Positions 1 to 64,000 of a stretch of DNA of 64,000 nucleotides are shown here, piece after piece; position 1 is the stretch's first letter; each line of letters starts with the position of its first letter. The DNA is taken from the NCBI GenBank assembly GCA_963721235.1, contig CAVRIK010000007.1:415398-479397 (forward strand), given 5' to 3'. The notes below the pieces were generated by a model. It was not told the DNA's origin. It saw only the letters and a list, made by a program, of their open reading frames with translations, and did not search any database. Source of the stretch: an uncultured Thermoleophilia bacterium. Lineage in GTDB: Bacteria; Actinomycetota; Thermoleophilia; Gaiellales; Gaiellaceae. Made by a program: the position numbers and the translations under genes.

Positions 1-658
1 CGACGAGCCGCGTGGCGAGCGCCCGCAACGCGGGACGCTCGCAGACGCGCCCGTGCGTGAGGCCGGTGAGGGCGCCCAGCGGGTTCGTGGCGGCGTTGAA
101 GATCACCTTGCGCCACTGGGGGCCGCGCGCGTCGGCGACCGCGATCGTCGGCATGCCGCCGCGGGTGCACGCATCGGCCAGCCGCTCGACCTCGTCGAGC
201 GGCGCCGGCTGCTCCTCGAACGGGCCGAGCGTCGTGTCGCCCTTCACATCCCACTGAACGACGCCGGGAGCGATGATCTTTCCTGCCGGGAACGTCGTCC
301 CGCGGATCACGCGCTCGACGTGCCTGGCGAGAACCTCCTCGTTGCCGATCCCGTTCTGCACCGTCGCGACGCAGCCGCCGGCGAACGCGTGCGCGGTCGC
401 GGCGACCGCCGACTCGGTGTGCATCGCCTTCGTCGCGACGATGCCGAAGTCGCACTGCGGCAGCTCCGACGCGTCGCTCGTCGCGCGCAGACGGCCCGTC
501 ACCTCCCCCGCTCCGGTCAACCTCAGGCCGTCGCGGTTGATCGCCGCGACGTGCGCCTGCGCGAGGTCGTAGGCCCAGACCTCGACGTCGTCGAGCGTCG
601 CGAGATTCGCCGCGAACAGCGACCCGACCGCCCCGCACCCGACCACACAGATTCTCAC
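1..658 (-). CDS. ketopantoate reductase (PanE/ApbA) family oxidoreductase, second tandem paralog; C-terminal end lies beyond the window edge
   Basis: Not in the ORF track because there is no stop in the window. Manual reverse-strand translation from GTG at 658 reads VRICVVGCGAVGSLFAANL ... VQNGIGNEE ... PQWRKVIFNAATNPLGALTG and stays open to base 1. It has an N-terminal GxGxxG Rossmann motif and a GTGA overlap with the stop of the upstream paralog. Confidence 0.8.
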   Translation of the reverse strand, partial: MRICVVGCGAVGSLFAANLATLDDVEVWAYDLAQAHVAAINRDGLRLTGAGEVTGRLRATSDASELPQCDFGIVATKAMHTESAVAATAHAFAGGCVATVQNGIGNEEVLARHVERVIRGTTFPAGKIIAPGVVQWDVKGDTTLGPFEEQPAPLDEVERLADACTRGGMPTIAVADARGPQWRKVIFNAATNPLGALTGLTHGRVCERPALRALATRLV

Positions 659-1572
659 CGGTAGGACTCCTCCTTCGCCTTGATCAACCGTTCCATCGTC
701 TCGTGCAGCGGCACGGGCACGCCGACCCGGTGGGCCTCGCGCACGAGCGAGCCGGTGATCATGTCGATCTCGGTCGGCCGGTGCGCGTCGACGTCCTCGA
801 GCATCGACGGGTAGTGGGCACTGCCTCGCTGCGTCGCGAGCACGTTCATCTCCCACGGGTCCTCGCCCAGCGTCACGCCCGCGGCGGCGGCGACCGCCTT
901 GCCCTCGTCCATCAGCGCCCGCACGAGGTGCCCGAGGTCGCTGGGCCGCTCGAGCGCGGCGAAGTGCGGATCGTGTCGCAGCCCTGTCAGTGCCGCGACG
1001 GTGTTGACCGTCGCGTTGAAGATCAGCTTCGACCACTGGGCCGGGCGGAGGTCGTCGAACGCCTCCGCCTTCAGGCCGGACGCGACGATCAGGCCGGCGA
1101 CGGCCCGCGCGTCGGCCGGCGTCGTGCCGCGCGCCGGGCCGATCCAGGTCGCGGTGTCGAGCACGTACTCGACATGCGTGTCCTCGTGCCGTGTGCCGCT
1201 CATGAACGTCACGGCGGCGAGCTGGCGCCAGTCACCGTGGCGACCGACGATCTCGTCGGCGCCGATCCCGTTCTGCACCGTCATCACGATCGCCTCCGGC
1301 CAGTGCCCGGCGAGCCGAACGGCGACCGCCTCGAGGTCGAGGCTCTTGCAGGCGACGATCACGAGCTCCGGCTCGGGCAGCTCGCCGGGCGACGTGGCGG
1401 CCGTGACGCGACCGGTGAACTCGGCGCGCCCGCTGATCCGCAGGCCGCTCGTCCCGAGCGCGCGCGCGTGCTCCTCGCGGCGAACGAGCGCCGAGACCTC
1501 GGCCACGCGCGAGAGATGCGCGGCGAAGAGGCTGCCGATCACACCGGCGCCGGCGACGCAGACACGGGTCAT
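655..1572 (-). CDS. 2-dehydropantoate 2-reductase (PanE/ApbA) family oxidoreductase
   Basis: ORF 655..1893 trimmed to the ATG at 1572 (MTRVCVAGAGVIGSLFAAHL, Rossmann motif). The upstream 107 codons are Arg-rich and overlap the permease gene. C-terminal region WSKLIFNATVNTVAALTG is typical of the family. ATGA overlap with the livM stop. Confidence 0.85.
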   Translation of the reverse strand: MTRVCVAGAGVIGSLFAAHLSRVAEVSALVRREEHARALGTSGLRISGRAEFTGRVTAATSPGELPEPELVIVACKSLDLEAVAVRLAGHWPEAIVMTVQNGIGADEIVGRHGDWRQLAAVTFMSGTRHEDTHVEYVLDTATWIGPARGTTPADARAVAGLIVASGLKAEAFDDLRPAQWSKLIFNATVNTVAALTGLRHDPHFAALERPSDLGHLVRALMDEGKAVAAAAGVTLGEDPWEMNVLATQRGSAHYPSMLEDVDAHRPTEIDMITGSLVREAHRVGVPVPLHETMERLIKAKEESYR

Positions 1573-2567
1573 CTGGGCCACAGCTTGAACTCCCTCCCAC
1601 CTGTCAGGCCCGACGGGCGCAGGATCAGGACCGTCGCCATCAGCACGCCGACGACGATCACGCGCGTGCCGGCGGGCAGGTCGATGTGCCAGCCGAAGAA
1701 CGACGTCCCGTTCTCCGCGACGGCGAGATACGAGTCGAGCGCGCTCACGGCGAGGGCACCGACGACCGCCCCCCACAGGCTCGTCGCCCCGCCGATGACC
1801 AGCATCGCGAGCGTGATGAACGTGAGATCGAGATACAAGGTCTCCGTGTTCAGCGGCAACAGGTGCACGTAGAGGCCGCCTGCGAGCCCGCAAAGCGCGC
1901 CGGAGATCGCGAACGCGATCAACCGCTGGCGGTAGACCGAGGCGCCGACCGCCCTCGCCGCGGCGTCGTCCTCCCGCGTCGCGCGCAGCAGGCGGCCGAA
2001 GCGGCTGCGGCTGTAGGCAAAGGCGACGACGATCACGAGGAGCGCGCCGAGCGCGGCCTGGCGCAGGCCGGTCGTCTCCGGCACGGCCGAGAACGTGTTC
2101 AGGCCCGGTCCGATCTTCTCCTCGTAGCGCAACAGGTTGTGCGTGATCTCGAGCACGGCGAACGTCGCGATGCCCGCGGCGAGCCCGGAGAGCCGCATCA
2201 GAGGCAGCGCGACGACGAGCGCACAGACACCGCCGACGAGCGCCGCCAGCGCGAGCGACGAGAGGTTCCCGGTCGTGCGGTCGCGGAGGAAGTGCGCGAG
2301 GTTCGGCATGATCGCGGGCTTCTCGGAGGCGGGCACCGACAGCACGCCCGCCGTCCAGGCCCCGATCGCGACGAAGCTGATGTGGCCGAACGAGAGCACG
2401 CCCGAGTTGCCGACGAAGACGTAGAGCGAGACGACGATCGCCACCTTGACGAGGGCGTCCGTGAAGTAGCCCTGCGTCGAGACCGAGACCGTCGTGCCGA
2501 GCAGGGCGGCGACGACGACGAGCGCTGCCGGCCCGGCGAGCACCTGCAGGTCGACGAGGCGCTTCAC
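1569..2567 (-). CDS. livM: HAAT-family (branched-chain amino acid type) ABC transporter permease, LivM type
   Basis: ORF 1569..3290 trimmed to the GTG at 2567 (VKRLVDLQVLAG...). Multi-pass hydrophobic sequence. GTGA overlap with the livH stop. The N-terminal 240 codons of the track ORF are Arg/Asp-rich and unlike real protein. Confidence 0.85.
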   Translation of the reverse strand: MKRLVDLQVLAGPAALVVVAALLGTTVSVSTQGYFTDALVKVAIVVSLYVFVGNSGVLSFGHISFVAIGAWTAGVLSVPASEKPAIMPNLAHFLRDRTTGNLSSLALAALVGGVCALVVALPLMRLSGLAAGIATFAVLEITHNLLRYEEKIGPGLNTFSAVPETTGLRQAALGALLVIVVAFAYSRSRFGRLLRATREDDAAARAVGASVYRQRLIAFAISGALCGLAGGLYVHLLPLNTETLYLDLTFITLAMLVIGGATSLWGAVVGALAVSALDSYLAVAENGTSFFGWHIDLPAGTRVIVVGVLMATVLILRPSGLTGGREFKLWPR

Positions 2568-3469
2568 ACGCGCTCCACGGTCTTCGCGGTCGTGAACAGG
2601 CCGTTGGGGCGGACGAGCAGGACGACGATCACGGCCGCGAAGATGAACGAGTCGATGTACTGGCTCTGGTTCGTCGGCAGCGCGCCGCCGAGCAGCCCTG
2701 TGGCGAACCCGATGCTGAAGCCCCCGAGCGTCGCCGGGACGGGCCGGTTCATGCCGCCCACCACGACCCCGGCGAGAACGATGATCGTGTCGCGCAACGC
2801 GAAGTCCGGCGTGACGAGTGGGTTCTGCACGGTGAGCATGACGGCGACCACCGCGGCGAGCGCGCCCGAGAGGAGCACGGCGACGCCGATGACCCGGTTC
2901 GCTCGCACCCCGAGCATGCGCGCGGTCTCGAAGTCCATCGCCGACGCACGCATGTGCAGGCCGATTACCGTGCGCTCGAGCAGCAGATGCAGGAGGAGCA
3001 GGCAGACCGCCGCGACGATCACCGAGACGATCGTGATCTTGCGAATGTCGACGGTCGAGATCGTCCAGGGCCGGTTGAGGTACGCGAGCGAGCTGGCGAT
3101 CTTGCCGAGCGGCCCGAACCACAGGAGCGCGACGCTCTGCATCAGGAACGCGACCGCGAACGTGGCCACCAGCATCACGGCCGGCGATTGGCCGCGCAGC
3201 GGGCGAAACACGAGCCGGTCCATCAGGAGCGAGAGCACGAGCACGACCGCGAAGCAGAGGAGGATCGCGGCCCAGACGGGCCACCCCCACTGGGACGCCA
3301 GCGCGAGCGCGAACGCACCGGCCATCACGAGCTGGCCGTAGGCGAAGTTGACGAGACGCAGCACACCGAAGACGAGACCGATGCCGACGGCCATCAGCGC
3401 GTAGACCGAGCCGAGCGCGACCGCGTCCGCGAGGGTCTGCCAGTCGATGTTGAGGAAGGCGAGCATCAC
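2564..3469 (-). CDS. livH: HAAT-family ABC transporter permease, LivH type
   Basis: 301-aa hydrophobic ORF starting (V/M)MLAFLNIDWQTLADAVALGSVYALMAVG, typical of a LivH N-terminus. The start is GTG at 3469 or ATG at 3466; both overlap the livF stop. Confidence 0.9.
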   Translation of the reverse strand: MMLAFLNIDWQTLADAVALGSVYALMAVGIGLVFGVLRLVNFAYGQLVMAGAFALALASQWGWPVWAAILLCFAVVLVLSLLMDRLVFRPLRGQSPAVMLVATFAVAFLMQSVALLWFGPLGKIASSLAYLNRPWTISTVDIRKITIVSVIVAAVCLLLLHLLLERTVIGLHMRASAMDFETARMLGVRANRVIGVAVLLSGALAAVVAVMLTVQNPLVTPDFALRDTIIVLAGVVVGGMNRPVPATLGGFSIGFATGLLGGALPTNQSQYIDSFIFAAVIVVLLVRPNGLFTTAKTVERV

Positions 3470-4170
3470 GAGAAGTAGGCCGCCACGAGCGCCTCGGTGT
3501 CGCCTGCGTGCTCGGGCCCGAGCGTCAGCCGCAGCTCGCCGTTTGCCAGCACGTGGCAGCGGTCCGCGGCGGCGACGGTGCGCTGCGCCCGCTGCTCGAC
3601 GAGCAGCACGCCGAGGCCACGGTCGCGAATCGCAGCGAGCGCACCGAACACGACGTCCACGACCGTGGGCGCCAGGCCGAGCGACGGCTCGTCGAGCAGC
3701 AGCACGTCCGGCTCCGCCACGAGCGCGCGCGCGATCGCGAGCTGCTGCTGCTGGCCACCGGAGAGCGCGCCGGCCTGCCGGTCGCGGAACTCACCGACGA
3801 TCGGGAACAGGTCGTAGACGCTCTGGAACACCGCGTCGACGTCGCCACGCGTGCGCCGTGCAGCAAGGCCGAGCCGCAGGTTCTCCTCGACGGTCAACTC
3901 GGCGAAGATGCGCCGCCCCTCGGGCACGAGCGCGACGCCGTCGCGCGCGACGTCCTCGGGCCGCCGGCCGCGCAGCGAGACGTCACCGAGCCGCACCTCG
4001 CCCGACGCCGGCGCCACGCCCATGATCGCGTGCAGCGTCGAGGACTTGCCTGCCCCGTTCGCTCCGATCAGCCCGACGATCTCGCCCGGCGCCACCTGGA
4101 ACGAGAGCCCGCGCACGGCGTGGACGCCGCCGTAGCGGACGTCCAGGTTCTCGACGACGAGCGTCCTCAT
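3466..4170 (-). CDS. livF: ABC transporter ATP-binding protein, LivF type
   Basis: Walker A GANGAGKSS, signature LSGGQQQ, Walker B LLLDEPS. ATGA overlap with the livG stop. Confidence 0.9.
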   Translation of the reverse strand: MRTLVVENLDVRYGGVHAVRGLSFQVAPGEIVGLIGANGAGKSSTLHAIMGVAPASGEVRLGDVSLRGRRPEDVARDGVALVPEGRRIFAELTVEENLRLGLAARRTRGDVDAVFQSVYDLFPIVGEFRDRQAGALSGGQQQQLAIARALVAEPDVLLLDEPSLGLAPTVVDVVFGALAAIRDRGLGVLLVEQRAQRTVAAADRCHVLANGELRLTLGPEHAGDTEALVAAYFS

Positions 4171-4931
4171 TCCTCGGCCACCGCCGTCTCGCCGAGGTAG
4201 GCGGCCGCCACGTCGAGGTTGGCCCGGATCTCCTCCGGCGCACCGTGCGCCAGCGTCCGGCCCTGGTCGAGGACGTGGATGCGATCGCAGATCTCCATGA
4301 TCAGCGCCATGTTGTGGTCGATCAGCAGCACGCCCGCTCCGTGGTCGTCTCGCACCGACCGCACGAGCTCTGCGAAGGCAGGCACCTCCGCTTCCGGCAG
4401 GCCGGCCGCCGGCTCGTCGAGGAGCACGAACCGCGGCTCCGTCGCGAGCGCTCGAGCGACGCCGAGGCGGCGCTCGTCGCCGTGGGCGAGCGCCGAGGCG
4501 GGCGCCGAGGCGTAACGGGAGAGCCCGAGCCGCTCGAGCAGGTCGGTGGCCCGCCGCGCGGCGAGCCGCGGCCCCGCGCCGACGCCGAGCGCCGACACCT
4601 CGACGTTCTCGCGCACCGAGAGCGACTGGAAGCCACGCGTGTGCTGAAAGGTGCGCGCCAGCCCGCGCCGGCCGCGCCGGTGAGGCGTCCAGCGCGTGAT
4701 GTCCTCCGCTCCGAGCGTGACCATCCCGCTGTCCGGCCGGTCGAACCCGCTCAGCACGTTGACGAGCGTCGACTTGCCCGCGCCGTTCGGCCCGATCAGT
4801 CCCACGACCTCGCCCCGGCTCACGTCGAGGTCGACGCCGTGGAGCGCCTGTACCCCGTCGAAGGATCGAGAAATGGCGGAGGCCCGGAGTGATTCTCCGG
4901 GCCTCCGCTCCGACTGCAGGTCGTCGGGCAA
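4167..4931 (-). CDS. livG: ABC transporter ATP-binding protein, LivG type
   Basis: Walker A GPNGAGKST, Walker B VLLDEPAAGL, and a LivG-like C-terminal extension (ANLDVAAAYLGE). Confidence 0.9.
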   Translation of the reverse strand: MPDDLQSERRPGESLRASAISRSFDGVQALHGVDLDVSRGEVVGLIGPNGAGKSTLVNVLSGFDRPDSGMVTLGAEDITRWTPHRRGRRGLARTFQHTRGFQSLSVRENVEVSALGVGAGPRLAARRATDLLERLGLSRYASAPASALAHGDERRLGVARALATEPRFVLLDEPAAGLPEAEVPAFAELVRSVRDDHGAGVLLIDHNMALIMEICDRIHVLDQGRTLAHGAPEEIRANLDVAAAYLGETAVAEE

Positions 4932-4937
4932 GCCGTC

Positions 4938-6134
4938 CTAGATCTTCGGGACGACCTTGGCGACGACGGTGCCGACGAGCCGCGCCTTGTTGTCCTGGAT
5001 CTTGATCACGCGGTACTGCCGGCCGAACACGGTGTGCAGCTTCGGCGAGAAGCTCACGAGGCCCGACAGCGTCGGCACCTTCCTGAACTTCACGAGCTGC
5101 GCGGCGAGCGCCGCACCGTTCGTCGAGCCGCCGGCCCGCCTGATCGCCGTCACGACACCGTCGATCGCGGCCGAACCGGTGATGAAGCCGCCGGTGCCGG
5201 CGTGGACCTGCTTCGCGAGCTTGTTGACGGCCGCGTTCGGGTCGTCCCCGAAGATCGACGCGAACGTGACGAAGTAGTAGTTCGTCACCTGCGGGCTCTT
5301 CGGGAGCCAGTACGTGCCGTCACCGGCCCACGAGTTGAGGATCGGCGTGTCGTTGCCGAGCGTGCGCAGCCCCGAGATGAGCGTCCCGAGGGCACCGAAC
5401 GCGCCCGCAGTCGACGTGACGATCACATCCGCCTTCTTCGCGTTGAGACGGCTGATCGCGTTCTGCACGTCGTTGCCGCCGAGCGAGTGGTACGTCTCCT
5501 GGTCGACGACCTTGCCGCCGAGCTGTGTCCAGCGCGCCTTGAACGCCTTGACGACGTCCTTGAAGTAGACGATGACGCCGTCCGTCGCGAGCGACGCCGT
5601 GCGCCAGCCCTTGCCCCAGGCGTACTGCGCCATGGCCGAGCCTTCGTCCTGGGCCACGTTGCCGAAGCTGAAGGCGAGCTGGCCCTTCGCCCCGAAGCGC
5701 TTCGGGCCCATCTGATCCGTCCCGATGCACGGTGCGATTGCGAGGACGCCGCGGTTGATCGCCTCCTGGACGACCGGCGCCGCGTAGTCGACGTCGCACG
5801 TGGTGAAGATCACGTTCGCGCCTGCGCCGAGCAGCTTCAAGGCGCACGCCTTGGCGATCGCAGGCTTGTTGCCCTGCGTGTCGCACGTCTGGATCTGCAG
5901 CTGGCGTCCACCGACGCCCCCTCGGGCATTCACCTGCTTGACACGCAACTGGGCCGCGGCCAGAGCCGGCCCGTCGAACGGCGCCATGGCGCCCTTGCTG
6001 TCGAACGCCCAACCGATCACGATCGGGCTGGCCTTCGACGACGTCGTGCGCGCCGCCGCAGTCGCCGCGAGCGCAACGAGCGCGACCGCGACGACGACCA
6101 GAATGAGCCCCGCGCGGGAACCCAGTCTCCTCAT
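4938..6134 (-). CDS. ABC transporter substrate-binding protein (type I periplasmic binding fold, Leu/Ile/Val-binding family)
   Basis: ORF 4938..6374 trimmed to the ATG at 6134 (MRRLGSRAGLILVVVAVALVALAATAAA, signal peptide), preceded by an AAGGAG ribosome-binding site. ATGA overlap with the upstream gene's stop. Confidence 0.85.
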   Translation of the reverse strand: MRRLGSRAGLILVVVAVALVALAATAAARTTSSKASPIVIGWAFDSKGAMAPFDGPALAAAQLRVKQVNARGGVGGRQLQIQTCDTQGNKPAIAKACALKLLGAGANVIFTTCDVDYAAPVVQEAINRGVLAIAPCIGTDQMGPKRFGAKGQLAFSFGNVAQDEGSAMAQYAWGKGWRTASLATDGVIVYFKDVVKAFKARWTQLGGKVVDQETYHSLGGNDVQNAISRLNAKKADVIVTSTAGAFGALGTLISGLRTLGNDTPILNSWAGDGTYWLPKSPQVTNYYFVTFASIFGDDPNAAVNKLAKQVHAGTGGFITGSAAIDGVVTAIRRAGGSTNGAALAAQLVKFRKVPTLSGLVSFSPKLHTVFGRQYRVIKIQDNKARLVGTVVAKVVPKI

Positions 6135-7015
6135 GTTGTCTCCTTCACTGTCTGGGGGGTCAGGGACCAACTCTGCTCGAATGCCGACCGGGCGCGCGCG
6201 AGCGTCTCCGCCGGCGCGGCTGCCCAGATCGAATCCGGATACTCCGCGCCGAACGTGCCGTCGTCGGAGAAGATCTCGATGTCGTAGAGACCGTCCCAGC
6301 CCGCCTCGTCGAGCGCGCGGAGAATGCCGGGCACGTCCGCGATGCCCTCGCCCGGGAGGACGCGGTCGGCCCAACCGCGGGTCGGTTCGCGCACGTCGGA
6401 CACGTGCACGCCGGTGAAGCGGTGCAGCTCGCCGGCGATGTCCTCGCGGAGCGTCGGCGTGTTCCAGAGATGCCAGATGTCGAACTGGATCCCGAGCGCC
6501 GGCGGATCGCCCGCATCGCCGAGCAGCTCCACCGCCTCGGGAATCGACGAGACGGTCGTCCAGAGCTCGCCGCCGCTGCGCTGGTAGGGCTCGAGCCCGA
6601 CGCGGAGGCCGAGACGCTCCGCCTCGGCGCCGATCGTCCGGAGGCCGTCCGTGACGATCCCGCGGGCCACGTCGGCGTCGCGGCCCGCGGCGGTGCCCGT
6701 CAGCAGCACGAGCCCGGACGGGCGGAACGGAGCGAGCCGCTCCAGCGAGCGGCAGTAGGCGTCGATGCGCTCTGCAGGATCGTCGGGGCCGCCGAGCAGC
6801 GGCAGCGGCAGGATCGAGGGCACCACCGGCACCGCGGCCGCGGCGGCGAGGCCGCTCGCCTCCAGCAGCTCCAGCGCCTCGGCGTCGCCGTCCTCGGCGA
6901 GCTTCAGCTCCCAGATGCCGATTCCCGCGAGCCCGGCCGCGGCGTAGGCGCGCACGTCGTCGGCGAAGCCGGCGTTCAGCGTCGTGATCTGCGAGACCGA
7001 GAGCTGCGGCTCCAC
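6131..7015 (-). CDS. sugar phosphate isomerase/epimerase (xylose isomerase-like TIM barrel) family protein
   Basis: 294-aa ORF with the family-typical segments GLRVGLEPY, IQFDIWHLW and GLYDIEIFS. First gene of the minus-strand operon, divergent from the GntR gene. Confidence 0.8.
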   Translation of the reverse strand: MEPQLSVSQITTLNAGFADDVRAYAAAGLAGIGIWELKLAEDGDAEALELLEASGLAAAAAVPVVPSILPLPLLGGPDDPAERIDAYCRSLERLAPFRPSGLVLLTGTAAGRDADVARGIVTDGLRTIGAEAERLGLRVGLEPYQRSGGELWTTVSSIPEAVELLGDAGDPPALGIQFDIWHLWNTPTLREDIAGELHRFTGVHVSDVREPTRGWADRVLPGEGIADVPGILRALDEAGWDGLYDIEIFSDDGTFGAEYPDSIWAAAPAETLARARSAFEQSWSLTPQTVKETT

Positions 7016-7112
7016 GCGAGCGATCCTCTCACGGCGTTTGACATCTGATCAAGGGTTGTGGGACGGTCCGCGGGAAATGTCGAGGATGGGACAGGCCGAG
7101 CCCGAGGGACGG

Positions 7113-7772
7113 ATGCGCCACCGCACGATGGCGGAGTATGCGCTGGAGCAGCTGCGCGAGGCGATCATCCTCGGCGAACTGCCCGCGGGAACGCCGTTGC
7201 GCCTCGACGAACTGGCTCGCTCACTGGGGATGAGCATCTCCCCGATCCGCGAGGCGGTCCGTCAACTGGAGGCACTCGGGCTCGCCAAGCACGTGCCCCA
7301 CCAGGGAGCGCGCGTCCTCGACTTCGACGTCGAGGAGCTGCGCGACCTGTTCCAGGTGCGGCTCGCCCTGGAGTCGCTCGCGGTGCGGCGGGCGGCCGAG
7401 CGGTTCACGGATGCCGACGCCCAGGCGGCGCGCCGTGCGCTCCAGCGGTTCGACGAGACCCGCGCCGCCGGCGACGTGCGCCGGACGATGCGGGCGCACA
7501 CCGACTTCCACTTCGCCCTCTACGAAGCGTCGCAGACCCCCTGGCTCGTCTCGCTGATCCGGCCGCCGTGGGATCGCTCCGAGCGCTTCCGGCCGGCGCT
7601 GCTCGCCTCGGCCGGGGAGCCGCAGGACCTGCATCGCCGGTTCGACGAGCGCCTGCTCGCCGCCTGCGAGCGGCACGACCCGCAGGGCGCCGCGGACGCG
7701 CTCTACGACCATCTCGAGCACGCGAGCGTGTTCTTCAAGACGGAACTGGGCGGCAAGGGCATCTTCGAATAG
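7113..7772 (+). CDS. GntR family transcriptional regulator (FadR/FCD subfamily)
   Basis: N-terminal wHTH (LDELARSLGMSISPIREAVRQLEALGL) plus a helical FCD-like C-terminal domain. ATG at 7113 was chosen because GAGGGA lies 5-6 nt upstream. In-frame ATGs at 7077, 7086 and 7128 are alternatives. Confidence 0.8.
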   Translation: MRHRTMAEYALEQLREAIILGELPAGTPLRLDELARSLGMSISPIREAVRQLEALGLAKHVPHQGARVLDFDVEELRDLFQVRLALESLAVRRAAERFTDADAQAARRALQRFDETRAAGDVRRTMRAHTDFHFALYEASQTPWLVSLIRPPWDRSERFRPALLASAGEPQDLHRRFDERLLAACERHDPQGAADALYDHLEHASVFFKTELGGKGIFE

Positions 7773-7797
7773 CTCGACGGCCGCCTACGATTCGAAG

Positions 7798-8061
7798 GTG
7801 GCCAAGCAGCTTCCGCCGCTCCCGAACGACGGCATCGTGCGCATCTTCCGCGGCCGCGGGGGTCGCGGCGGCGGCACGATCAGCGTCGTGCGCGGCCTGC
7901 CGAGGCGTGAGCTTCAAACGATCGCCAGGGATCTGAAGAAGCACTGCGGCTCGGGCGGCACGGTCAAGGACGGCGCGGTGGAGATCCAGGGCGACCACCG
8001 CGAGAAGATCGCCGCTCGGCTCGCGGCGGAGGGCTACACCGTGAAGCTCGCCGGGGGCTGA
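7798..8061 (+). CDS. SUI1/YciH family translation initiation factor-like protein
   Basis: 87-aa ORF with GTG start. RGGRGGGTISVVRGL ... LKKHCGSGGTVKDGAVEIQGDHREKIAARL matches the SUI1 fold signature. Confidence 0.75.
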   Translation: MAKQLPPLPNDGIVRIFRGRGGRGGGTISVVRGLPRRELQTIARDLKKHCGSGGTVKDGAVEIQGDHREKIAARLAAEGYTVKLAGG

Positions 8062-8094
8062 TCGAGCAGGCCGGCCATCGGGCATGATCCGGCA

Positions 8095-8793
8095 ATGGCC
8101 GACCGGAAGGTTCTCGCCGTAGATGTCGGCGGCTCCCACGTCAAGCTCCTCGTCGAGGGCGAGGCGGAGCCGCGCAGGTTCGACTCGGGATCGAAGCTGA
8201 CGCCGGGGCAGATGGTCGAAGGGACGCTGGCCACGGCCGAGGGCTGGTCGTGGGAGGTGGCGAGCGTCGGGATCCCGACGCCGGTGCGCGGCAGCAAGCC
8301 GGTCTCCGATCCGGCGAACCTCGGCAAGGGCTGGGTCGGCTTCGACTTCGAGCAGGCGTTCGGCCGGCCGACGAAGGTCGTGAACGATGCGGTCATGCAG
8401 GCGCTCGGGAGCTACGACGGCGGGCGCATGCTCTTTCTCGGGCTCGGCACCGGGCTCGGGTCCGCCTTGATCATCGACGGCGCCGTCGAGCCGCTCGAGC
8501 TCGCCCACCTGCCGTTTCGGAACGGAACGTTCGAGGACTACGTCGGCGAGCGCTCGCTCGAGCAGCGCGGCAGGAAGAAGTGGCGCAAGCTCGTCTTCGA
8601 GGTCGTCGACCAGCTCGCGAGGGCGATGCAGCCGGACTACATCGTGATCGGCGGCGGCGGCGTGAAGGAGCTCGACGAGCTGCCGCCGAACGCGCGCCGG
8701 GGCGACAACGAGCTCGCCTTTCTCGGCGGCTTCCGGCTCTGGGACCCCGCCTGGACGCCGGCGACGACGGCCGGAACCGAGCTCAGCGGCTGA
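8095..8793 (+). CDS. ROK family kinase, polyphosphate glucokinase-like
   Basis: VLAVDVGGSHVK (ATPase phosphate-1 motif), VVNDAVMQALG, LGLGTGLGSALIIDG and IVIGGGGVKEL follow the ROK/PpgK pattern. Confidence 0.75.
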   Translation: MADRKVLAVDVGGSHVKLLVEGEAEPRRFDSGSKLTPGQMVEGTLATAEGWSWEVASVGIPTPVRGSKPVSDPANLGKGWVGFDFEQAFGRPTKVVNDAVMQALGSYDGGRMLFLGLGTGLGSALIIDGAVEPLELAHLPFRNGTFEDYVGERSLEQRGRKKWRKLVFEVVDQLARAMQPDYIVIGGGGVKELDELPPNARRGDNELAFLGGFRLWDPAWTPATTAGTELSG

Positions 8794-10333
8794 AGCGCGA
8801 CGCGAGGCGCTTGGCGAGCGACGGCTCGAGCAGCTGCGCGGCGACGATCGCGCCGGAGGCGCCCCCGAGGCCGGGCCCGGGGTGTGTCGAGGCGCCGACG
8901 AGCCAGACGTTGTCGACCGGCGTCCGGTGCTGCGCACGCCAGAGGAAGTTCTGGTCGAGCTCGAGCGCACCGCCGTACGGGTCGCCGTGCACCAGGTTGA
9001 CGTTCGCCGCCTGCAGGTCGGCCGGCGAGAGGCTCGTGCGGGCGATCACCGCCGACTCCAGGTTCGGGATGTGCTGCGCGAGGCGCGCCTGGATCCGGTC
9101 GGCGTAGCGCTCTCGCAGCTCCTCCGTCCACGTTCCGTCGCCGACGTCGAGGATGCCCGCAGCGTCCCCCTTGACGTGCCACGGGAGCTCCTGCAGCTGG
9201 ATCCAGAGCAGGCCCTTGCCCTCCGGCGCACGCGAGCCGTCCATCGTCAGCGGCTGGCCGACGACGACGGTCGCCTCCGCCGGCAGCAGTCCCCGCTCCG
9301 CCTCGTTGACCGCGCGTGAGACGCCGTCGAGGCCCGGGGTCAGGTGCACGATCGCCGTCTTCCCGAGCCGGTCGTCTCCCTCCCACTCCGGCGGCTCGCT
9401 GAGCGCGAAGTGGATCTGCATCTCGCTCCGCCCGTAGCGAAACCCCTTCGCCCTGTGCTCCAGCCCGTCGAGCAGCTGCGTATAGAGCTGCGTGGGCGTC
9501 ACGTTGCAGATCACCGCACGCGCGGCGGTCAGCTTGCGGCCGTCCGCGGTGCGCACGCCGCCCGACGAGACGCGCTCCACGTGCACGCCGGTCTCGCAGG
9601 TGCCGCCCTGCGCGCGGATGCTCGAAACGAGCGCGTCGGCGAGCTTCGCGCCGCCGCCGCGCGGGATCGGCATGCCGCCCTCCTGCACCGCGACCGCGAT
9701 CACCTGCGCCATGTAGCCCGACCCCGCGGCCTCGGGGCCGAGGCCGGTGTGCAGCACCCACGGCGCGAGCACGCCGTGCGCCTGCGGCGACGCGAACGTC
9801 TGCTCCAGCCAGGCGCGCGCGGAGATCAGGAGCCGTCCGGCGAAGTCGCGGGCGCCGGAGCGCCCGAGCCGCCGCACCGCCTGCCAGCCGAGCGAGGCGC
9901 CGTGGCGCGACCAGAGCTCGCTGCCGAGGATCCCGAAGGCGAGGTCGGCGTTCGGGAAGAACCCGTCGAGCATCGGCCCCCACTCCGCGCCGAGCTCGGC
10001 GGCGTTGCCCTCGGCCGTGCGGAGCAGGAACGCGCTCTCGCCGTCCGGGAACGCGGTCGCCGTCGGGTAGTCCGTGTTCAGGTACTCGAGGCCGTGCCGC
10101 GCGAGGTCGTCGCCGAGCTGCGCGTGTGCCGGACCGCCGACCCAGAGGGGATGCCACGCACTGAAGACGTCGTGCTTGAACCCCGGCGCCGTGATCTCCG
10201 CCGTCTTGATCGCGCCGCCGAACCAGTCGTTCCGCTCGAGGACGCAGACGTTCCACCCGCCCTTCGCCAGGAGCGCCGCGCACGCGAGGCCGTTGACGCC
10301 ACTTCCGACGACGATCGCGTCGTAGTCAGCCAA
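8783..10333 (-). CDS. NAD(P)/FAD-dependent oxidoreductase, phytoene desaturase (CrtI)/amine oxidase-like
   Basis: N-terminal dinucleotide-binding motif YDAIVVGSGVNGLACAALLAKGGWNVCVLE. 516 aa. C-terminal LVGASTHPGPGLGGASG is typical of the CrtI family. Confidence 0.8.
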   Translation of the reverse strand: MADYDAIVVGSGVNGLACAALLAKGGWNVCVLERNDWFGGAIKTAEITAPGFKHDVFSAWHPLWVGGPAHAQLGDDLARHGLEYLNTDYPTATAFPDGESAFLLRTAEGNAAELGAEWGPMLDGFFPNADLAFGILGSELWSRHGASLGWQAVRRLGRSGARDFAGRLLISARAWLEQTFASPQAHGVLAPWVLHTGLGPEAAGSGYMAQVIAVAVQEGGMPIPRGGGAKLADALVSSIRAQGGTCETGVHVERVSSGGVRTADGRKLTAARAVICNVTPTQLYTQLLDGLEHRAKGFRYGRSEMQIHFALSEPPEWEGDDRLGKTAIVHLTPGLDGVSRAVNEAERGLLPAEATVVVGQPLTMDGSRAPEGKGLLWIQLQELPWHVKGDAAGILDVGDGTWTEELRERYADRIQARLAQHIPNLESAVIARTSLSPADLQAANVNLVHGDPYGGALELDQNFLWRAQHRTPVDNVWLVGASTHPGPGLGGASGAIVAAQLLEPSLAKRLASRFSR

Positions 10334-11474
10334 CGATCGCCCTGAACTCGTCGTCGGTGACGAGGCGCCGCTGCTCGGCGCCCAGCTTCTTCACCGCCGC
10401 CAGCACCTCGGCGCGCCGCTCTGCCGGCACGTCGAGCCCGAGCTCCTCGGCCTTGATGCGGATCGAGTCGAGACCGCTCTTCTTGCCGAGCACGATCGAG
10501 CGCTCCGTCGCGACGAGCTCCGACGAGTACGGCTCGATCGACTGCGGGTCGTGGAACTGCGAGGCGACCGCGCCCGACTCGCGGCGGTAGAGCGTGTCGC
10601 CCGTCACCGGCTTCCACGGCTCGAGCTCGTAGCCCGACAGCTCGCGCACGCGCGCCGAGACGGCGCGAATGCGGTCGAGGCGCAGGTTGGACTCGACGCC
10701 GTAGAGCGCGCGCAGCGCCAGCGCGACCTCACCGAGATTCGCGTTGCCGGCGCGCTCGCCCATGCCGTTGATCGTCCCGTGCACGTATGAGGCGCCGGCA
10801 CGCACCGCCGCGACCGCGGACGCGGTCGCGACGCCAAAGTCGTTGTGGCCGTGGAAGTGCACCGGCACGTCGACGAGCTCGACCGTGTGACCGACGAGCT
10901 CCGCGACCGCCTCGGGCGAGGCGATCCCGAGCGTGTCGACGACCACGACCTCCTTCGCGCCCGCCTCGACCGCCGACGAATACACCTGGTCGTAGAAGTC
11001 GCGCTCGGCGCGCGACGAGTCGACGCCGAAGAACGCCGCGTGGATGCCGTGCCCGGCCGCGAAGCGCATCGCGCTCGTGATCCGCTCGAGCATCTTCTCG
11101 CGCGAGACGCCGATCGCAGCGAGCTTCAGGTCGCTGATCGGCGACTCGATCACCGAGAAGGAGACGCCGAGCTCGACGAGCGCTTCCAGGTCGGCCGGCA
11201 CGGCGCGCGAGAAGCCCCAGATCTCGGCGCGCAGCCCCGCCGCGGCGATCCGTTCGACCGCCTGCCAGTCGTCGTCGGAGACGCGCGGGAAGCCCGCCTC
11301 GATCCGGTCGACACCGAGCTCGTCGAGCAGGCGCGCGATCTCGAGCTTCTGCTCGGGGTCGAGCACGACTCCGACGGTCTGCTCTCCGTCGCGCAGCGTC
11401 GTGTCGTACAGGCCGACGCGCCCGCCGATCTCATACGCGTCGTTCAGGGCTCCGGTCCAGATCAGGTCAGACAC
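10326..11474 (-). CDS. DRE-TIM metallolyase, 2-isopropylmalate/homocitrate/citramalate synthase (LeuA/NifV) family, no regulatory domain
   Basis: LYDTTLRDGEQ motif and HFHGHNDFG metal-binding motif. 382 aa. 8-nt overlaps with both neighbours. Confidence 0.8.
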   Translation of the reverse strand: MSDLIWTGALNDAYEIGGRVGLYDTTLRDGEQTVGVVLDPEQKLEIARLLDELGVDRIEAGFPRVSDDDWQAVERIAAAGLRAEIWGFSRAVPADLEALVELGVSFSVIESPISDLKLAAIGVSREKMLERITSAMRFAAGHGIHAAFFGVDSSRAERDFYDQVYSSAVEAGAKEVVVVDTLGIASPEAVAELVGHTVELVDVPVHFHGHNDFGVATASAVAAVRAGASYVHGTINGMGERAGNANLGEVALALRALYGVESNLRLDRIRAVSARVRELSGYELEPWKPVTGDTLYRRESGAVASQFHDPQSIEPYSSELVATERSIVLGKKSGLDSIRIKAEELGLDVPAERRAEVLAAVKKLGAEQRRLVTDDEFRAIVG

Positions 11475-12624
11475 GCACCACTCCGTCGGGAAACGGCGAG
11501 AGCTTCTCGGCTCCCGTCTCGGTGATCAGGAAGTTGTCCTCGACGCGGAGGCCGCCGCCGCCCTCCCAGTAGCAGCCCGGCTCGATCGCGAGGACCATGC
11601 CCTGCTCGATCGTGCCGCCGCCTGCCTGGTGGGGGTACGGCGGCTCGTGCGCGCGCGCGCCGATGCCGTGGCAGATCGGGTGCGAGGGCTGGCCCGGATA
11701 GCCGAGCTCGGCCAGACCGTTCCGCACGAGCACGTCGAGCTCGGCCATGCTCGCGCCCGGCTCGCAGTGGTCGATCGCGCTCCGGTAGACGGCCAGCAGG
11801 CCCTGTTCGAGCTCGCGGTAGTCGGCGCGCAGCTCGCCGACACAGAGCAGCTTCGTGTGGTCGGCCCAGTAGCCGTCGGCGCAGACCCAGATCTCGAGGA
11901 GCGTCGGCTCGCCCTCGACGACCGGCAGGTCACCCGTCGCCGTGAACGTCTTGATCCCGCGACCCGCCCATATGAGCGAGAAGCCGAACGCCAGCTCGAC
12001 CTTCCCCTCCCAGCCGGTGCCCTGCCCGTGCACGAAGCCCTGCCAGTGCGCGGCGACCTCGCTCTCCTTCATCCCAGGCTCGATCAGGCCGCGCACGTGC
12101 TCGGTCGCTGCCGCGCAGATCGCGTTTGCGAGACGCATCCGCTCGACCTCCTGCGCCGTCTTGACCGAGCGCGCCGGCACGAGCACGCTCATCGCGTCCT
12201 GTGCGTCCGGCCACGCGTCGAACCAGCCCTTCGTGAAGGTCGTCGGCTCGCCGACCATGCGGTCGGTCGCCTGCGTGCCCATGGAGAGCTCGAGGCCCAC
12301 GCGCTCGTGCTCCGCGGTCGCTGCGAGCGCGGCCTCGAGCGTGCGTGCGGGAACGGGGCGGGGATCGTCGGGCGCATAGCCGCGGACGAGCCGCACGTCC
12401 GTCGCCCACGACATGCGCTCGGCGTCCTCGGCGGAGGCTTCGAGACAGATCAGCACGGGCTCGCCCTCGCGCGGGAAGACGCAGGCGTCGTAGCCCTTCA
12501 TCCCCCAGAAGTTCGTCAGGTAGAGGACGTTGTCGGGTGCGCGCACGACGAGAGCGTCGAGGTCGCGCTCCGCCATCAGCGCGCGGACGCGCTCGAGCTT
12601 CGCGTCGTCCCTGGGCCAGCTCAC
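11467..12624 (-). CDS. M24 family metallopeptidase (Xaa-Pro dipeptidase/creatinase-like)
   Basis: ORF 11467..13254 trimmed to the GTG at 12624 (GTGA overlap with the FAH gene's stop). Creatinase-like N-domain (LDALVVRAPDNVLYLTNF) plus pita-bread domain (GHGIGARAHEPP, VLAIEPG). Confidence 0.8.
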   Translation of the reverse strand: MSWPRDDAKLERVRALMAERDLDALVVRAPDNVLYLTNFWGMKGYDACVFPREGEPVLICLEASAEDAERMSWATDVRLVRGYAPDDPRPVPARTLEAALAATAEHERVGLELSMGTQATDRMVGEPTTFTKGWFDAWPDAQDAMSVLVPARSVKTAQEVERMRLANAICAAATEHVRGLIEPGMKESEVAAHWQGFVHGQGTGWEGKVELAFGFSLIWAGRGIKTFTATGDLPVVEGEPTLLEIWVCADGYWADHTKLLCVGELRADYRELEQGLLAVYRSAIDHCEPGASMAELDVLVRNGLAELGYPGQPSHPICHGIGARAHEPPYPHQAGGGTIEQGMVLAIEPGCYWEGGGGLRVEDNFLITETGAEKLSPFPDGVVRV

Positions 12625-13505
12625 GCCTCGCCCCAGGGGCGAATCCGCGGAGGCGCGGGCACGCCGTGGCCCTCCTGCCACGAGCTGACAGGGTTGCGGA
12701 GCACGCCGATCCGCTCGATCTCCGCCTCGATCACGTCGCCCGGCTTCAGGTAGAGGAGCGCCCGCTCCTCGGGCGACTTGAAGCCGGCGACACCGGAGAC
12801 GGTGCCCGTCGAGAGCACGTCGCCGGCCGAGTACCCGAGCGCCGAGAAGTTGGAGAGGATCTCCGGGATCGTCACGCTCATGCGGCCCGAGTGCGACTCC
12901 TGCCGCTTCTCGCCGTTCACGCGCAGCTCCATCGCCAGGTCGTGCGGATCCGGGATCTCGTCGGCGGTGACGATCCACGGCCCGAGCGGGCAGAACGTGT
13001 CGATCGCCTTGCAGAAGCTGAAGACGCCCGACTTCATCTCGCCGCGCTGGATGTCGCGCGCGGTGATGTCGTTGAAGATGACATAGCCCGCGATGTAGTC
13101 CTTCGCCTCCTCCGGCGAGAACCACTTGCCGGCCTTCTTCAGGACGACGGCGAGCTCGAGCTCGTAGTCGAGCTCCTCGGTCAGGTGCTCCGGGTAGATG
13201 ATCGGCTCGTCGGGGCCGACGATCGCATCGACGTTCTGGAAGAAGTTGATCCACGGTGCGATCTGGTGCGACCAGTCGACGTTCTTCGACTCTTCCTCGT
13301 GCTCCCGGAAGTTGCCGGCGGTGTGGAAGAACTTCTTCGGGACGATCGGCGCCCGCAGGCGGACGTCTGCCAAAGGCGTACGCTCACCCGTGTCGTCGGC
13401 GCCGCCGCTCTCGAAATACTCCCGCATGCTCGGCACGCCGAGGCGCACGACCTCTTCTCCCTCGATGCGGCCGACCTTGCCGTCGTCGTAGGTGACGAGC
13501 TTCAT
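12621..13505 (-). CDS. fumarylacetoacetate hydrolase (FAH) family protein
   Basis: ORF 12621..14585 trimmed to the ATG at 13505 (MKLVTYDDGKVGRIEG). LDYELELAVVL and GDVLSTGTVSGVG-like motifs. ATGA overlap with the upstream stop. Confidence 0.85.
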   Translation of the reverse strand: MKLVTYDDGKVGRIEGEEVVRLGVPSMREYFESGGADDTGERTPLADVRLRAPIVPKKFFHTAGNFREHEEESKNVDWSHQIAPWINFFQNVDAIVGPDEPIIYPEHLTEELDYELELAVVLKKAGKWFSPEEAKDYIAGYVIFNDITARDIQRGEMKSGVFSFCKAIDTFCPLGPWIVTADEIPDPHDLAMELRVNGEKRQESHSGRMSVTIPEILSNFSALGYSAGDVLSTGTVSGVAGFKSPEERALLYLKPGDVIEAEIERIGVLRNPVSSWQEGHGVPAPPRIRPWGEA

Positions 13506-14716
13506 GCGCAGATCCTCTGTGCGACGAGCGCGTAGATCTCGGCGGTCTTGACGAGCCCGTCGATGTCGAGGTTCTCGCCGAGCTCGACGTCCATCAGCCC
13601 GGTCGAGGTGCCGTAGTTGAGGGTCGGGATGCCGTACCGCGTGAGCGCGGAGGCGTCGCTGAACCATCGCGTGACGTCGCGGGCAGGAACGTCGCCGAAG
13701 ACCTGCTCGTGAGCGGCGTCGACCGCCTGCACGAGCTCGTGACCCTCCTCGATCTCGGCGCCGGGCGCCGTGACGTAGACCTCGCCCTCGATCCCGTAGG
13801 CGGGGAAGCGCTCGGCGAGCGACCGGACGAACTCGAGCACCTCTCGGCGGGCGACGCCCATCTCTTTGGTCGGCGGCACGCGGACGTCGAGGAAGAGGTC
13901 GGTGTGGTGCGGCGTGCGCGAGACGCGCCAGCCGAAGCCGCCCCGGACCGCGCCGACGTTGACGATCGCGTTCGCGCCACGGTAGGAGTTCGACTCGTCG
14001 TTCTCCCACGTGGGGATCCACTCGAGCACAGCGTTCGTCACCTCGTGCATGCGCAGGATCGAGTTCTCGCCGCGCTTCCCCTCGCTGAACGCCGTGTGGA
14101 TGAAGTTGCCGTGGGTGCGGATCCGCAGCCACAGCGCGCCGAAGTGGCCGAGCACAACCTTTCCCTCCGTCGGCTCGCCGAGCAGGCACATGTCGGCGAC
14201 GCCGCCGTGCGTGACGAGGTAGCGCGAGCCGGCCGCGTAGCCGCGGTATTGCGAGCCCTGCGCCTCGGCGTACTGTGTCTTCTCGATCTCGCCGCAGACC
14301 GCCGCGATCAGGACGTCGCCGCGCAGTCGCACGCCGGCGTCCTGCAGCGAGCGCACCGCCTCGACGTAGCAGGCGAGCGCGCCCTTCATGTTCGAGATGC
14401 CGAGCCCGTAGAGGCGGTTGTTCCTGACGAACGCGCTCGGCTGGAAGCCCGGCACGTCCTTCAGCCACGCTTCCCGGCCGGAGTACGACGTGTCCATGTG
14501 GCCGTTGAACATCAATGTCTTGCCGCCGCCGGTGCCGCGCCAGGTCCCGAGCGCGTTCGCGCGTCCCTCCTCGACCTGCTGCCATTGCACCTGGAGGCCC
14601 ATCCGCTCGTAGAGCGAGACCATCAGCTGCGCCATCCGCTGCTCGTCGCCCGTGAAGCTGTGGACGTCGATCATCGCGCTCGCCGTCTCGACGAGCCGGT
14701 TCTTGTTGATCCTCAC
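13502..14716 (-). CDS. M20 family metallohydrolase (ArgE/DapE/acyl-amino-acid deacylase type)
   Basis: ORF 13502..15310 trimmed to the GTG at 14716, 2 nt after the upstream stop. LMFNGHMDT, GLGISNMKG and CGEIEK fit the M20 metal and catalytic motifs. Confidence 0.8.
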   Translation of the reverse strand: MRINKNRLVETASAMIDVHSFTGDEQRMAQLMVSLYERMGLQVQWQQVEEGRANALGTWRGTGGGKTLMFNGHMDTSYSGREAWLKDVPGFQPSAFVRNNRLYGLGISNMKGALACYVEAVRSLQDAGVRLRGDVLIAAVCGEIEKTQYAEAQGSQYRGYAAGSRYLVTHGGVADMCLLGEPTEGKVVLGHFGALWLRIRTHGNFIHTAFSEGKRGENSILRMHEVTNAVLEWIPTWENDESNSYRGANAIVNVGAVRGGFGWRVSRTPHHTDLFLDVRVPPTKEMGVARREVLEFVRSLAERFPAYGIEGEVYVTAPGAEIEEGHELVQAVDAAHEQVFGDVPARDVTRWFSDASALTRYGIPTLNYGTSTGLMDVELGENLDIDGLVKTAEIYALVAQRICA

Positions 14717-14718
14717 GG

Positions 14719-15753
14719 TCAGTCCCGGACGTGCGGGAGGACGCGCTCGCCGAACAGGCGAATCTGCTCGTGGCGGTCCTCGCCCCACAGCTCGAGCATC
14801 ACGTGCGTGCAGCCGGCCGCCTTGTACTCCTCGATCGCCGCGATGCAGTCCTCCGGCGTGCCGGCGATCGGCTTGCACTTGTCCAGGATCGCGTCGGTCA
14901 CCTGCTCCTTGGCCGCGAGCCTGCCGCCGCGTTCCATCGCCTCGGCCACCGGCCGGATCTCGTCCTGCTCGAGCCCGGCGAGGTCGAGCAGCGTGTCGGC
15001 GGCGCCCTGGATGTTCTGCACCTTGTTCGCCAGGTACATGCCGGCGATCTCGCGTGCGCCGTCGCGGCCGCGGTCGCGGTCGGTCGCGTGGATCGACGCG
15101 ACGACGGTGCAGCCGATGTCGATGTCGGCGTCGACGTTGCCGCGCGTGTAGCCGACGAACGCCGGCGTCGTGATCGACGGCGTCAGGCAGCCGTCCGCGA
15201 TCTCCCCGGCGAGCGCCTGCATCTTCGGCGCGGTCGCGGCGACGTAGACCGGCGGCACGTCGCGTGGTGTGTGCGCCTCGGGCTGCAGGGCCGGGACGTC
15301 CGCGCTCCACGTGTCGCCGTCGTACTCAAACCGCTCGCCGCCGAGCACGCCGCGGACGATCTCGACCGCGTCGCGCATCGGCCCGAGCGTCTTGCGGGTC
15401 TGCATCTTCGTGTTGTTGAGGAAGATCTTCGAGGTCCCGAAGCCGACGATGAAGCGGCCCGGGCCGGCGGCCTCCTGCACGACCCGCGCATCCATGGCGA
15501 CCTGCACCGGATGCCGCGTCGAGGCGGCGATGATCCCCCAGCCGATCGTCAGCCGCTTCGTCTCGCGCGCCATCAGGGCCGAGACGACGGTCGACGAGCG
15601 CGCCTCCATGCCGTGCTTGCGCCACCACGGATACGCCTCGGCGAGCCAGATCGTGTCCATCCCCGCCTCGTCCATCGCGCGCGCCGACGCGAGCATCTCG
15701 TCGAGCGGCTCCATCGTCAGCTGCATGACGCCGATGCGGAAGGGAACGGCCAT
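14719..15753 (-). CDS. LLM-class (luciferase-like) flavin/F420-dependent oxidoreductase
   Basis: 344-345 aa. The luciferase-like TIM barrel pattern (IWLAEAYPWW ... GFGTS ... AAGCTHVMLEL) is present. The start is ATG at 15753 or TTG at 15756; both overlap the CoxG gene's stop. Confidence 0.85.
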   Translation of the reverse strand: MAVPFRIGVMQLTMEPLDEMLASARAMDEAGMDTIWLAEAYPWWRKHGMEARSSTVVSALMARETKRLTIGWGIIAASTRHPVQVAMDARVVQEAAGPGRFIVGFGTSKIFLNNTKMQTRKTLGPMRDAVEIVRGVLGGERFEYDGDTWSADVPALQPEAHTPRDVPPVYVAATAPKMQALAGEIADGCLTPSITTPAFVGYTRGNVDADIDIGCTVVASIHATDRDRGRDGAREIAGMYLANKVQNIQGAADTLLDLAGLEQDEIRPVAEAMERGGRLAAKEQVTDAILDKCKPIAGTPEDCIAAIEEYKAAGCTHVMLELWGEDRHEQIRLFGERVLPHVRD

Positions 15754-16211
15754 CAAGCGGCTCCGCCCACGACCGCGTCCTGCACCTGACGGTCGAGTGC
15801 GGAGAGCACGTGCTCAACCTGCTGGTTGACGATCGGCTGGAGCACGCGCTGCCCCATCGAGCCGACCGGCCCGGCGACCTTCACGTCGGCGGCCCACTTC
15901 ATCGACGTCCCGTCGGCGACCTCGGCGAGCTCGAACGAGGTGACCATCGAGAGCATCGCGCCGACGCCCTTGCCCTTGATGCTCAGCTCGGCGAACTCGG
16001 GCTCGCGCTCTTCCGTCTTGTCCATGTCGATCTTCATCTTCAGGCCGCCGAGCCCGAGTGGGATCTTCACGTTCGCGGTCCAGCGCTGTGCATCGTGCAC
16101 GTCGAAGCTCTCGACGCCGGGCATCGTCTTCGCCATCGCGGCCGGATCGTTCAGCACTCCCCACACGACCGGCCGCGGGGCCGCGAAGATGCGCTCGCCG
16201 GAGACGTTCAA
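15753..16211 (-). CDS. CoxG/SRPBCC family protein (molybdenum hydroxylase accessory)
   Basis: 152 aa. NVSGERIFAAPRPVVWGVLNDPAAMAKTMPG is typical of the CoxG N-terminus. Apparent TTG start in a TTGA overlap with the large-subunit stop. Confidence 0.8.
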   Translation of the reverse strand: MNVSGERIFAAPRPVVWGVLNDPAAMAKTMPGVESFDVHDAQRWTANVKIPLGLGGLKMKIDMDKTEEREPEFAELSIKGKGVGAMLSMVTSFELAEVADGTSMKWAADVKVAGPVGSMGQRVLQPIVNQQVEHVLSALDRQVQDAVVGGAA

Positions 16212-18685
16212 GCGTCCACCACGCTGACGCGCCCCCCGGCTTCGCCGGGCTTCTCGAGCAGCTCCCAGACCCGGTGGTAGGGATTGCAGCTGTCGCTGAC
16301 GATCGCGTCGCCGTGGCCGCGGAGCGCATCCTGAACGGCGGCGCAGACCGCATGAATGCCTGCGCCGCCGCCCTCGCCCATCCCCTTCGTGCCGAGCGGC
16401 GTGAACGGCGACGGGCTCTCGATCGCGGCCGTCTTGAGCGGCGGCATGTCGAGCGCATGCGGCACGTGGTAGTCGTAGAAGTTCGGCGTCAGCAGGTTCC
16501 CGTCTTCGTCGTAGGCGTAGTGCTCGTGCGTCGCCGCACCGAGTGCATGGGCGGTCGCGCCCATCACCTGCCCTTCGACGATCTGCGGGTTGATCCGCCG
16601 GCCGCAGTCGTCGACCGCGGCGTAGTCGACGATGTCGTACGCGCCGGTCTCCGGGTCGATCTCGATCACCGCGACGTGGATCTGCGTCGCGTAGGTGAGA
16701 GTCAGGTTCCCGAACTTGCGCTCGATGTCCGGCACCTCGAACGGTGGCCGGTAGACGTAGCGGCAGTTCAGGGTGACCCCGAGGTCCTCGGGGAGGCCGG
16801 CGTTATTGGCGTTGATGATCGCGCCGCAGGCCATGAAGGGCAGGAATGCCTCCGGGTTGTCCTTGATGCGGACGCCGCCGTCGGCGAGCTCGAGCGCTTC
16901 TTCGGGAACGCCTCCGAAGACGGCGCCCGCGAGCTTCTTGATCTCTGCGGCGAGCAGGTCGGTCGCGCCCTTCACCGCGCTCAGCCCGGTGACGGCGAAC
17001 TGCGAGGCGTACGTCCCCGAGAAGCCCGCATGCGAGTTCCAGTACGAGTCGTGTCCCGCGCGCACGTGCACGTCGTCGACCGAGCAGTTGAGGATGTCGG
17101 CGACGACCTGAGCCGCAGTCGTCTCGTGCCCCTGGCCCTGCGGCGTGGTGCCGAGCGTGACGACGATCTCCCCGAAGATGTCGAGCTTGACGGTCGCGAC
17201 CTCGTTGTTGCCCGAGAACTGCAGCTCGGAGTTGATCATCCGCGACTGGCCGAAGTTGTTGGTGCCCGAATCGAGCGTGGAGCCGATGCCGACGCCGAGC
17301 AGCTTGCCCCGGTCCGCCGCCTCGGAGCGCCGCTGCTCGACGTTCGGGTAGTCGACCAGCTCGAGGGCGATGTCCAGCATTCTCGCGTAGTCGCCCGAGT
17401 CGTAGACGCAGCCGTTCGGCGTCTCGTACGGCATGTCCTCGGTCTTGACGTAGTTGCGCTTCCGCATCTCGACCGGATCGATGTCGAGCTCCTTCGCGAC
17501 GATGTCGATCACACGCTCGGTGAACCAGAGATGCTGCATGCGGGAATAGCCGCGGTTCGGGGACACGGGCGCCTTGTTGGTGGCGACCTGAGTGAAGTCG
17601 ACCCGGATGTTGCGCCACTTGTACATCCCGGGCGTGACCTGGGCCCAGATCACGCCGCCGAGCGGCTCGTAGCGCAGCCAGGCGCCGGCGTCGTCGAGCG
17701 CCTTCGTCCGGAAGCCGAGCAGCGTCCCGTCATTTCTGACCGCGACCTCGGTCTCGTGGAACCAGCGCTCGTTTCCGTGCGACATCGACATGTGGAAGTC
17801 GGTGCGCCACTCGGTCCACTGCACGGGCCTGCCGAGCTTGCGTGCGAGCAGGCAGCACGCGACGAGCTGCGGATGCGAGGTGATCTTGTTGCCGAAGCCG
17901 CCGCCGATGTCCTGCGTGACGAACCGGAGCTTGTCGAGCCCCGTTCGCATCGCAGGCCCCATCATGATCGCCGCGAAACCGGGGAACTGGTTGTTCGTGT
18001 GGATCGTCCACTGCCCGATGCCCCTGTTGTACTCGACGAGCGCTCCGTCGCACTCGAGCGGCGTCGAGTTGAAGCGATGGAAGTGGAGCTCGTCGATCTT
18101 CACGATCTTGTCCGCCTCGGCGAAGGCGGCGTCGAGATCGCCCCACTCGTAGGTGCCGTGCCACATCAGGTTGCCGCCTGCGTCCTCGTGGATCGTCGGC
18201 ACCCCGTCGTCCTGGGCGTGGCGGGCGTCGGTGATCGCAGGGAGCGGCTCGTACTCGATCTCGACGAGCTCGGAGGCGTCGCGCGCCCGCTCGCGCGTCT
18301 CGGCGACGACGGCGACGACCGCCTCGCCGACGTAGCGCACCTTGCCGACGGCGAGAGCGTAGTCCTTGAGGTTCGCGCCGGGCACCGACGAGATCTGGAA
18401 GAACGGATCGGTGAGCGCGGCCACCTCTTCGCCGGTGAGCGTCCCGTAGACGCCGGGCAGCTCCTCGGCCTGCGAGACGTCGATCGAGGTGATGTGCGCG
18501 TGCGCGTACGGCGAGCGGACGAAGTGGATGTAGCCCATTCCGTGCCGCTTGACGTCGTCGACGAAGACGCCCTGGCCCTGGACGAGCCGGCGGTCTTCCT
18601 TGCGCGGAACGCTCTGACCCTGCCAGCTCTCCGCCGGGGCCTCGACCTCGGTCGTCTCGGGCGCTGTGGTCGTCGACGACGTCAT
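16208..18685 (-). CDS. xanthine dehydrogenase family molybdopterin-binding large subunit (CoxL-like, not a canonical CO dehydrogenase)
   Basis: ORF 16208..19276 trimmed to the ATG at 18685 (ATGA overlap with the small-subunit stop). QDIGGGFGNK and KGMGEGG motifs are present. The loop aligned to the CODH active site reads PNRGYSR rather than AYRCSFR or AYRGAGR. Confidence 0.9.
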   Translation of the reverse strand: MTSSTTTAPETTEVEAPAESWQGQSVPRKEDRRLVQGQGVFVDDVKRHGMGYIHFVRSPYAHAHITSIDVSQAEELPGVYGTLTGEEVAALTDPFFQISSVPGANLKDYALAVGKVRYVGEAVVAVVAETRERARDASELVEIEYEPLPAITDARHAQDDGVPTIHEDAGGNLMWHGTYEWGDLDAAFAEADKIVKIDELHFHRFNSTPLECDGALVEYNRGIGQWTIHTNNQFPGFAAIMMGPAMRTGLDKLRFVTQDIGGGFGNKITSHPQLVACCLLARKLGRPVQWTEWRTDFHMSMSHGNERWFHETEVAVRNDGTLLGFRTKALDDAGAWLRYEPLGGVIWAQVTPGMYKWRNIRVDFTQVATNKAPVSPNRGYSRMQHLWFTERVIDIVAKELDIDPVEMRKRNYVKTEDMPYETPNGCVYDSGDYARMLDIALELVDYPNVEQRRSEAADRGKLLGVGIGSTLDSGTNNFGQSRMINSELQFSGNNEVATVKLDIFGEIVVTLGTTPQGQGHETTAAQVVADILNCSVDDVHVRAGHDSYWNSHAGFSGTYASQFAVTGLSAVKGATDLLAAEIKKLAGAVFGGVPEEALELADGGVRIKDNPEAFLPFMACGAIINANNAGLPEDLGVTLNCRYVYRPPFEVPDIERKFGNLTLTYATQIHVAVIEIDPETGAYDIVDYAAVDDCGRRINPQIVEGQVMGATAHALGAATHEHYAYDEDGNLLTPNFYDYHVPHALDMPPLKTAAIESPSPFTPLGTKGMGEGGGAGIHAVCAAVQDALRGHGDAIVSDSCNPYHRVWELLEKPGEAGGRVSVVDA

Positions 18686-19155
18686 TCGGACGCCGCCTTG
18701 ACGGCCTCGAAGATGTTCCAGTAGCCGGTGCAGCGGCAGATGTTGCCCTGCAGGCCCTTCTTGATCTCGTCCTCCGACGGATGCGGGTTCGAGCGGAGCA
18801 GCGCGGTGGCGCTCATCAGCATCCCCGGCGTGCAGTAGCCGCACTGCAGGGCGTGATTGTCCTTGAACGCCTGCTGCAGCTTGTTCAGCTCCTCGCCGTC
18901 CGCGAGCCCCTCGACCGTTTCGACCGTCGCACCGTCGGCCTGCACGGCGAGCATCATGCAGCTCTTCACGAGCGAGCCGTCGACCATCACGGAGCACGCG
19001 CCGCAGTTGCCCGTGTCGCAGCCGATGTGGCTCCCGGTCAGGTCGAGATCGTCGCGGATGAAGTGGATGAGGAGCTTGCGCGCCTCGACCTCGCGCTCGT
19101 ACGTCGTGCCGTTGATCGTGACCGTGATCGACCTGGACGTTGTGACCGTGCTCAC
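18682..19155 (-). CDS. (2Fe-2S)-binding small subunit of molybdenum hydroxylase (CoxS type)
   Basis: CDTGNCGACSV, CGYCTPG and CRCTGY cluster motifs; 157 aa. Confidence 0.9.
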   Translation of the reverse strand: MSTVTTSRSITVTINGTTYEREVEARKLLIHFIRDDLDLTGSHIGCDTGNCGACSVMVDGSLVKSCMMLAVQADGATVETVEGLADGEELNKLQQAFKDNHALQCGYCTPGMLMSATALLRSNPHPSEDEIKKGLQGNICRCTGYWNIFEAVKAASE

Positions 19156-19157
19156 TC

Positions 19158-19955
19158 TCAGCTCCTGGCTTGGTTGACGGCGCGGACTGCGAGCACCTCG
19201 GCGAGGTGCCTGCGGTAGTCGCTCGTGGCGTGGACGTCGGAGGGCGGATCGAGCTTCGCTGCGTGCACGGCCTCACGAACAGCGCCCTCGTCGGCGGTGG
19301 CCGGATGCAGGACGACGGGGACCGCGTCGACGCAGCCGAGGGCGATCGTCACGCCGCCGTTCACGGAGGCGGCGGCACTCGCGATGCACGTCCCGTCGAC
19401 GCCGAGGGTGACCGCCGCGAAGCCGTCGCCACGACCGGCGGGAACGGTGATCTTGGTCAGGACCTCGCCGACCCCCACGGCGGTCAGGTAGACGCCGAGG
19501 AAGAAGTCCGCTGCGGGCACCGTCCGCGCACCGTCCGCTCCCGCGATCGTCATCTGCGCGCCGAGCGCCGCCATCAGCGGCGGCAGGTGGTTCGTCGGGT
19601 CGCTCGTGCAGAGGTTCCCGCCGATCGTGCCGCGGTTTCGCACCTGCACGTCGGCGATCTGCGCGCACACCTGGCCGATGATCGGCCGCGCGCGCGCCTC
19701 GCTGGATTCGACGAGCTCGGTGTAGGTCGCCATCGCGCCGATCTCGAGCGTGCCGTCGGCTGCCAGCTCGATTCCCTGCAGCTCCTCGACGGCCGACAGG
19801 TCGATCAGTGCGTCGGGCGAGCCGGCACGTGCCTTCATGACGTTGATCAGCGTCTGCCCGCCGGCGAGCGCACGCGCGCCGTCGTCGGCCGCGAGCAACT
19901 CGATCGCTTCTCCGAGCGATCCCGGCCGCGCATATCCGACCTCACGAAGAAGCAT
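19158..19955 (-). CDS. FAD-binding medium subunit of molybdenum hydroxylase (CoxM type)
   Basis: AGGQTLINVM and RNRGTIGGNL motifs of FAD_binding_5; 265 aa. Confidence 0.9.
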   Translation of the reverse strand: MLLREVGYARPGSLGEAIELLAADDGARALAGGQTLINVMKARAGSPDALIDLSAVEELQGIELAADGTLEIGAMATYTELVESSEARARPIIGQVCAQIADVQVRNRGTIGGNLCTSDPTNHLPPLMAALGAQMTIAGADGARTVPAADFFLGVYLTAVGVGEVLTKITVPAGRGDGFAAVTLGVDGTCIASAAASVNGGVTIALGCVDAVPVVLHPATADEGAVREAVHAAKLDPPSDVHATSDYRRHLAEVLAVRAVNQARS

Positions 19956-20005
19956 CGTCAGTGCGTCTTATAAAATGTCAGGTGGGCTGAATGCAAGTCT
20001 GAACC

Positions 20006-20033
20006 GGTGTCCGACACCCATCGTGTCAGACAC
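20006..20033. promoter_or_regulatory. two adjacent palindromes GGTGTC-C-GACACC and GTGTC-A-GACAC upstream of the Mo-hydroxylase genes; candidate operator
   Basis: Read directly: 20006-20018 and 20023-20033, centres 16 nt apart, 51-78 nt upstream of the CoxM-type start codon (19955). They sit in the only sizeable gap of the gene run. The second overlaps the stop of the PLP-enzyme gene. An A/T-rich patch TTATAAAAT lies at 19969-19977. Confidence 0.3.
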
Positions 20034-21174
20034 CCGAGGCCAGCAGCGCGCGGTGGCGGCCGAGGGCGGCGAGCACGGCGTCGATGTCCTCCGCGGTGTT
20101 GTACGCGTGGGCGGAGACGCGCAGGTTGCCGTCGCGCTCGGAGGTGACGATGTCCTCTGCCTCGAGCGCGGCGACGAGCTGCGGGGCATCGGTCGAGCGG
20201 ATGCACACGAGCGCGCCGCGCCGCTCCGGGTCGCGCGGGGTGACGACCGTCCCGCCGAGCTCGTCGACGCCGCCGATCAGGCGCTCGTTCAGCGCCGTCA
20301 CGTGCGCACGCGTCTCGGCGACGCCGATCTCCTCCATCAGCTCCAGGCCGGCGATCCCCGCGTAGATCGCCGGGATCGGCGGCGTGCCCGACTGGAAGCG
20401 CCGCGCCGTCGGCGACGGCGAGTAGTCGGTGATGTCCATCTCGAAGATGTTCTCGTCGGCGAACCAGCCCGTCTGGGTCGGGAGCAGGCGCTCGGAGAGC
20501 CCGGGTCGCGTCCACATGAACCCGAGCCCGGCCGACCCGAGCAGGTACTTCAAGACGCCGGCGGCGAGCACGTCGACCCCGAGCTCGCGCACGTCGAGCG
20601 GATACGTGCCGATCGCCTGGTACGCGTCGAGGACGACGAGCGCACCCTGCTCGTGCGCGATCTGCGTGATCTCCTCGACCGGCAGGCGCGCGCCGTTGCG
20701 GTAACAGACGGCCGTGATCGAGACGACCGCCGTCTGCTCGTCGATCGCCGCGGCGAACGCGTCGGCGTCGGGCGGGACGATCGTGACCTCCGCCCCGCGC
20801 AGCTCCTGCGCATGCCAGATCTGCCCGATCGTCGGGAACTCGAAGTCGCTGATCACGACCTTCGGCCGCGCCGCGAAGTCGATCGCGCTCGCGAGCGGGC
20901 TCACACCGGCCGACAGCGACGTCGTCACTGCGACGTCGTCGGCCTCGCCGCCCACGAACCGGGCGAAGGTCGCGCGTGCGGTCTCCGCCCGCTCGACCCA
21001 GTACTCCCAGGGCGCCCCGCGCTCGTCCCAGCCCGTCAGATAGTGGTCGTAGGCGGCTCGAACGGCGTCGGAGAGCGCGCCCTGCGAGCACGAGTTGATG
21101 TAGGTGAGCCGGTCGAAGATCGGGAAGCGCGAGCGGCAGCCCTTGACGGAGACGTCCGTCGCGCTAGCGGCCAA
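20026..21174 (-). CDS. class V aminotransferase-fold PLP-dependent enzyme
   Basis: ORF 20026..21375 trimmed. The only start-like codon after the livF stop region is TTG at 21174 (LAASATDVSVKGCRSRFPIFDRLTYINSCSQGAL). VVLDAYQAIG and KYLLGSAGLGFMW fit the class V fold. The start is uncertain. Confidence 0.75.
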   Translation of the reverse strand: MAASATDVSVKGCRSRFPIFDRLTYINSCSQGALSDAVRAAYDHYLTGWDERGAPWEYWVERAETARATFARFVGGEADDVAVTTSLSAGVSPLASAIDFAARPKVVISDFEFPTIGQIWHAQELRGAEVTIVPPDADAFAAAIDEQTAVVSITAVCYRNGARLPVEEITQIAHEQGALVVLDAYQAIGTYPLDVRELGVDVLAAGVLKYLLGSAGLGFMWTRPGLSERLLPTQTGWFADENIFEMDITDYSPSPTARRFQSGTPPIPAIYAGIAGLELMEEIGVAETRAHVTALNERLIGGVDELGGTVVTPRDPERRGALVCIRSTDAPQLVAALEAEDIVTSERDGNLRVSAHAYNTAEDIDAVLAALGRHRALLASGV

Positions 21175-21880
21175 GGTAGGCCTTTCGGAGGTTCTCGTCT
21201 TCGCGCAGGTCGGCCGCGTTTCCCTCGAGCACCAGGCGGCCGGTCGAGAGCACGTAGCCCCGGTCGGCGATCGACAGGGAGACGTTGGCGTTCTGCTCGA
21301 CGACGAGGATCGCGACGCCCGATTCGTGCACCTGCTTGATGATCTCGAAGTTGCGCTCGACGAGGATCGGGGCAAGTCCCATCGACGGCTCGTCCATCAG
21401 GAGCAGCTTCGGGCTCGACATCAGCGCCCGGCCCATGGCGACCATCTGCTGCTCGCCGCCCGACAGCGTGCCGGCGAGCTGCGAGCGGCGCTCGTGCAGC
21501 AGGGGGAACAGGCCGTAGACCCGGTCGAAGTCCTCCTTGGAGCCGCCGCCGCGCAGGTAGGCACCCATCTCGAGGTTCTCGAGCACCGTCATCGGAGCGA
21601 ACAGGCGCCGGTTCTCGGGCACGATCGCGAGGCCGCGGGCGATGCGATAGCTGGTCGGACGCTTCGTCACGTCCTCCCCGTCGATGCGAACCGCGCCGTT
21701 CCGCGGCCGGACGATGCCGAGAATCGTCTTCAAGGTGGTCGACTTGCCGGAGGCGTTGCCGCCGAGCAGGCAGACGAGCTCGCCGGGCTCGATCTTGATC
21801 GACAGCCCCTGCAGGATGTGGATCTGCCCGTAGTACGTGTCGACGGCATCGAGCTCGAGCAGGCTGGCGGCACCGGTCAT
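21164..21880 (-). CDS. livF: ABC transporter ATP-binding protein, LivF type (second system)
   Basis: Walker A GGNASGKST, signature LSGGEQQ, Walker B LLMDEPS. ATGA overlap with the upstream stop. Confidence 0.9.
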   Translation of the reverse strand: MTGAASLLELDAVDTYYGQIHILQGLSIKIEPGELVCLLGGNASGKSTTLKTILGIVRPRNGAVRIDGEDVTKRPTSYRIARGLAIVPENRRLFAPMTVLENLEMGAYLRGGGSKEDFDRVYGLFPLLHERRSQLAGTLSGGEQQMVAMGRALMSSPKLLLMDEPSMGLAPILVERNFEIIKQVHESGVAILVVEQNANVSLSIADRGYVLSTGRLVLEGNAADLREDENLRKAYLGR

Positions 21881-22662
21881 TTGCGCTCCGCCGTGCCGAG
21901 ACCGAGGTAGGCCTCGACGACCTTCTCGTTCGTCGCCACCGACTCATACGAGCCCTCGGCGATCTTGATCCCGTGGTCGAGGGCGACGACGCGGTCGGAG
22001 ATGCCCTCGACGACATGCATGTCGTGCTCGATCACGAGGATCGTGTATCCGCCGTCCTCGCGCAGCTTGCCGATCAGCTCGGTGATCTCGTGCGTCTCCT
22101 TCGGGTTCATGCCCGCGGCCGGCTCGTCCAGCAACAGGATGCGCGGGTTGGTCGCCGTCGCACGCGCGATCTCGAGGCGGCGACGGTTCGCGTACGAGAG
22201 CGAATACGCCGGCTGGTCCCACCGGTAGCCCATCAGGCGCTCGCCGAAGAACGCGAGCCGGTCGCGCGCGAGCTGCTCGATCTCGCGCTCCTCGCGTCGC
22301 ATGCCGGGCGTCCGCATCATCGAACGGAAGAGACCGGCCTTCGTGTGGCAATACGCAGCCGCCATCACGTTCTCCTTGACCGACATGTTCAGGAAGAGGC
22401 GGAGCGTCTGGAACGTGCGCGAGATGCCATGGGCGGTGATCTGGTGAGGCTGCAGTCCGGCGATGCTCCGGCCGTCCAGCCTGATGTCGCCCTCGTCAGG
22501 GTCGTAGATGCCGGTTATGAGATTGAAGAGGGTCGTCTTACCTGCGCCGTTCGGCCCGATCACCGAGACGATCGTGCCCTCTTCGACATCGATGTCGAGG
22601 CCGTCGACGACCTTCAGGCCTCCGAACGAGAGCGAGACCCCCTGCAGCTCCAACAACGCCAC
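21877..22662 (-). CDS. livG: ABC transporter ATP-binding protein, LivG type (second system)
   Basis: ORF 21877..22905 trimmed to the GTG at 22662 (VALLELQGVSLSFGG), a 1-nt overlap with the permease TAG. Walker A GPNGAGKTT, Walker B LLLDEPAAGM. Confidence 0.85.
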   Translation of the reverse strand: MALLELQGVSLSFGGLKVVDGLDIDVEEGTIVSVIGPNGAGKTTLFNLITGIYDPDEGDIRLDGRSIAGLQPHQITAHGISRTFQTLRLFLNMSVKENVMAAAYCHTKAGLFRSMMRTPGMRREEREIEQLARDRLAFFGERLMGYRWDQPAYSLSYANRRRLEIARATATNPRILLLDEPAAGMNPKETHEITELIGKLREDGGYTILVIEHDMHVVEGISDRVVALDHGIKIAEGSYESVATNEKVVEAYLGLGTAERK

Positions 22663-24134
22663 TAGACGATCTCCACACGGCGCTCGCCGAGGAGGCCATT
22701 CGGCCGCAGGATCATGAGGCCGATCAGGATCAGGCCGAGCACGATGTACCGCGCCGGCTCCGGCTTCGCGAGCATCACGTTCTCCCACACGAACGCGGCG
22801 AGATAGAGAGTCGGCACGAGTGCGATCAGGCGAAGCGTCCCCTTGAGCTGCGTGACGACGAGCACGGCAACGATCACGCCCACGTACGTGACCGGGGCGA
22901 CCCACCGGGCAAGCTGTGCAGGTGCGACGACCCAGTTGGCCAAGAAGCCTGCGAGCCCGCCTGCGTGCTCCCCGGCGACCCAGGATGAGTGCATCTCCCC
23001 CGCGATCGCATGGACCACGAATCCGAAGACGACGAGTCCCAGGGCTGTCACCGCAACGGCGCGCGACTTCCGCGCGGCGAGCGCCAACCCGCCGACGAGA
23101 ACGATGAAGAAAATGGCGCGCGACTTATCCGGGTCGCGAAGAGCCTCGAGCAGCGGCCCGATGATGATCGCACCGAGAACGACACCCGCTTGGCTACCAG
23201 AGCCGCCGAGGATAACCATCGTGTAGACCGTGATGAGCAGAACGAAATAGAAGGCAAGCGGAAACACGCTTGCTGTAAGCGCGGCGAAGAGCGTCCCGGT
23301 GAGCGCCGCGACTGCAGCGCCGGACGCAAAGCTGACGAGCTTGAGTCGGTTCACGGGCATGCCCATCGCCTCGGCTGCGAGCGGATCCTCCCGGAGCGAG
23401 CGCCACGCGCGGCCTGTCCGGGAATTGTTGATGAACCGAAGCGCCACGAACACGATCGTGAAGAACGCCAGCGCGACATAGAGATACGACACGGCGAAAA
23501 CGCCCTCGTGCGCGACAACGAGCGTGTGGCCGAAGAAGCTGAACGGGTCGACGTTGAGGATCCCGAACGGCCCACCGGTGATGTTGTGACCGCTGACGTT
23601 GTCGCCGTTCGTGGCCAGCGTCTGGAAGAGCTGGAGGAAGAACAGGGTGACGATCGCGAGGTAGTCACCGCTCAGCCTGCGCGATGGCAGCCCGACCATG
23701 AGTCCGGCAAGAGCGCCGACGACGACGACCACAGGCACGGCGACGATCGTCGGCAGATGGACACCGAACTGGCTTGAGTCGAGGAATGCGTAGGTATAGG
23801 CGCCGATTCCGTAGAAGGCGACGAAGCCGAGATCGAGCAATCCGCCCCAGCCGACGACTACGTTGAGACCGAGCGCGAGCAGCATGTACAGCACCGTGTC
23901 GAAGGCGACGAGGCGCACGTAACCGCTCTGCTCGAACAACGGGAACACCGAGAACGCGCACACGAACAGCGCCAGCCAGACCCACCACGGCACGCGGCGG
24001 AGACGGCTCTCGATCGTCCCCAGAGGCCCGCCACGGCCGACCCGGTGCTCGCTGTGGCGTGCAACCCACTCGTCCTGGCCGACGGCCGGCCCGGGAGCCG
24101 GGGTCGGCGAGGAATGCGACGTCGGATCACTCAC
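22662..24134 (-). CDS. livM: HAAT-family ABC transporter permease, LivM type, with long N-terminal extension (second system)
   Basis: 490 aa. After a roughly 45-aa polar N-terminus it is multi-pass hydrophobic. GYVRLVAFDTVLYMLLALGLNVVVGWGGLLDLG is LivM-like. Confidence 0.85.
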   Translation of the reverse strand: MSDPTSHSSPTPAPGPAVGQDEWVARHSEHRVGRGGPLGTIESRLRRVPWWVWLALFVCAFSVFPLFEQSGYVRLVAFDTVLYMLLALGLNVVVGWGGLLDLGFVAFYGIGAYTYAFLDSSQFGVHLPTIVAVPVVVVVGALAGLMVGLPSRRLSGDYLAIVTLFFLQLFQTLATNGDNVSGHNITGGPFGILNVDPFSFFGHTLVVAHEGVFAVSYLYVALAFFTIVFVALRFINNSRTGRAWRSLREDPLAAEAMGMPVNRLKLVSFASGAAVAALTGTLFAALTASVFPLAFYFVLLITVYTMVILGGSGSQAGVVLGAIIIGPLLEALRDPDKSRAIFFIVLVGGLALAARKSRAVAVTALGLVVFGFVVHAIAGEMHSSWVAGEHAGGLAGFLANWVVAPAQLARWVAPVTYVGVIVAVLVVTQLKGTLRLIALVPTLYLAAFVWENVMLAKPEPARYIVLGLILIGLMILRPNGLLGERRVEIV

Positions 24135-24165
24135 CGGTCCAGCCTCCGCTCCTGCAGGACGACGC

Positions 24166-25089
24166 TCATACCTTCCGGATGTCCGCCCGGCCGAGCAGTC
24201 CTTGCGGGCGGAAGATCATGAACGCAATCAGGATGGAGAACACGATCAGATCCGACCATTTGGTGGAGATGTATCCCTCGGTGAACGACTCCGCGAACCC
24301 GAGGAGCAGCCCGCCTGCCATGGCGCCGGGGATGGAGCCTATGCCACCGATCACGGCCGCGGTGAAGCCTTTCAGCCCCGAGACGAATCCGATCGAGACG
24401 GTGGTCGGGACTCGAAGCGCGAACATGACCCCGGCGGCACCGGCAAGCGCGGAACCGAGTACGAACGTGAAGACGATCACTCTGTCGATATTCACACCCA
24501 TCATCGCCGCAGCCTCGCGATCGAACGACGTGGCGCGCATCGCCTTCCCTGTCCTCGTCCGGTTGACGAGGAACCAAAGAAGGATCATCAGCACGAGCGC
24601 CGAGCTGATCGTGATGATTCGCAACAGCGGCACCCGTACATTGCCGATGTCGATGCCCTTCAGGTAGAGGGCGCCGTTGTTGATCGCGAACACGTTGTAG
24701 TTCCTGGGCTGAGCTCCGAAGAGCAACTGCATCGAGTTCGCGAGAAAGAACGACACCCCGAGCGCGCTGATGAGCGGGGCGATCCTCGGCGCATCTCGAA
24801 GAGGTCGATACGCGAAACGCTCGATCGTGACGCCTAGCGCCGCGCAGCCCGCCATCGCGGCGAGCGTCATGATGGTGAGAAGAAGCCAAACGGGCACCTT
24901 CGGGTGCTCGGGCCCACCCAACGCATTCAGCACACCGAAACCGATGAACGTCCCGACCATGAACACGTCGCCGTGGGCGAAGTTCAAGAGCTTGAGAACC
25001 CCGTAGACGAGCGTGTATCCGAGCGCGATCAGCGCATACACGCTGCCCAGGGTGAGAGCGTCGACGGTGAGCTGGATGAAGGTGTCCAC
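24166..25089 (-). CDS. livH: HAAT-family ABC transporter permease, LivH type (second system)
   Basis: 307 aa starting (V/M)DTFIQLTVDALTLGSVYALIALGYTLVYG. GTG start preceded by GGGAG. Confidence 0.9.
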   Translation of the reverse strand: MDTFIQLTVDALTLGSVYALIALGYTLVYGVLKLLNFAHGDVFMVGTFIGFGVLNALGGPEHPKVPVWLLLTIMTLAAMAGCAALGVTIERFAYRPLRDAPRIAPLISALGVSFFLANSMQLLFGAQPRNYNVFAINNGALYLKGIDIGNVRVPLLRIITISSALVLMILLWFLVNRTRTGKAMRATSFDREAAAMMGVNIDRVIVFTFVLGSALAGAAGVMFALRVPTTVSIGFVSGLKGFTAAVIGGIGSIPGAMAGGLLLGFAESFTEGYISTKWSDLIVFSILIAFMIFRPQGLLGRADIRKV

Positions 25090-25101
25090 GTGGTCTCCCT
25101 C

Positions 25102-25147
25102 GCAACGTTCCGGGGGCGACCCGTTTGCGGCCGCCCCCGGACGTTGC
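25102..25147 (-). promoter_or_regulatory. intercistronic stem-loop between the binding-protein gene and livH
   Basis: GCAACGTTCCGGGGGCG / CGCCCCCGGACGTTGC form about 16 bp (one bulge) around a 13-nt loop. It lies in the 75-nt gap after the binding-protein stop (25165) and just upstream of the livH ribosome-binding site. Confidence 0.5.
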
Positions 25148-25164
25148 TACCGATCTATCCCTGG

Positions 25165-26358
25165 CTACTGGAGGAGCTTGTACGAGCCGTTGGGCTGGAT
25201 CTGGAAGATGTAGAACTTCGCGTTCAGCGGGTCGTTCGTCTTCGTCGAGAAGGCGAAGTTCCCACCGAGAATGAAGTTCTTGATCTTCACCTGCTTCATG
25301 TGCCGAAACACATCACGCCGCTGAATCACGCCGTGATGGGCCGCGCACGTCTGCTTGATCGCTTGGAGCACGATCTGGACCGCTCCGTAGGTGGGCGGCC
25401 CGAACGAGCCGACGGTTTTCCCTGGATTGGCCTTCAGCCAGCCGGCGATGATCGGCTTGTTGTAGGGGAAGAGGCTGATCGGGGCTGCGAAGTTCGAGAC
25501 GTACGAGCCCGGCACCTTGAACTGAGACGGGTCGTTGGAACCGTCACCGCCGAACACCTTCGCCTTCTTGCCCTGCTCGAGCAACTGCTGGGCGAACGTC
25601 TGCGCGTCACCCGGCTTCTGCGTCGGGAAGAAGACGACATCGGCGTTGTTCGGAACCTTCGTCACGTAGGCCGAATAGTCGGTCGTCGTGTTCGGCGCTG
25701 AGAGATGGGTCACGTTGACGCCGGCCTTCTTGAGCACCGCGTCGACCGCACTGGACAGTCCGACGGAGTACGGCTCCTGGAAGTCCATGGTCACGACGTT
25801 GCTGACCTTGAGTTTGTTGATCATGAAGCGAGCGTCCGTCGGGCCCTGGATGTAGTCACCCGGGACGTCGCGGAAGAACGCGGGCGTTCCGATCAGAGGA
25901 TCGGACGCCGTGCCGATCGTCAGGTCCGTGTGAGTCGCCGACGGGGAGATCGCCGCCAGCCCAGCTGCGAAGAACGCCTTCGCGGTGGCACCTGCGTCAC
26001 CCGATGTCGACGGCCCGAGAATCGCGACGACACTCTTGTCCGAGATGTACTTCTGCGCGAGCGCCTGCGCCGGGGCGGGCCCTTGCTCGACAGGCGTATC
26101 GCCGAGTACGAGCTTGACCTTCAAGCCGTACTTTGCCGGCAGCGTCTGGATTGCGTACTTGGCCCAGCTCGCCTGCTCGGCGCCCAGGAACCCGGCGCCT
26201 CCGGTCAACGGCGTCAGGAACGGGATGGTCATCCTGCTCGTGCAACTGATCGACTGCGACGACGCCGCGGAGACCGCGACCTTGTGGGCGCCCTGCGCGC
26301 TCGCAGCCACGACCGAGGTCGTGAGAACCGCGAGGGCGAGGCCGATCGCCTTCTTCAT
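25165..26358 (-). CDS. ABC transporter substrate-binding protein (type I periplasmic binding fold, second system)
   Basis: 397 aa with signal peptide MKKAIGLALAVLTTSVVAASAQG. AAGGAGGA lies upstream of the ATG. Confidence 0.9.
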   Translation of the reverse strand: MKKAIGLALAVLTTSVVAASAQGAHKVAVSAASSQSISCTSRMTIPFLTPLTGGAGFLGAEQASWAKYAIQTLPAKYGLKVKLVLGDTPVEQGPAPAQALAQKYISDKSVVAILGPSTSGDAGATAKAFFAAGLAAISPSATHTDLTIGTASDPLIGTPAFFRDVPGDYIQGPTDARFMINKLKVSNVVTMDFQEPYSVGLSSAVDAVLKKAGVNVTHLSAPNTTTDYSAYVTKVPNNADVVFFPTQKPGDAQTFAQQLLEQGKKAKVFGGDGSNDPSQFKVPGSYVSNFAAPISLFPYNKPIIAGWLKANPGKTVGSFGPPTYGAVQIVLQAIKQTCAAHHGVIQRRDVFRHMKQVKIKNFILGGNFAFSTKTNDPLNAKFYIFQIQPNGSYKLLQ

Positions 26359-26417
26359 CTAGGTGTCCTCCTTACTGGGGGCACGATGGTCGATTGCCGG
26401 GGGGTTGGCGCTGGAAG

Positions 26418-26443
26418 CGTGAGTGTCATCCGTGACACTCACG
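26418..26443 (-). terminator. perfect 11-bp stem / 4-nt loop hairpin downstream of the SnoaL-like gene (no U-tract)
   Basis: CGTGAGTGTCA tccg TGACACTCACG read directly. It lies 11 nt past the stop at 26454 and 60 nt upstream of the binding-protein ATG, so it could also be an operator. Confidence 0.35.
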
Positions 26444-26453
26444 GTGTCAATGA

Positions 26454-26846
26454 TCAAATCTTCAGTGCCTCGACCCAGCCGGCGGTGTCCAGGAACTGGC
26501 GGAATCGGACCGCCTGCCCGTCCCGGAGCGTCCAGATGTGGACGAACGGGACGTCGAGCGGCTTCCCGGTCTCCTTCCCCACACCCCGGTAGCGCCCGAG
26601 GACGACCACCTGGTCGCCGGCGTCGAGGAACTCGTCGGGCTCGGCACTGAACTCATCCCACCATTCGACGTCGAGCGGCTCGAAAATGTTATGGCGCACC
26701 TCGTCGAGACCGCGGTACGTGCCGCCGTGCGGGAGCCCCTGCGCCTGCTGCCACTCGATGTCGGGGTGCATGTCGCCGGTCACCCCGGCCAGGTCCTTGC
26801 GCGCGAAGGCCTCGTAGGAGCGCTTGACGATCTCGAGCGAGCTCAT
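26454..26846 (-). CDS. SnoaL-like / NTF2-fold (ketosteroid isomerase-like) protein
   Basis: 130 aa. The pattern IVKRSYEAFARKDLAGV ... FVHIWTLRDGQAVRFRQFLDTA is typical of the SnoaL_2 family. Confidence 0.75.
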   Translation of the reverse strand: MSSLEIVKRSYEAFARKDLAGVTGDMHPDIEWQQAQGLPHGGTYRGLDEVRHNIFEPLDVEWWDEFSAEPDEFLDAGDQVVVLGRYRGVGKETGKPLDVPFVHIWTLRDGQAVRFRQFLDTAGWVEALKI

Positions 26847-26876
26847 CCGCGTAGGTTACGCAGCGTGCGCTACGCG

Positions 26877-27533
26877 ATGCACGAGTCCGAGGCGGCCGAC
26901 GGGCGGCTCTTCACCTGCGCCGAGCTCACCCAGCGGGTCGGCCCGCTGGCGGGCGAGCACCGGGACGAGCGGTGCGACGAGGTGCTCTACGTCCTCTCCG
27001 GCTCGGGCAGCGTGGCGATCGACGGGCACACGGCGGAGCTGCGCCCGGGCACGGCGCTGTTCGTCTCCCGGGGCACGGCCTGGTCGGCGGCGGGCGACGC
27101 GCGCGCCGTCTCGGTGCTCGTCCACGACCCCGCCCCGGCCACTGCCCGACACGCCGTCGTCGACCTGACCGCGGTCGAGAAGGGCGAGGCGACGGCGGGG
27201 CGGGAGTTCCTGCTCGGCGCGACACCGGCCGTCGGCTGCACGTCGGTCACCCAGTTCATCGGCCTGATCCCGCCGGGACGGGCGCCCGACCACTTCCACC
27301 GCTACGACGAGGTGATCTACGTGCTCGAGGGCGAGGGCGTGCTCGAGATCGGCGGCGAGCAGGCCCCGCTCCGGCCGGGCACCTGCATCCACCTGCCGCG
27401 GACGCTCGTCCACTGCCTCGCCAACACGGGCGAGACCGAACTGCGCGTGCTCGGCGTGTTCACGCCGGCGGGCTCGCCGGCCGAGGCCTATTACCCGGAC
27501 GGCACCCTCGCCGTCCTCCCGGAAAGGAGCTGA
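26877..27533 (+). CDS. bicupin domain protein
   Basis: ORF 26538..27533 trimmed to the ATG at 26877; the upstream part is antisense to the SnoaL-like gene. The second cupin has PDHFHRYDEVIYVLEGEG and the first is degenerate. GTG at 26865 is an alternative start. Confidence 0.7.
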   Translation: MHESEAADGRLFTCAELTQRVGPLAGEHRDERCDEVLYVLSGSGSVAIDGHTAELRPGTALFVSRGTAWSAAGDARAVSVLVHDPAPATARHAVVDLTAVEKGEATAGREFLLGATPAVGCTSVTQFIGLIPPGRAPDHFHRYDEVIYVLEGEGVLEIGGEQAPLRPGTCIHLPRTLVHCLANTGETELRVLGVFTPAGSPAEAYYPDGTLAVLPERS

Positions 27534-27535
27534 CG

Positions 27536-27976
27536 GTGCCGAGGATCGAACGGACTGCAGACGTCGTCTGGGAGGGGAACGTCGCCCGGGGAAACGGCTC
27601 GATCGACGCCGGCTCGGGAGCCTTCGGCGCGCTGCCGTTCTCACTGCCGAGCCGGATCGGGCGACCGGAGGGCAAGACGAGCCCGGAGGAGCTGCTCGCG
27701 GCCGCCCATGCCGCCTGCCTGACGATGTCCCTGGCGAGCGAACTGACGCAGGCTGGGACGCCGCCGACACGCCTCGACGTCACGTGCCGGATCATCATGG
27801 ACGAGGTTGCCGGGGAAGGCCATCAGATCGTCGGCTCTCAGGTTTCGATCGCCGCCGACGTCGAGGGCGCATCGGACGCGGCGCTCGCGGAGGCGACCGA
27901 GCGGGCAGACGCGGGCTGCCCGTTCTCGACGCTGCTCCGCAAGGCAGGCGCGAAGGTCGAGATCAGCCGCGCCTGA
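27536..27976 (+). CDS. OsmC/Ohr family peroxiredoxin-like protein
   Basis: GTG at 27536 preceded by GGAAAGGAG. TSPEELLAAAHAACLTMSL and AGCPFSTLL contain the two conserved OsmC cysteines. Confidence 0.8.
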   Translation: MPRIERTADVVWEGNVARGNGSIDAGSGAFGALPFSLPSRIGRPEGKTSPEELLAAAHAACLTMSLASELTQAGTPPTRLDVTCRIIMDEVAGEGHQIVGSQVSIAADVEGASDAALAEATERADAGCPFSTLLRKAGAKVEISRA

Positions 27977-29081
27977 GCTCGTCGCCGTGCTCGTCGAGGT
28001 CCGGCGGGCGGCGGCGGACGGTCGCCGGCGTCTCGGAGAGCCGCGCCGGAAACGCCACGGTGCGCACGCCGTCCGTCTCGTCGATCACGTCGAGGCCGAG
28101 CCGGGCCGCGAGTGAGAAGGCCTCGTCGATCGTCTGCACCGGCCCCGACGGCACGCCGGCCTCGAGCAGCAGGTCGCGCCACTCGGAGCGGGCCCGCAGG
28201 CGCAGGCGCGCCTCGAGCAGCGGCCGGAGCTCGGCGCGGTGTGCGACCCGCGCCTCGTTCGTGGCGAACCGGGGATCGACCGCCAGCTCGGGGGCGCCGA
28301 TCGCGTCCGCGAGCCGGCGGAACTGGCCGTCGTTGCCGGCCCCGACCATCAGGTCGCCGTCGGCCGCCGCGTAGGTCGCGAACGGCTCGATGCTCGGATG
28401 GTCGTTGCCGAGCCGGAGCGGCACCTCGCCGTCGGCGAGCCAGCCCGTCGACTGGTTCGCGAGCATGGCGAGGTCGGCGCTCAGGAGGTCGATCGTCACC
28501 CGCTGGCCACGGCCGGTGGCACGGCGGGCGTAGAGGGCGGCGAGCACGCCGACCGTGGCGTAGAGGGCGGTGACGACGTCGATGATCGCGACGCCCGCCT
28601 TGGAGGGGGTCTCGGGCGGCCCCGTGATGCTCATCAGACCCCCGACCGCCTGCACGATCGGGTCGTAACCGGGCATGCGCGCGCCGCCGCGCTCGCCGAA
28701 GCCGCTGATCTCGCAGTGGATCACGCCGGGATTCGCCGCCCTGACCGTCTCGTGGTCGAGCCCGAAGCGCGCCAGCGTGCCCGGCTTGAAGTTGGAGACG
28801 ACCACGTCCGCCCCTGCGCACAGCTGCCTCGCCAGGTCGAGGTCGTGCTCGGTCTTCAGGTCGAGCACGATCGAGCGCTTGTTGCGGTTGGCTGCGTGGT
28901 GATAGGCGGCGCGACCCTGGGCATCGGCCGGCGGCGACCAGCGGCGCGTGTCGTCGCCCTCCGGCGACTCGACCTTGATCACGTCGGCGCCGAAGTCGCC
29001 GAGGGTCATCGCGACGAGCGGCCCCGCGAGCACCCGCGACAGGTCGACGACGACGATCCCGTCCAGAGCGCCGGGTGTCAC
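27963..29081 (-). CDS. family III CoA-transferase (CaiB/BaiF type)
   Basis: GIVVVDLSRVLAGPLVAMTLGDFGADVIKVE ... NFKPGTLARFGL is typical of the family; 372 aa. The start lies 3 nt after the HypA-like stop. Confidence 0.85.
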   Translation of the reverse strand: MTPGALDGIVVVDLSRVLAGPLVAMTLGDFGADVIKVESPEGDDTRRWSPPADAQGRAAYHHAANRNKRSIVLDLKTEHDLDLARQLCAGADVVVSNFKPGTLARFGLDHETVRAANPGVIHCEISGFGERGGARMPGYDPIVQAVGGLMSITGPPETPSKAGVAIIDVVTALYATVGVLAALYARRATGRGQRVTIDLLSADLAMLANQSTGWLADGEVPLRLGNDHPSIEPFATYAAADGDLMVGAGNDGQFRRLADAIGAPELAVDPRFATNEARVAHRAELRPLLEARLRLRARSEWRDLLLEAGVPSGPVQTIDEAFSLAARLGLDVIDETDGVRTVAFPARLSETPATVRRRPPDLDEHGDELRRG

Positions 29082-29084
29082 CGC

Positions 29085-29348
29085 CTACACCTCGACGTCG
29101 ATCGACTCGAGCACGACACCCTGTGCACCGGGCTCGGTCGGATCGGTGGAGAGCTCGGCCTCGACCGCCGCGCCTTCGGCGAGCGTCCCGCGCGAAGCGT
29201 CCTCGAAGTGCTCCCGGAAGTGCCCGGGCGTGAAGTGCGACAGGGCGCCGAGCCGCACCTTGATTCGCGTCACCCGCGTGGCCCCCTCGGCATGCGCCTG
29301 CGACTCGATCTTGCGCATCAGGTCGTCCATCAGCGCTCGCTCGTGCAT
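29085..29348 (-). CDS. hypA: HypA-like hydrogenase nickel chaperone lacking the zinc-ribbon domain
   Basis: ORF 29085..29777 trimmed to the ATG at 29348. The 87-aa product starts with MHE (Ni-binding motif) and ends VVLESIDVEV like HypA, but it contains no cysteine at all. Confidence 0.6.
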   Translation of the reverse strand: MHERALMDDLMRKIESQAHAEGATRVTRIKVRLGALSHFTPGHFREHFEDASRGTLAEGAAVEAELSTDPTEPGAQGVVLESIDVEV

Positions 29349-29779
29349 GCCTCCACCTCCTCTCGCACCATCTCGGCCGTCTGCTCGACCGCCGCGGCGA
29401 CCGCGGGCGTGAGCTCGTCGCCGATCTCGAAGCTGCCTCCCTCGATCCCGAAGACGACCGTCCGGCCGGGCAGGCGCCCGAGCACACGGGCCAGCTCGAC
29501 CGCCTCGGCGACGCCGACGTGGTGCGTCGAGCGGCGGAAGAGCTCGGTGGGCAGCTCCCGCTGGCTGGCGTCGAGCCGGTGAAGGGTGCCCGGCTCGGCG
29601 CCGGACGACACTGCATCGACCAGCCAGAGCGTGGTTGCTCCCTCCCAGGCGTCGATCAGCGCGGTCGGCTCGCCCTCGCGCTCGAGCAGCTCGACGTCCG
29701 GCGGCAGCGTCCCCCGCAGGCGGCCCGCGACCCTCAGCCCGGCAGCGTCGTCGCACCGCCAGGGATTGCCCACACACAC
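29330..29779 (-). CDS. hydrogenase maturation endopeptidase (HyaD/HoxM family)
   Basis: ORF 29330..30772 trimmed. (LK)VVCVGNPWRCDDAAG ... THHVG motifs. GTG at 29779 was chosen. CTG at 29788 and GTGs at 29773 or about 29839 are alternatives. Confidence 0.75.
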   Translation of the reverse strand: MCVGNPWRCDDAAGLRVAGRLRGTLPPDVELLEREGEPTALIDAWEGATTLWLVDAVSSGAEPGTLHRLDASQRELPTELFRRSTHHVGVAEAVELARVLGRLPGRTVVFGIEGGSFEIGDELTPAVAAAVEQTAEMVREEVEACTSER

Positions 29780-29784
29780 GACCT

Positions 29785-31083
29785 TCAGCGCCGCTCGACC
29801 TCGAGCTTCAGGAAGTGCGTCGCGCACGAGATGCACGGATCGTAGTTGCGGATCGTCTGCTCGCAGAGAATCGAGAGCGCGTCGTCGGGAACGTCGAGGG
29901 AGCGCTCGACGACTCCGCGCAGGTCCTCCTCGATCGTCCTCTGGTTCTGTGAGGTCGGCGGCACGATCTTCGCCTCGAGAATCGTGCCGTCGTCGTCGAT
30001 CGCGTAACGGTGGTAGAGAATGCCGCGCGGCGCTTCGGTGCAGCCGAACCCGACACCCGCGCGCGGCTCGACCTCGACGGACGGGGCATCGGGCTCCTCG
30101 TACTCGGCGATCAGGCGCAGCGCCTCGTCCGCGGCATACACGAGCTCGACGCTCCGCACGACGATGCTGCGGAAGGGATTGCGCTCGGACGGGTCGAGCC
30201 CCGCTTCCGCGGCCGACTGCCGGGCGAGCGGCGAGAGCCGGTCGGCGAACAGCGCGAACCGGGCCAGGGGGCCGCAGAGGTACGAGCCTCGTTCGATCAC
30301 CTGCGAGTGGAGGGCGTTCGACCAGGCGACGTGCTCCTCGACGAAATGGTCGTCGTACTCGGAGACGGCGATGTCGAGGCCGCGGTTCGACACGATGCGG
30401 CCACGGTCGATCGGATACTCGCCGGGCTCGTCGAGCGTGACCAGCTCGTAGTCCTGCTGGTAGTCGGGGAAGTCGAAGCCGGCCGTGATGCGCACCGCCT
30501 CGAGCGCGATCTCGCGCGCCCGCTCGAGCTTCTCCACGAGCGGGGCGAGCTCGCGCTTGCGCGGAGTGCGATACCAGCCGCCGACCTTCACGTTGATCGG
30601 ATGCACCTCGCGGCCGCCGATCACCGTCATCAGCTCGTTGCCGGCCTTCTTCAGCTCGAGCGCCTGGGCGACCAGGCCGGGATTGTCGCGTGCCAGCTCG
30701 ATCGCGCTCGTGTAGCCGAGGAAGTCGGGCGCGTGGAGCATGAAAACGTGCAGCGCGTGGCTTTCGATCCACTCGCCGCAGTAGAGCAGCCGCCGCAGCG
30801 CGCGCAGCTGCCCGCCCACCTCCACACCGCAGGCCTGCTCCATCGCCTGCACCGAGCTCATCTGGTAGGCGACCGGGCAGATCCCGCAGATCCGGGCGGT
30901 GATGTCGGGCGCCTCGGTGAACGCACGGCCGCGCAGGAATGCCTCGAAGAACCGCGGCGGCTCGTAGATGTTCAGCTTCACCTCTTCCACGCGGCCGTTC
31001 TCGATCTTGACGAGCATCGCTCCTTCGCCCTCGACGCGGGCGAGGTAGTCGGTCTTGATCGTCTTCGTCCGCGGCTCAGCCAT
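29785..31083 (-). CDS. [NiFe] hydrogenase large (alpha) subunit, group 3-type
   Basis: Trimmed to the ATG at 31083 ([21 protein letters not shown]). N-terminal RICGIC and C-terminal DPCISCATH Ni-binding cysteine pairs, followed by the 9-aa tail FLKLEVERR. Confidence 0.9.
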
Positions 31084-31849
31084 TGTTCGCACGTGCCCTC
31101 TCGAACGGCTCGACGTTGAAGGTGCGGAAGGCGCGTTCGATCGCGGTGTCACCCATGCCGAGCACGCGCAGCCGGTGAGTCAGCGCAACCGTGTTCGGCG
31201 TCTCCATCGGCCCGAAGCACCCGTAGCAGCCGCGGTTGTACGCGGGACAGATGGCGCCGCAGCCGGCGTGTGTGACCGGGCCGAGGCAGGGGGTGCCGTG
31301 GGCCACCGTCACACAGACCGTGCCGCGGGCCTTGCACTCCATGCAGACGCTGGTGGCGGGGATGTTCGGACGCCGCCCGTGCAGGAGCGCAGTGATCACC
31401 TCGAGCAGCTGGTGCTTGTTGATCGGGCAGCCGTTGAGCTCGAAGTCCACCGCGACGTGCGCGGAGATCGGTGTGGAGGTCGACAGCGTCGAGACGTACT
31501 CGGGCGTCGCGTACACGACCGACACGAACTCGTCGACGTCGGCGAAGTTCTTGAGCGCCTGGATTCCACCGGCGGTCGCGCAGGCGCCGATCGTGACGAG
31601 CTTCCGCGACGAACGGCGCACCTCCTGGATGCGGTCGACGTCGTGCGGCGTCGTCACGGAGCCTTCGACGAGCGACAGGTCGTACGGGCCTTCGACGGTC
31701 GCGCTGCTCGCCTCCAGGAAGTAGGCGATCTCGACCTCGCCCGCGAGCGAGAGCAGCTCGTCCTCGCAGTCGAGGAGCGACAGCTGGCAGCCGTCGCAGG
31801 AGGAGAACTTCCAGACGGCAAGCGTCGGTTTGTGGGTCTCGGGCATCAC
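31076..31849 (-). CDS. [NiFe] hydrogenase small (delta) subunit, group 3-type
   Basis: 257 aa. Cysteine motifs [25 protein letters not shown] and GCGAICP. No Tat signal, as expected for a cytosolic enzyme. Confidence 0.85.
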
Positions 31850-32691
31850 AGCTCGCGCGCTCCCATCAGGTCGGCGATCTCGTCGTAGCGATAGACCGGG
31901 CCGTCGCGGCAGATCAGCGTCGGGCCGAGCTGGCAGTGGCCGCAGTGACCGAGCCCACAGCGCATGTTGCGCTCCATCGAGAGGTAGATCCGGTCGCGCG
32001 GCACGCCGCGCTCGAGGAGCCCGCGGGCGGCGAAGTGCATCATGATCTCAGGCCCGCACACGAACGCGGTCGTCGACGCCGGGTCGAAGCGGGCGCTGCC
32101 GATCAGCTTCGGCACCACGCCGACCTTGCCGAGCCAGCCACCCTCGGCCGTGTCCACGGTCACGTCGACCTGCAGGTCGAAGCGTGCGCGCAGGCCCTGC
32201 AGCTCGGAGCTGTAGAGCAGATCGGCAGGTGTGCGGCTGCCGTAGAGCAGTGCGACGTCCCCGTACTCACGACGGTCGGCGAGCACCTGCAGGACCGCCG
32301 GCCGGAGCGGCGCGAGCCCGATGCCCCCTGCGACGATCACGATGTCGGCGCCGGCGGCGGCCTCCACCGGCCACACGTTCCCGAACGGGCCGCGCACGCC
32401 GAGCACGTCGCCGGGCTGCGCAGCGCAGATCGCCTCGGAGACGGCTCCGACGGAACGCACCGTGTGGACGAGCGGGCCTCCGGGCTCGCCCGAGACCGAG
32501 ATCGGCACCTCGCCGATCCCGAAGGCGTACAGCATCGTGAACTGGCCCGGCGCGAAGTCGATCCGCTCGCCGTGCACCGGCTCGAGCTCGAGTGTCCAGG
32601 TGTCGCGCAGCTCACGGGTGCGCGAGACGACGCGGAACGGCTCGGGCGTCATCGGCCCATGCGCTCTCGGCAGCTCAGCTGTTGCCGTCAT
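31846..32691 (-). CDS. hydrogenase gamma subunit, FAD/NAD(P)-binding oxidoreductase with 2Fe-2S site
   Basis: Ferredoxin-reductase-type fold ([17 protein letters not shown]) and C-terminal CGLGHCGHC ... C motif. Confidence 0.85.
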
Positions 32692-33148
32692 ACCCGTAGA
32701 CGTCGAGGAGCCGTTGCCGTGTCCACTGCAGCCGTCCGATCACGACCTGCGTGAAGCGCGACATCAGGTCGTAGCCGAACTGCGCGTCGGTCTCGCACTT
32801 GCCGCGCAGGCAGGCGCCGTCGAAGCTCGTGGCGCGGACGAGGGAGAGCGCCCGCGCGTCGAAGTGCCAGCGGTACGGCGGGAAGAGCCACGCCCAGCCG
32901 AGCACCTCGCCGGCGTCGATCGTGTCGATCGTCACCGGGCCTCGCGTCGGGACGAACGTCTCCAGCGCGACGCTGCCGTGCCGGAGGACGTAGAACGTGT
33001 TCGCTTCCTCCCCGTCGCGGAACAGGAACTCACCTTCGCGGAACTGGACGTTCCTGCCACACCCCGCGATCAACTCGAGCTCCGGCTGTGTCAGGCCCTC
33101 GAAGAGGGACACGTTCTTCAGGATCTGCTCAATCGTCTCCATGACCAA
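32675..33148 (-). CDS. cyclic nucleotide-binding (CNB) domain protein embedded in the hydrogenase operon
   Basis: 157 aa. [20 protein letters not shown] ... [25 protein letters not shown] shows CNB beta-barrel features. The phosphate-binding cassette is atypical ([21 protein letters not shown]). Overlaps both neighbours (17 and 20 nt). Confidence 0.8.
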
Positions 33149-34262
33149 CTCCCTCGCCGGCGCGGATCGCGGTCAGCTCGGCCGTCACGTCGATGCCGAC
33201 GGGGCACCAGGCGATGCAGCGCCCGCAACCGACGCAACCCGAGCTGTCGAACTGGTCGTACCAGGTGCCGAACTTGTGGGTGAGCCACTGGCGATAGCGC
33301 GAGCGGCCCGACGGCCGGATGCTGCCGCCGTGGATGTACGAGTGATCGACCGAGAAGCACGAGTCCCACGATCTCGTGCGTTCCGCGTGGTCGCCCGTCA
33401 GGTCGGTGACGTCCTCGACGCTCGAGCAGAAGCAGGTCGGGCAGACGAGCGTGCAGTTGCCGCAGGTGAGGCAGCGCGCGGCGACGTCGTCCCAGCGTTC
33501 GCTCTCGAGGTTCCGCGCGAGCAGGTCGCGGATGTCGGTGACATCGACGCTCCGTCCCATGCGCTCGGTCGCGCGCTCCACCGTCGCGGCCGCTGCTTCG
33601 AGATCGGCGGGCTCGGCGTCGCGGCAGGGCAGCTCGCGGGCCACCTCGGCGCCGCGCTCGCTCCCGACCTCGACGAGGAGACGGTGCGTCCCGTCCAGGA
33701 TCTCGGTGAGGGCGAGGTCGTAGCCGGCCCCCGCCTTGGGGCCGGTGCCCATCGACACGCAGAAGCAGGTGCCCGACGGCTCGAAGCAGTTGACCGCGAC
33801 GATGAACGCGTCCTGGCGGCGCGCGGCGTAGTCACGGTCGGCGTAGGAGCCGCCGAGGAAGACCTTGTCCTGGATCGCGATCCCGTGCAGCTCGCAGGCG
33901 CGCACGCCGACGAGCGCGAGCGGCGGGCCGTCCACCGGCTCCTCCTCGATCTCGAAGCCCTCGGTGCCGCGGCGGGCCTGCCAGAGCCGGACCTTCGGCG
34001 GGAAGAGAAACTGCTTCCAGGAATGCGGGCCGAGCGCATAGCCGAAGCGCGCCTCGTCGTCGCGGCGCTCGAGCCGGTAGGAGGCGGCGTCCTGCACGTC
34101 CTTCCAGCCGATCGGCAGATCCTCGGCCGACTCGAGATCCTCGTAGACGATCGCGCCGTCGCGAACCGTCGGACCGAGGACGCGGTAGCCGCGACCGGCG
34201 AGCGCACCGAGCAGATCGGCCAGAACTTCCGGCGCAATCACGCTTGTCTGAACGGATTCCAC
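33129..34262 (-). CDS. hydrogenase beta subunit, 4Fe-4S dicluster protein (sulfite reductase AsrA-like)
   Basis: [14 protein letters not shown] and [12 protein letters not shown] ferredoxin motifs; 377 aa. First gene of the operon. Confidence 0.85.
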
Positions 34263-34397
34263 GGCTCGCCCTCACACTCGCAGGCCCGCGAGTGCCGACC
34301 ATCGGTGGGCACACGGAGCCCGCGATGCGGGTTAGCCGCAGAGGATACGTGCCGACTCTCCCTTGCGAGGAGCGGCCGCATCCGCAAGGCTCGAGCC

Positions 34398-34664
34398 ATG
34401 TGCCTCGCGATTCCGGCCCAGATCGTCGAGATCGTCGATCCGGAGGGCGCCCTCGCGAAGGCGGAGATCTCCGGCGTCCGGCGCGCAGTGTCCTACGCCC
34501 TCTGCCCCGGCCTCGAAGTGGGCGACTGGGTGCTCGTCCACGTCGGGTTCGCGCTCGAGCGGATCGACGAGCAGCAGGCGCGCGAGACGCTCGAGCTGCT
34601 CGAGCAGATGGGCGAGGCCTACGAGCAGGAAGTGCGCGAGATCAGGGAGAGCGCCGCGCTGTGA
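34398..34664 (+). CDS. hypC: HypC/HybG/HupF family hydrogenase maturation chaperone
   Basis: Starts MCLAIPAQIVEI (canonical N-terminal Cys2); 88 aa. It forms the tail of track ORF 32997..34664. Confidence 0.85.
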   Translation: MCLAIPAQIVEIVDPEGALAKAEISGVRRAVSYALCPGLEVGDWVLVHVGFALERIDEQQARETLELLEQMGEAYEQEVREIRESAAL

Positions 34665-34867
34665 CCCACCGCGAGGAGCATTGCATCACCTGCGGCGACC
34701 GGGCGGTCGCCGCCACGGTCGTGGGCATCGAGGGCGTCACCGCGACCGTCGAGCTCGCCGGCGCCCGCGAGCAGGTCGGGATCGAGCTCGTCGAGCCGGT
34801 CGCGGTCGGCGACCTGCTGCTCTGTCATGCCGGGATCGCGCTCGAGAAGCTCGCGGGCACGCCGTGA
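34661..34867 (+). CDS. second HypC/HupF-like small protein with non-canonical N-terminus
   Basis: GTG at 34661 in a GTGA overlap with the hypC stop; 68 aa. VTHREEHCITCGDRAVAATVVGIEG ... DLLLCHAGIALEKL resembles the HypC OB-fold, but the cysteines sit at positions 8 and 11. Confidence 0.6.
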   Translation: MTHREEHCITCGDRAVAATVVGIEGVTATVELAGAREQVGIELVEPVAVGDLLLCHAGIALEKLAGTP

Positions 34868-35985
34868 GGTTCGTCGACGAGTTTCGCTCCGGCGAGCTCG
34901 CCCGGAAGCTCGTGCACGAGCTGGAGTCGCTCGTCGAGCACGGCCGCCCGCTGAAGTTCATGGAGGTCTGCGGGGGGCACACGCACACGATCTACAAGCA
35001 CGGCATCGAGGACCTCGTGCCGCCGGAGATCGACTTCCTGCACGGGCCCGGCTGCCCCGTGTGCGTGATCCCGATGGGACGGGTCGACGACGCGATCGCG
35101 CTCGCCGAACGCCCCGAGGTGATCTTCACGACGTTCGGCGACATGCTGCGCGTGCCCGGCGGGCGGGGATCGCTGCTCGAGGCGAAGGCGCGAGGGGCCG
35201 ACGTGCGCATGGTCTACTCGCCGCTCGACGCCCTCGAGCTCGCGCGCCGCAATCCCGACCGCGAGGTGATCTTCTTCGCGATCGGGTTCGAGACGACCGC
35301 GCCCGCGACGGCGATCACGCTGCTGCGTGCGCGCGCCGACGGCATCTCGAACTTCTCGGCCTTCTGCAACCACGTGACGATCGGGCCTCCGCTGAAGGCG
35401 ATCCTCGACTCTCCCGGCCTGCAGCTCGACGGGTTCATCGCGCCCGGTCACGTCTCCACCGTGATCGGCACGCGCCCGTACGACTTCATGGCACGCGACT
35501 ACGGCAAGCCCGTCGTCGTCACGGCGTTCGAGCCGATCGACATCCTGCACGCGACCGTGATGCTCGTCCGGCAGTTGCGCGAAGGACGCTGCCAGGTGGA
35601 GAACCAGTACACGCGCGTCGTCAAGCGAGACGGCAACGCGCGGGCGCTGGCCGTGCTCGACGAGACGATGGAGCTCCGCGACACGTTCGAGTGGCGCGGC
35701 CTCGGCTGGATCGAGCGGAGCGCGCTGAGGCTGCGGCCCGAGCTCGCCGCCTGGGACGCGGAGGCTCGCTTCGAGCTGCCCGGAGCGCGGGTCGAGGATC
35801 CGAAGGCCTGCCAGTGCGGCGAGGTCCTCGTGGGCGCCATCAAGCCGTGGGAATGCAAGGTCTTCGGCACCGCGTGCACGCCCGAGCGGCCGATCGGCAC
35901 GTGCATGGTCTCGAGCGAAGGGGCGTGCGCCGCCTACTACAACTACGGACGGCTCGCCAAACGCCGCGAGCGCGTCCCGGCATGA
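34864..35985 (+). CDS. hypD: hydrogenase formation protein HypD
   Basis: GTG at 34864 (GTGA overlap). Motifs CGGHTH, GPGCPVCV and a C-terminal cysteine cluster; 373 aa. Confidence 0.9.
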   Translation: MRFVDEFRSGELARKLVHELESLVEHGRPLKFMEVCGGHTHTIYKHGIEDLVPPEIDFLHGPGCPVCVIPMGRVDDAIALAERPEVIFTTFGDMLRVPGGRGSLLEAKARGADVRMVYSPLDALELARRNPDREVIFFAIGFETTAPATAITLLRARADGISNFSAFCNHVTIGPPLKAILDSPGLQLDGFIAPGHVSTVIGTRPYDFMARDYGKPVVVTAFEPIDILHATVMLVRQLREGRCQVENQYTRVVKRDGNARALAVLDETMELRDTFEWRGLGWIERSALRLRPELAAWDAEARFELPGARVEDPKACQCGEVLVGAIKPWECKVFGTACTPERPIGTCMVSSEGACAAYYNYGRLAKRRERVPA

Positions 35986-37013
35986 AGCCGCGTCGCACGC
36001 GGCTCCGCGACGAGGTCGTCACGCTGGCGCACGGGGCCGGCGGCAAGGCGACCCGTGCGCTCGTCGAGGGACTGTTCGTCGAGGAGCTCGCCAACCCGCT
36101 CCTCGCTCCGCTCTCCGATTCGGCGTTGCTCGAGCTGGACGGCTCGCGGCTCGCGTTCACGACCGACTCGTACGTGGTCAAGCCGATCTTCTTCCCCGGC
36201 GGCGACATCGGCGACCTCGCCGTCAACGGCACCGTCAACGACCTCGCCGTCGCGGGCGCCCGGCCGCTCGCCCTCTCTGCGGGCTTCGTGATCGAGGAGG
36301 GCTTCCCCGTCTCCGACCTGCGCCGGATCGCCGCGTCGATGGCCCGCGCGGCCGAACACGCAGGTGTGCCCGTCGCCGCAGGCGACACCAAGGTCGTCGA
36401 GCGCGGCAAGGCGGATGGTCTCTACGTGACGACGTCGGGGATCGGCGTGGTCGCGCCGGGCGTCGAGCTCGGCCCCGAGCGGGTCGAAGTCGGTGACCGC
36501 GTGCTCGTCTCCGGCCCGATCGGCGACCACGGCATGGCCGTGATGGTCGCCCGCGGCGAGCTGCAGCTCGAGGTCGACCTCGAGAGCGACACCGCCTGCG
36601 TGCTCGAGCTCGCGCAGGCGCTGCTCACGCTCGGCCAGGCGATTCACTTCATGCGCGACCCGACGCGGGGCGGCGTCGCCACCGCGCTCAACGAGCTCGC
36701 GCAGGCTGCGGACATCTCCGTCTCCCTCGACGAGAACGCCCTGCCGGTGCGTGGGGAGGTCGTCGGCACGTCGGAGATCCTCGGCATCGATCCGCTCTAC
36801 GTCGCCTGCGAGGGACGACTGATCGCCGTGGTCGCCGCCGACGCGGGCGACGCGGCGCTCGCACTTCTCCGGTCTCATCCGCTCGGCGCGGGCGCGGCGA
36901 TCGTCGGCGAGGTGCGTGCCGAGCCAGCAGGGCTCGTCCTCCTCGAGACGAGCTTCGGCGGCAGCCGTGTCGTCGACATGCTGGTCGGCGACCCGTTGCC
37001 GCGCATCTGCTGA
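35982..37013 (+). CDS. hypE: hydrogenase expression/formation protein HypE
   Basis: ATG at 35982 (ATGA overlap). AIR-synthase-like fold and the diagnostic C-terminal PRIC; 343 aa. Confidence 0.9.
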   Translation: MKPRRTRLRDEVVTLAHGAGGKATRALVEGLFVEELANPLLAPLSDSALLELDGSRLAFTTDSYVVKPIFFPGGDIGDLAVNGTVNDLAVAGARPLALSAGFVIEEGFPVSDLRRIAASMARAAEHAGVPVAAGDTKVVERGKADGLYVTTSGIGVVAPGVELGPERVEVGDRVLVSGPIGDHGMAVMVARGELQLEVDLESDTACVLELAQALLTLGQAIHFMRDPTRGGVATALNELAQAADISVSLDENALPVRGEVVGTSEILGIDPLYVACEGRLIAVVAADAGDAALALLRSHPLGAGAAIVGEVRAEPAGLVLLETSFGGSRVVDMLVGDPLPRIC

Positions 37014-37033
37014 CGCGCGTCTAGCATCGAAGC

Positions 37034-38236
37034 GTGACGGACGCGAGGACGGGAATCGACAAGCGCGCGATGACCGCGCTCTCGGGCGGGCACCTGGCGG
37101 TCGATTTCGCCTCGGGCAGCGTGCCGGCCCTGATCCCGTTCATGACCGACCGCTTCGATCTGAGCTACATGCTCGCGGCGATGCTGCTGCTGGCGGCGAC
37201 CGCGTCCTCGTCGCTCGTCCAGCCGCTCTTCGGCCTGTGGTCGGACCGCCGGGGGGCGCTCTGGCTGATTCCCGGCGGCACGTTGCTCGCGGCTGTGGGC
37301 GTCGGCGGCGCAGCGATCTCGCCCGCCTACCCCCTCGTGCTCGTGCTCGTGCTCGCCGGCGGGCTCGGGGTCGCCGCGTTCCATCCCGAAGGCGCGAAGT
37401 TCGCCTCGTATGCGAGCGGCCGCAAGCGCGCGAGCGGCATGTCGTACTTCAACAGCGGCGGCAACGTCGGCTACGCGCTCGGCGCGTTCGCCACCGGCCA
37501 GCTCGTCGTCTGGCTGGGGCTCGTCGGCGGGCTCGTCGCCATGGCGCCGGTCTTCCTCGCCGCGCTCGCCCTTGCACGTTTTGCGCCCGAGCTCGCCGCG
37601 CTCACCCCGCGGACACGCGCCACCGGGCTCGCGCGCGGCGACGACCGTCGCCGCGCGATGGCGCTGCTCGGCGTCGTGATCGCGCTGCGCAGCGTCGCCT
37701 GGTTCACGCTGCTCGCCTTCGTCCCCCTCTGGGTCGTCTCGCTCGGGCACTCGAAAGCGGACGGAAGCAGGCTGCTCTTCCTGATGCTGCTGGCGGGCGC
37801 GGTCGGGACGCTCGTGCTCGGCGCGGTCGCCGACCGGATCGGGCTGCGCACGACGCTCGTGATCACACAGGCGCTGATCGCGCCGCTGATCCTCGTGTTC
37901 GTCTACGTGGGCGGCGTCGCGGGCGTGGTCGCGGTGATGCTCGTCGGCGTCTGCGTGGTCGGCACCTTCGGCGTGACGATGGTGCTGAGCCAGCTCTACC
38001 TGCCGCGGCACGTCGGCATGGCCTCCGGACTGTCCGTCGGGCTCGCGATGGGAGTCGGCGGCGTCGCGGCGGTGGTGCTCGGCGCGGTCGCCGACGCGGT
38101 CGACCTGAAGACGGCACTGACGATCTGCGCAGTTGCGCCGGCGGTCGGCGTCGTCGCGTGCCTTCGACTCCCGGCTCCCGCGAAGCAGGCCCGAGTGAGC
38201 CCCGCTCCCGCGGGAGCGCTCGAGTCCGGCGCCTAG
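37034..38236 (+). CDS. MFS transporter
   Basis: 400 aa, about 12 hydrophobic segments, GTG start. Confidence 0.85.
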   Translation: MTDARTGIDKRAMTALSGGHLAVDFASGSVPALIPFMTDRFDLSYMLAAMLLLAATASSSLVQPLFGLWSDRRGALWLIPGGTLLAAVGVGGAAISPAYPLVLVLVLAGGLGVAAFHPEGAKFASYASGRKRASGMSYFNSGGNVGYALGAFATGQLVVWLGLVGGLVAMAPVFLAALALARFAPELAALTPRTRATGLARGDDRRRAMALLGVVIALRSVAWFTLLAFVPLWVVSLGHSKADGSRLLFLMLLAGAVGTLVLGAVADRIGLRTTLVITQALIAPLILVFVYVGGVAGVVAVMLVGVCVVGTFGVTMVLSQLYLPRHVGMASGLSVGLAMGVGGVAAVVLGAVADAVDLKTALTICAVAPAVGVVACLRLPAPAKQARVSPAPAGALESGA

Positions 38237-38832
38237 CGCACGAGCCGTGCGAGCGCGTCGAGGGCGATGCGCTCACCGTCCGGGGTCTCGACGGTACGCT
38301 CGACGCGTTCGGCCCGCTCGACCTCGAGGCCGCTTCCCTCGAGATCGGCGACGACGTCGGCCGCCGTGTACAGCACCTGCGCATCGCGGGGGCCCCCGTG
38401 CCCGGCGGTGAGGTTGTCGCTGTCGTGCGCGACGAGCAGGAACGTGCCGCGGTCGGCGACAGCGTCGGCGGCACGGCGGAGGATCGGCCGGCGGAGCTCG
38501 GCGGGGACCTGGAGGTAGAAGACGAGCACGAGGTCGAAGGAGCGCACCGGCGGCTCGTAGTCGCGCAGATCGACAACCAGCCACTCGCCGTCGACACCGC
38601 GTGACGCTGCCAACCGCCGCGCCTTCTCGAGTGCGACGTCGGAGAAGTCGACACCGGTGACCTGCCAGCCGCGCTCGGCCAGCCAGACGGCGTTCCGCCC
38701 CTCGCCGCAGGCGACGTCGAGGGCGCGCCCAGGCGGGAGCCCTGCGGTCTCCGCGACGAGGAAGCGGTTCGGCTCGGCCGTCCAGACGAGCTCGGCGCCG
38801 CCGTAGCGCTGGTTCCAGTCGTCCCGGTCCAC
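38233..38832 (-). CDS. class I SAM-dependent methyltransferase
   Basis: Motif I LDVACGEGRNAVWLA; 199 aa. 4-nt convergent overlap with the MFS gene. Confidence 0.8.
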   Translation of the reverse strand: MDRDDWNQRYGGAELVWTAEPNRFLVAETAGLPPGRALDVACGEGRNAVWLAERGWQVTGVDFSDVALEKARRLAASRGVDGEWLVVDLRDYEPPVRSFDLVLVFYLQVPAELRRPILRRAADAVADRGTFLLVAHDSDNLTAGHGGPRDAQVLYTAADVVADLEGSGLEVERAERVERTVETPDGERIALDALARLVR

Positions 38833-38904
38833 GGCCTGAGCATGCCTGACGTCATCCCCTGCGGGCGTCGGCTGCCGTCACGAAGGGCTGATTCACTCCC
38901 CCGG

Positions 38905-40643
38905 ATGAGTGCCGAGGCCGCGAAGCGGCGGTTCCACCTCCCGGTGCGGGCCCTGGACGGGATCCGGCCGTACGACCGCGCCTGGCTCTCGAAGGACGTG
39001 CTCGCCGGGGTCACGCTCGCCGCGCTCGCGATCCCGGAGGTGATGGGCTAAACGAAGATCGCCGGCACCCCGGTGATCACGGGGCTCTACACGATCCTGA
39101 TCCCGATCGCCGCGTTCGCCCTCGTCGGCTCCTCGAGACATCTCGTCGTGGGCGGCGACTCGGCGACCGCGGCGATCATGTACGCGGGCATCGCCGGGCT
39201 CGGGGTCTCGGGCCTCCAGCCGAACACACCGCAGTGGGTCGCGTTCGCGAGCCTGAGCGCGCTGCTCGCAGCAGGCTTCCTCTTCCTCGCCCGGGTCGCC
39301 CGGCTCGGGTTCCTGGCGAACTTCCTCTCGCGAACGGTGCTCGTCGGCTTCCTGACCGGCGTCGGGATCCAGGTGGCGATCGGGCAGGTCGGCGGCATGC
39401 TCGGCATCCCACCGCCGAACGTCGCGCCCGATGCCGTGAGCGGCGCCGTGCGCAAGTTCGGGCTCACGCTCTGGGACATCGGCGACGCCTCGTGGCAGAC
39501 AACGCTCGTCTCGGCGATCGTCCTCGCGATCCTGATCGGCTTCGGCCGTTACGCGAAGCAGATTCCCGGCGGCCTCGTCGCCGTGATCGGGTTGATCGCA
39601 GCCAGTTGGATCTTCGACCTCCAGAGCCACGACATCTCGACGCTGGGACCGGTCCCGAGCGGCCTGCCTCACATCGGCCTGCCGAAGGGCACAGCTGGAA
39701 CGACGCGTCCTCTCTGCTCGTGACCGCGGGGTCCCTGTTCCTCGTGATCCTCGCCCAGAGCGCCGCGACCTCACGGGCGTACGCCGTCAAATACCGCGAG
39801 CGTTTCGACGAGAGCGTCGACCTCGTCGGGCTCGGCCTCGCGAACATCGGGGCCGGTCTCAGCAGCACCTTCGTGGTCAACGGCAGCCCCACGAAGACGG
39901 AGATGGCCGACGAGGGCGGCAGCCACACCCAGGTCGCGCAGCTCACGACGGCCGCCGTCGTCGTCATCGTCCTCCTGTTCCTGACGAAGCCGCTGCAGTA
40001 CCTGCCGAACGCGGTGCTCGCGGCGGTCGTGTTCCTGATCGGCCTCAAGCTCGTCGACGTTCGCGGCATGCGTGAGATCCTGCGCCTGCGCAAGGACGAG
40101 TTCGCGGTCGCAGCCGCGACGGCCGCCGTCGTCGTCGGGGTCGGGGTCGAGCAGGGGATCATCCTCGCGATCGTCCTCTCGCTGATCCTGCACCTGCGAC
40201 GGCACTACGCACCGGTCGACGTGGTCCTCACCTGGGACGAACGCCACCACGTGCGGGCGCTCCCGCCCGGCCCCGGTGTGACCAGCGAGCCCGGGCTGGT
40301 CGTCTACCGCTTCGGCGCGGGCATCTTCTACGCCAATGCCCAGCGCCTGTCCGACGAACTGCTCGAGCTCGCGGGCGGTGACAGCCCGCCTCGCTGGATC
40401 GTCCTCGTCGGCTCGAGCATCGACGACATCGACTTCACCGGCGGCAAGACCCTCGGCGAGCTCGCCGGCGAGCTCCGGGCGCTCGGGGTCACGCTGGCCG
40501 TCGCCGACGTCCGCGACTCCGTGCGCGACGAGCTCGACCGGTACGGCCTGACGAGCACGATCGGCGCAGACCGGATCTTCGAGACGGTCGAGGCGGCAGT
40601 CGAGGCGTTCCATGCCGAGGCAGCCCCGCCGGCGGGCCGGTAG
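38905..40643 (+). pseudogene. SulP family anion permease with STAS domain, disrupted by an in-frame TAA and a frameshift
   Basis: Three track ORFs (38842..39051, 39073..39723, and the tail of 39234..40643) join into one SulP sequence. IPEVMG-TAA-TKIAGTPVITGLY puts the stop where the family has Tyr (39049-39051). The frame shifts near 39691-39694, between GLPHIGLPKG and SWNDASSLLVTAG. Confidence 0.8.
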
Positions 40644-40649
40644 CGAAGG

Positions 40650-41558
40650 TCAGCGCGGCTCGAGCCCCCAGCGGCCGGCGAAGGCGGCTCCGGGCTCGAG
40701 CACGATCAGGTGCTCTCTCGACCGGAAGGCGTTCGGTGGACAGGTCATCGGCTCGACGGCGAGGCTCCGCCGGGCCACGTCCGGGAGCGGATCGCCGGTG
40801 AAGAGCATCAGGTACGGGTAGCTCTCGTCCACCCAGAGGGTCAGCCCCGTCTCGCTCTCCGGGTCGCGGAGCTCGACGCGTGCGAGCCCGTCCTCGTCTC
40901 GCTCGAGATCGGCGAAGGCATGGTCGAGCCGGGTCGCGCCGAGCAGCCTGGCGACACGGAAGTCGTGCTCGGTCCCGGCGACCGGGTCGCGGGCGGTCGG
41001 GATGCCGTTCTCGTCGGAGCGCAGGACGGTTCGCGCGGGGACGCGCAGCACGATCGAGTCGACCGTCGGCGTGCCCAGCGTGAGATAGGGGTGCGCACCG
41101 GCCCCGAACGGGCACGGACCGGTCCCGGCGTTCGTCGCCGTCGTCCGGACGCGCAGGCCCGCCGGGCCGAGCGCGTACTCGACCGCCAGGTCGAGCGTGA
41201 ACGGATAACCGGGGCGGGGATGGAGCGTGTGCGCCATCACGACGCGGCTCGGCTCCCGCTCGGCGACCGTCCAGTTCGCCCACCGGACGAGGCCGTGGAT
41301 CGCGTTGTTCGACGCCGGCTCGTCGAGCGGCAGCTGGTGCCGGTGACCGCCGAACTCGTACGAGCCGCCCTGCACCCGGTTCGGCCACGGCACCAGCACC
41401 TGCCCCCGGCCCGACGTGCTCAGCTCCAGAGGCCCGTAGCCGTCGAGGAGATCGCGGCCCGCGACGGCGTACGACCGCAGCCCACCGCCCACCTCGACCA
41501 CGACGGCCCGCTGTTCGCCGAGCGCGAGCTCGATCTGCTCCCCCGACGGTGCGATCAC
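40650..41558 (-). CDS. aldose 1-epimerase (galactose mutarotase-like) family protein
   Basis: ORF 40650..41909 trimmed to the GTG at 41558 (VIAPSGEQIELALG). NAIHGLVRW and GAHPYLTLG motifs. Confidence 0.75.
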   Translation of the reverse strand: MIAPSGEQIELALGEQRAVVVEVGGGLRSYAVAGRDLLDGYGPLELSTSGRGQVLVPWPNRVQGGSYEFGGHRHQLPLDEPASNNAIHGLVRWANWTVAEREPSRVVMAHTLHPRPGYPFTLDLAVEYALGPAGLRVRTTATNAGTGPCPFGAGAHPYLTLGTPTVDSIVLRVPARTVLRSDENGIPTARDPVAGTEHDFRVARLLGATRLDHAFADLERDEDGLARVELRDPESETGLTLWVDESYPYLMLFTGDPLPDVARRSLAVEPMTCPPNAFRSREHLIVLEPGAAFAGRWGLEPR

Positions 41559-41690
41559 CGCCCGAACGCTACTCCAGCGCCGCAGCTGTGCCCACCGCCC
41601 GGGCCTCCCGCAGGGGTCCGGCTGCGGCGGGCGAACCAGTCCACATAGCCTTCCTGTGAGGAAGTTCTGGCCGACACTGGAGAGAAGAGG

Positions 41691-42326
41691 ATGTTGAAGG
41701 TTGTCATTGCGGACGATCACCGCCTGATCCTGGCCGGGATCAGGCGCTCCCTGGAGGACGACGGGGACTTCGAGGTGGTCGGCGAAGCGAGCACCGGCGA
41801 GAAGGTCCTGCCGCTCGTCGCCCAGACCAATCCCGACCTTGTCGTGCTCGACCTGCGGATGCCCGGGATGGACGGGCTCATCTGCCTCGACCAGATCAAG
41901 AAGCGCCACCCCTCGGTGAAGGTGGTCGTGCTCTCAGTCTCGACCGACGAGAAGCTGATCGAGAACGTGCTCAAGCGGGGAGCGAGCGCCTACATCGTGA
42001 AGAGCGTGAATCCGGTCGACCTGCCGGGAGCGCTACGGCAGGCGGTCGAGGGCAACGTCTTCAGCACGATCGGGCTGCCGGATGCCACGGCAGCGGGCGC
42101 CGCGAAGGCAGCCGGGCTCACGGATCGTGAGGCAGTCATCCTCGGCGCGCTCGCACGCGGTCTCTCGAACGAGCAGATCGCGAAGGAGCTCTGGGTCGCC
42201 GAGCAGACGGTCAAGTTCCACCTCACGAACGTCTATCGAAAGCTCGGCGTCTCCAATCGAACGGAGGCGGCCCGGTACGCCTACCAGCAGGGCCTCGTCG
42301 AGAGCCCGCTCTACGAGCACGAATGA
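41691..42326 (+). CDS. NarL/FixJ (LuxR-type HTH) response regulator, no adjacent kinase
   Basis: Receiver domain (VVIADDH, DLVVLDLRMPGMDG) plus LuxR HTH (LTDREAVILGALARGLSNEQIAKELWVAEQTVKFHLTNVYRKLGV). GGAGAGAAGAGG lies upstream of the ATG. Confidence 0.9.
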   Translation: MLKVVIADDHRLILAGIRRSLEDDGDFEVVGEASTGEKVLPLVAQTNPDLVVLDLRMPGMDGLICLDQIKKRHPSVKVVVLSVSTDEKLIENVLKRGASAYIVKSVNPVDLPGALRQAVEGNVFSTIGLPDATAAGAAKAAGLTDREAVILGALARGLSNEQIAKELWVAEQTVKFHLTNVYRKLGVSNRTEAARYAYQQGLVESPLYEHE

Positions 42327-42333
42327 CCGCCGC

Positions 42334-42564
42334 CTAGAGCAGGTCGACCCGGATCAGCCGGCCGTCGGCGCGCTGGGCCGCTTCCCAGGCGCGAACCCGG
42401 AGGTCGATCGCCAGCCGCATCGCCTCGAGGTTGTAGGAGCCGAGCAGAGAGACCTCGACCGTGTCCTCGTCCCCGCCCGGACCAACGACGAGATCGGGAC
42501 GTGACCGGAGATCCGCGATCAGCACGTCACGCATGCCGGGATCGCTCACGCGCAGCGTCGTCAC
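42334..42564 (-). CDS. hypothetical small protein (76 aa)
   Basis: Track ORF 42334..42612 trimmed to the GTG at 42564, which forms a GTGA overlap with the upstream zinc-ribbon ORF's stop. The composition looks like real protein. Confidence 0.5.
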   Translation of the reverse strand: MTTLRVSDPGMRDVLIADLRSRPDLVVGPGGDEDTVEVSLLGSYNLEAMRLAIDLRVRAWEAAQRADGRLIRVDLL

Positions 42565-42773
42565 GGCTTCCCGCCTCGCGGAGGCCGGCAACCGAACTGG
42601 TGGTACGCGCACGTGGGACAGTAGAACGCGAGCGCCGGAGGCTCATCCGTTCCGGGCTCGTCGACCCGGTAGGCGCGCCATCCCTGCCAGTAGAGGCCGC
42701 TCGAGATCTGGCACTCGGCGCATCGGACGGTCGTGGCCTGCTTGTGTCGATGATCCCGGCTGCCCGCGTTCAC
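42561..42773 (-). CDS. hypothetical zinc-ribbon-like small protein (70 aa)
   Basis: Two CxxC pairs (RCAECQ ... YCPTCA) about 30 residues apart. Confidence 0.5.
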   Translation of the reverse strand: MNAGSRDHRHKQATTVRCAECQISSGLYWQGWRAYRVDEPGTDEPPALAFYCPTCAYHQFGCRPPRGGKP

Positions 42774-42882
42774 TGTGTCCTCCCCCCCACACGGTCACCT
42801 TGCTGCCGTGTGTTTGCCCAGACCACCGACGGAGGTGTTGACTCCTTGCGACCTACGGCCTGGCCCGAACGGGGGAACGGGT

Positions 42883-43152
42883 CTACGCGGCGCGAGCGTC
42901 GCGGCGAAGAACGGAGAGAACGGCGGCGGTCTCGCCGAGCTCGGGGTCGGCGAGCGCGAGCCGCTCGAGCTCCCGTGCCTCGCTGCGCCGCAGGGAGACA
43001 ACACGCGTGCTGTTGAGCGCCCAATCGAGCACGAGTGCGAGGTCGCGAAGCCTCGACGAGGCGCCTGCCTGGGTTTGCGCCAGCCTCTGGGCGCGCTCGA
43101 TCTGCGCCCGCGGGAACGCCAGCACCTGACCCCTGATCTCGAGCCTGACCAT
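42883..43152 (-). CDS. hypothetical protein (89 aa)
   Basis: Only the C-terminal part of track ORF 42883..43476, from the ATG at 43152 (MVRLEIRGQVLAFPRAQIERAQRL...), has a protein-like composition. No recognisable family. Confidence 0.35.
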   Translation of the reverse strand: MVRLEIRGQVLAFPRAQIERAQRLAQTQAGASSRLRDLALVLDWALNSTRVVSLRRSEARELERLALADPELGETAAVLSVLRRDARAA

Positions 43153-43652
43153 GCTCGGCGAGGCACTGTAGCGACGGGATCGGACACGGTCCCGCGCCCT
43201 CGCCGACGATCGGAAACGTCGAACCGACGCCGGAGGCAGGAGAGGATTCCAACGGCGGGCCTCGTAGCCCGCAGATGCGCCGGCGGCGATCTTCCTCAAG
43301 AACGACGGCTGCAGGGAACGTCGTCGGCGCACCCCTCCGCCCCACCGAGGGAAATTCCCGCATTTTGCGATCGTCCGCGCGGAGCCCGGCCGCGCTGCCG
43401 TCCGCGAAAAGAGGGATACTCGTTGGGCGGCGCGCGGCTGCGGACTGGCGGCAAGATCCCCTTCCGCGCGCCGCACTTCCTCGGCAGGAGCGATCCGGTC
43501 GTCGCCGTGCTCTGGTACGGGCTGCCGGTGTGGATCCGCCTGCGCAGGTAGCAGGCATTCGTTCCCTGCCGAAGAATGTTTGCCGTGGGCGCTGAAGCCG
43601 GCTGCCCGAGGACGGATACACGACGGCCGGACGGAACGCCGAACGAATCGAG

Positions 43653-43844
43653 ATGACCTTTCGCTATCGCCTCATCGACGAGAACGGCGCCGACCTCGGC
43701 CCGCTCGCCTCACACCGCCCGGAGTGGCATCCGGGTGAACGCCTGTCGCGCTGGCACGGCGAGCGGCTGGAGGTGGTCAGCGTCGTCGAGGTCGACGAGC
43801 AGACGGAGTTGTTCCGGGCCTACATCGTCGTGCGCCCGCACTGA
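43653..43844 (+). CDS. hypothetical small protein (63 aa)
   Basis: MTFRYRLIDENGADLGPLAS... has a balanced composition and an ATG start. No recognisable family. Confidence 0.45.
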   Translation: MTFRYRLIDENGADLGPLASHRPEWHPGERLSRWHGERLEVVSVVEVDEQTELFRAYIVVRPH

Positions 43845-43857
43845 CCGCGGTCTCGCG

Positions 43858-45942
43858 CTACGCGCTCCGGGCCGGGCTTTCGTCAGCGGCCGCCCTCGCC
43901 GCCAGCGAACGCGGCGCACGCTGCCGTCCGAGTGCCGGCAGCGTGCGCTCGACGAACGTCTCGACGAGCTCCGGATCGAACTGCGTCCCCGCGGACGCGC
44001 GCAGCTCTTCGATTGCCTGCTCGTTGCTCTGCGCCTGCCGATACGGGCGTTCGGAGGTGATCGCGTCGTAGGCGTCGCAGATCGCGATCATGCGCGCCGC
44101 GAGCGGGATCTCTTCGCCCTTCAGGCCGTCGGGGTAGCCCAGGCCGTCCCACCGCTCGTGGGTCGAGCGAACGGTCAGTGCGACGTGCTCGAGCCCTTCG
44201 GCGGCGGCGATGATCCTCTCTCCGATCACGGTGTGCTGCCGGACGATCTTCCATTCCTCGTCGTCGAGCTGCCCGGGCTTCTGCAGCACGGCCTCGGGCA
44301 GGGCGAGCTTGCCGACGTCATGGAGCTCCGCTGCCGCGCGAACGAGCTTCGCCTCGCTGCCGACGAGCCCGAGCTCCGCCGCGAACGCCGCCGAGTACCT
44401 CGCGACTCCGTCGAGGTGCGTCCCGAACGATTCGTCGCGCTCGGCGAGCGCCTGGAGCAGGACGCCGCGACCCTCACCGCCGCCCATGCCGAGCCCCTTC
44501 TCGGCGTACATCCGCCGGTCGGCGATCTGCAGAGCGTCGTGGGTGTTCTCCGCCTCGGCGGGGAGAAGTGTGTAGCCGCTCGAGCAGGTGATCGCGAACG
44601 CATTTCCCGATTCGCGCAGGCTCGCACTCGTGACGGCGCGGAGCCACGGCAGGTCGAGGGCGGATCCGGGCGCGAGGATGCAGAACTCGTCGCCGCCGAG
44701 GCGGAAGACCTCGCCGCGCTCTCCGACGGTGTCGCGCAGACGCGCGCCGAGACGCTGGAGCAGCGCATCGCCCGCGTTGTGGCCGAAGGTGTCGTTGTAG
44801 GCCTTGAACCCGTCCAGGTCGAACAGCAGGAGCAGCGACGATTCCTCTGCCGCCCCCTCGAAGTAGTCGTCGAGGTGGCGCATCAGCGAGCGCCGGTTCC
44901 CGAGCCCCGTCAAGGCATCCGTCAAGGACTCGACGCGCGTCAGGTGCAGGAGCGCGAGGTACTGGCGGAACGTGAACAGCAGACGGCCGACCACCGCGAC
45001 CAGGGCGAGCGAAGCCGAGACGAGCGCCACGGTCTGCACCCGCTGGAAGTGATCCCACAGCTCGACGGCGAGGCAGACGAGCGCCATGACGACCGGCGCG
45101 AGCACGAGTGACATCCCCTCGAGCCTGCTCCGGACGCGGCGAACCGGCGAGGCGAGGGTTCCGGCAGCGATCAGCACGAACCCCGCCGGCCACGTCAGAT
45201 CGAGCCAGGTGCCGCCGCGGTACGTGCCGTCGGCGACCTGGAGGAGGTAGATCGAGTCCGCGACGCCGAAGAGCACCAGTCCCCCTCCGAGCGTGAGCCA
45301 CATCTGGCTGAGCCGCCAGTCCGAGAGACCGAAGACGATGAAGATCAACGCGAGCAGCAACGCGTCGCCGGCGGGGTAGGCCAGGTTGGTCGCGACGGCC
45401 GCGAAGCTGCCGGTCGACGAGCGCCACACCGGTCCGAGCACGATCGCCGTCGCAAGCGAGCACACCGTGAATCCGCCGATGAGACCGTCGAGCCAGACGA
45501 CCCCACCGAAGTCGACGACCGAGGCGCGGACGAGCAGCCCGAGGCCGATGAACACCGGGAGGTAGAAACCCAGATAGCCGGCGTCGGCCAGCGAGGGGAA
45601 CGGCTGCGACGCCAGCTGCTGCAACTCGACCGTGTAGTAGATGTCGCCGAACGTCCAGGCGAAGATGCCCGCCGCGATCCAGATCCAGGCGGCCCCGCTC
45701 CTGCGGTGAAGCCCGTGCAGCAGGCACGTGACCCCGGCGAGGATGCCGACCCAGTCGTAGAGCCAGTTGGTGAAGATCCTCGACACGTCCGCGCCGCCGA
45801 GACCGGTGCGCCACTGAACGGCGAGCGCGCCGAACAGCACCAGGGTGGCACCGAACGCAGCGACGGACAGGCGCTCCACCCACGGGCCGTCCCCCACCTC
45901 GGCCCGACGCGGCCGGAGCCGTGCAACCAGGTGCTGCGCCAT
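43858..45942 (-). CDS. membrane-anchored diguanylate cyclase (GGDEF) fused to an HD-GYP phosphodiesterase domain
   Basis: ORF 43858..46080 trimmed to the ATG at 45942. About 10 hydrophobic segments, then GLGNRR ... RLGGDEF, then ELHDVGKLALP ... THERWDGLGYP. Confidence 0.85.
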   Translation of the reverse strand: MAQHLVARLRPRRAEVGDGPWVERLSVAAFGATLVLFGALAVQWRTGLGGADVSRIFTNWLYDWVGILAGVTCLLHGLHRRSGAAWIWIAAGIFAWTFGDIYYTVELQQLASQPFPSLADAGYLGFYLPVFIGLGLLVRASVVDFGGVVWLDGLIGGFTVCSLATAIVLGPVWRSSTGSFAAVATNLAYPAGDALLLALIFIVFGLSDWRLSQMWLTLGGGLVLFGVADSIYLLQVADGTYRGGTWLDLTWPAGFVLIAAGTLASPVRRVRSRLEGMSLVLAPVVMALVCLAVELWDHFQRVQTVALVSASLALVAVVGRLLFTFRQYLALLHLTRVESLTDALTGLGNRRSLMRHLDDYFEGAAEESSLLLLFDLDGFKAYNDTFGHNAGDALLQRLGARLRDTVGERGEVFRLGGDEFCILAPGSALDLPWLRAVTSASLRESGNAFAITCSSGYTLLPAEAENTHDALQIADRRMYAEKGLGMGGGEGRGVLLQALAERDESFGTHLDGVARYSAAFAAELGLVGSEAKLVRAAAELHDVGKLALPEAVLQKPGQLDDEEWKIVRQHTVIGERIIAAAEGLEHVALTVRSTHERWDGLGYPDGLKGEEIPLAARMIAICDAYDAITSERPYRQAQSNEQAIEELRASAGTQFDPELVETFVERTLPALGRQRAPRSLAARAAADESPARSA

Positions 45943-46203
45943 CACACCAGCGGTTTCGGCACACCGGCGGCGCAGCGCGTCCCCCGGATGGGGTAACACC
46001 TCCGAGAGCGCGACCGAGAAGGGTGAGACCGGGCGAGAGCAAGGAGCGAGGCCCCGCCGCATCGGGCCTCGAAGCCTCACCCGGTCACAGCGGCTTCATC
46101 GGCAGAACCCGGCGGCACCTGAAGATCGAGCTCACCGGGGCGTAGGCCGAGTCACCCAAACCGGGGAGGGCGAACCGCTCCGGAGACCTCTACGGTGAGA
46201 GTC

Positions 46204-46261
46204 GAGCCGGGATCGAGAGCAAGGGGGCCGCAGCCTTCGTTCTCTCCCGGCTCTCTTTTTT
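46204..46261 (+). terminator. intrinsic-terminator-like hairpin with T-tract on the plus strand, no plus-strand gene upstream
   Basis: GAGCCGGGA (46204-46212) pairs with TCCCGGCTC (46245-46253). An inner GAGA..AAGG/CCTT..TCTC stem and the loop GGGCCGCAG lie between them, followed by TCTTTTTT (46254-46261). Confidence 0.45.
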
Positions 46262-46417
46262 CGCCCGCCGGTCACGCTCACCGCGGGCGCGGTCGGCCGG
46301 CGGCCGGCTCCAGGGGAGAGGGACGGAGCCTGGCCGCCGTGCCGAAGCGCGGTCTCCGACTCCCCCGGAGACTGCCGGACTCTTCGTCGGACGGGCGAAC
46401 TGTCCTCTTGCCGCGGG

Positions 46418-47929
46418 CTAGCGGACGACGAACGTCCGGCTGACGACGATCCGGTGGCGTCCCGGGTTGAACGCTGCGCGCAGGTCGACGCGATAGGCGT
46501 AGCGCCCGGGCGGGAGATAGCGCCGTGGGAATCGCACGAGCGGCGTCCAGTTGGCCTTCGCGTAGCCCACCGCCTGCAGCCGCGGACGCGGCGCAACGGG
46601 CACGTCGACGGTCGTGCGCGCGGTGCGGCCGACCGGCACGATCGTCGCGACGTACCGCGCGTCCTCCGCCGTGCGCACGGCGAAGCTCCACGCGCGCTGC
46701 TGGGAAGACAACTTCGGGATCGCCAGCCCGCGGAAGATCGCGTGCGCGCCCAGCACGGTCTTCGAGTGCCTCCAGACCATGCGGCGCCCGACGCAGCGCC
46801 CGCTCGTCGCCGCGATCGCGTTCGTGACGGCGGTGTACGACGGCCGCTCGCTGCCGTCGGCGCGCAGCAGCCCGCTCTGGAACCCGGAGAGCGCGGTCTC
46901 GTCGATGAACGGCATGAAGAAGAGCGCCTTGACGGAGCCGTCGCACTCGGCCGAGCGAACGAGCTGCGCGTAGACGGCCGCCTGATGCGCCTCCGAGGCG
47001 ACCGGTACGTTCTCGGTCCCGGTGTAGAGGCTGTCCGGAGCGTTCGATGCGACGCGCACCTGCCACCCGACCTCGTCGATCATGATCCCGAGGCCGTTCT
47101 CCGTCGTCTTCTGCCGCGTGCCGGCGAACGCATCCCAGAGGCCCTGCTTCACGCGGTCGAGATTCGCGTAGCCGGCCATCGGCCACTCGAGGCCTTTCTT
47201 GAGCGAGTCGAGCGACGAGCGCGGATACGGGTGGAAGGAGAAGAGATCCATCAGCGGCGCCTTCCGCTTGCTCGTGCGGTAGGCGCGCCCGAGGTCGTAG
47301 AGGAACCGCAGCGGCGACGTCGAGCGGTTGCTGCGTGCCTTCGCGTCGTCGTTGCCGCGACCCGACAGGGCGCCGCCGACGACCTTGATGCTCGGGTCGA
47401 CTCGCTTGAGGGCGTCGTACGAGAGCGCGAGCAGCCGCTCGTAGTCGCGCCCCGCGACCGGAACGCCGTTGCGGAACTGCGGCTGCCAGAACCGCGGCTG
47501 GTTGGGCTCGTTGCCGATCACAAAGGTCTTCACGCTCGGATAGTTCGTCGCGAGCAGTGCGACGAAGGCTGCGAAGCGCTTCGCCTGCACCACGTTTCCG
47601 CCGATCGCGTTCGCGCGCGAGGGCCGCACCGACATGACGAGATCGATTCCGTGCACGAGCGCTTCCGGGATCGTCCGGTCGAGGAACGGCTTCTCGGCGA
47701 TCAGGGTCGGGTTCGCGGGGTCCCACGTCACGGTCAGCCGGTCCGTGTTCATTCCCCCGGCCGCGATCTTGCTGTAGAACTGCGCGCCCGAGTCGTCGGC
47801 GTACTTGCCGGCGTCGTCCGCGACGCCGAACCTGATCGTGCCCGGCGCGCCCGCGGCGGCGACCGCATGGGCGGCGACCGCGCAGAAGAACGCCGTGACG
47901 GCGAGCGTCACGCAGGTCTTGGGGGCCAT
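46418..47929 (-). CDS. secreted clan GH-A (beta/alpha)8 glycoside hydrolase-like protein with C-terminal beta-rich domain
   Basis: ORF 46418..48139 trimmed to the ATG at 47929 (MAPKTCVTLAVTAFFCAVAAHAVAAAGA, signal peptide; AAGGTGG upstream). FVIGNEPN (acid/base NEP) and IMIDEVGW (nucleophile Glu) motifs. Confidence 0.75.
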   Translation of the reverse strand: MAPKTCVTLAVTAFFCAVAAHAVAAAGAPGTIRFGVADDAGKYADDSGAQFYSKIAAGGMNTDRLTVTWDPANPTLIAEKPFLDRTIPEALVHGIDLVMSVRPSRANAIGGNVVQAKRFAAFVALLATNYPSVKTFVIGNEPNQPRFWQPQFRNGVPVAGRDYERLLALSYDALKRVDPSIKVVGGALSGRGNDDAKARSNRSTSPLRFLYDLGRAYRTSKRKAPLMDLFSFHPYPRSSLDSLKKGLEWPMAGYANLDRVKQGLWDAFAGTRQKTTENGLGIMIDEVGWQVRVASNAPDSLYTGTENVPVASEAHQAAVYAQLVRSAECDGSVKALFFMPFIDETALSGFQSGLLRADGSERPSYTAVTNAIAATSGRCVGRRMVWRHSKTVLGAHAIFRGLAIPKLSSQQRAWSFAVRTAEDARYVATIVPVGRTARTTVDVPVAPRPRLQAVGYAKANWTPLVRFPRRYLPPGRYAYRVDLRAAFNPGRHRIVVSRTFVVR

Positions 47930-48173
47930 CCGCCCACCTTTTAGCACACGGAGCGGCGATCTCCTGCCGGTCCTAGCCCGTGTAGTCGAGGCTGGAGCCG
48001 TACGGGCCGACGAGCGGGATCCAGAGCTTGGTGCCTCCGATGAGCAGGCGAATCCGCAACTGCCGGGCCGGCAGCAGGTCTGCGTCCATCGCGGCGGTGA
48101 TCCGCCTCCCTTGACGGGCTCCGGCGCACCGGAGAGCATCGTCCCTCCTGACCTTCGACGCTAAGGACACGAG

Positions 48174-48467
48174 ATGTACGCACTGGTGACGCGGTTCCAG
48201 GATTCACCTGCCGACCTCGAGGACGGCATCGCCCACGTGCTCGACGAAGTCGTGCCGATCGCCCGGGCGCAGGCCGGCGTCCGGGGGCTCTGGCTCGTCG
48301 ACCGGGAGACCGGCGAGCGGCTGTCGGTGCTGGTCGTCGAGGAGGAGGCGGCTGCCGACGCTCTCTTCGCCGCCGTCGGCGAGCTGCGGGCGGCCGACCC
48401 GGCGCGCAACCGCCCGGCGCCCGTGGGGTCGACGAGGTACGAGATCTTCGCGGAGGCGCTCGACTGA
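48174..48467 (+). CDS. small hypothetical protein, possibly ABM/ferredoxin-like fold
   Basis: 97 aa; ATG preceded by AAGGA. The family assignment is only an impression. Confidence 0.55.
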   Translation: MYALVTRFQDSPADLEDGIAHVLDEVVPIARAQAGVRGLWLVDRETGERLSVLVVEEEAAADALFAAVGELRAADPARNRPAPVGSTRYEIFAEALD

Positions 48468-48512
48468 CCTCGACTCCACGGGCAGGAAGCACGGTGCCGT
48501 GCGCGGAAGTCA

Positions 48513-49646
48513 GTGTGCGTGAGCGACGACCGGGACGGCTTCGAGCCGAAGGCGGAGCGCGGCGCCCAGCGCGAGCACCTCGTCGCGCACGACTACGACA
48601 CCGTCGACCGCGACCTGGAGCGGCTCGGACTGACGATCTCGCGGCTCCCGTCGGAGGCCGGAGTCGTCTGGCGCCTGACGCTGCCGCGCGGCGAGCAGTT
48701 CGAAGCGTGGGAGCCCGGAAACGCCGGTCTCTCGCCGCCCGCGGAGATCATGCGGCTGATCGCCGGCGTCGTGCGCGAGAAAGGGCTGGTGCCGTCGGCT
48801 CAGGCCGGCAATGACCCCGGCGCGGTGCGCCTGCGCGAGATGCTCGCCGCGCAGCGCACCGCACTGCTCGAGCACGACCCCGGGACCCGGCTCGGCGATG
48901 ACCCCGAGAACCTGCACCGGCACCGTGTCGCTGCCCGCCGCAGCCGTGCGTTCCTCCGGAGCACGCGGGCGCACGTCGATCCCGACTGGCGCCGCACCCT
49001 CGTGCGCCCCCTGAGCCGGCTGGGGGAGGCAACGGGCCCGGTCCGCGACCTGGACGTCCTGATCGAGGGGCTGCAGCCTCACCTCCAGCGGCTCGAGGAG
49101 GCCGACCAGCTCGGAGCGGCCACCCTGATGGCGAGCCTCGCCAGGACACGCGAGGCCGCCCGGCAGCGACTGCTGGAAGCCCTCGACGAGGAGCGGTACC
49201 ACCTGCTGCTGGCGCGGCTCCACTTTCCGCCGCAGCTTCGGGCAGGCGTCGAGTCGATCCCGCTCGACCGGATTGCGCGACGCGAGTTCGGCCGGCTGGC
49301 GCACGCGGTCGCGCGACTCGGCAGGGAGCCGAGCGACGACGATCTGCACGGGCTCCGAATCGCGCTGAAGCGCGCACGCTATGCCGCCGAGCTGTCCGCG
49401 CCGTCAGGCAAGACCGGCCGGGCGTTCGTCGAGGCCGCGAAGACGCTCCAGGATCTCCTCGGCGAGCACCAGGACTCCGTGATCGCGGAGTCGCTGCTGC
49501 GCTCCACGGCCGTCGTCGACAGGCCGACCGCGGCGGCGTTCGTCGCGGGCCGCATCGTGGAGCGGCAGGCCGCGCGCCGGGCGCGGCTGAAGGAGCAGTT
49601 GCCGGCGGCCTGGCGGCGGCTCCGGAAGCGAGGGGCACGGCTCTAG
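48513..49646 (+). CDS. CHAD domain protein with short, incomplete CYTH-like N-terminus
   Basis: Helical His/Arg-rich CHAD pattern (HRHRVAARRSRAFLR ... LHGLRIALKRARYAAEL ... LLGEHQDSVI). Only about 90 residues precede it. GTG start. Confidence 0.75.
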   Translation: MCVSDDRDGFEPKAERGAQREHLVAHDYDTVDRDLERLGLTISRLPSEAGVVWRLTLPRGEQFEAWEPGNAGLSPPAEIMRLIAGVVREKGLVPSAQAGNDPGAVRLREMLAAQRTALLEHDPGTRLGDDPENLHRHRVAARRSRAFLRSTRAHVDPDWRRTLVRPLSRLGEATGPVRDLDVLIEGLQPHLQRLEEADQLGAATLMASLARTREAARQRLLEALDEERYHLLLARLHFPPQLRAGVESIPLDRIARREFGRLAHAVARLGREPSDDDLHGLRIALKRARYAAELSAPSGKTGRAFVEAAKTLQDLLGEHQDSVIAESLLRSTAVVDRPTAAAFVAGRIVERQAARRARLKEQLPAAWRRLRKRGARL

Positions 49647-49685
49647 CATCTAGACCTCGTAGCTCCAGAGCAGGGCACGGAGTGC

Positions 49686-49715
49686 TTGCAAACTCACGTT
49701 CTTCCTGGTTATGTG
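49686..49715 (+). promoter_or_regulatory. possible sigma-70-type promoter TTGCAA-N18-TATGTG immediately upstream of the giant ORF
   Basis: A relatively A/T-rich patch read directly. The -10-like element ends about 10 nt before the ATG at 49725, which would imply a leaderless or near-leaderless mRNA. Confidence 0.25.
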
Positions 49716-49724
49716 GTGCGTGGG

Positions 49725-52700
49725 ATGGGGAAAGACGGGCCTGGGGGAGCACAGGGCCCGCGGCGCGTGGCGCGGTTCCTGGCGGTTGCGGTCGTGGCCT
49801 TGCTCGGCGCGGTCCTCGCCCCGCAGGCGCTCGCCGGCACGTTCCTCGTCACGAGCAGCGCCGACTCGGGCGTCGGCAGCCTCCGTGAGGCGATCACCGA
49901 GGCGAACGCCGTTTCGGGCTCGACATCGGAGATCGACTTCACGATCGGCAGCGGAGTGGCGACGATCTCGCCGACGTCGCCGCTGCCCGCGATCACTGCG
50001 CCAGTCGTGATCAACGGGCTGACGCAGCCCGGGGTGAACCCGCCCGACATCGTGCTGGACGGCAGCCAATGCTCGAACGGAGGCCTCCCTTGTGACGGGC
50101 TTGTGGTGCGGGCGGGAAGCTCGACCATCGAAGGACTGGCCGTGGTCGGTTTCTCGGGTCGCGCAGTCGTCTTCGACGGAAGCGAATCCGGGCTCGGCGG
50201 CAATACGCTCGAATCGTCCTACATCGGCTGGGATCCCAACACCGCGTCCTTCCATGGAAGCGCTGACGCCGGCGTCGCGATCGTCTCGAGTCCGAACAAC
50301 ACGATCGGCGGCGGGAGCTCCGGAACGAGAGTCGTCGTCGCAGGAAACGGCGGCGGCGGCAGCCTCACCGAGATGCTTGTCACCGGGTCCGCGAGCACAG
50401 GCAATGTCGTGTCCGGCAACTGGATCGGTCTGGGAGCAGACGGAACAAGCTCGCCCGACACGGCGAACGGGATTGTCATCACAGGCGGGGCGCACGGCAA
50501 CACGATCGGGGGCGACCAAGCGCAGGGCAACACTCTTTATGCCTTCTACCAGGACGGAATCGACGTCCGAGACGCAGGCGGCGGGAACATCGTCGCCGGG
50601 AACTCGATCGGCCTCGATGCGAACGGTGGGATGCAAGGCCAGAGCGACACCGGGATCGCGGTGGAAAACAGCCCGAACACGATCATCGGCGACGGCGCCG
50701 TCCCCCCGCAGAACGCCGATACCACCCGCGGCAACGTCATCGTGGGCGCCACCGGGGACGTCGGCGTTCTGGTGACCGGCGCGTCCGGAGGAACTTCGCT
50801 CGCGGGCAACTTCATCGGCACGGATCGTCAGGGAAGCTCGGAGCTCGGGAACTCCCAGGGCGTCCGCGTCATCTCGGCGAGCGGAATCACGGTGGGGCCG
50901 GGCAACACGATCAGCGGGAACCAGTCCGACGGCGTCGAGATCGCAAGTACGTCGGGCAACCGGATCGTTGCCAACTCGATCTACGGCAACGGCATCGGCG
51001 AGAGCGGCGGGAAGGGGATCCTCCTCGACCCCGGAGCGAACAACGACATCGCTCCGCCCGCGCTCACGGACGCATCGAGCTTGGGCGGGACGACGACCGG
51101 GCACGGCACGTTCCACGGCTCACCGAATGAAGCGGTCTACATCGAGTTTTTCAACAGCCCGACCTGCGATCCGAATGGCGGGGGTCGGACGTATCTCGGG
51201 TCGGTCACGGCCACAGGGGACGGAAACGGGACGGCGCAGTTCTCCTTCTCGGTCGGCACCGGTCCCGGCACCGCGTTCCTGACCGCGACCGCCACCGACA
51301 TATCGACGGCCGACTCGTCCGAGTTCTCGAACTGCCTCGCGTCGACGAACGGCGCCGTCGGAAACGGCACGCTGTCGGGCTCGGTTCAGATCGACCCGTC
51401 GCTCGAGCCGCCGGGGAACTTCCCGGTCGACCTGACCGCCGCCGGGACCGGGGACTGGGCGATCTGGGGCACCGGGACGAGCACGTCGCTCAGCCCGGAT
51501 GTTCGCAAGGCCGGCGGGAGCTCGATCAGTGACCTGACCAACATCGACCCCGACCCGTCGGTGCCGTTGCGCGGCCTCGGGCAGTTCAACTGTGACCCGA
51601 ACAACGTCAACTGCACTCCGTTCGCCTTCAGCTGGAGCGACGGCAACGGTGACAACCCCAAGGGGACAGGCGTTGCGGCCGGGATCCAGCACGACGGCGA
51701 GCAGACGCAGACCTCCACGCTCGGCAAGGGATTCGCGTTCGACGTGCCGGCCGACACGTCCACGCGGACCCTGAAGGTCTACGTGGCGACGAACCGCGCG
51801 GACGGCGAACTGTCCGCAAGCCTGTCGGACCAGTCCGCCGGGAACTACGCGAACACGCTCGTCCAGGCGACGGACCTGCGCTCGGCGATCTACACGATCA
51901 CCTACTCGGCCGCGTCGGCCGGGCAAACACTGCACGTGCAGTGGATCGAGACCGCAGACAACTGCGAGCAGTTCCGCTGTGACAACGTCGCGATCTACGC
52001 GGTCGCGCTCTCGGGCGGGAGCACCACCACGAGTGCATCCGCCGGCCTGACGAGCGGCCCCTCCGTCGGGATCTCCGGCTCGAACGACCTGCTGACGGAC
52101 ATCCCGCTGCGCGCCTTCGAGCCCGCGCAGACCGGGACGACTCCCGCGCCGATCAACGGGCTCCCGATCAACGGCCTGCCGATCAACGGCCTGCCGATCA
52201 ACGGGCTCCCGATCAACGGCCTCCCGATCAACGGCCTGCCGATCAACGGGCTCCCGATCAACGGCCTGCCGATCAACGGGCTGCCGATCAACGGCCTGCC
52301 GATCAACGGGCTCCCGATCAACGGCCTCCCGATCAACGGGCTCGCGCTCTCGCAGAGCTGGACGGACATTCTCAAGGGCACCGCGCTCGAAGGTGTGCCG
52401 CTGCAGACGATCACGCTGCAGGACGTGCTGGCGCTCAATCCGCAACCCGCCGCAGTCCAGAACTTGACCCTCGGCGACCTCGAGCTCGCCGGCAGCGACC
52501 TCGGCAAGATCACGATCGGCGCGCTCGCGCTCGGCTCGACACCGATCAACGGACTGCCGGCTGCAGACGCGAATGCGATCGAGACCCAGCTGCAGGCGTG
52601 GTGCAACAGCGTCGTGGCCCCTGCCGATGCTGCGACGAGTTGCACGACGGCGAGCCTCGGAACCGCCAGCCTGTTCGCACTCGGTCTCGCCGGGGCGCCG

Positions 52701-55700
52701 ATCAACGGGCTCCCGATCAACGGGCTGCCGATCAACGGCCTGCCGATCAACGGCCTGCCGATCAACGGGCTCCCGATCAACGGGCTGGACCTCTCGGCCT
52801 CGCCGATCAACGGGCTCCCGATCAACGGCATGCCGATCAACGGGCTGCTCGCGGCCGTAGTCGACTGCACGAAGATCGACTGCACGACGAAGACGCTCGG
52901 CGACGCGGCGGCCGCAGGCGCGCTCCAGCCGGGCGCGACGATCCTCGACCTGCTGAACCTCCTGCTGCAGCCCGGCAGCCCCGTGCGGGACTCGCTGACG
53001 CTCGGAGACGTGATCGGCCTGCTGATCAAGCGATCCGACGTGCCGTGGGAGACGCTCTCGCCACGGCTCCTCTCGGCCTTCGACCCGGAACGCAAGACGC
53101 TGCCGCTGACCGCCCACTTCACGCTGCAGGGGACGGGCGACAACGGCTCCGCGACCGTGAAGGTGACGTTGCCGGACGGCTTCGACTATGTCCCGAACTC
53201 GGCCGGTGAGAGCGTCGGCGAGCCGACGGTCAGCGGGCACACGCTCACGTGGAACCTCACCGGCGTGCCCTTCGACAGCACGCAGTCGATCTCGTTCGAG
53301 GCGTGGTCGGGCACCTCCGTCGGGCCGGCCCAGGCGACGGAGACCGTCACGTCGGGCACCGCAACCGACTCGTCGACGGCGCCCTTCTCCGTCACGGACA
53401 GCTTCGGGACGAACGGCACGCCGGCGCAGGCGCAGGAGATCACCCCGGACCAGAACGTCGAGCTGTCCGCGATCCCGAACCGCGGTGCCGTCGACTACTA
53501 CAAGATCCCGCTGCCGGCGGCCGGCACGCGGCTGCAGGTGCACCTGACGAACCTCCAGGCCGACTACGACCTGGCGCTCTACGCCGACCACACGACTTCC
53601 GTGCGCACGGGCGCGGGAACGGGCGCGCCCCTCCAGGACGGCGTGATCGCCGACCAGTCGCTCAATCTCGCGGGCGGCGCCAACAGCCAGCTCACGCCCA
53701 CCGCGCTGCAGGACGTTCCCGACCCGGGCATCCCGATCGTCCAGGTCTCCGCGAACCGCGGCACCGACGACGAGGACGTCGGCATGGTCTCGCCGGGCGG
53801 CTCGGGCTTCGCGACGATCGCCGTCTTCGGCTACAACGGCGCGTCGAGCACCGAGCCCTACACGCTGCGCGTGACGACGCAGGCGCCGCAGCAGCTCACC
53901 TGCCCCGCGCGTGCCTTCGATCACGGCGGTGAGGGCACGGCCGGCGCGGTGCCGACGATCGGATCGCTGCCCAGCGACCTGAACACCCTGATCCTCGTCA
54001 ACGAGCAGCGGATCGGCGACACGTACGGGTCGACGAGCGAGTCGGACGTCGTCTCGTCGTTGACGCACCTCGCCGGCGACGCGGCACTCGGCGTGAGCGG
54101 CGCCGTCATCCCGGTCGAGGGCCTGGCCCAGAGCCAGTACGCCACCTGGGACGCGAACCCGTGCGACGTCGACGCGGCCAACGCGATCGCGAACACGATC
54201 GCGAACGAGATCGCCGCCGTGAAGGCGGCCCGTCCGAGCCTCGAGTACGTCGTCTTCGCCGGGGGCGACGACCAGATCCCGTTCTTCCGCATCCCCGACC
54301 TCTCCCGGATCGCGAACGAGAACGGCTTCGCCGGGCAGTTCGGCCAGAACGAGTACTACGGCGCCCTCGCGAGCAGCGACCTCCTGACCGACGACCCCTA
54401 TCTCGACACGCGGCCGATTCCCGCGAGCGGCCGTCAGCTCTTCGTCCCCGACCTGGTCGGCGGCAGGCTCGTCGAGAAGCCCGAGCAGATCGTCGGCGCC
54501 GTCTCGAGGTTCGAGACCTCGAGCGGCACGCTCCGCAGTTCGACCGCCTTCGTCTCCGGCTACGACTTCGTCACCGACGGCAGCGACCTCGTGCAGAGCC
54601 GGCTCTCCTCGATCCTCGGCAGCGGGAACGTGCGGACGCTGATCAGCGACACCTGGTCGAAGAGCACGCTGCTCGGGACGGGCGGCGCCTTCCCGGCCGG
54701 CGGCCCGGCTGCGATCAACGACTGGAACGGCCACTACGACAACCACCAGGCGCTGGCCGCGGACGGCGACCAGACGAATCTCCTCTCGACCGGCAACCTG
54801 ACCGGCACGAACGCGCTCTCGGGCGGGATCTTCTTCACGATGGGCTGCCACGCCGGCTTCCAGACGACCGACGCGATCGTCGGCTCGAGCGCCGCGGACA
54901 AGCTCGATTGGGCCGAGTACTTCGCCGGCACCGGCACGTCGTTCGTCGGCAACACCGGCTTCGGGCTCGGGAACACCGACAGCGTCGCGTTCTCCGAGGA
55001 GCTGATGGCCGGCCTCGCCGGTCACCTCGACGGCTCGGTCTCGATCGGCGAGGCGCTCGCGCGCGTGAAGCAGGACTACTACCTCTCCCGTGGCGCCTAC
55101 AGCTCGTACGACGAGAAGACGCTCGCCGAGGCGGAGCTGTACGGCCTGCCGATGTACGGCGTCGGCCACGCGCCGAGCGCCGTCACGGCGGCGGCCGTGT
55201 CGCCCGACCCGGTGCTCGGCTCGACCAGCTCGACGAGCCCGAGCGAAGGGGCGCTGGCCGCGCTCCCGGGCACGAGCGCCCAGTCGGCGGACTTCTCGGT
55301 CGTCCCGGCCTTCAGCGCCCAGCAGTCGGGCCTGCACGGCTCCTGGTACACGAACGCCGGCCAGGTCCAGGCGCCGAACTACCGGCCGCTGCAGCCGTAC
55401 GTGACGCTGCCCGCCACCCGGAGCGGGCTCACCGCACACGGCGTCCTGATCGACGGCCTCGTCAGCTCCGACCACTCCCCGTTCGACCCCGACAACGTGC
55501 GGCCGACCCTCGACCTGACGGCCAACGAGCCCGAGCCGCAGTTCACCGAGGAGGCCTGGCCGACCAAGGTGCCGACCCTCGTCTCCCTCGACGACGCGAA
55601 CGGCCTCCGCCAGAGCCTCAACCTGACGACGGGGCAGTTCTTCACCGACACGACGAGCCACCAGGGCGTCGAGCGGCTCTGGACGCACATCGGCGGCCGC

Positions 55701-57602
55701 GTCACGTACTCGGCGAGCAACGACTTCGTCCCGCCGTCGATCGACTCGATCAACGCCTTCGTGAGCAACGGCGTCGTCGGGTTCACGGGCAGCTTCAGCG
55801 ATCTCGACCAGAACGGAAACCCGGGCACCGTCGCCCTCGCCCAGGTCGTCTACGACGTCGACTCGAGCGGCACCTGGGAGGCTCTCCCGCTGCAGCACGA
55901 CGCGACGTCCGGGGACTGGACGGGCGGCGCGCCGTTCGCCGGCACGCACGTCCAGTTCTTCGTCGAGGCGTGCGACCTCGCCGGCAACTGCGGGTTCAGC
56001 TCGAACAAGGGCCGCTATTTCGACGCCCAGCCGCTGCCGGCCCAGACGGGCACGATCTCGCTGACGCCGGACCGCCAGCCCGACACGCAGCCCTCGCCCT
56101 GGTACACGCATTCGCTGACCGTGACGGCGGCGACGTCCGGTACCGGCGCGGTGACGGTCAGCGTCGACGGTGGGGCGTTCCAGCCTGCGAGCGGGCCCGT
56201 GACACTGGTGGGCGACGGCGCGCACGTCGTCGACGCGCGCTCGTCGGACGGATCCGAGGCGACTGCCGTCTTCCTGATCGACGGACATGGGCCTGCGGTC
56301 GATCCGTCCGTCAGCCCTGTCGCGCCCGACGGGACGAACGGCTGGTACAAGACCGCCCCCACCGTCACCTTCACCTGCAACGACAACCTCTCCGGGGTCA
56401 AGCCCGGCACGTGCCTCGTCGACGGTGGGGCGAGCGACCACGTGACACTCGGCCAGAGCGTCTCGCCCCAGTCGGTCTCGGCGAGCGCGGTGGACAACGC
56501 AGGCAACACCGGCCACGGCTCCATCTCCGGCCTGAAGGTCGACCTCACCGACCCGGCGGCGCCGACGATCAGCGGCATCCAGAACGGCCAGCACTACACC
56601 GCGGCCAGCCTGCCGCCGGCCGCGGTGATCAGCTGCTCGTCGAGCGATGCGATCTCCGGGCTCGCCGGCTGCGCGATCAGCGGTTACAGCGCGGCAAGCG
56701 GCTCGCACGTACTCACCGCAACGGCGACGGACAACGCCGGTCGCACGAAAACCGCGACGCTGACGTACACCGTGGTCGGCTCGACGCTCGACGGGAAGGT
56801 CCTCCTCTCGCGCCTCTTCCGCATCTGGCTGCTCGACCCCGCGACGGGCCACGCGACGAAGCTGTCCGGCAGCGTCGGCCCCTTCGACGACCAGCCGGCC
56901 CGCTCGCCCGACGGCCAGAAGATCGTGTTCTCGCGCCGCTCGACGCCGCTCGGCGCCTCACAGCTCTGGGTGATGAACGCCGACGGCGGCGGAGCGAAGC
57001 AGCTCACGACGACGAGCGGCGACTCCAGCAATCCACGCTGGTCGCGTGACGGTTCGCAGATCGCGTTCCAGTCCACCCGTCCGGGCTCGAAGGGCTACGA
57101 CGTCTGGGTCGCCAACTGGAACGCCGCCGCCTCGACCCTGAGCGGGTACGTGAACCTGACCAACAGCCCGGGTGCCGACATCGGCCCCACCTGGTCGCCC
57201 GCGGCGACAGGCAAGATCGCGTTCGCGAGCAACCGGACCGGCCAGTTCGACATCTACACGATGAGCAGCTCGGGCGGCACGCCGACGCGCATCACCACCG
57301 AGCCGCGCTCGGACTTCGACCCGGCCTGGTCGCCGGACGGCACGAAGATCGCCTTCTCGAGCAACCAGGCCGCCGACATCGGGAGCTTCGAGATCTACCT
57401 CATGGATGCCTCGGGCGGCGGGACGCGGCGGCTGACGAAGCAGCTCGGGGTGCAGCGGGCGCCCTACTGGTTCACGCCGACTCAGCTCGACTTCACGTCG
57501 AACAAGCTCTTCGGCGGCGGCATCGGGAGCGTCGACACCTCGACCTCGCAGCCCCCGGTTCGCGTCAACGGCTCGATTCTCGGCGACTCGAACCCGGGCT
57601 AG
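49725..57602 (+). CDS. giant secreted multidomain protein with a signal peptide, a parallel beta-helix region, PINGL pentapeptide arrays, a PPC-like domain, a clan CD (gingipain/C25-like) domain, Ig-like domains and a C-terminal TolB-type PD40 beta-propeller
   Basis: Single 2,638-codon ORF (49686..57602); ATG at 49725 preferred. Signal peptide RRVARFLAVAVVALLGAVLAPQALA-GT. GSLREAITEANA plus repeated GN.I.GN.IG beta-helix units. PPC-like GAVDYYKIPL ... DYDLALYAD. NGHYDNHQ ... FFTMGCHAGF. NGWYKTAPTVTFTCNDNLSGV. PD40 repeats (SPDGQKIVFS, SRDGSQIAFQS, SPDGTKIAFSS). Confidence 0.9.
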   Translation: MGKDGPGGAQGPRRVARFLAVAVVALLGAVLAPQALAGTFLVTSSADSGVGSLREAITEANAVSGSTSEIDFTIGSGVATISPTSPLPAITAPVVINGLTQPGVNPPDIVLDGSQCSNGGLPCDGLVVRAGSSTIEGLAVVGFSGRAVVFDGSESGLGGNTLESSYIGWDPNTASFHGSADAGVAIVSSPNNTIGGGSSGTRVVVAGNGGGGSLTEMLVTGSASTGNVVSGNWIGLGADGTSSPDTANGIVITGGAHGNTIGGDQAQGNTLYAFYQDGIDVRDAGGGNIVAGNSIGLDANGGMQGQSDTGIAVENSPNTIIGDGAVPPQNADTTRGNVIVGATGDVGVLVTGASGGTSLAGNFIGTDRQGSSELGNSQGVRVISASGITVGPGNTISGNQSDGVEIASTSGNRIVANSIYGNGIGESGGKGILLDPGANNDIAPPALTDASSLGGTTTGHGTFHGSPNEAVYIEFFNSPTCDPNGGGRTYLGSVTATGDGNGTAQFSFSVGTGPGTAFLTATATDISTADSSEFSNCLASTNGAVGNGTLSGSVQIDPSLEPPGNFPVDLTAAGTGDWAIWGTGTSTSLSPDVRKAGGSSISDLTNIDPDPSVPLRGLGQFNCDPNNVNCTPFAFSWSDGNGDNPKGTGVAAGIQHDGEQTQTSTLGKGFAFDVPADTSTRTLKVYVATNRADGELSASLSDQSAGNYANTLVQATDLRSAIYTITYSAASAGQTLHVQWIETADNCEQFRCDNVAIYAVALSGGSTTTSASAGLTSGPSVGISGSNDLLTDIPLRAFEPAQTGTTPAPINGLPINGLPINGLPINGLPINGLPINGLPINGLPINGLPINGLPINGLPINGLPINGLPINGLALSQSWTDILKGTALEGVPLQTITLQDVLALNPQPAAVQNLTLGDLELAGSDLGKITIGALALGSTPINGLPAADANAIETQLQAWCNSVVAPADAATSCTTASLGTASLFALGLAGAPINGLPINGLPINGLPINGLPINGLPINGLDLSASPINGLPINGMPINGLLAAVVDCTKIDCTTKTLGDAAAAGALQPGATILDLLNLLLQPGSPVRDSLTLGDVIGLLIKRSDVPWETLSPRLLSAFDPERKTLPLTAHFTLQGTGDNGSATVKVTLPDGFDYVPNSAGESVGEPTVSGHTLTWNLTGVPFDSTQSISFEAWSGTSVGPAQATETVTSGTATDSSTAPFSVTDSFGTNGTPAQAQEITPDQNVELSAIPNRGAVDYYKIPLPAAGTRLQVHLTNLQADYDLALYADHTTSVRTGAGTGAPLQDGVIADQSLNLAGGANSQLTPTALQDVPDPGIPIVQVSANRGTDDEDVGMVSPGGSGFATIAVFGYNGASSTEPYTLRVTTQAPQQLTCPARAFDHGGEGTAGAVPTIGSLPSDLNTLILVNEQRIGDTYGSTSESDVVSSLTHLAGDAALGVSGAVIPVEGLAQSQYATWDANPCDVDAANAIANTIANEIAAVKAARPSLEYVVFAGGDDQIPFFRIPDLSRIANENGFAGQFGQNEYYGALASSDLLTDDPYLDTRPIPASGRQLFVPDLVGGRLVEKPEQIVGAVSRFETSSGTLRSSTAFVSGYDFVTDGSDLVQSRLSSILGSGNVRTLISDTWSKSTLLGTGGAFPAGGPAAINDWNGHYDNHQALAADGDQTNLLSTGNLTGTNALSGGIFFTMGCHAGFQTTDAIVGSSAADKLDWAEYFAGTGTSFVGNTGFGLGNTDSVAFSEELMAGLAGHLDGSVSIGEALARVKQDYYLSRGAYSSYDEKTLAEAELYGLPMYGVGHAPSAVTAAAVSPDPVLGSTSSTSPSEGALAALPGTSAQSADFSVVPAFSAQQSGLHGSWYTNAGQVQAPNYRPLQPYVTLPATRSGLTAHGVLIDGLVSSDHSPFDPDNVRPTLDLTANEPEPQFTEEAWPTKVPTLVSLDDANGLRQSLNLTTGQFFTDTTSHQGVERLWTHIGGRVTYSASNDFVPPSIDSINAFVSNGVVGFTGSFSDLDQNGNPGTVALAQVVYDVDSSGTWEALPLQHDATSGDWTGGAPFAGTHVQFFVEACDLAGNCGFSSNKGRYFDAQPLPAQTGTISLTPDRQPDTQPSPWYTHSLTVTAATSGTGAVTVSVDGGAFQPASGPVTLVGDGAHVVDARSSDGSEATAVFLIDGHGPAVDPSVSPVAPDGTNGWYKTAPTVTFTCNDNLSGVKPGTCLVDGGASDHVTLGQSVSPQSVSASAVDNAGNTGHGSISGLKVDLTDPAAPTISGIQNGQHYTAASLPPAAVISCSSSDAISGLAGCAISGYSAASGSHVLTATATDNAGRTKTATLTYTVVGSTLDGKVLLSRLFRIWLLDPATGHATKLSGSVGPFDDQPARSPDGQKIVFSRRSTPLGASQLWVMNADGGGAKQLTTTSGDSSNPRWSRDGSQIAFQSTRPGSKGYDVWVANWNAAASTLSGYVNLTNSPGADIGPTWSPAATGKIAFASNRTGQFDIYTMSSSGGTPTRITTEPRSDFDPAWSPDGTKIAFSSNQAADIGSFEIYLMDASGGGTRRLTKQLGVQRAPYWFTPTQLDFTSNKLFGGGIGSVDTSTSQPPVRVNGSILGDSNPG
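52149..52343 (+). repeat. 13 tandem 15-bp units encoding (PINGL)13 inside the giant ORF
   Basis: Counted directly: CCGATCAACGG(G/C)CT(C/G) x13. The units differ only at the third positions of the Gly and Leu codons. Confidence 0.95.
52698..52847 (+). repeat. second PINGL array: 6 units, a 15-bp DLSAS spacer, then 3 units (one PINGM)
   Basis: Read directly: 52698-52787 and 52803-52847. A solitary PINGL also occurs near 52543. Confidence 0.9.
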
Positions 57603-57606
57603 CGAG

Positions 57607-57936
57607 CTAGACGAGACTGTCGCGCAGCACGGCGAGCGTCTCCGGCACGACCCGAAAGTACGCCCAGCTGCCGCGCTGGTCCCGTTCGACGAGGCCGGCC
57701 TCGAGCAGCACCTTCAGATGGTGGCTGACCGTCGGCTGGGCGAGCCCGAGCGGTTCGGTGAGGTGACAGACGCACGCCTCGCCGGAAGGCTGGGCCTGGA
57801 TCAGGCTGAGGAGCCGGAGGCGGGCCGGGTCGGCGATCACCCGCAGGGCCTGCGCGAGGCGGGCTGCCTCGTCGGCGCCGAGAGGGCCGGCGAGGAGCGG
57901 CGGGCAGGTCGCTGCGATGGTCGCGATCGGCTGCAC
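57607..57936 (-). CDS. arsR: ArsR/SmtB family metalloregulator
   Basis: ORF 57607..58038 trimmed to the GTG at 57936. wHTH LRLLSLIQAQPSGEACVCHLTEPLGLAQPTVSHHLKVL with a CVC metal-binding site. Confidence 0.8.
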   Translation of the reverse strand: MQPIATIAATCPPLLAGPLGADEAARLAQALRVIADPARLRLLSLIQAQPSGEACVCHLTEPLGLAQPTVSHHLKVLLEAGLVERDQRGSWAYFRVVPETLAVLRDSLV

Positions 57937-57953
57937 GGCAACAGATTGACAGA

Positions 57954-57990
57954 GATCGATGTCCTTGTCACACTCGACCGGACATCGATC
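57954..57990. promoter_or_regulatory. 11-bp perfect inverted repeat GATCGATGTCC-N15-GGACATCGATC in the arsR / arsC divergent region; candidate ArsR operator
   Basis: Read directly. It lies between the arsR start (57936) and the arsC start (58013). Confidence 0.5.
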
Positions 57991-58012
57991 GGCGTCGATA
58001 CGAGGAGCAGCG

Positions 58013-58645
58013 ATGAGCCAGGCACTGGATCCGGTCACCCAGCACCACGTCCACCAGGCCGCGGACCGGTTGAAGTCGGAGTTCGCCGGGATCTTCTCGG
58101 TCGAGACGATCGAGCGCTACATCGGCGAGTCGCTCGACCTCCTCGGCAACTCGCGCATCAGCGTCTTCGTGCCGGTGCTCGCGCACCGCTTCGCCCGCGA
58201 GCGCCTGAGGGCGCTCGCACAGGCACAACACCTGATCGCGAGCGACCAGCCGGAGGTGCTGTTCGTCTGCGTGCACAACGCGGGCCGCAGCCAGATGGCC
58301 GCCGGGCTCGTGAAGCTGCGCTCCGAGGGCCGGATCCACGTCCGCTCCGCCGGCAGCACACCCGGCGAGGAGATCAACCCCGCCGTCGTCGAGGCGATGG
58401 AAGAGCTCGGCGTCGACATGAGCGAGGAGTTCCCCAAGCCGCTCACCGACGAGTTCGTACAGGCGGCGGACGTCGTGATCACGATGGGCTGCGGGGATGC
58501 CTGCCCGATCTTCCCCGGCAAGCGCTACGAGGACTGGGAGCTCGACGATCCCGCCGGGCAGGACGTTCGCTCGGTGCGGAAGATCCGCGACGAGATCGAC
58601 CAGCGCGTGCAGCGCTTGATCGCCGAACTGCTCCCGCCCGAGTGA
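58013..58645 (+). CDS. arsC: arsenate reductase, LMW-PTP type, with roughly 85-aa N-terminal helical extension
   Basis: ORF 57959..58645 trimmed to the ATG at 58013. P-loop CVHNAGRSQMA (CX5R), TMGCGDACP and DWELDDPAG. Confidence 0.85.
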   Translation: MSQALDPVTQHHVHQAADRLKSEFAGIFSVETIERYIGESLDLLGNSRISVFVPVLAHRFARERLRALAQAQHLIASDQPEVLFVCVHNAGRSQMAAGLVKLRSEGRIHVRSAGSTPGEEINPAVVEAMEELGVDMSEEFPKPLTDEFVQAADVVITMGCGDACPIFPGKRYEDWELDDPAGQDVRSVRKIRDEIDQRVQRLIAELLPPE

Positions 58646-59301
58646 ACCTCCCGTACCTGAGAGTGCTGGTCGCCGAGGCGATCGGCACCTTCGCGCTCGT
58701 CTTCGCCGGCTGCGGCGCGATCATGGTCGACGCGAAGACGGGCGCGCTCGGCCATGTCGGCGTCGCGTTCACGTTCGGGCTCGTGATCATGGCGATGATC
58801 TATGCGGTCGGGCACGTCTCGGGCGCTCACTTCAACGCGGCCGTGACGTTCGCGTTCGCCCTCACCCGCCACTTCCCGTGGCCCCGCGCGGTCGGCTACT
58901 GGGGAGCCCAGCTCACGGGAGCGTTCGCGGCGGCCCTGCTGCTCCGCGCCTCGCTCGGAGATGTCGCCCACGTCGGAGCGACGTTGCCGTCCGGCTCGCA
59001 GGGCCAGTCGTTTCTCTGGGAGCTCGTGCTGAGCGGGTTTCTGATGTTCGTGATCCTGGCGGTTGCGACCGACACGCGGGCGGTCGGCGAGGCCGCAGCG
59101 ATCGCGATCGGCGGCACGATCGGCCTCGACGCGATGTTCGGCGGTCCGATCTCCGGCGCCTCGATGAACCCCGCCCGCTCGATCGCACCCGCCGTCGTGT
59201 CCGGCGACCTGCATGCGCTCTGGCTCTACATCGCCGCACCGCTCCTCGGCGCCTCGATCGGCGGGCTCGCCTACCAGTTCGTCCGCGGCGAGCACGGCTG
59301 A
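58642..59301 (+). CDS. MIP/aquaporin family channel in the ars operon (probable arsenite channel)
   Basis: GTG at 58642 (GTGA overlap with the arsC stop). Six hydrophobic segments. The first signature reads NAA (58834-58842) and the second is NPA (59167-59175). Confidence 0.85.
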   Translation: MNLPYLRVLVAEAIGTFALVFAGCGAIMVDAKTGALGHVGVAFTFGLVIMAMIYAVGHVSGAHFNAAVTFAFALTRHFPWPRAVGYWGAQLTGAFAAALLLRASLGDVAHVGATLPSGSQGQSFLWELVLSGFLMFVILAVATDTRAVGEAAAIAIGGTIGLDAMFGGPISGASMNPARSIAPAVVSGDLHALWLYIAAPLLGASIGGLAYQFVRGEHG

Positions 59302-59319
59302 GGCCGGTCGGGCCGCCGG

Positions 59320-62300
59320 CTACGGCAGCGGCACGGCCGGCAGCGCGACGACTCCGAGACGCTCGAGGATCGCCTCCGCCTCGGTCGTCTCCTCCTCGGA
59401 CGCGAAACCGGTCAGGCCCTTCGCGTGCAGCGTGCGCCCGAGCTCGTACTCGGCGCCGAGCGACCGGGCGAGCCGCAGGCTCTCCTCGAAATGAGGCCCG
59501 GCCTCGGCGGGCCTGCGCGCCTGCACGGCCGCGAGGCCGAGCAGCCGCTCGAGCAGCGCCGAGCGGACGCCGAGCTCGCCGGTGCCGCGCATCCGTGCGA
59601 GGGCGGTCGTCGCCAGGTCGGCCACGTCGCCGTGGCGGCCCTCGAGCACGAACGCCTGCGCCCGGCGGGCGTCCGCCTCGATCAGGAAGCTCTCGGCCCC
59701 GAGCGCCTCGAGCATGGCCCGTGCATCGTCGAGGTATCGATGCGCCTCCGCGAATCGCCCCTCCTCGGCCGCGAGCCGGCCGAGGTTGATCATGACGAGC
59801 GCCTCCCCGACCGGGAACTTCGCAGCGCGGTAGGTGCGGAGGGCGACATCGAACAGCTCCGCCGCCTCGGCGAGGCGTCCCTGGTCGAGCAGGATCTCGG
59901 CGCGGTTGTTCGTCGCATGGCCGCCGGTCAGGACGTCCCCGGCCCGTCGCACGGTCTCCTCGGCGCGGTGGTAGAGCTCGAGCGCGTCGTCCCACGCGCC
60001 CTCGTAGTACGCGCGGACGCCCATGTTGTTGAGCACCGTCGCCTGCCGGTGCAGCAGGCCGAGCTCCTCGAAGATCGCGAGCGCGCGGTCGAGAAACTCC
60101 CGCGCAGGGCCGCCGCGATCGCCCTCGGCCGCGGCGCGAATGTAGTAGGCGTCCGCGAGCGTCGCCCGGTCGTCGAGCGCCGTCGCACCCTCGGCCGCCC
60201 GGCCCGCGCAGGCCGCGCACTCGTCGATCTTGCCCTGCCGGTAGAGGACGATCGCCCGGGCGAGCTCGAGGGCGACGGCCTCGGCGGCATCGGCGTCGGC
60301 GGCAGCGAGCTCGTACAGCTCGAGCGCCTCGTCGTAGCGTCCGCGCCGCTCGTCGACCACTCCTCGCTTGCGCAGCAGACGCGCCCGTGGCGCGCCGTGG
60401 TCGAGAGCCCGGCTGTAGGCCGTGTCCGCCTCGTCGTAGTGCGCGGCGAGCTCGCGCACGTCGCCGAGCGCCTCGCAGACCCTCGCGACGTCGTCGCCCG
60501 GGGGCGCGAAGTGCTCCGCCGCGGCAAGAGCACGCTCGTAGAGCGTCGCAGCATCGACGTTCGCGTACTTCGACCGTGCGTCGTCGCCGGCGGTGACCGC
60601 GTACGACCACGCCTCGTCGTGGCGGCCCGCTTCGAGGAAGTGGAGCGAGAGAACGTCGGCGGCAGCCGGGCCGGCAGCGGCCCTGCGCTCGAGCGCCTCG
60701 CCCACGCGTGCGTGGATCTCCCGGCGCCGCGAGAACGCGAGGCCGTCGTATGCGGCGGTGCGCACCAGGTCGTGGCGGAAGCGCAGAAGCGACGGCCCGG
60801 CCCAGTCGACGAAGTCGGCGAGGCGCACCCACTGCTCCGGATCGGTCGCCTCGTCGGGGAGGATCTCGGCGAGCAGATCGAGATCGAAGCTCGGCCCGAT
60901 CACCGACGCGTGCCGCAGCAGCAGCCGGTCGTTCGCGTCCAACGTGTCGATCCGGATCGTCAGCAGCGATTCCACCGTCTCCGGCAGGGCATCGTCGTCG
61001 GCCGGGGCCAGCGCCAGCTCGCGGATGAAGAGCGGGTTGCCCGCGGCGCGCTCGGCGACCGCGGCGAGCTGCTCCTCGGAGAGCGCAATGTCGCCCGCCG
61101 CCGCCAGAGCGAGCGCCCGGGCCTCGTCGAGGCCGAGCGGCTGCAGCTTGAGCACGTCGACCCCGGCCGAGTCGAGCGGCGGCCCCGACGGCCGGCGCGT
61201 GACGACGACGACCCAGGGCCTTGGGCCCGGCTGCGCGAGCTTCGCGAGCACGAGCTGCGAGGCATCGTCGAGCCAGTGCACGTCCTCGACGAGCAGCACG
61301 GTCGGCATCAGCAGCATGCGGGCGAGAAGCTGGTCGAGAGCGTCGTGCAGGCGGTCGCGCCGGAACACGGGGTCGATCTCGTCGACCTCGGGCGTGCTCG
61401 CGACGTCGGCGTCGAACGGCAGCGCGAGCAGCGGCAGCCAGTGCGCGAGGTCGGGCATCACGGTCTGCACGAACGCCGTGAGCTTCGCGCCCGCGCTCTC
61501 CCCCGATTCGTCGGGCAGGACGCCGATCAGCGGCCGGAGGAGCGCCCGCAGCGGCCCGAACGGAGTCGAGGACGAATACGGCTCGCAGCGCGCGCGCAGG
61601 ATCTGGAAGCCGACGGCACCGGAGGTGAGCTCCTCGACGAGGCGCGACTTGCCTGCGCCCGGCTCCCCGACGATCTCCACCGCCCGGCTCTGGCGCCCCC
61701 GCGCGGCGTTGAGCGCGTCCAGCAGGACGGCGAGCTCGAGCTCCCGGCCGACGAGTGGCAGCAGCGGGCGCGCCTCCTCGACCGCCTCACCGGCCTCGGC
61801 ACCGACAGCGTGACCCGTGACGGGCTTGGCCTTCCCCTTCATCAGGAACTGGCGGCTCGTCGACTCGAACCTGGTCCGCGCGCGCTGGAGCACGTCGCCC
61901 GTCGCGAGGATCTCTCCCTGCTCGGCACGTGCGGCGAGCCTGGCCGCGAGGTTCACCGTGTCGCCCATGACGGCGTAGGTCGTGCGGCTCGGCGAGCCGA
62001 TCGGCCCCGCGAGGACTCGGCCGCGGTTCACGCCGACGGCAATCGGCGGGCCGGCGCCGGCGTCGACGATCCGACGCAACACACGAAGCATCCGGTCCTC
62101 GTCGTCGCCCGCGCTCGCGGGCGCTCCCGCGACGAGATAGAGCTTGCCCCCGTCGCGGTCGATGTCGGACTCGAGCCAGGTGACGCCGAGGTCGACCGTC
62201 TCGGAGGAGACGACGTCTGCGAGCGCGGCGAGCGCCGCTGCCGCCGCCTCGGGCGCCTCCACCAGCCGGTCGGTCCCCTTGAACTTCACGAACGCCGCCG

Positions 62301-63063
62301 TCGCCTGGCGGTGCTCCGCCTCGATCGCGCCCGTCGCGATCGGGCCCCGCAGCGCCGGGGGCAGGAGCGCCGACAGGTCGTCGTCCCCGTCGGGCTCGTC
62401 CGGGAGAGGCGGCAACTCGGTGTCCACCGCCTCACGCCGGAGCAGGAAGGCGCCGTCCCGCTCCGCAGCGACCAGTCCCTCGAGCGACACCGCCGTACGT
62501 GCCGAGACCAGGATCTCGCCCGGCTCCGCCGCGTCTTCGAGCGCGAGCGTCGCCGAGGCGGACGGCCCGCACACGATCAGCTCGCGGTGATGGCGGCCGA
62601 CGAGGAAGAAGTGGCACGGGCCCGACACGAGCCCGGCCGCCATCCCGAGGCGCACGGGCCCGACGCTCGATTCGCCCGCGGCGGACTCGGTGACGAACGC
62701 CTGCATCGCCAGCGCGGCGCGCGCGGCGCGCTCCTCGTGCCCGTCGCCGTCGAAGAGCAGCAGCAGCGCGTCGCCGCGGAACTTGAGCACGTCGCCGCCG
62801 TAGCGCCTCCCGATGTCGATCAGGCCGGAATAGCTCCGGCTGATCAGCATGATCAGCTCCTCGGCGCCGAGCTTGCCGCGCTCCGCCAGGCGCTCCGAGA
62901 GCGCCGTGAACCCCGAGATGTCGAGGCCGAGCAGCGAGGCGTCGAGCACCCGGACCTGCTCCTCGGCGTGGTCTCTCTGCCAGGTCGCGGCGAGGCGCGA
63001 GACGAAGGGCCGCAGGGCGGAAGCGACCGCGGTCGGCACGCCCGCGTCAGCCGCTCCACTCAT
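59320..63063 (-). CDS. tandem class III nucleotidyl cyclase domains fused to a STAND-type AAA ATPase and TPR repeats
   Basis: 1,247 aa. Cyclase domain 1 (LGLDISGFT, KFRGDALLLLF). Cyclase domain 2 (MGDTVNLAARL). Walker A GEPGAGKS and Walker B VLLVEDVHWLD. Long C-terminal TPR-like helical repeats and no HTH. Confidence 0.9.
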   Translation of the reverse strand: MSGAADAGVPTAVASALRPFVSRLAATWQRDHAEEQVRVLDASLLGLDISGFTALSERLAERGKLGAEELIMLISRSYSGLIDIGRRYGGDVLKFRGDALLLLFDGDGHEERAARAALAMQAFVTESAAGESSVGPVRLGMAAGLVSGPCHFFLVGRHHRELIVCGPSASATLALEDAAEPGEILVSARTAVSLEGLVAAERDGAFLLRREAVDTELPPLPDEPDGDDDLSALLPPALRGPIATGAIEAEHRQATAAFVKFKGTDRLVEAPEAAAAALAALADVVSSETVDLGVTWLESDIDRDGGKLYLVAGAPASAGDDEDRMLRVLRRIVDAGAGPPIAVGVNRGRVLAGPIGSPSRTTYAVMGDTVNLAARLAARAEQGEILATGDVLQRARTRFESTSRQFLMKGKAKPVTGHAVGAEAGEAVEEARPLLPLVGRELELAVLLDALNAARGRQSRAVEIVGEPGAGKSRLVEELTSGAVGFQILRARCEPYSSSTPFGPLRALLRPLIGVLPDESGESAGAKLTAFVQTVMPDLAHWLPLLALPFDADVASTPEVDEIDPVFRRDRLHDALDQLLARMLLMPTVLLVEDVHWLDDASQLVLAKLAQPGPRPWVVVVTRRPSGPPLDSAGVDVLKLQPLGLDEARALALAAAGDIALSEEQLAAVAERAAGNPLFIRELALAPADDDALPETVESLLTIRIDTLDANDRLLLRHASVIGPSFDLDLLAEILPDEATDPEQWVRLADFVDWAGPSLLRFRHDLVRTAAYDGLAFSRRREIHARVGEALERRAAAGPAAADVLSLHFLEAGRHDEAWSYAVTAGDDARSKYANVDAATLYERALAAAEHFAPPGDDVARVCEALGDVRELAAHYDEADTAYSRALDHGAPRARLLRKRGVVDERRGRYDEALELYELAAADADAAEAVALELARAIVLYRQGKIDECAACAGRAAEGATALDDRATLADAYYIRAAAEGDRGGPAREFLDRALAIFEELGLLHRQATVLNNMGVRAYYEGAWDDALELYHRAEETVRRAGDVLTGGHATNNRAEILLDQGRLAEAAELFDVALRTYRAAKFPVGEALVMINLGRLAAEEGRFAEAHRYLDDARAMLEALGAESFLIEADARRAQAFVLEGRHGDVADLATTALARMRGTGELGVRSALLERLLGLAAVQARRPAEAGPHFEESLRLARSLGAEYELGRTLHAKGLTGFASEEETTEAEAILERLGVVALPAVPLP

Positions 63064-63113
63064 CCTTCAGAGGGTACGACAGTTCGCGGGTGAGATCGAG
63101 CCGCGGGTCGCGG

Positions 63114-63530
63114 CTACACAGCGTTGTGCGCCAGGCGCTCGGCGAGCGCCTGCATGACCTTCTCGTTCACGGACGGCATCGCCTGTGTGACCCGGCGAAA
63201 GGCCCGGTCCGTGAGGATCAGCAGATGGCACGGCGCGGTCGAGGTGACGGTCGCCGTGCGGGGAGCGCCGGTCAGGAGCGCGATCTCCCCGAGGAAATCG
63301 CCGTCGCCCAGCCTGTTGATCGTCCGCCCCTGGCGCTGCACCTCCGCCTCGCCGTCGACGATCACCACGAACTCGCGGCCGCTTTCGCCCTCGACGGTGA
63401 GGGCGCGTCCCGCCGGCATGTCGAGCTCGTCGGCTTCGACTGCGATCGCCTCCAGCTCCTTCTTCGAGCAGCGTGCGAAGAGCGGCACGGTCTTCAGAAG
63501 CTCCACCTTCGCGTTTCGTCGCAGCGCCAT
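63114..63530 (-). CDS. stand-alone cyclic nucleotide-binding domain protein with canonical phosphate-binding cassette
   Basis: ORF 63114..63926 trimmed to the ATG at 63530; 138 aa. LLKTVPLFARCSKKELEAIA ... FLGEIALLTGAPRTATV. Confidence 0.85.
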   Translation of the reverse strand: MALRRNAKVELLKTVPLFARCSKKELEAIAVEADELDMPAGRALTVEGESGREFVVIVDGEAEVQRQGRTINRLGDGDFLGEIALLTGAPRTATVTSTAPCHLLILTDRAFRRVTQAMPSVNEKVMQALAERLAHNAV

Positions 63531-63560
63531 CGCGCGGATCCTAGTCGACACGGCCGGCCA

Positions 63561-63595
63561 GGACATGTCCCGGGGACAGTCCCCGGGACATGTCC
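63561..63595. promoter_or_regulatory. 35-bp perfect palindrome GGACATGTCC-CGGGGAC-A-GTCCCCG-GGACATGTCC in a divergent promoter region
   Basis: Read directly: 17-1-17 with no mismatch, and each flanking decamer is itself self-complementary. It lies 31-65 nt upstream of the CNB gene's ATG and 53-87 nt upstream of the MBL gene's ATG. Confidence 0.6.
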
Positions 63596-63647
63596 GAAAC
63601 GAACAGACCACGGCGCCCCCGGTGCCTCGTCTACGGTTCCACCCGCG

Positions 63648-64000
63648 ATGAAGGCACGGATCTGGGGATGCCGCGGCTCGCTCGCCACACCGGGCGAGAC
63701 CACTCTGCGCTACGGCGGCAACACGACGTGCCTGGAAGTGAGGAGCGCCGGCGGCGCGGTCGTCGTGCTCGACGCGGGCACCGGCATCCGCGATCTCGGC
63801 CGCAAGCTCGCACAGGAGTCGCTCCACCAGATCGACCTGCTCCTCACCCATCTGCATCTCGACCACATCGAAGGGCTCGGATTCTTCGCGCTGCTGTTCG
63901 ATCCGGAGTCGACGATCAAGATTCACGGCCCGCGGCCGACCAACGGGACACTCAAGGAAAAGATCGCCGCCTATCTCTCGCCGCCGTACTTCCCGGTGCC
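63648..64000 (+). CDS. MBL-fold metallohydrolase (partial; continues past the window end)
   Basis: Not in the ORF track because there is no stop. Manual translation from the ATG at 63648 reads MKARIWGCRGSLATPGETTLRYGGNTTCLEV ... LLLTHLHLDHIEGLGFF (HxHxDH motif). Confidence 0.8.
   Translation, partial: MKARIWGCRGSLATPGETTLRYGGNTTCLEVRSAGGAVVVLDAGTGIRDLGRKLAQESLHQIDLLLTHLHLDHIEGLGFFALLFDPESTIKIHGPRPTNGTLKEKIAAYLSPPYFPV

Follow-up and report, generated by a model that had tools for sequence, protein, structure and literature searches.

Does a run of 16 tightly packed genes in the genome of an uncultured soil actinobacterium (Gaiellaceae) form one functional unit, and how far does that unit reach? 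The run occupies positions 8783-26358 of the minus strand in the window, the 64-kb stretch of DNA analyzed here, and a sequence-only reading had proposed it as a possible uncharacterised island for the catabolism of a nitrogen compound. All 16 genes lie on that strand at those positions, and each received a family-level Pfam assignment that bore out the proposed content, namely an importer, a PLP enzyme, a Mo hydroxylase with CoxG, LLM, M20, FAH, M24, and DRE-TIM enzymes, and a CrtI-like FAD oxidoreductase. The start-codon table reproduced the reported junctions exactly, with gaps of 75, 31, 70, 2, and 2 nt and overlaps of 1, 4, 11, 4, 4, 4 (or 1), 4, 4, 8, and 8 nt. The functional set reaches past both ends of this interval. 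A 17th co-directional gene heads the run, 95 nt upstream of the SBP gene, and encodes a SnoaL-like (NTF2-fold) protein (26454-26846, minus strand; SnoaL_2, 3.5e-16); it is syntenic in relatives (G007, G006, G009, and G263) and was seen in 21 of 42 Gaiellaceae loci.

This gene is the first of the importer unit, in which it is followed by the HAAT-A importer (21164-26358, minus strand): SBP-A (25165-26358; Peripla_BP_6), LivH (24166-25089) and a 490-aa LivM (22662-24134), both BPD_transp_2, and LivG (21877-22662) and LivF (21164-21880), both ABC_tran. On alignment with E. coli LivJ, SBP-A retains most of the α-amino-acid contacts; S79, S/A100-A101-T102, and Y150 are kept, with E226 replaced by D and Y202 by Q. 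The class V PLP gene comes next (20026-21174, minus strand; 382 aa; Aminotran_5, 2e-41; KYNU_C, 1.5e-9), with a TTG start that overlaps livF by 11 nt. Its reading frame is 20026..21375; the longer-looking candidate ORF at 19958-21091 was rejected, being without a Pfam match. The PLP gene was detected beside the cluster in only 22 of the 42 Gaiellaceae loci, a point against reading the locus as a regulon. Divergent from the SnoaL-like gene is a bicupin gene (26865-27533, plus strand, starting at GTG 26865 or ATG 26877; Cupin_2 in two stretches, 7.5e-28), whose product had weak PDB and NCBIfam matches to quercetinase, gentisate dioxygenase, ureidoglycine aminohydrolase, and EctC. It is present and divergent at 39 of 42 loci; elsewhere it sits inside the importer operon (G263) or is the last gene of the hydrolase operon (the distant contig L126).

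A three-subunit Mo hydroxylase plus CoxG spans 15753..19955 (minus strand) and consists, by Pfam, of CoxM (FAD; 19158-19955), CoxS (2x[2Fe-2S]; 18682-19155), CoxL (Mo-pterin; 16208-18685), and CoxG (15753-16211). CoxL carries the GGGFG and GMGEGG motifs and has PNRGYSR where the CODH loops would be. Its best PDB matches were M. smegmatis CoxL (8uem) and quinoline 2-oxidoreductase (1t3q), both at about 1e-122; its identity to characterised enzymes is ~35-40%, and the Mo hydroxylase and CoxG proteins fell below every NCBIfam equivalog cut-off. The LLM oxidoreductase (14719-15756, minus strand; Bac_luciferase, 4.6e-44) is encoded by the most conserved gene of the set (88-97% identity within the genus). 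Its best NCBIfam and PDB matches were to F420-dependent Mer, all under cut-off, and it is probably F420-dependent itself; CofD, of F420 biosynthesis, scored above its cut-off in G000, G263, G030, and Egibacter.

The remaining genes of the run, also on the minus strand, encode putative hydrolases, a synthase-like enzyme, and a flavoprotein. The M20 ArgE/DapE-type deacylase (13502-14716; Peptidase_M20, M20_dimer) reached 161 bits on TIGR01910 against a cut-off of 217.6. The FAH-family enzyme (12621-13505; FAA_hydrolase, 5e-65), with a best NCBIfam match to 2,4-didehydro-3-deoxy-L-rhamnonate hydrolase at 146 bits against a cut-off of 500, is predicted to be a hydrolase, decarboxylase, or isomerase of the small HpaG/FAHD type. 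M24a (11467-12624; Creatinase_N, Peptidase_M24) has a creatinase/prolidase fold, a dinuclear metal site close to the canonical one (E, D, H, E, E), and the motifs HGIGARAHEPP, AIEPG, and RVED; its PDB matches were YpdF, prolidases, and DoeA. The DRE-TIM enzyme (10326-11474; 382 aa; HMGL-like, 3e-62, and HCS_D2) belongs to the LeuA/NifV/CimA-type Claisen-condensing family without the regulatory domain, retains DTTLRDGEQ and HFHGHND, and scored 348 bits on its best NCBIfam match against a cut-off of 517. The FAD oxidoreductase (8783-10333; Amino_oxidase, 3e-12, and NAD_binding_8) obtained 191 of 1000 on CrtO and 112 of 238 on crtI_fam. Its AF2 model (pLDDT 91) was closest by Foldseek to gamma-carotenoid desaturase 4rep (TM 0.76-0.80 versus 0.5-0.6 to NicA2/MAO-type structures), so that an amine-oxidase fold was rejected and the modeled protein is assigned a CrtD/CrtI (carotenoid-desaturase) fold. 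A desaturase fold weighs against the regulon reading.

These genes do not form one transcription unit. The 70-nt gap before coxM (19956..20025, minus strand) holds a promoter-like TTGCAT-N17-TTATAA 12 nt ahead of the coxM ATG. When coxM upstream regions were compared across 78 distinct loci, most showed ACTTGC[AG]..ACATTTTATAA[GA]AC..ATG, or CTTGCAA..TAGGAT followed by 7 nt and then GTG, and the block is conserved in ~70 genomes; a strict sigma-70 scan gave no match. The single unit is also contradicted by G263, in which the importer-PLP operon and the Cox operon are on different contigs. The run is therefore more than one operon, with at least two transcription units here and a neighbouring third. 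Unit 1 runs from the SnoaL-like gene through the HAAT-A importer genes to the class V PLP gene. Unit 2, with its own conserved promoter-like block, runs CoxM-CoxS-CoxL-CoxG-LLM-M20-FAH-M24a-DRE-FAD and is, by its predicted junctions, translationally coupled throughout. Unit 3 encodes, besides further proteins, a TIM barrel, the HAAT-B importer, PanE1, PanE2, and M24b; the genes for a GntR/FCD regulator and the bicupin are divergent neighbours of the units. Twin GTGTCnGACAC palindromes at 20007-20017 and 20023-20033 are the only two perfect copies in the window. Just 6 relatives carry them ahead of coxM, and no operator shared across the units was demonstrated, which speaks against a regulon.

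Unit 3 corresponds to operon B (1..7015, minus strand), which extends left of the window to window coordinate -6016. By Pfam, it encodes a xylose-isomerase-like TIM barrel (6131-7015), the HAAT-B importer with SBP-B (4938-6134), LivG (4167-4931), LivF (3466-4170), LivH (2564-3469), and LivM (1569-2567), then PanE1 (655-1581) and PanE2 (starting at 658 and running off the window), and, left of the window, M24b, TDO-like, AKR, OCD, PALP, and class V AT5b proteins, all on the minus strand. PanE1 and PanE2 are ketopantoate-reductase paralogues, both above the TIGR00745 subfamily cut-off of 141 (204 and 221, respectively), and M24b is a second M24 hydrolase whose metal-ligand positions are degenerate, occupied by E, E, H, H, and Q. 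PanE1, PanE2, and M24b are 55, 65, and 56% identical to the products of genes that follow M24a in Egibacter, and the TDO-like, AKR, OCD, PALP, and class V PLP genes belong to a larger set in Gaiellales. The GntR/FCD-family protein (7122-7772, plus strand; Pfam GntR and FCD) is a candidate to regulate the set and shares 40% identity with the GntR inside the Egibacter cluster; in L121, L122, L123, and L126, too, the cluster contains a GntR/FCD gene.

Synteny was examined 10 kb to each side of CoxL in 42 species-level Gaiellaceae genomes. CoxMSLG, LLM, and FAH were found at all 42 loci, M24 at 41, M20, DRE, and FAD at 40, and LivHMGF at 41-42, in the same order and orientation, an arrangement that exceeds chance. 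The proposed synteny thus holds in 40-42 of 42 species genomes, as well as in genomes of the same genus and of the same order. Cultured Egibacter rhizosphaerae, which belongs to another class, has this gene set in rearranged form, and the set appears again in distant metagenome contigs. These versions show that the 16 genes, real as they are, had been delimited too narrowly; the set also includes operon B, the regulator, and the bicupin, with two PanE, a second M24, a second HAAT importer, the TIM barrel, GntR/FCD, and bicupin genes co-localised with the core.

We consider it fairly probable that soil Actinomycetota share a conserved catabolic regulon spread over several operons, which acts on an α-amino-acid-like nitrogen compound, and that the 16 genes form its central portion. 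One or two Liv-type importers would bring the compound in. Its oxidation would fall to the CrtI-fold flavoprotein and to the Mo hydroxylase, a water-dependent enzyme acting with CoxG, and the F420-type LLM would contribute a reduction or oxygenation step. C-N bonds of cyclic amide, amidine, or N-acyl type could then be broken by M24a, M24b, and the M20 deacylase, giving a 2-amino-4-oxo or 2,4-dioxo acid that the class V PLP and FAH-family enzymes may cleave or rearrange. The 2-oxo acids so released would enter central metabolism through the pair of PanE-type reductases and the LeuA-type synthase, and the GntR/FCD protein would keep the units repressed until substrate or an intermediate appears. 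Each of these roles is a family-level prediction. As a leading guess, the substrate would be either an amino acid of cyclic imino or amidine type or a compound derived from tryptophan/kynurenine; the hydroxylation, ring-opening, and deamidation chemistry proposed earlier stays conjectural, and no result points to an N-heterocycle.

The modules might instead be independent, an amino-acid importer with a PLP enzyme, a Mo aldehyde/heterocycle oxidoreductase, and a hydrolase/reductase operon acting on different substrates and held together only by genome streamlining or island co-transfer. We regard this as unlikely, even though the internal promoter-like block and the separate contigs of G263 favour it. 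So do CoxMSLG orthologues (65-68% identity), which are solitary in L120 and L124 and have other partners in L122; both kinds of case likewise count against a regulon. In L126, [Aminotran_5-LivFGMH-SBP], with the order of HAAT-A, a 468-aa LivM, and the trailing Aminotran_5 gene, is divergent from a self-contained [LLM-M20-FAH-M24-DRE-PanE-PanE-M24-bicupin], with [CoxMSLG-SDR-GntR-FAD] beside them; the self-contained operon is a further point for independence. The LLM-to-M24 operon that is intact there is, however, split in the Gaiellaceae genome studied, its first half fused behind CoxMSLG and its second behind the importer of operon B, which ties the Mo hydroxylase to that operon. CoxG and LLM overlap by 4 nt in Gaiellaceae, within a single coupled array, and fusion variants physically link the modules: G263 has Cox...DRE-PanE1-HAAT-B-PanE2-M24b as one array, and in G030 the TDO-like gene sits between M24a and PanE1. 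Moreover, among 401 genomes sampled from the phylum, CoxL orthologues occurred in G000, G263, G289, and G204 (plus one fragment) and M24b orthologues in exactly those four, and, across three classes, extensive reshuffling has left the modules within about 40 kb.

A variant of tryptophan/kynurenine catabolism seems more doubtful still. Here, a TDO-like haem dioxygenase would open the indole ring, a hydrolase would remove formate, a kynureninase-like PLP or FAH enzyme would cut the 2-amino-4-oxo/2,4-dioxo acid, and the Mo hydroxylase and the rest would degrade the aromatic or heterocyclic product. As in the kynurenine pathway (KynA, KynU), a Trp_dioxygenase-family gene (4.5e-32) is linked to the set in Gaiellales; it follows M24b in operon B, is single-copy in every Gaiellales genome tested, and lies within the core array in G030. 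The top PDB match of the PLP enzyme was kynureninase (1qz9, 1.8e-26), a 40% homologue that adjoins the DRE gene in the Egibacter island likewise has KYNU_C and kynureninase as its best match, and quinoline 2-oxidoreductase was the second-best structure match of CoxL. Both enzymes are nevertheless divergent, scoring below equivalog cut-offs (TDO-like, 150 versus 390.7 bits; PLP, 81.7 versus 246 on the kynureninase model), and Foldseek, run on a PLP model with a pLDDT of 70.7, did not discriminate between kynureninase (TM 0.71) and SufS (0.68-0.70). The TDO-like gene was not found in Egibacter or the distant contigs, an absence that also tells against the regulon reading. No KynB-type formamidase and no anthranilate- or kynurenate-degrading enzymes were seen in the island, and PanE, LeuA-like, and LLM proteins have no role in known kynurenine routes.

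That the set is a divergent version of a characterised pathway is very unlikely, whether ectoine/hydroxyectoine (DoeA/DoeB/EutB/EutC), purine-ureide (XDH, AllC, UGlyAH), nicotinate/picolinate, or the β-hydroxyaspartate cycle. The pairing of a creatinase-fold M24 hydrolase with a deacylase behind it resembles DoeA/EutD and DoeB/EutE and suggests, by analogy, a logic of cyclic amidine/amide opening and then deacylation; both M24 proteins align full-length to DoeA, and a PALP dehydratase and an OCD-family reductase, comparable to EutB and EutC, share one operon here and score 220 and 154 bits on those models and 196 and 179 bits on BhcB and BhcD. Bicupin matches to ureidoglycine aminohydrolase and EctC are weak, and purine and pyridine pathways typically include a Mo hydroxylase. 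Yet scores lie far under curated cut-offs (613, 413, 472, 550, 500, 200-445), including M24a on the DoeA models (61 and 51 bits versus 613 and 575), and PALP and OCD fall outside the cross-class core. The island deacylase is M20, not AstE/AspA type; the importers are HAAT, not TRAP or Ehu; and Pfam content lacked DoeB-type deacetylase, DoeC/DoeD, uricase, allantoinase, NicC/NicX, and PicB-D types. Like the nic, pic, ndh/kdh/spm, and qor clusters, the island groups a three-subunit CoxM/S/L-type Mo hydroxylase, GGGFG and GMGEGG intact, with hydrolases, a flavoprotein, and a transporter, and the qor enzyme is among the closest solved structures to its CoxL. Unlike them, it has LLM, M20, FAH, two M24, a LeuA-type synthase, and two PanE reductases in place of ring monooxygenase/dioxygenase, deformylase, maleamate amidase, and maleate isomerase. 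With no hallmark enzyme of a nicotinate, picolinate, nicotine, purine, or ectoine cluster in its Pfam content, the label of uncharacterised catabolic island stands. Every island protein fell short of the NCBIfam equivalog cut-offs, searches of the literature and of Rfam turned up neither a described counterpart nor the same enzyme combination, and the predicted degradation route probably fits no described pathway.

Least likely of all is a biosynthetic set in which a LeuA-type synthase, PanE reductases, and tailoring oxidoreductases make a small metabolite from an imported precursor; anabolism is the classical role of LeuA-type enzymes and ketopantoate reductases, and the window also contains a large NRPS-like ORF, but that ORF is >20 kb distant and not syntenic in relatives, HAAT systems are importers, and the set has four hydrolases and a GntR/FCD regulator but no ligases, carrier proteins, or exporters. 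Importers and GntR/FCD regulators are typical of catabolic systems; LeuA-type enzymes normally run in the synthetic direction, which counts against a catabolic reading. The FAD oxidoreductase gene, last in the run here, is divergent beside coxM in G263, G289, G030, G038, L121, and L123.

All 16 minus-strand genes between positions 8783 and 26358, which the sequence-only reading had described as a co-directional run and a possible island for the catabolism of nitrogen compounds, were found among the candidate minus-strand ORFs, each with a Pfam family. After the five importer genes and a class V PLP enzyme, they encode CoxM, CoxS, CoxL, and CoxG, a luciferase-like oxidoreductase (LLM), an M20 peptidase, an FAH-family protein, a protein with Creatinase_N and M24 domains (M24a), an HMGL-like/HCS_D2 protein (DRE), and an FAD oxidoreductase. 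A start-codon table reproduced the proposed junctions exactly (gaps of 75, 31, 70, 2, and 2 nt, with the remaining junctions being overlaps of 1 to 11 nt). The best-supported interpretation is that these genes are part of a catabolic regulon of several operons, serving an α-amino-acid-like nitrogen compound that the cell takes up. Behind this interpretation are four observations: the families of the genes, their conserved linkage, a phyletic pattern in common, and a unit boundary.

The window (C7:415398-479397, on contig CAVRIK010000007.1) belongs to a 3.25-Mb genome in 9 contigs, and its G+C content of ~70% fills raw ORF lists with overlapping frames. One such artifact was ORF 19958-21091, which had no Pfam match; the class V PLP gene, identified by Pfam, lies on the minus strand, where it occupies frame 20026..21375 and probably starts at the TTG at 21174. 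We identified a 17th co-directional gene, SnoaL-like (26454-26846, minus), preceding the binding-protein gene. By Pfam the first importer, HAAT-A, is complete: a single operon supplies the Peripla_BP_6 binding protein (SBP-A), both BPD_transp_2 permeases, and both ABC_tran ATPases. The SnoaL start (26846, minus) is ~18-30 nt from that of a divergent bicupin gene (GTG 26865 or ATG 26877, plus), so each of the two divergent promoters must lie within the coding sequence of the facing gene, unless both transcripts are leaderless. Beyond the other end, between the FAD oxidoreductase gene and a GntR regulator, are an SUI1/eIF1-family gene (7798-8061, plus) and a short ROK-like gene (8095-8793, plus, weak Pfam); both are syntenic in two same-genus genomes and have no evident link to the pathway.

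The proposal that the 16 genes form a single polycistronic operon did not hold, given a conserved promoter-like block before coxM and the presence of the importer and PLP unit on a separate contig in relative G263. Across 78 distinct loci, the coxM upstream regions shared a block immediately 5′ of the start codon, and the rest of the gap was unconserved. The block has two forms: ACTTGC[AG]-N17-ACATTTTATAA[GA]AC followed by 12-13 nt and ATG, and CTTGCAA...TAGGAT followed by 7 nt and GTG, the latter a leaderless-type arrangement. A strict sigma-70 scan of positions 8500 to 27000 returned 0 promoters, so the promoter evidence is that of cross-genome conservation, from which the block is probably a promoter that separates the importer/PLP unit from the Cox-to-FAD unit. 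Throughout the Cox-to-FAD unit, neighboring genes either overlap or lie 2 nt apart, consistent with translational coupling. Only two terminator-like sites were observed in 8500-27000, compared with five expected, and an Rfam E-value scan of positions 1 to 30000 found neither a riboswitch nor any other RNA family.

Upstream of the coxM promoter block, twin perfect GTGTCnGACAC palindromes (20007-20033), 16 nt apart, are the sole perfect copies in the 64 kb. Perfect sites numbered 47 in 2.1 Mb of fetched loci, and the motif was kept before coxM in just 6 relatives (among them L095, L035, L041, L055, and L110). The palindromes are a candidate lineage-specific operator or small repeat element. A related motif, TGTCA-N4-TGACA before the binding-protein gene, occurred no more than expected by chance. 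Palindromic repeats of the GAACCAGGTTC / GAATCTGGTTCGC / GAATCAGATTCG type, which look like REP-like elements, occupy several of the island's intergenic gaps in related genomes (the PLP-coxM gap in loci L032-L042, L049, and L051); on the window's own contig they also follow AT5b, the last gene of the neighboring operon B, just left of coordinate -6016 (negative coordinates lie left of the window).

The nearest relatives are soil MAGs labeled Gaiellaceae, Gaiellales, or Thermoleophilia, and tblastn of all window proteins against the fetched loci found the whole array in same-genus genomes. Synteny, the loss of which had been named in advance as refuting the island, is clearly kept among 42 species-level Gaiellaceae loci with 10-kb flanks: CoxMSLG, LLM, and FAH were present in all 42, M24a in 41, and M20, DRE, and FAD in 40, alongside LivHMGF (41-42 of 42), the divergent bicupin (39), and the PLP gene (22). 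Among 401 genomes sampled from the phylum, CoxL orthologues were limited to this genome, G263, G289, and Egibacter rhizosphaerae (G204, of another class), plus fragments in G164; M24b orthologues occurred in exactly the same four genomes.

M24b (-1377..-250; C7:414021-415148) belongs to operon B, on the minus strand, which runs from a xylose-isomerase-like TIM barrel through a second importer to PanE1, PanE2, and M24b just left of the window, and goes on with a TDO-family gene, an aldo-keto reductase, an OCD-family protein, a PALP enzyme, and a second class V enzyme (AT5b). The second importer, HAAT-B, likewise has the LivJHMGF-type composition (Peripla_BP_6, two BPD_transp_2, and two ABC_tran in a single operon). 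The complete Egibacter genome has the core order FMN reductase, CoxM, CoxS, CoxL, CoxG, FAD, second LLM, GntR/FCD, LLM, M20, FAH, M24a, PanE, PanE, M24b, the last three of which recur in the same order in operon B (55, 65, and 56% identity). Its island of ~40 kb includes a DRE orthologue (55%) beside a kynureninase-like PLP gene (40%, KYNU_C), and its GntR/FCD protein is 40% identical to the regulator in our window (7122-7772, plus). We infer that this regulator controls the set, as we infer the order of the reactions.

Rearranged versions were found elsewhere. G263 carries a single array (CoxMSLG-LLM-M20-FAH-M24a-DRE-PanE1-HAAT-B-PanE2-M24b, with FAD and the TIM barrel divergent), and SnoaL-HAAT-A-bicupin-PLP are on another contig; G030 has a TDO-like gene between M24a and PanE1. 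On L126, a distant ENA metagenome contig, a block of Aminotran_5-LivF-LivG-LivM (468 aa)-LivH-SBP is divergent from LLM-M20-FAH-M24-DRE-PanE-PanE-M24-bicupin, adjoined by CoxMSLG-SDR-GntR-FAD and a second HAAT system. Together, these versions and that of Egibacter link the island, operon B, and the regulator into one set. Among the rival explanations, that of independent modules which merely adjoin one another ranks first, though at low confidence: some CoxMSLG orthologues stand by themselves (L120 and L124) or beside different genes (L122), to be set against the shared phyletic pattern of CoxL and M24b.

Part of HAAT-A may have a distinct history. The SBP-LivH-LivM stretch (22001-26358) has a G+C content of 0.63-0.65 versus ~0.70 and differs among same-genus genomes far more than the other parts do. 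One of these, G003, is 92% identical to the window in LivF and 94% in CoxL, versus 48% in LivM, 60% in LivH, and <45% in SBP; another, G009, is 91-94% identical throughout. From these identities, the substrate-facing half of the importer looks to have been swapped between close relatives.

All domains of a three-subunit xanthine-dehydrogenase-family enzyme were found in CoxMSL (FAD_binding_5 and CO_deh_flav_C; Fer2 and Fer2_2; Ald_Xan_dh_C, MoCoBD_1, and MoCoBD_2), and CoxL carries GGGFG at residue 261 and the catalytic Glu motif GMGEGG at residue 768. The active-site loop of CO dehydrogenases reads AYRCSFR in form I CoxL and AYRGAGR in form II. The loop here is PNRGYSR, without either motif, and the protein scored below the NCBIfam CO dehydrogenase cut-offs (435 versus 991 for TIGR02416; 476 versus 950 for NF040766), which rejects an aerobic CO dehydrogenase of either form. 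The nearest structures were Mycolicibacterium smegmatis CoxL and quinoline 2-oxidoreductase. The orthologue group is sharply bounded, with orthologues at ≥58% identity and paralogues at ≤39%, and a homology search with the window CoxL returned only near-identical Gaiellaceae MAG proteins. Public labels of the clade vary ("aerobic carbon-monoxide dehydrogenase large subunit," "2-furoyl-CoA dehydrogenase large subunit," "aldehyde oxidase," "xanthine dehydrogenase family protein"), and judged by motifs and cut-offs, none of them is supported. Automatic annotation routinely calls this subunit CO dehydrogenase or 2-furoyl-CoA dehydrogenase, so that trace-gas oxidation and furan degradation are inferred too often from metagenomes.

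The description of the island as uncharacterized was borne out, as the set failed every orthologue-level membership test applied and no protein of the island or operon B reached an NCBIfam equivalog cut-off in profile comparisons. A kynurenine-pathway variant would draw on two proteins. The best sequence match of the PLP enzyme is kynureninase, at 81.7 bits versus 246.4 for TIGR01814, and its AF2 model (pLDDT 70.7) gave no separation in Foldseek between kynureninase 1qz9 (TM 0.71) and the cysteine desulfurase SufS (0.68-0.70). The TDO-like protein falls within Pfam Trp_dioxygenase (112 bits versus 34.9), is short (232 aa), and scored 149.8 versus 390.7 for TIGR03036. The two proteins are a weak lead toward a tryptophan- or kynurenine-derived substrate.

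A divergent form of a known pathway fared less well. M24a was rejected as the ectoine hydrolase DoeA/EutD (60.7 versus 613 for TIGR02993; 50.7 versus 575 for NF038259), as was M24b (41.7 and 44.3 on the same models), and DoeB-, DoeC-, and DoeD-type genes were not found in the Pfam content. The riboflavin/lumichrome pathway, which uses P450, ThDP, and Rieske enzymes (PMC12746152) that are all absent here, was also rejected. By analogy, a cyclic imino or amidine amino acid is a second weak lead, suggested by two DoeA-like M24 proteins accompanied by a deacylase and by PALP and OCD enzymes that resemble EutB/EutC and Pyr2C reductases. In SBP-A, most of the residues with which LivJ grips the α-amino and α-carboxylate groups are retained. 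The metal ligands of M24 metallopeptidases are D, D, H, E, E; M24a keeps its site (E, D, H, E, E), and M24b, 56-67% identical across classes, has E, E, H, H, Q at these positions and may, like creatinase, be a hydrolase that uses no metal or is metallated differently.

The weakest rival, biosynthesis, would look to the DRE protein, which has an HMGL-like barrel, a post-barrel subdomain, and the LeuA/NifV motifs DTTLRDGEQ and HxH (metal); its best scores against cut-offs (348/517, 336/485, and 300/463) pick out no specific synthase. PanE1 (204.3) and PanE2 (221.4) are over the TIGR00745 subfamily cut-off (141.35) and below all equivalog-level models, so a substrate is not implied. LLM is nearest to F420-dependent Mer, both by profile (113 versus a cut-off of 276) and among structures; CofD exceeded its cut-off in each of the four genomes searched, a putative source of F420 for LLM, and in Egibacter an FMN reductase adjoins coxM. 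The FAD protein (model pLDDT 91) best matched the CrtD-type carotenoid desaturase 4rep (TM 0.76-0.80), and a MAO/NicA2-type flavin amine oxidase was rejected (TM 0.50-0.60).

Mo-hydroxylase-centered catabolic clusters are of a known kind. What is new here is that the set is tied, both physically and by phyletic pattern, to a specific non-CODH CoxL clade and to a CrtI-fold flavoprotein, and that it reaches on to two importers, a regulator, and a TDO-to-AT5b tail; this enzyme combination was not described in the searched literature, which for Egibacter was ecological only. More tentatively, and with the balance leaning somewhat against it, the island and operon B may encode a complete undescribed pathway that breaks down a nitrogen compound abundant in soil or the rhizosphere (a cyclic imino/amidine amino acid or a tryptophan-derived heterocycle), with chemistry unprecedented as a set. 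That chemistry would pair the non-CODH CoxL clade with the CrtI-fold flavoprotein and would include an F420 LLM, a metal-site-degenerate M24, a pair of ketopantoate-reductase paralogues, and a LeuA-type synthase acting in catabolism.

Few soil bacteria are as abundant, or as poorly understood, as Gaiellaceae and related Thermoleophilia. If true, the proposal would make this pathway a signature trait of Gaiellaceae, among the commonest uncultured soil lineages. A set of ~25-30 genes kept in dozens of Gaiellaceae species and common to Nitriliruptoria and other Actinomycetota points to an important nutrient now invisible to annotation, and the same core in a cultured carrier, Egibacter rhizosphaerae, makes the question experimentally tractable. 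Elsewhere in the window, frame analysis identified two very long high-GC3 ORFs, 49647-57602 (plus, 2652 aa) and 59320-63066 (minus, 1249 aa), which are possibly NRPS/PKS-like.
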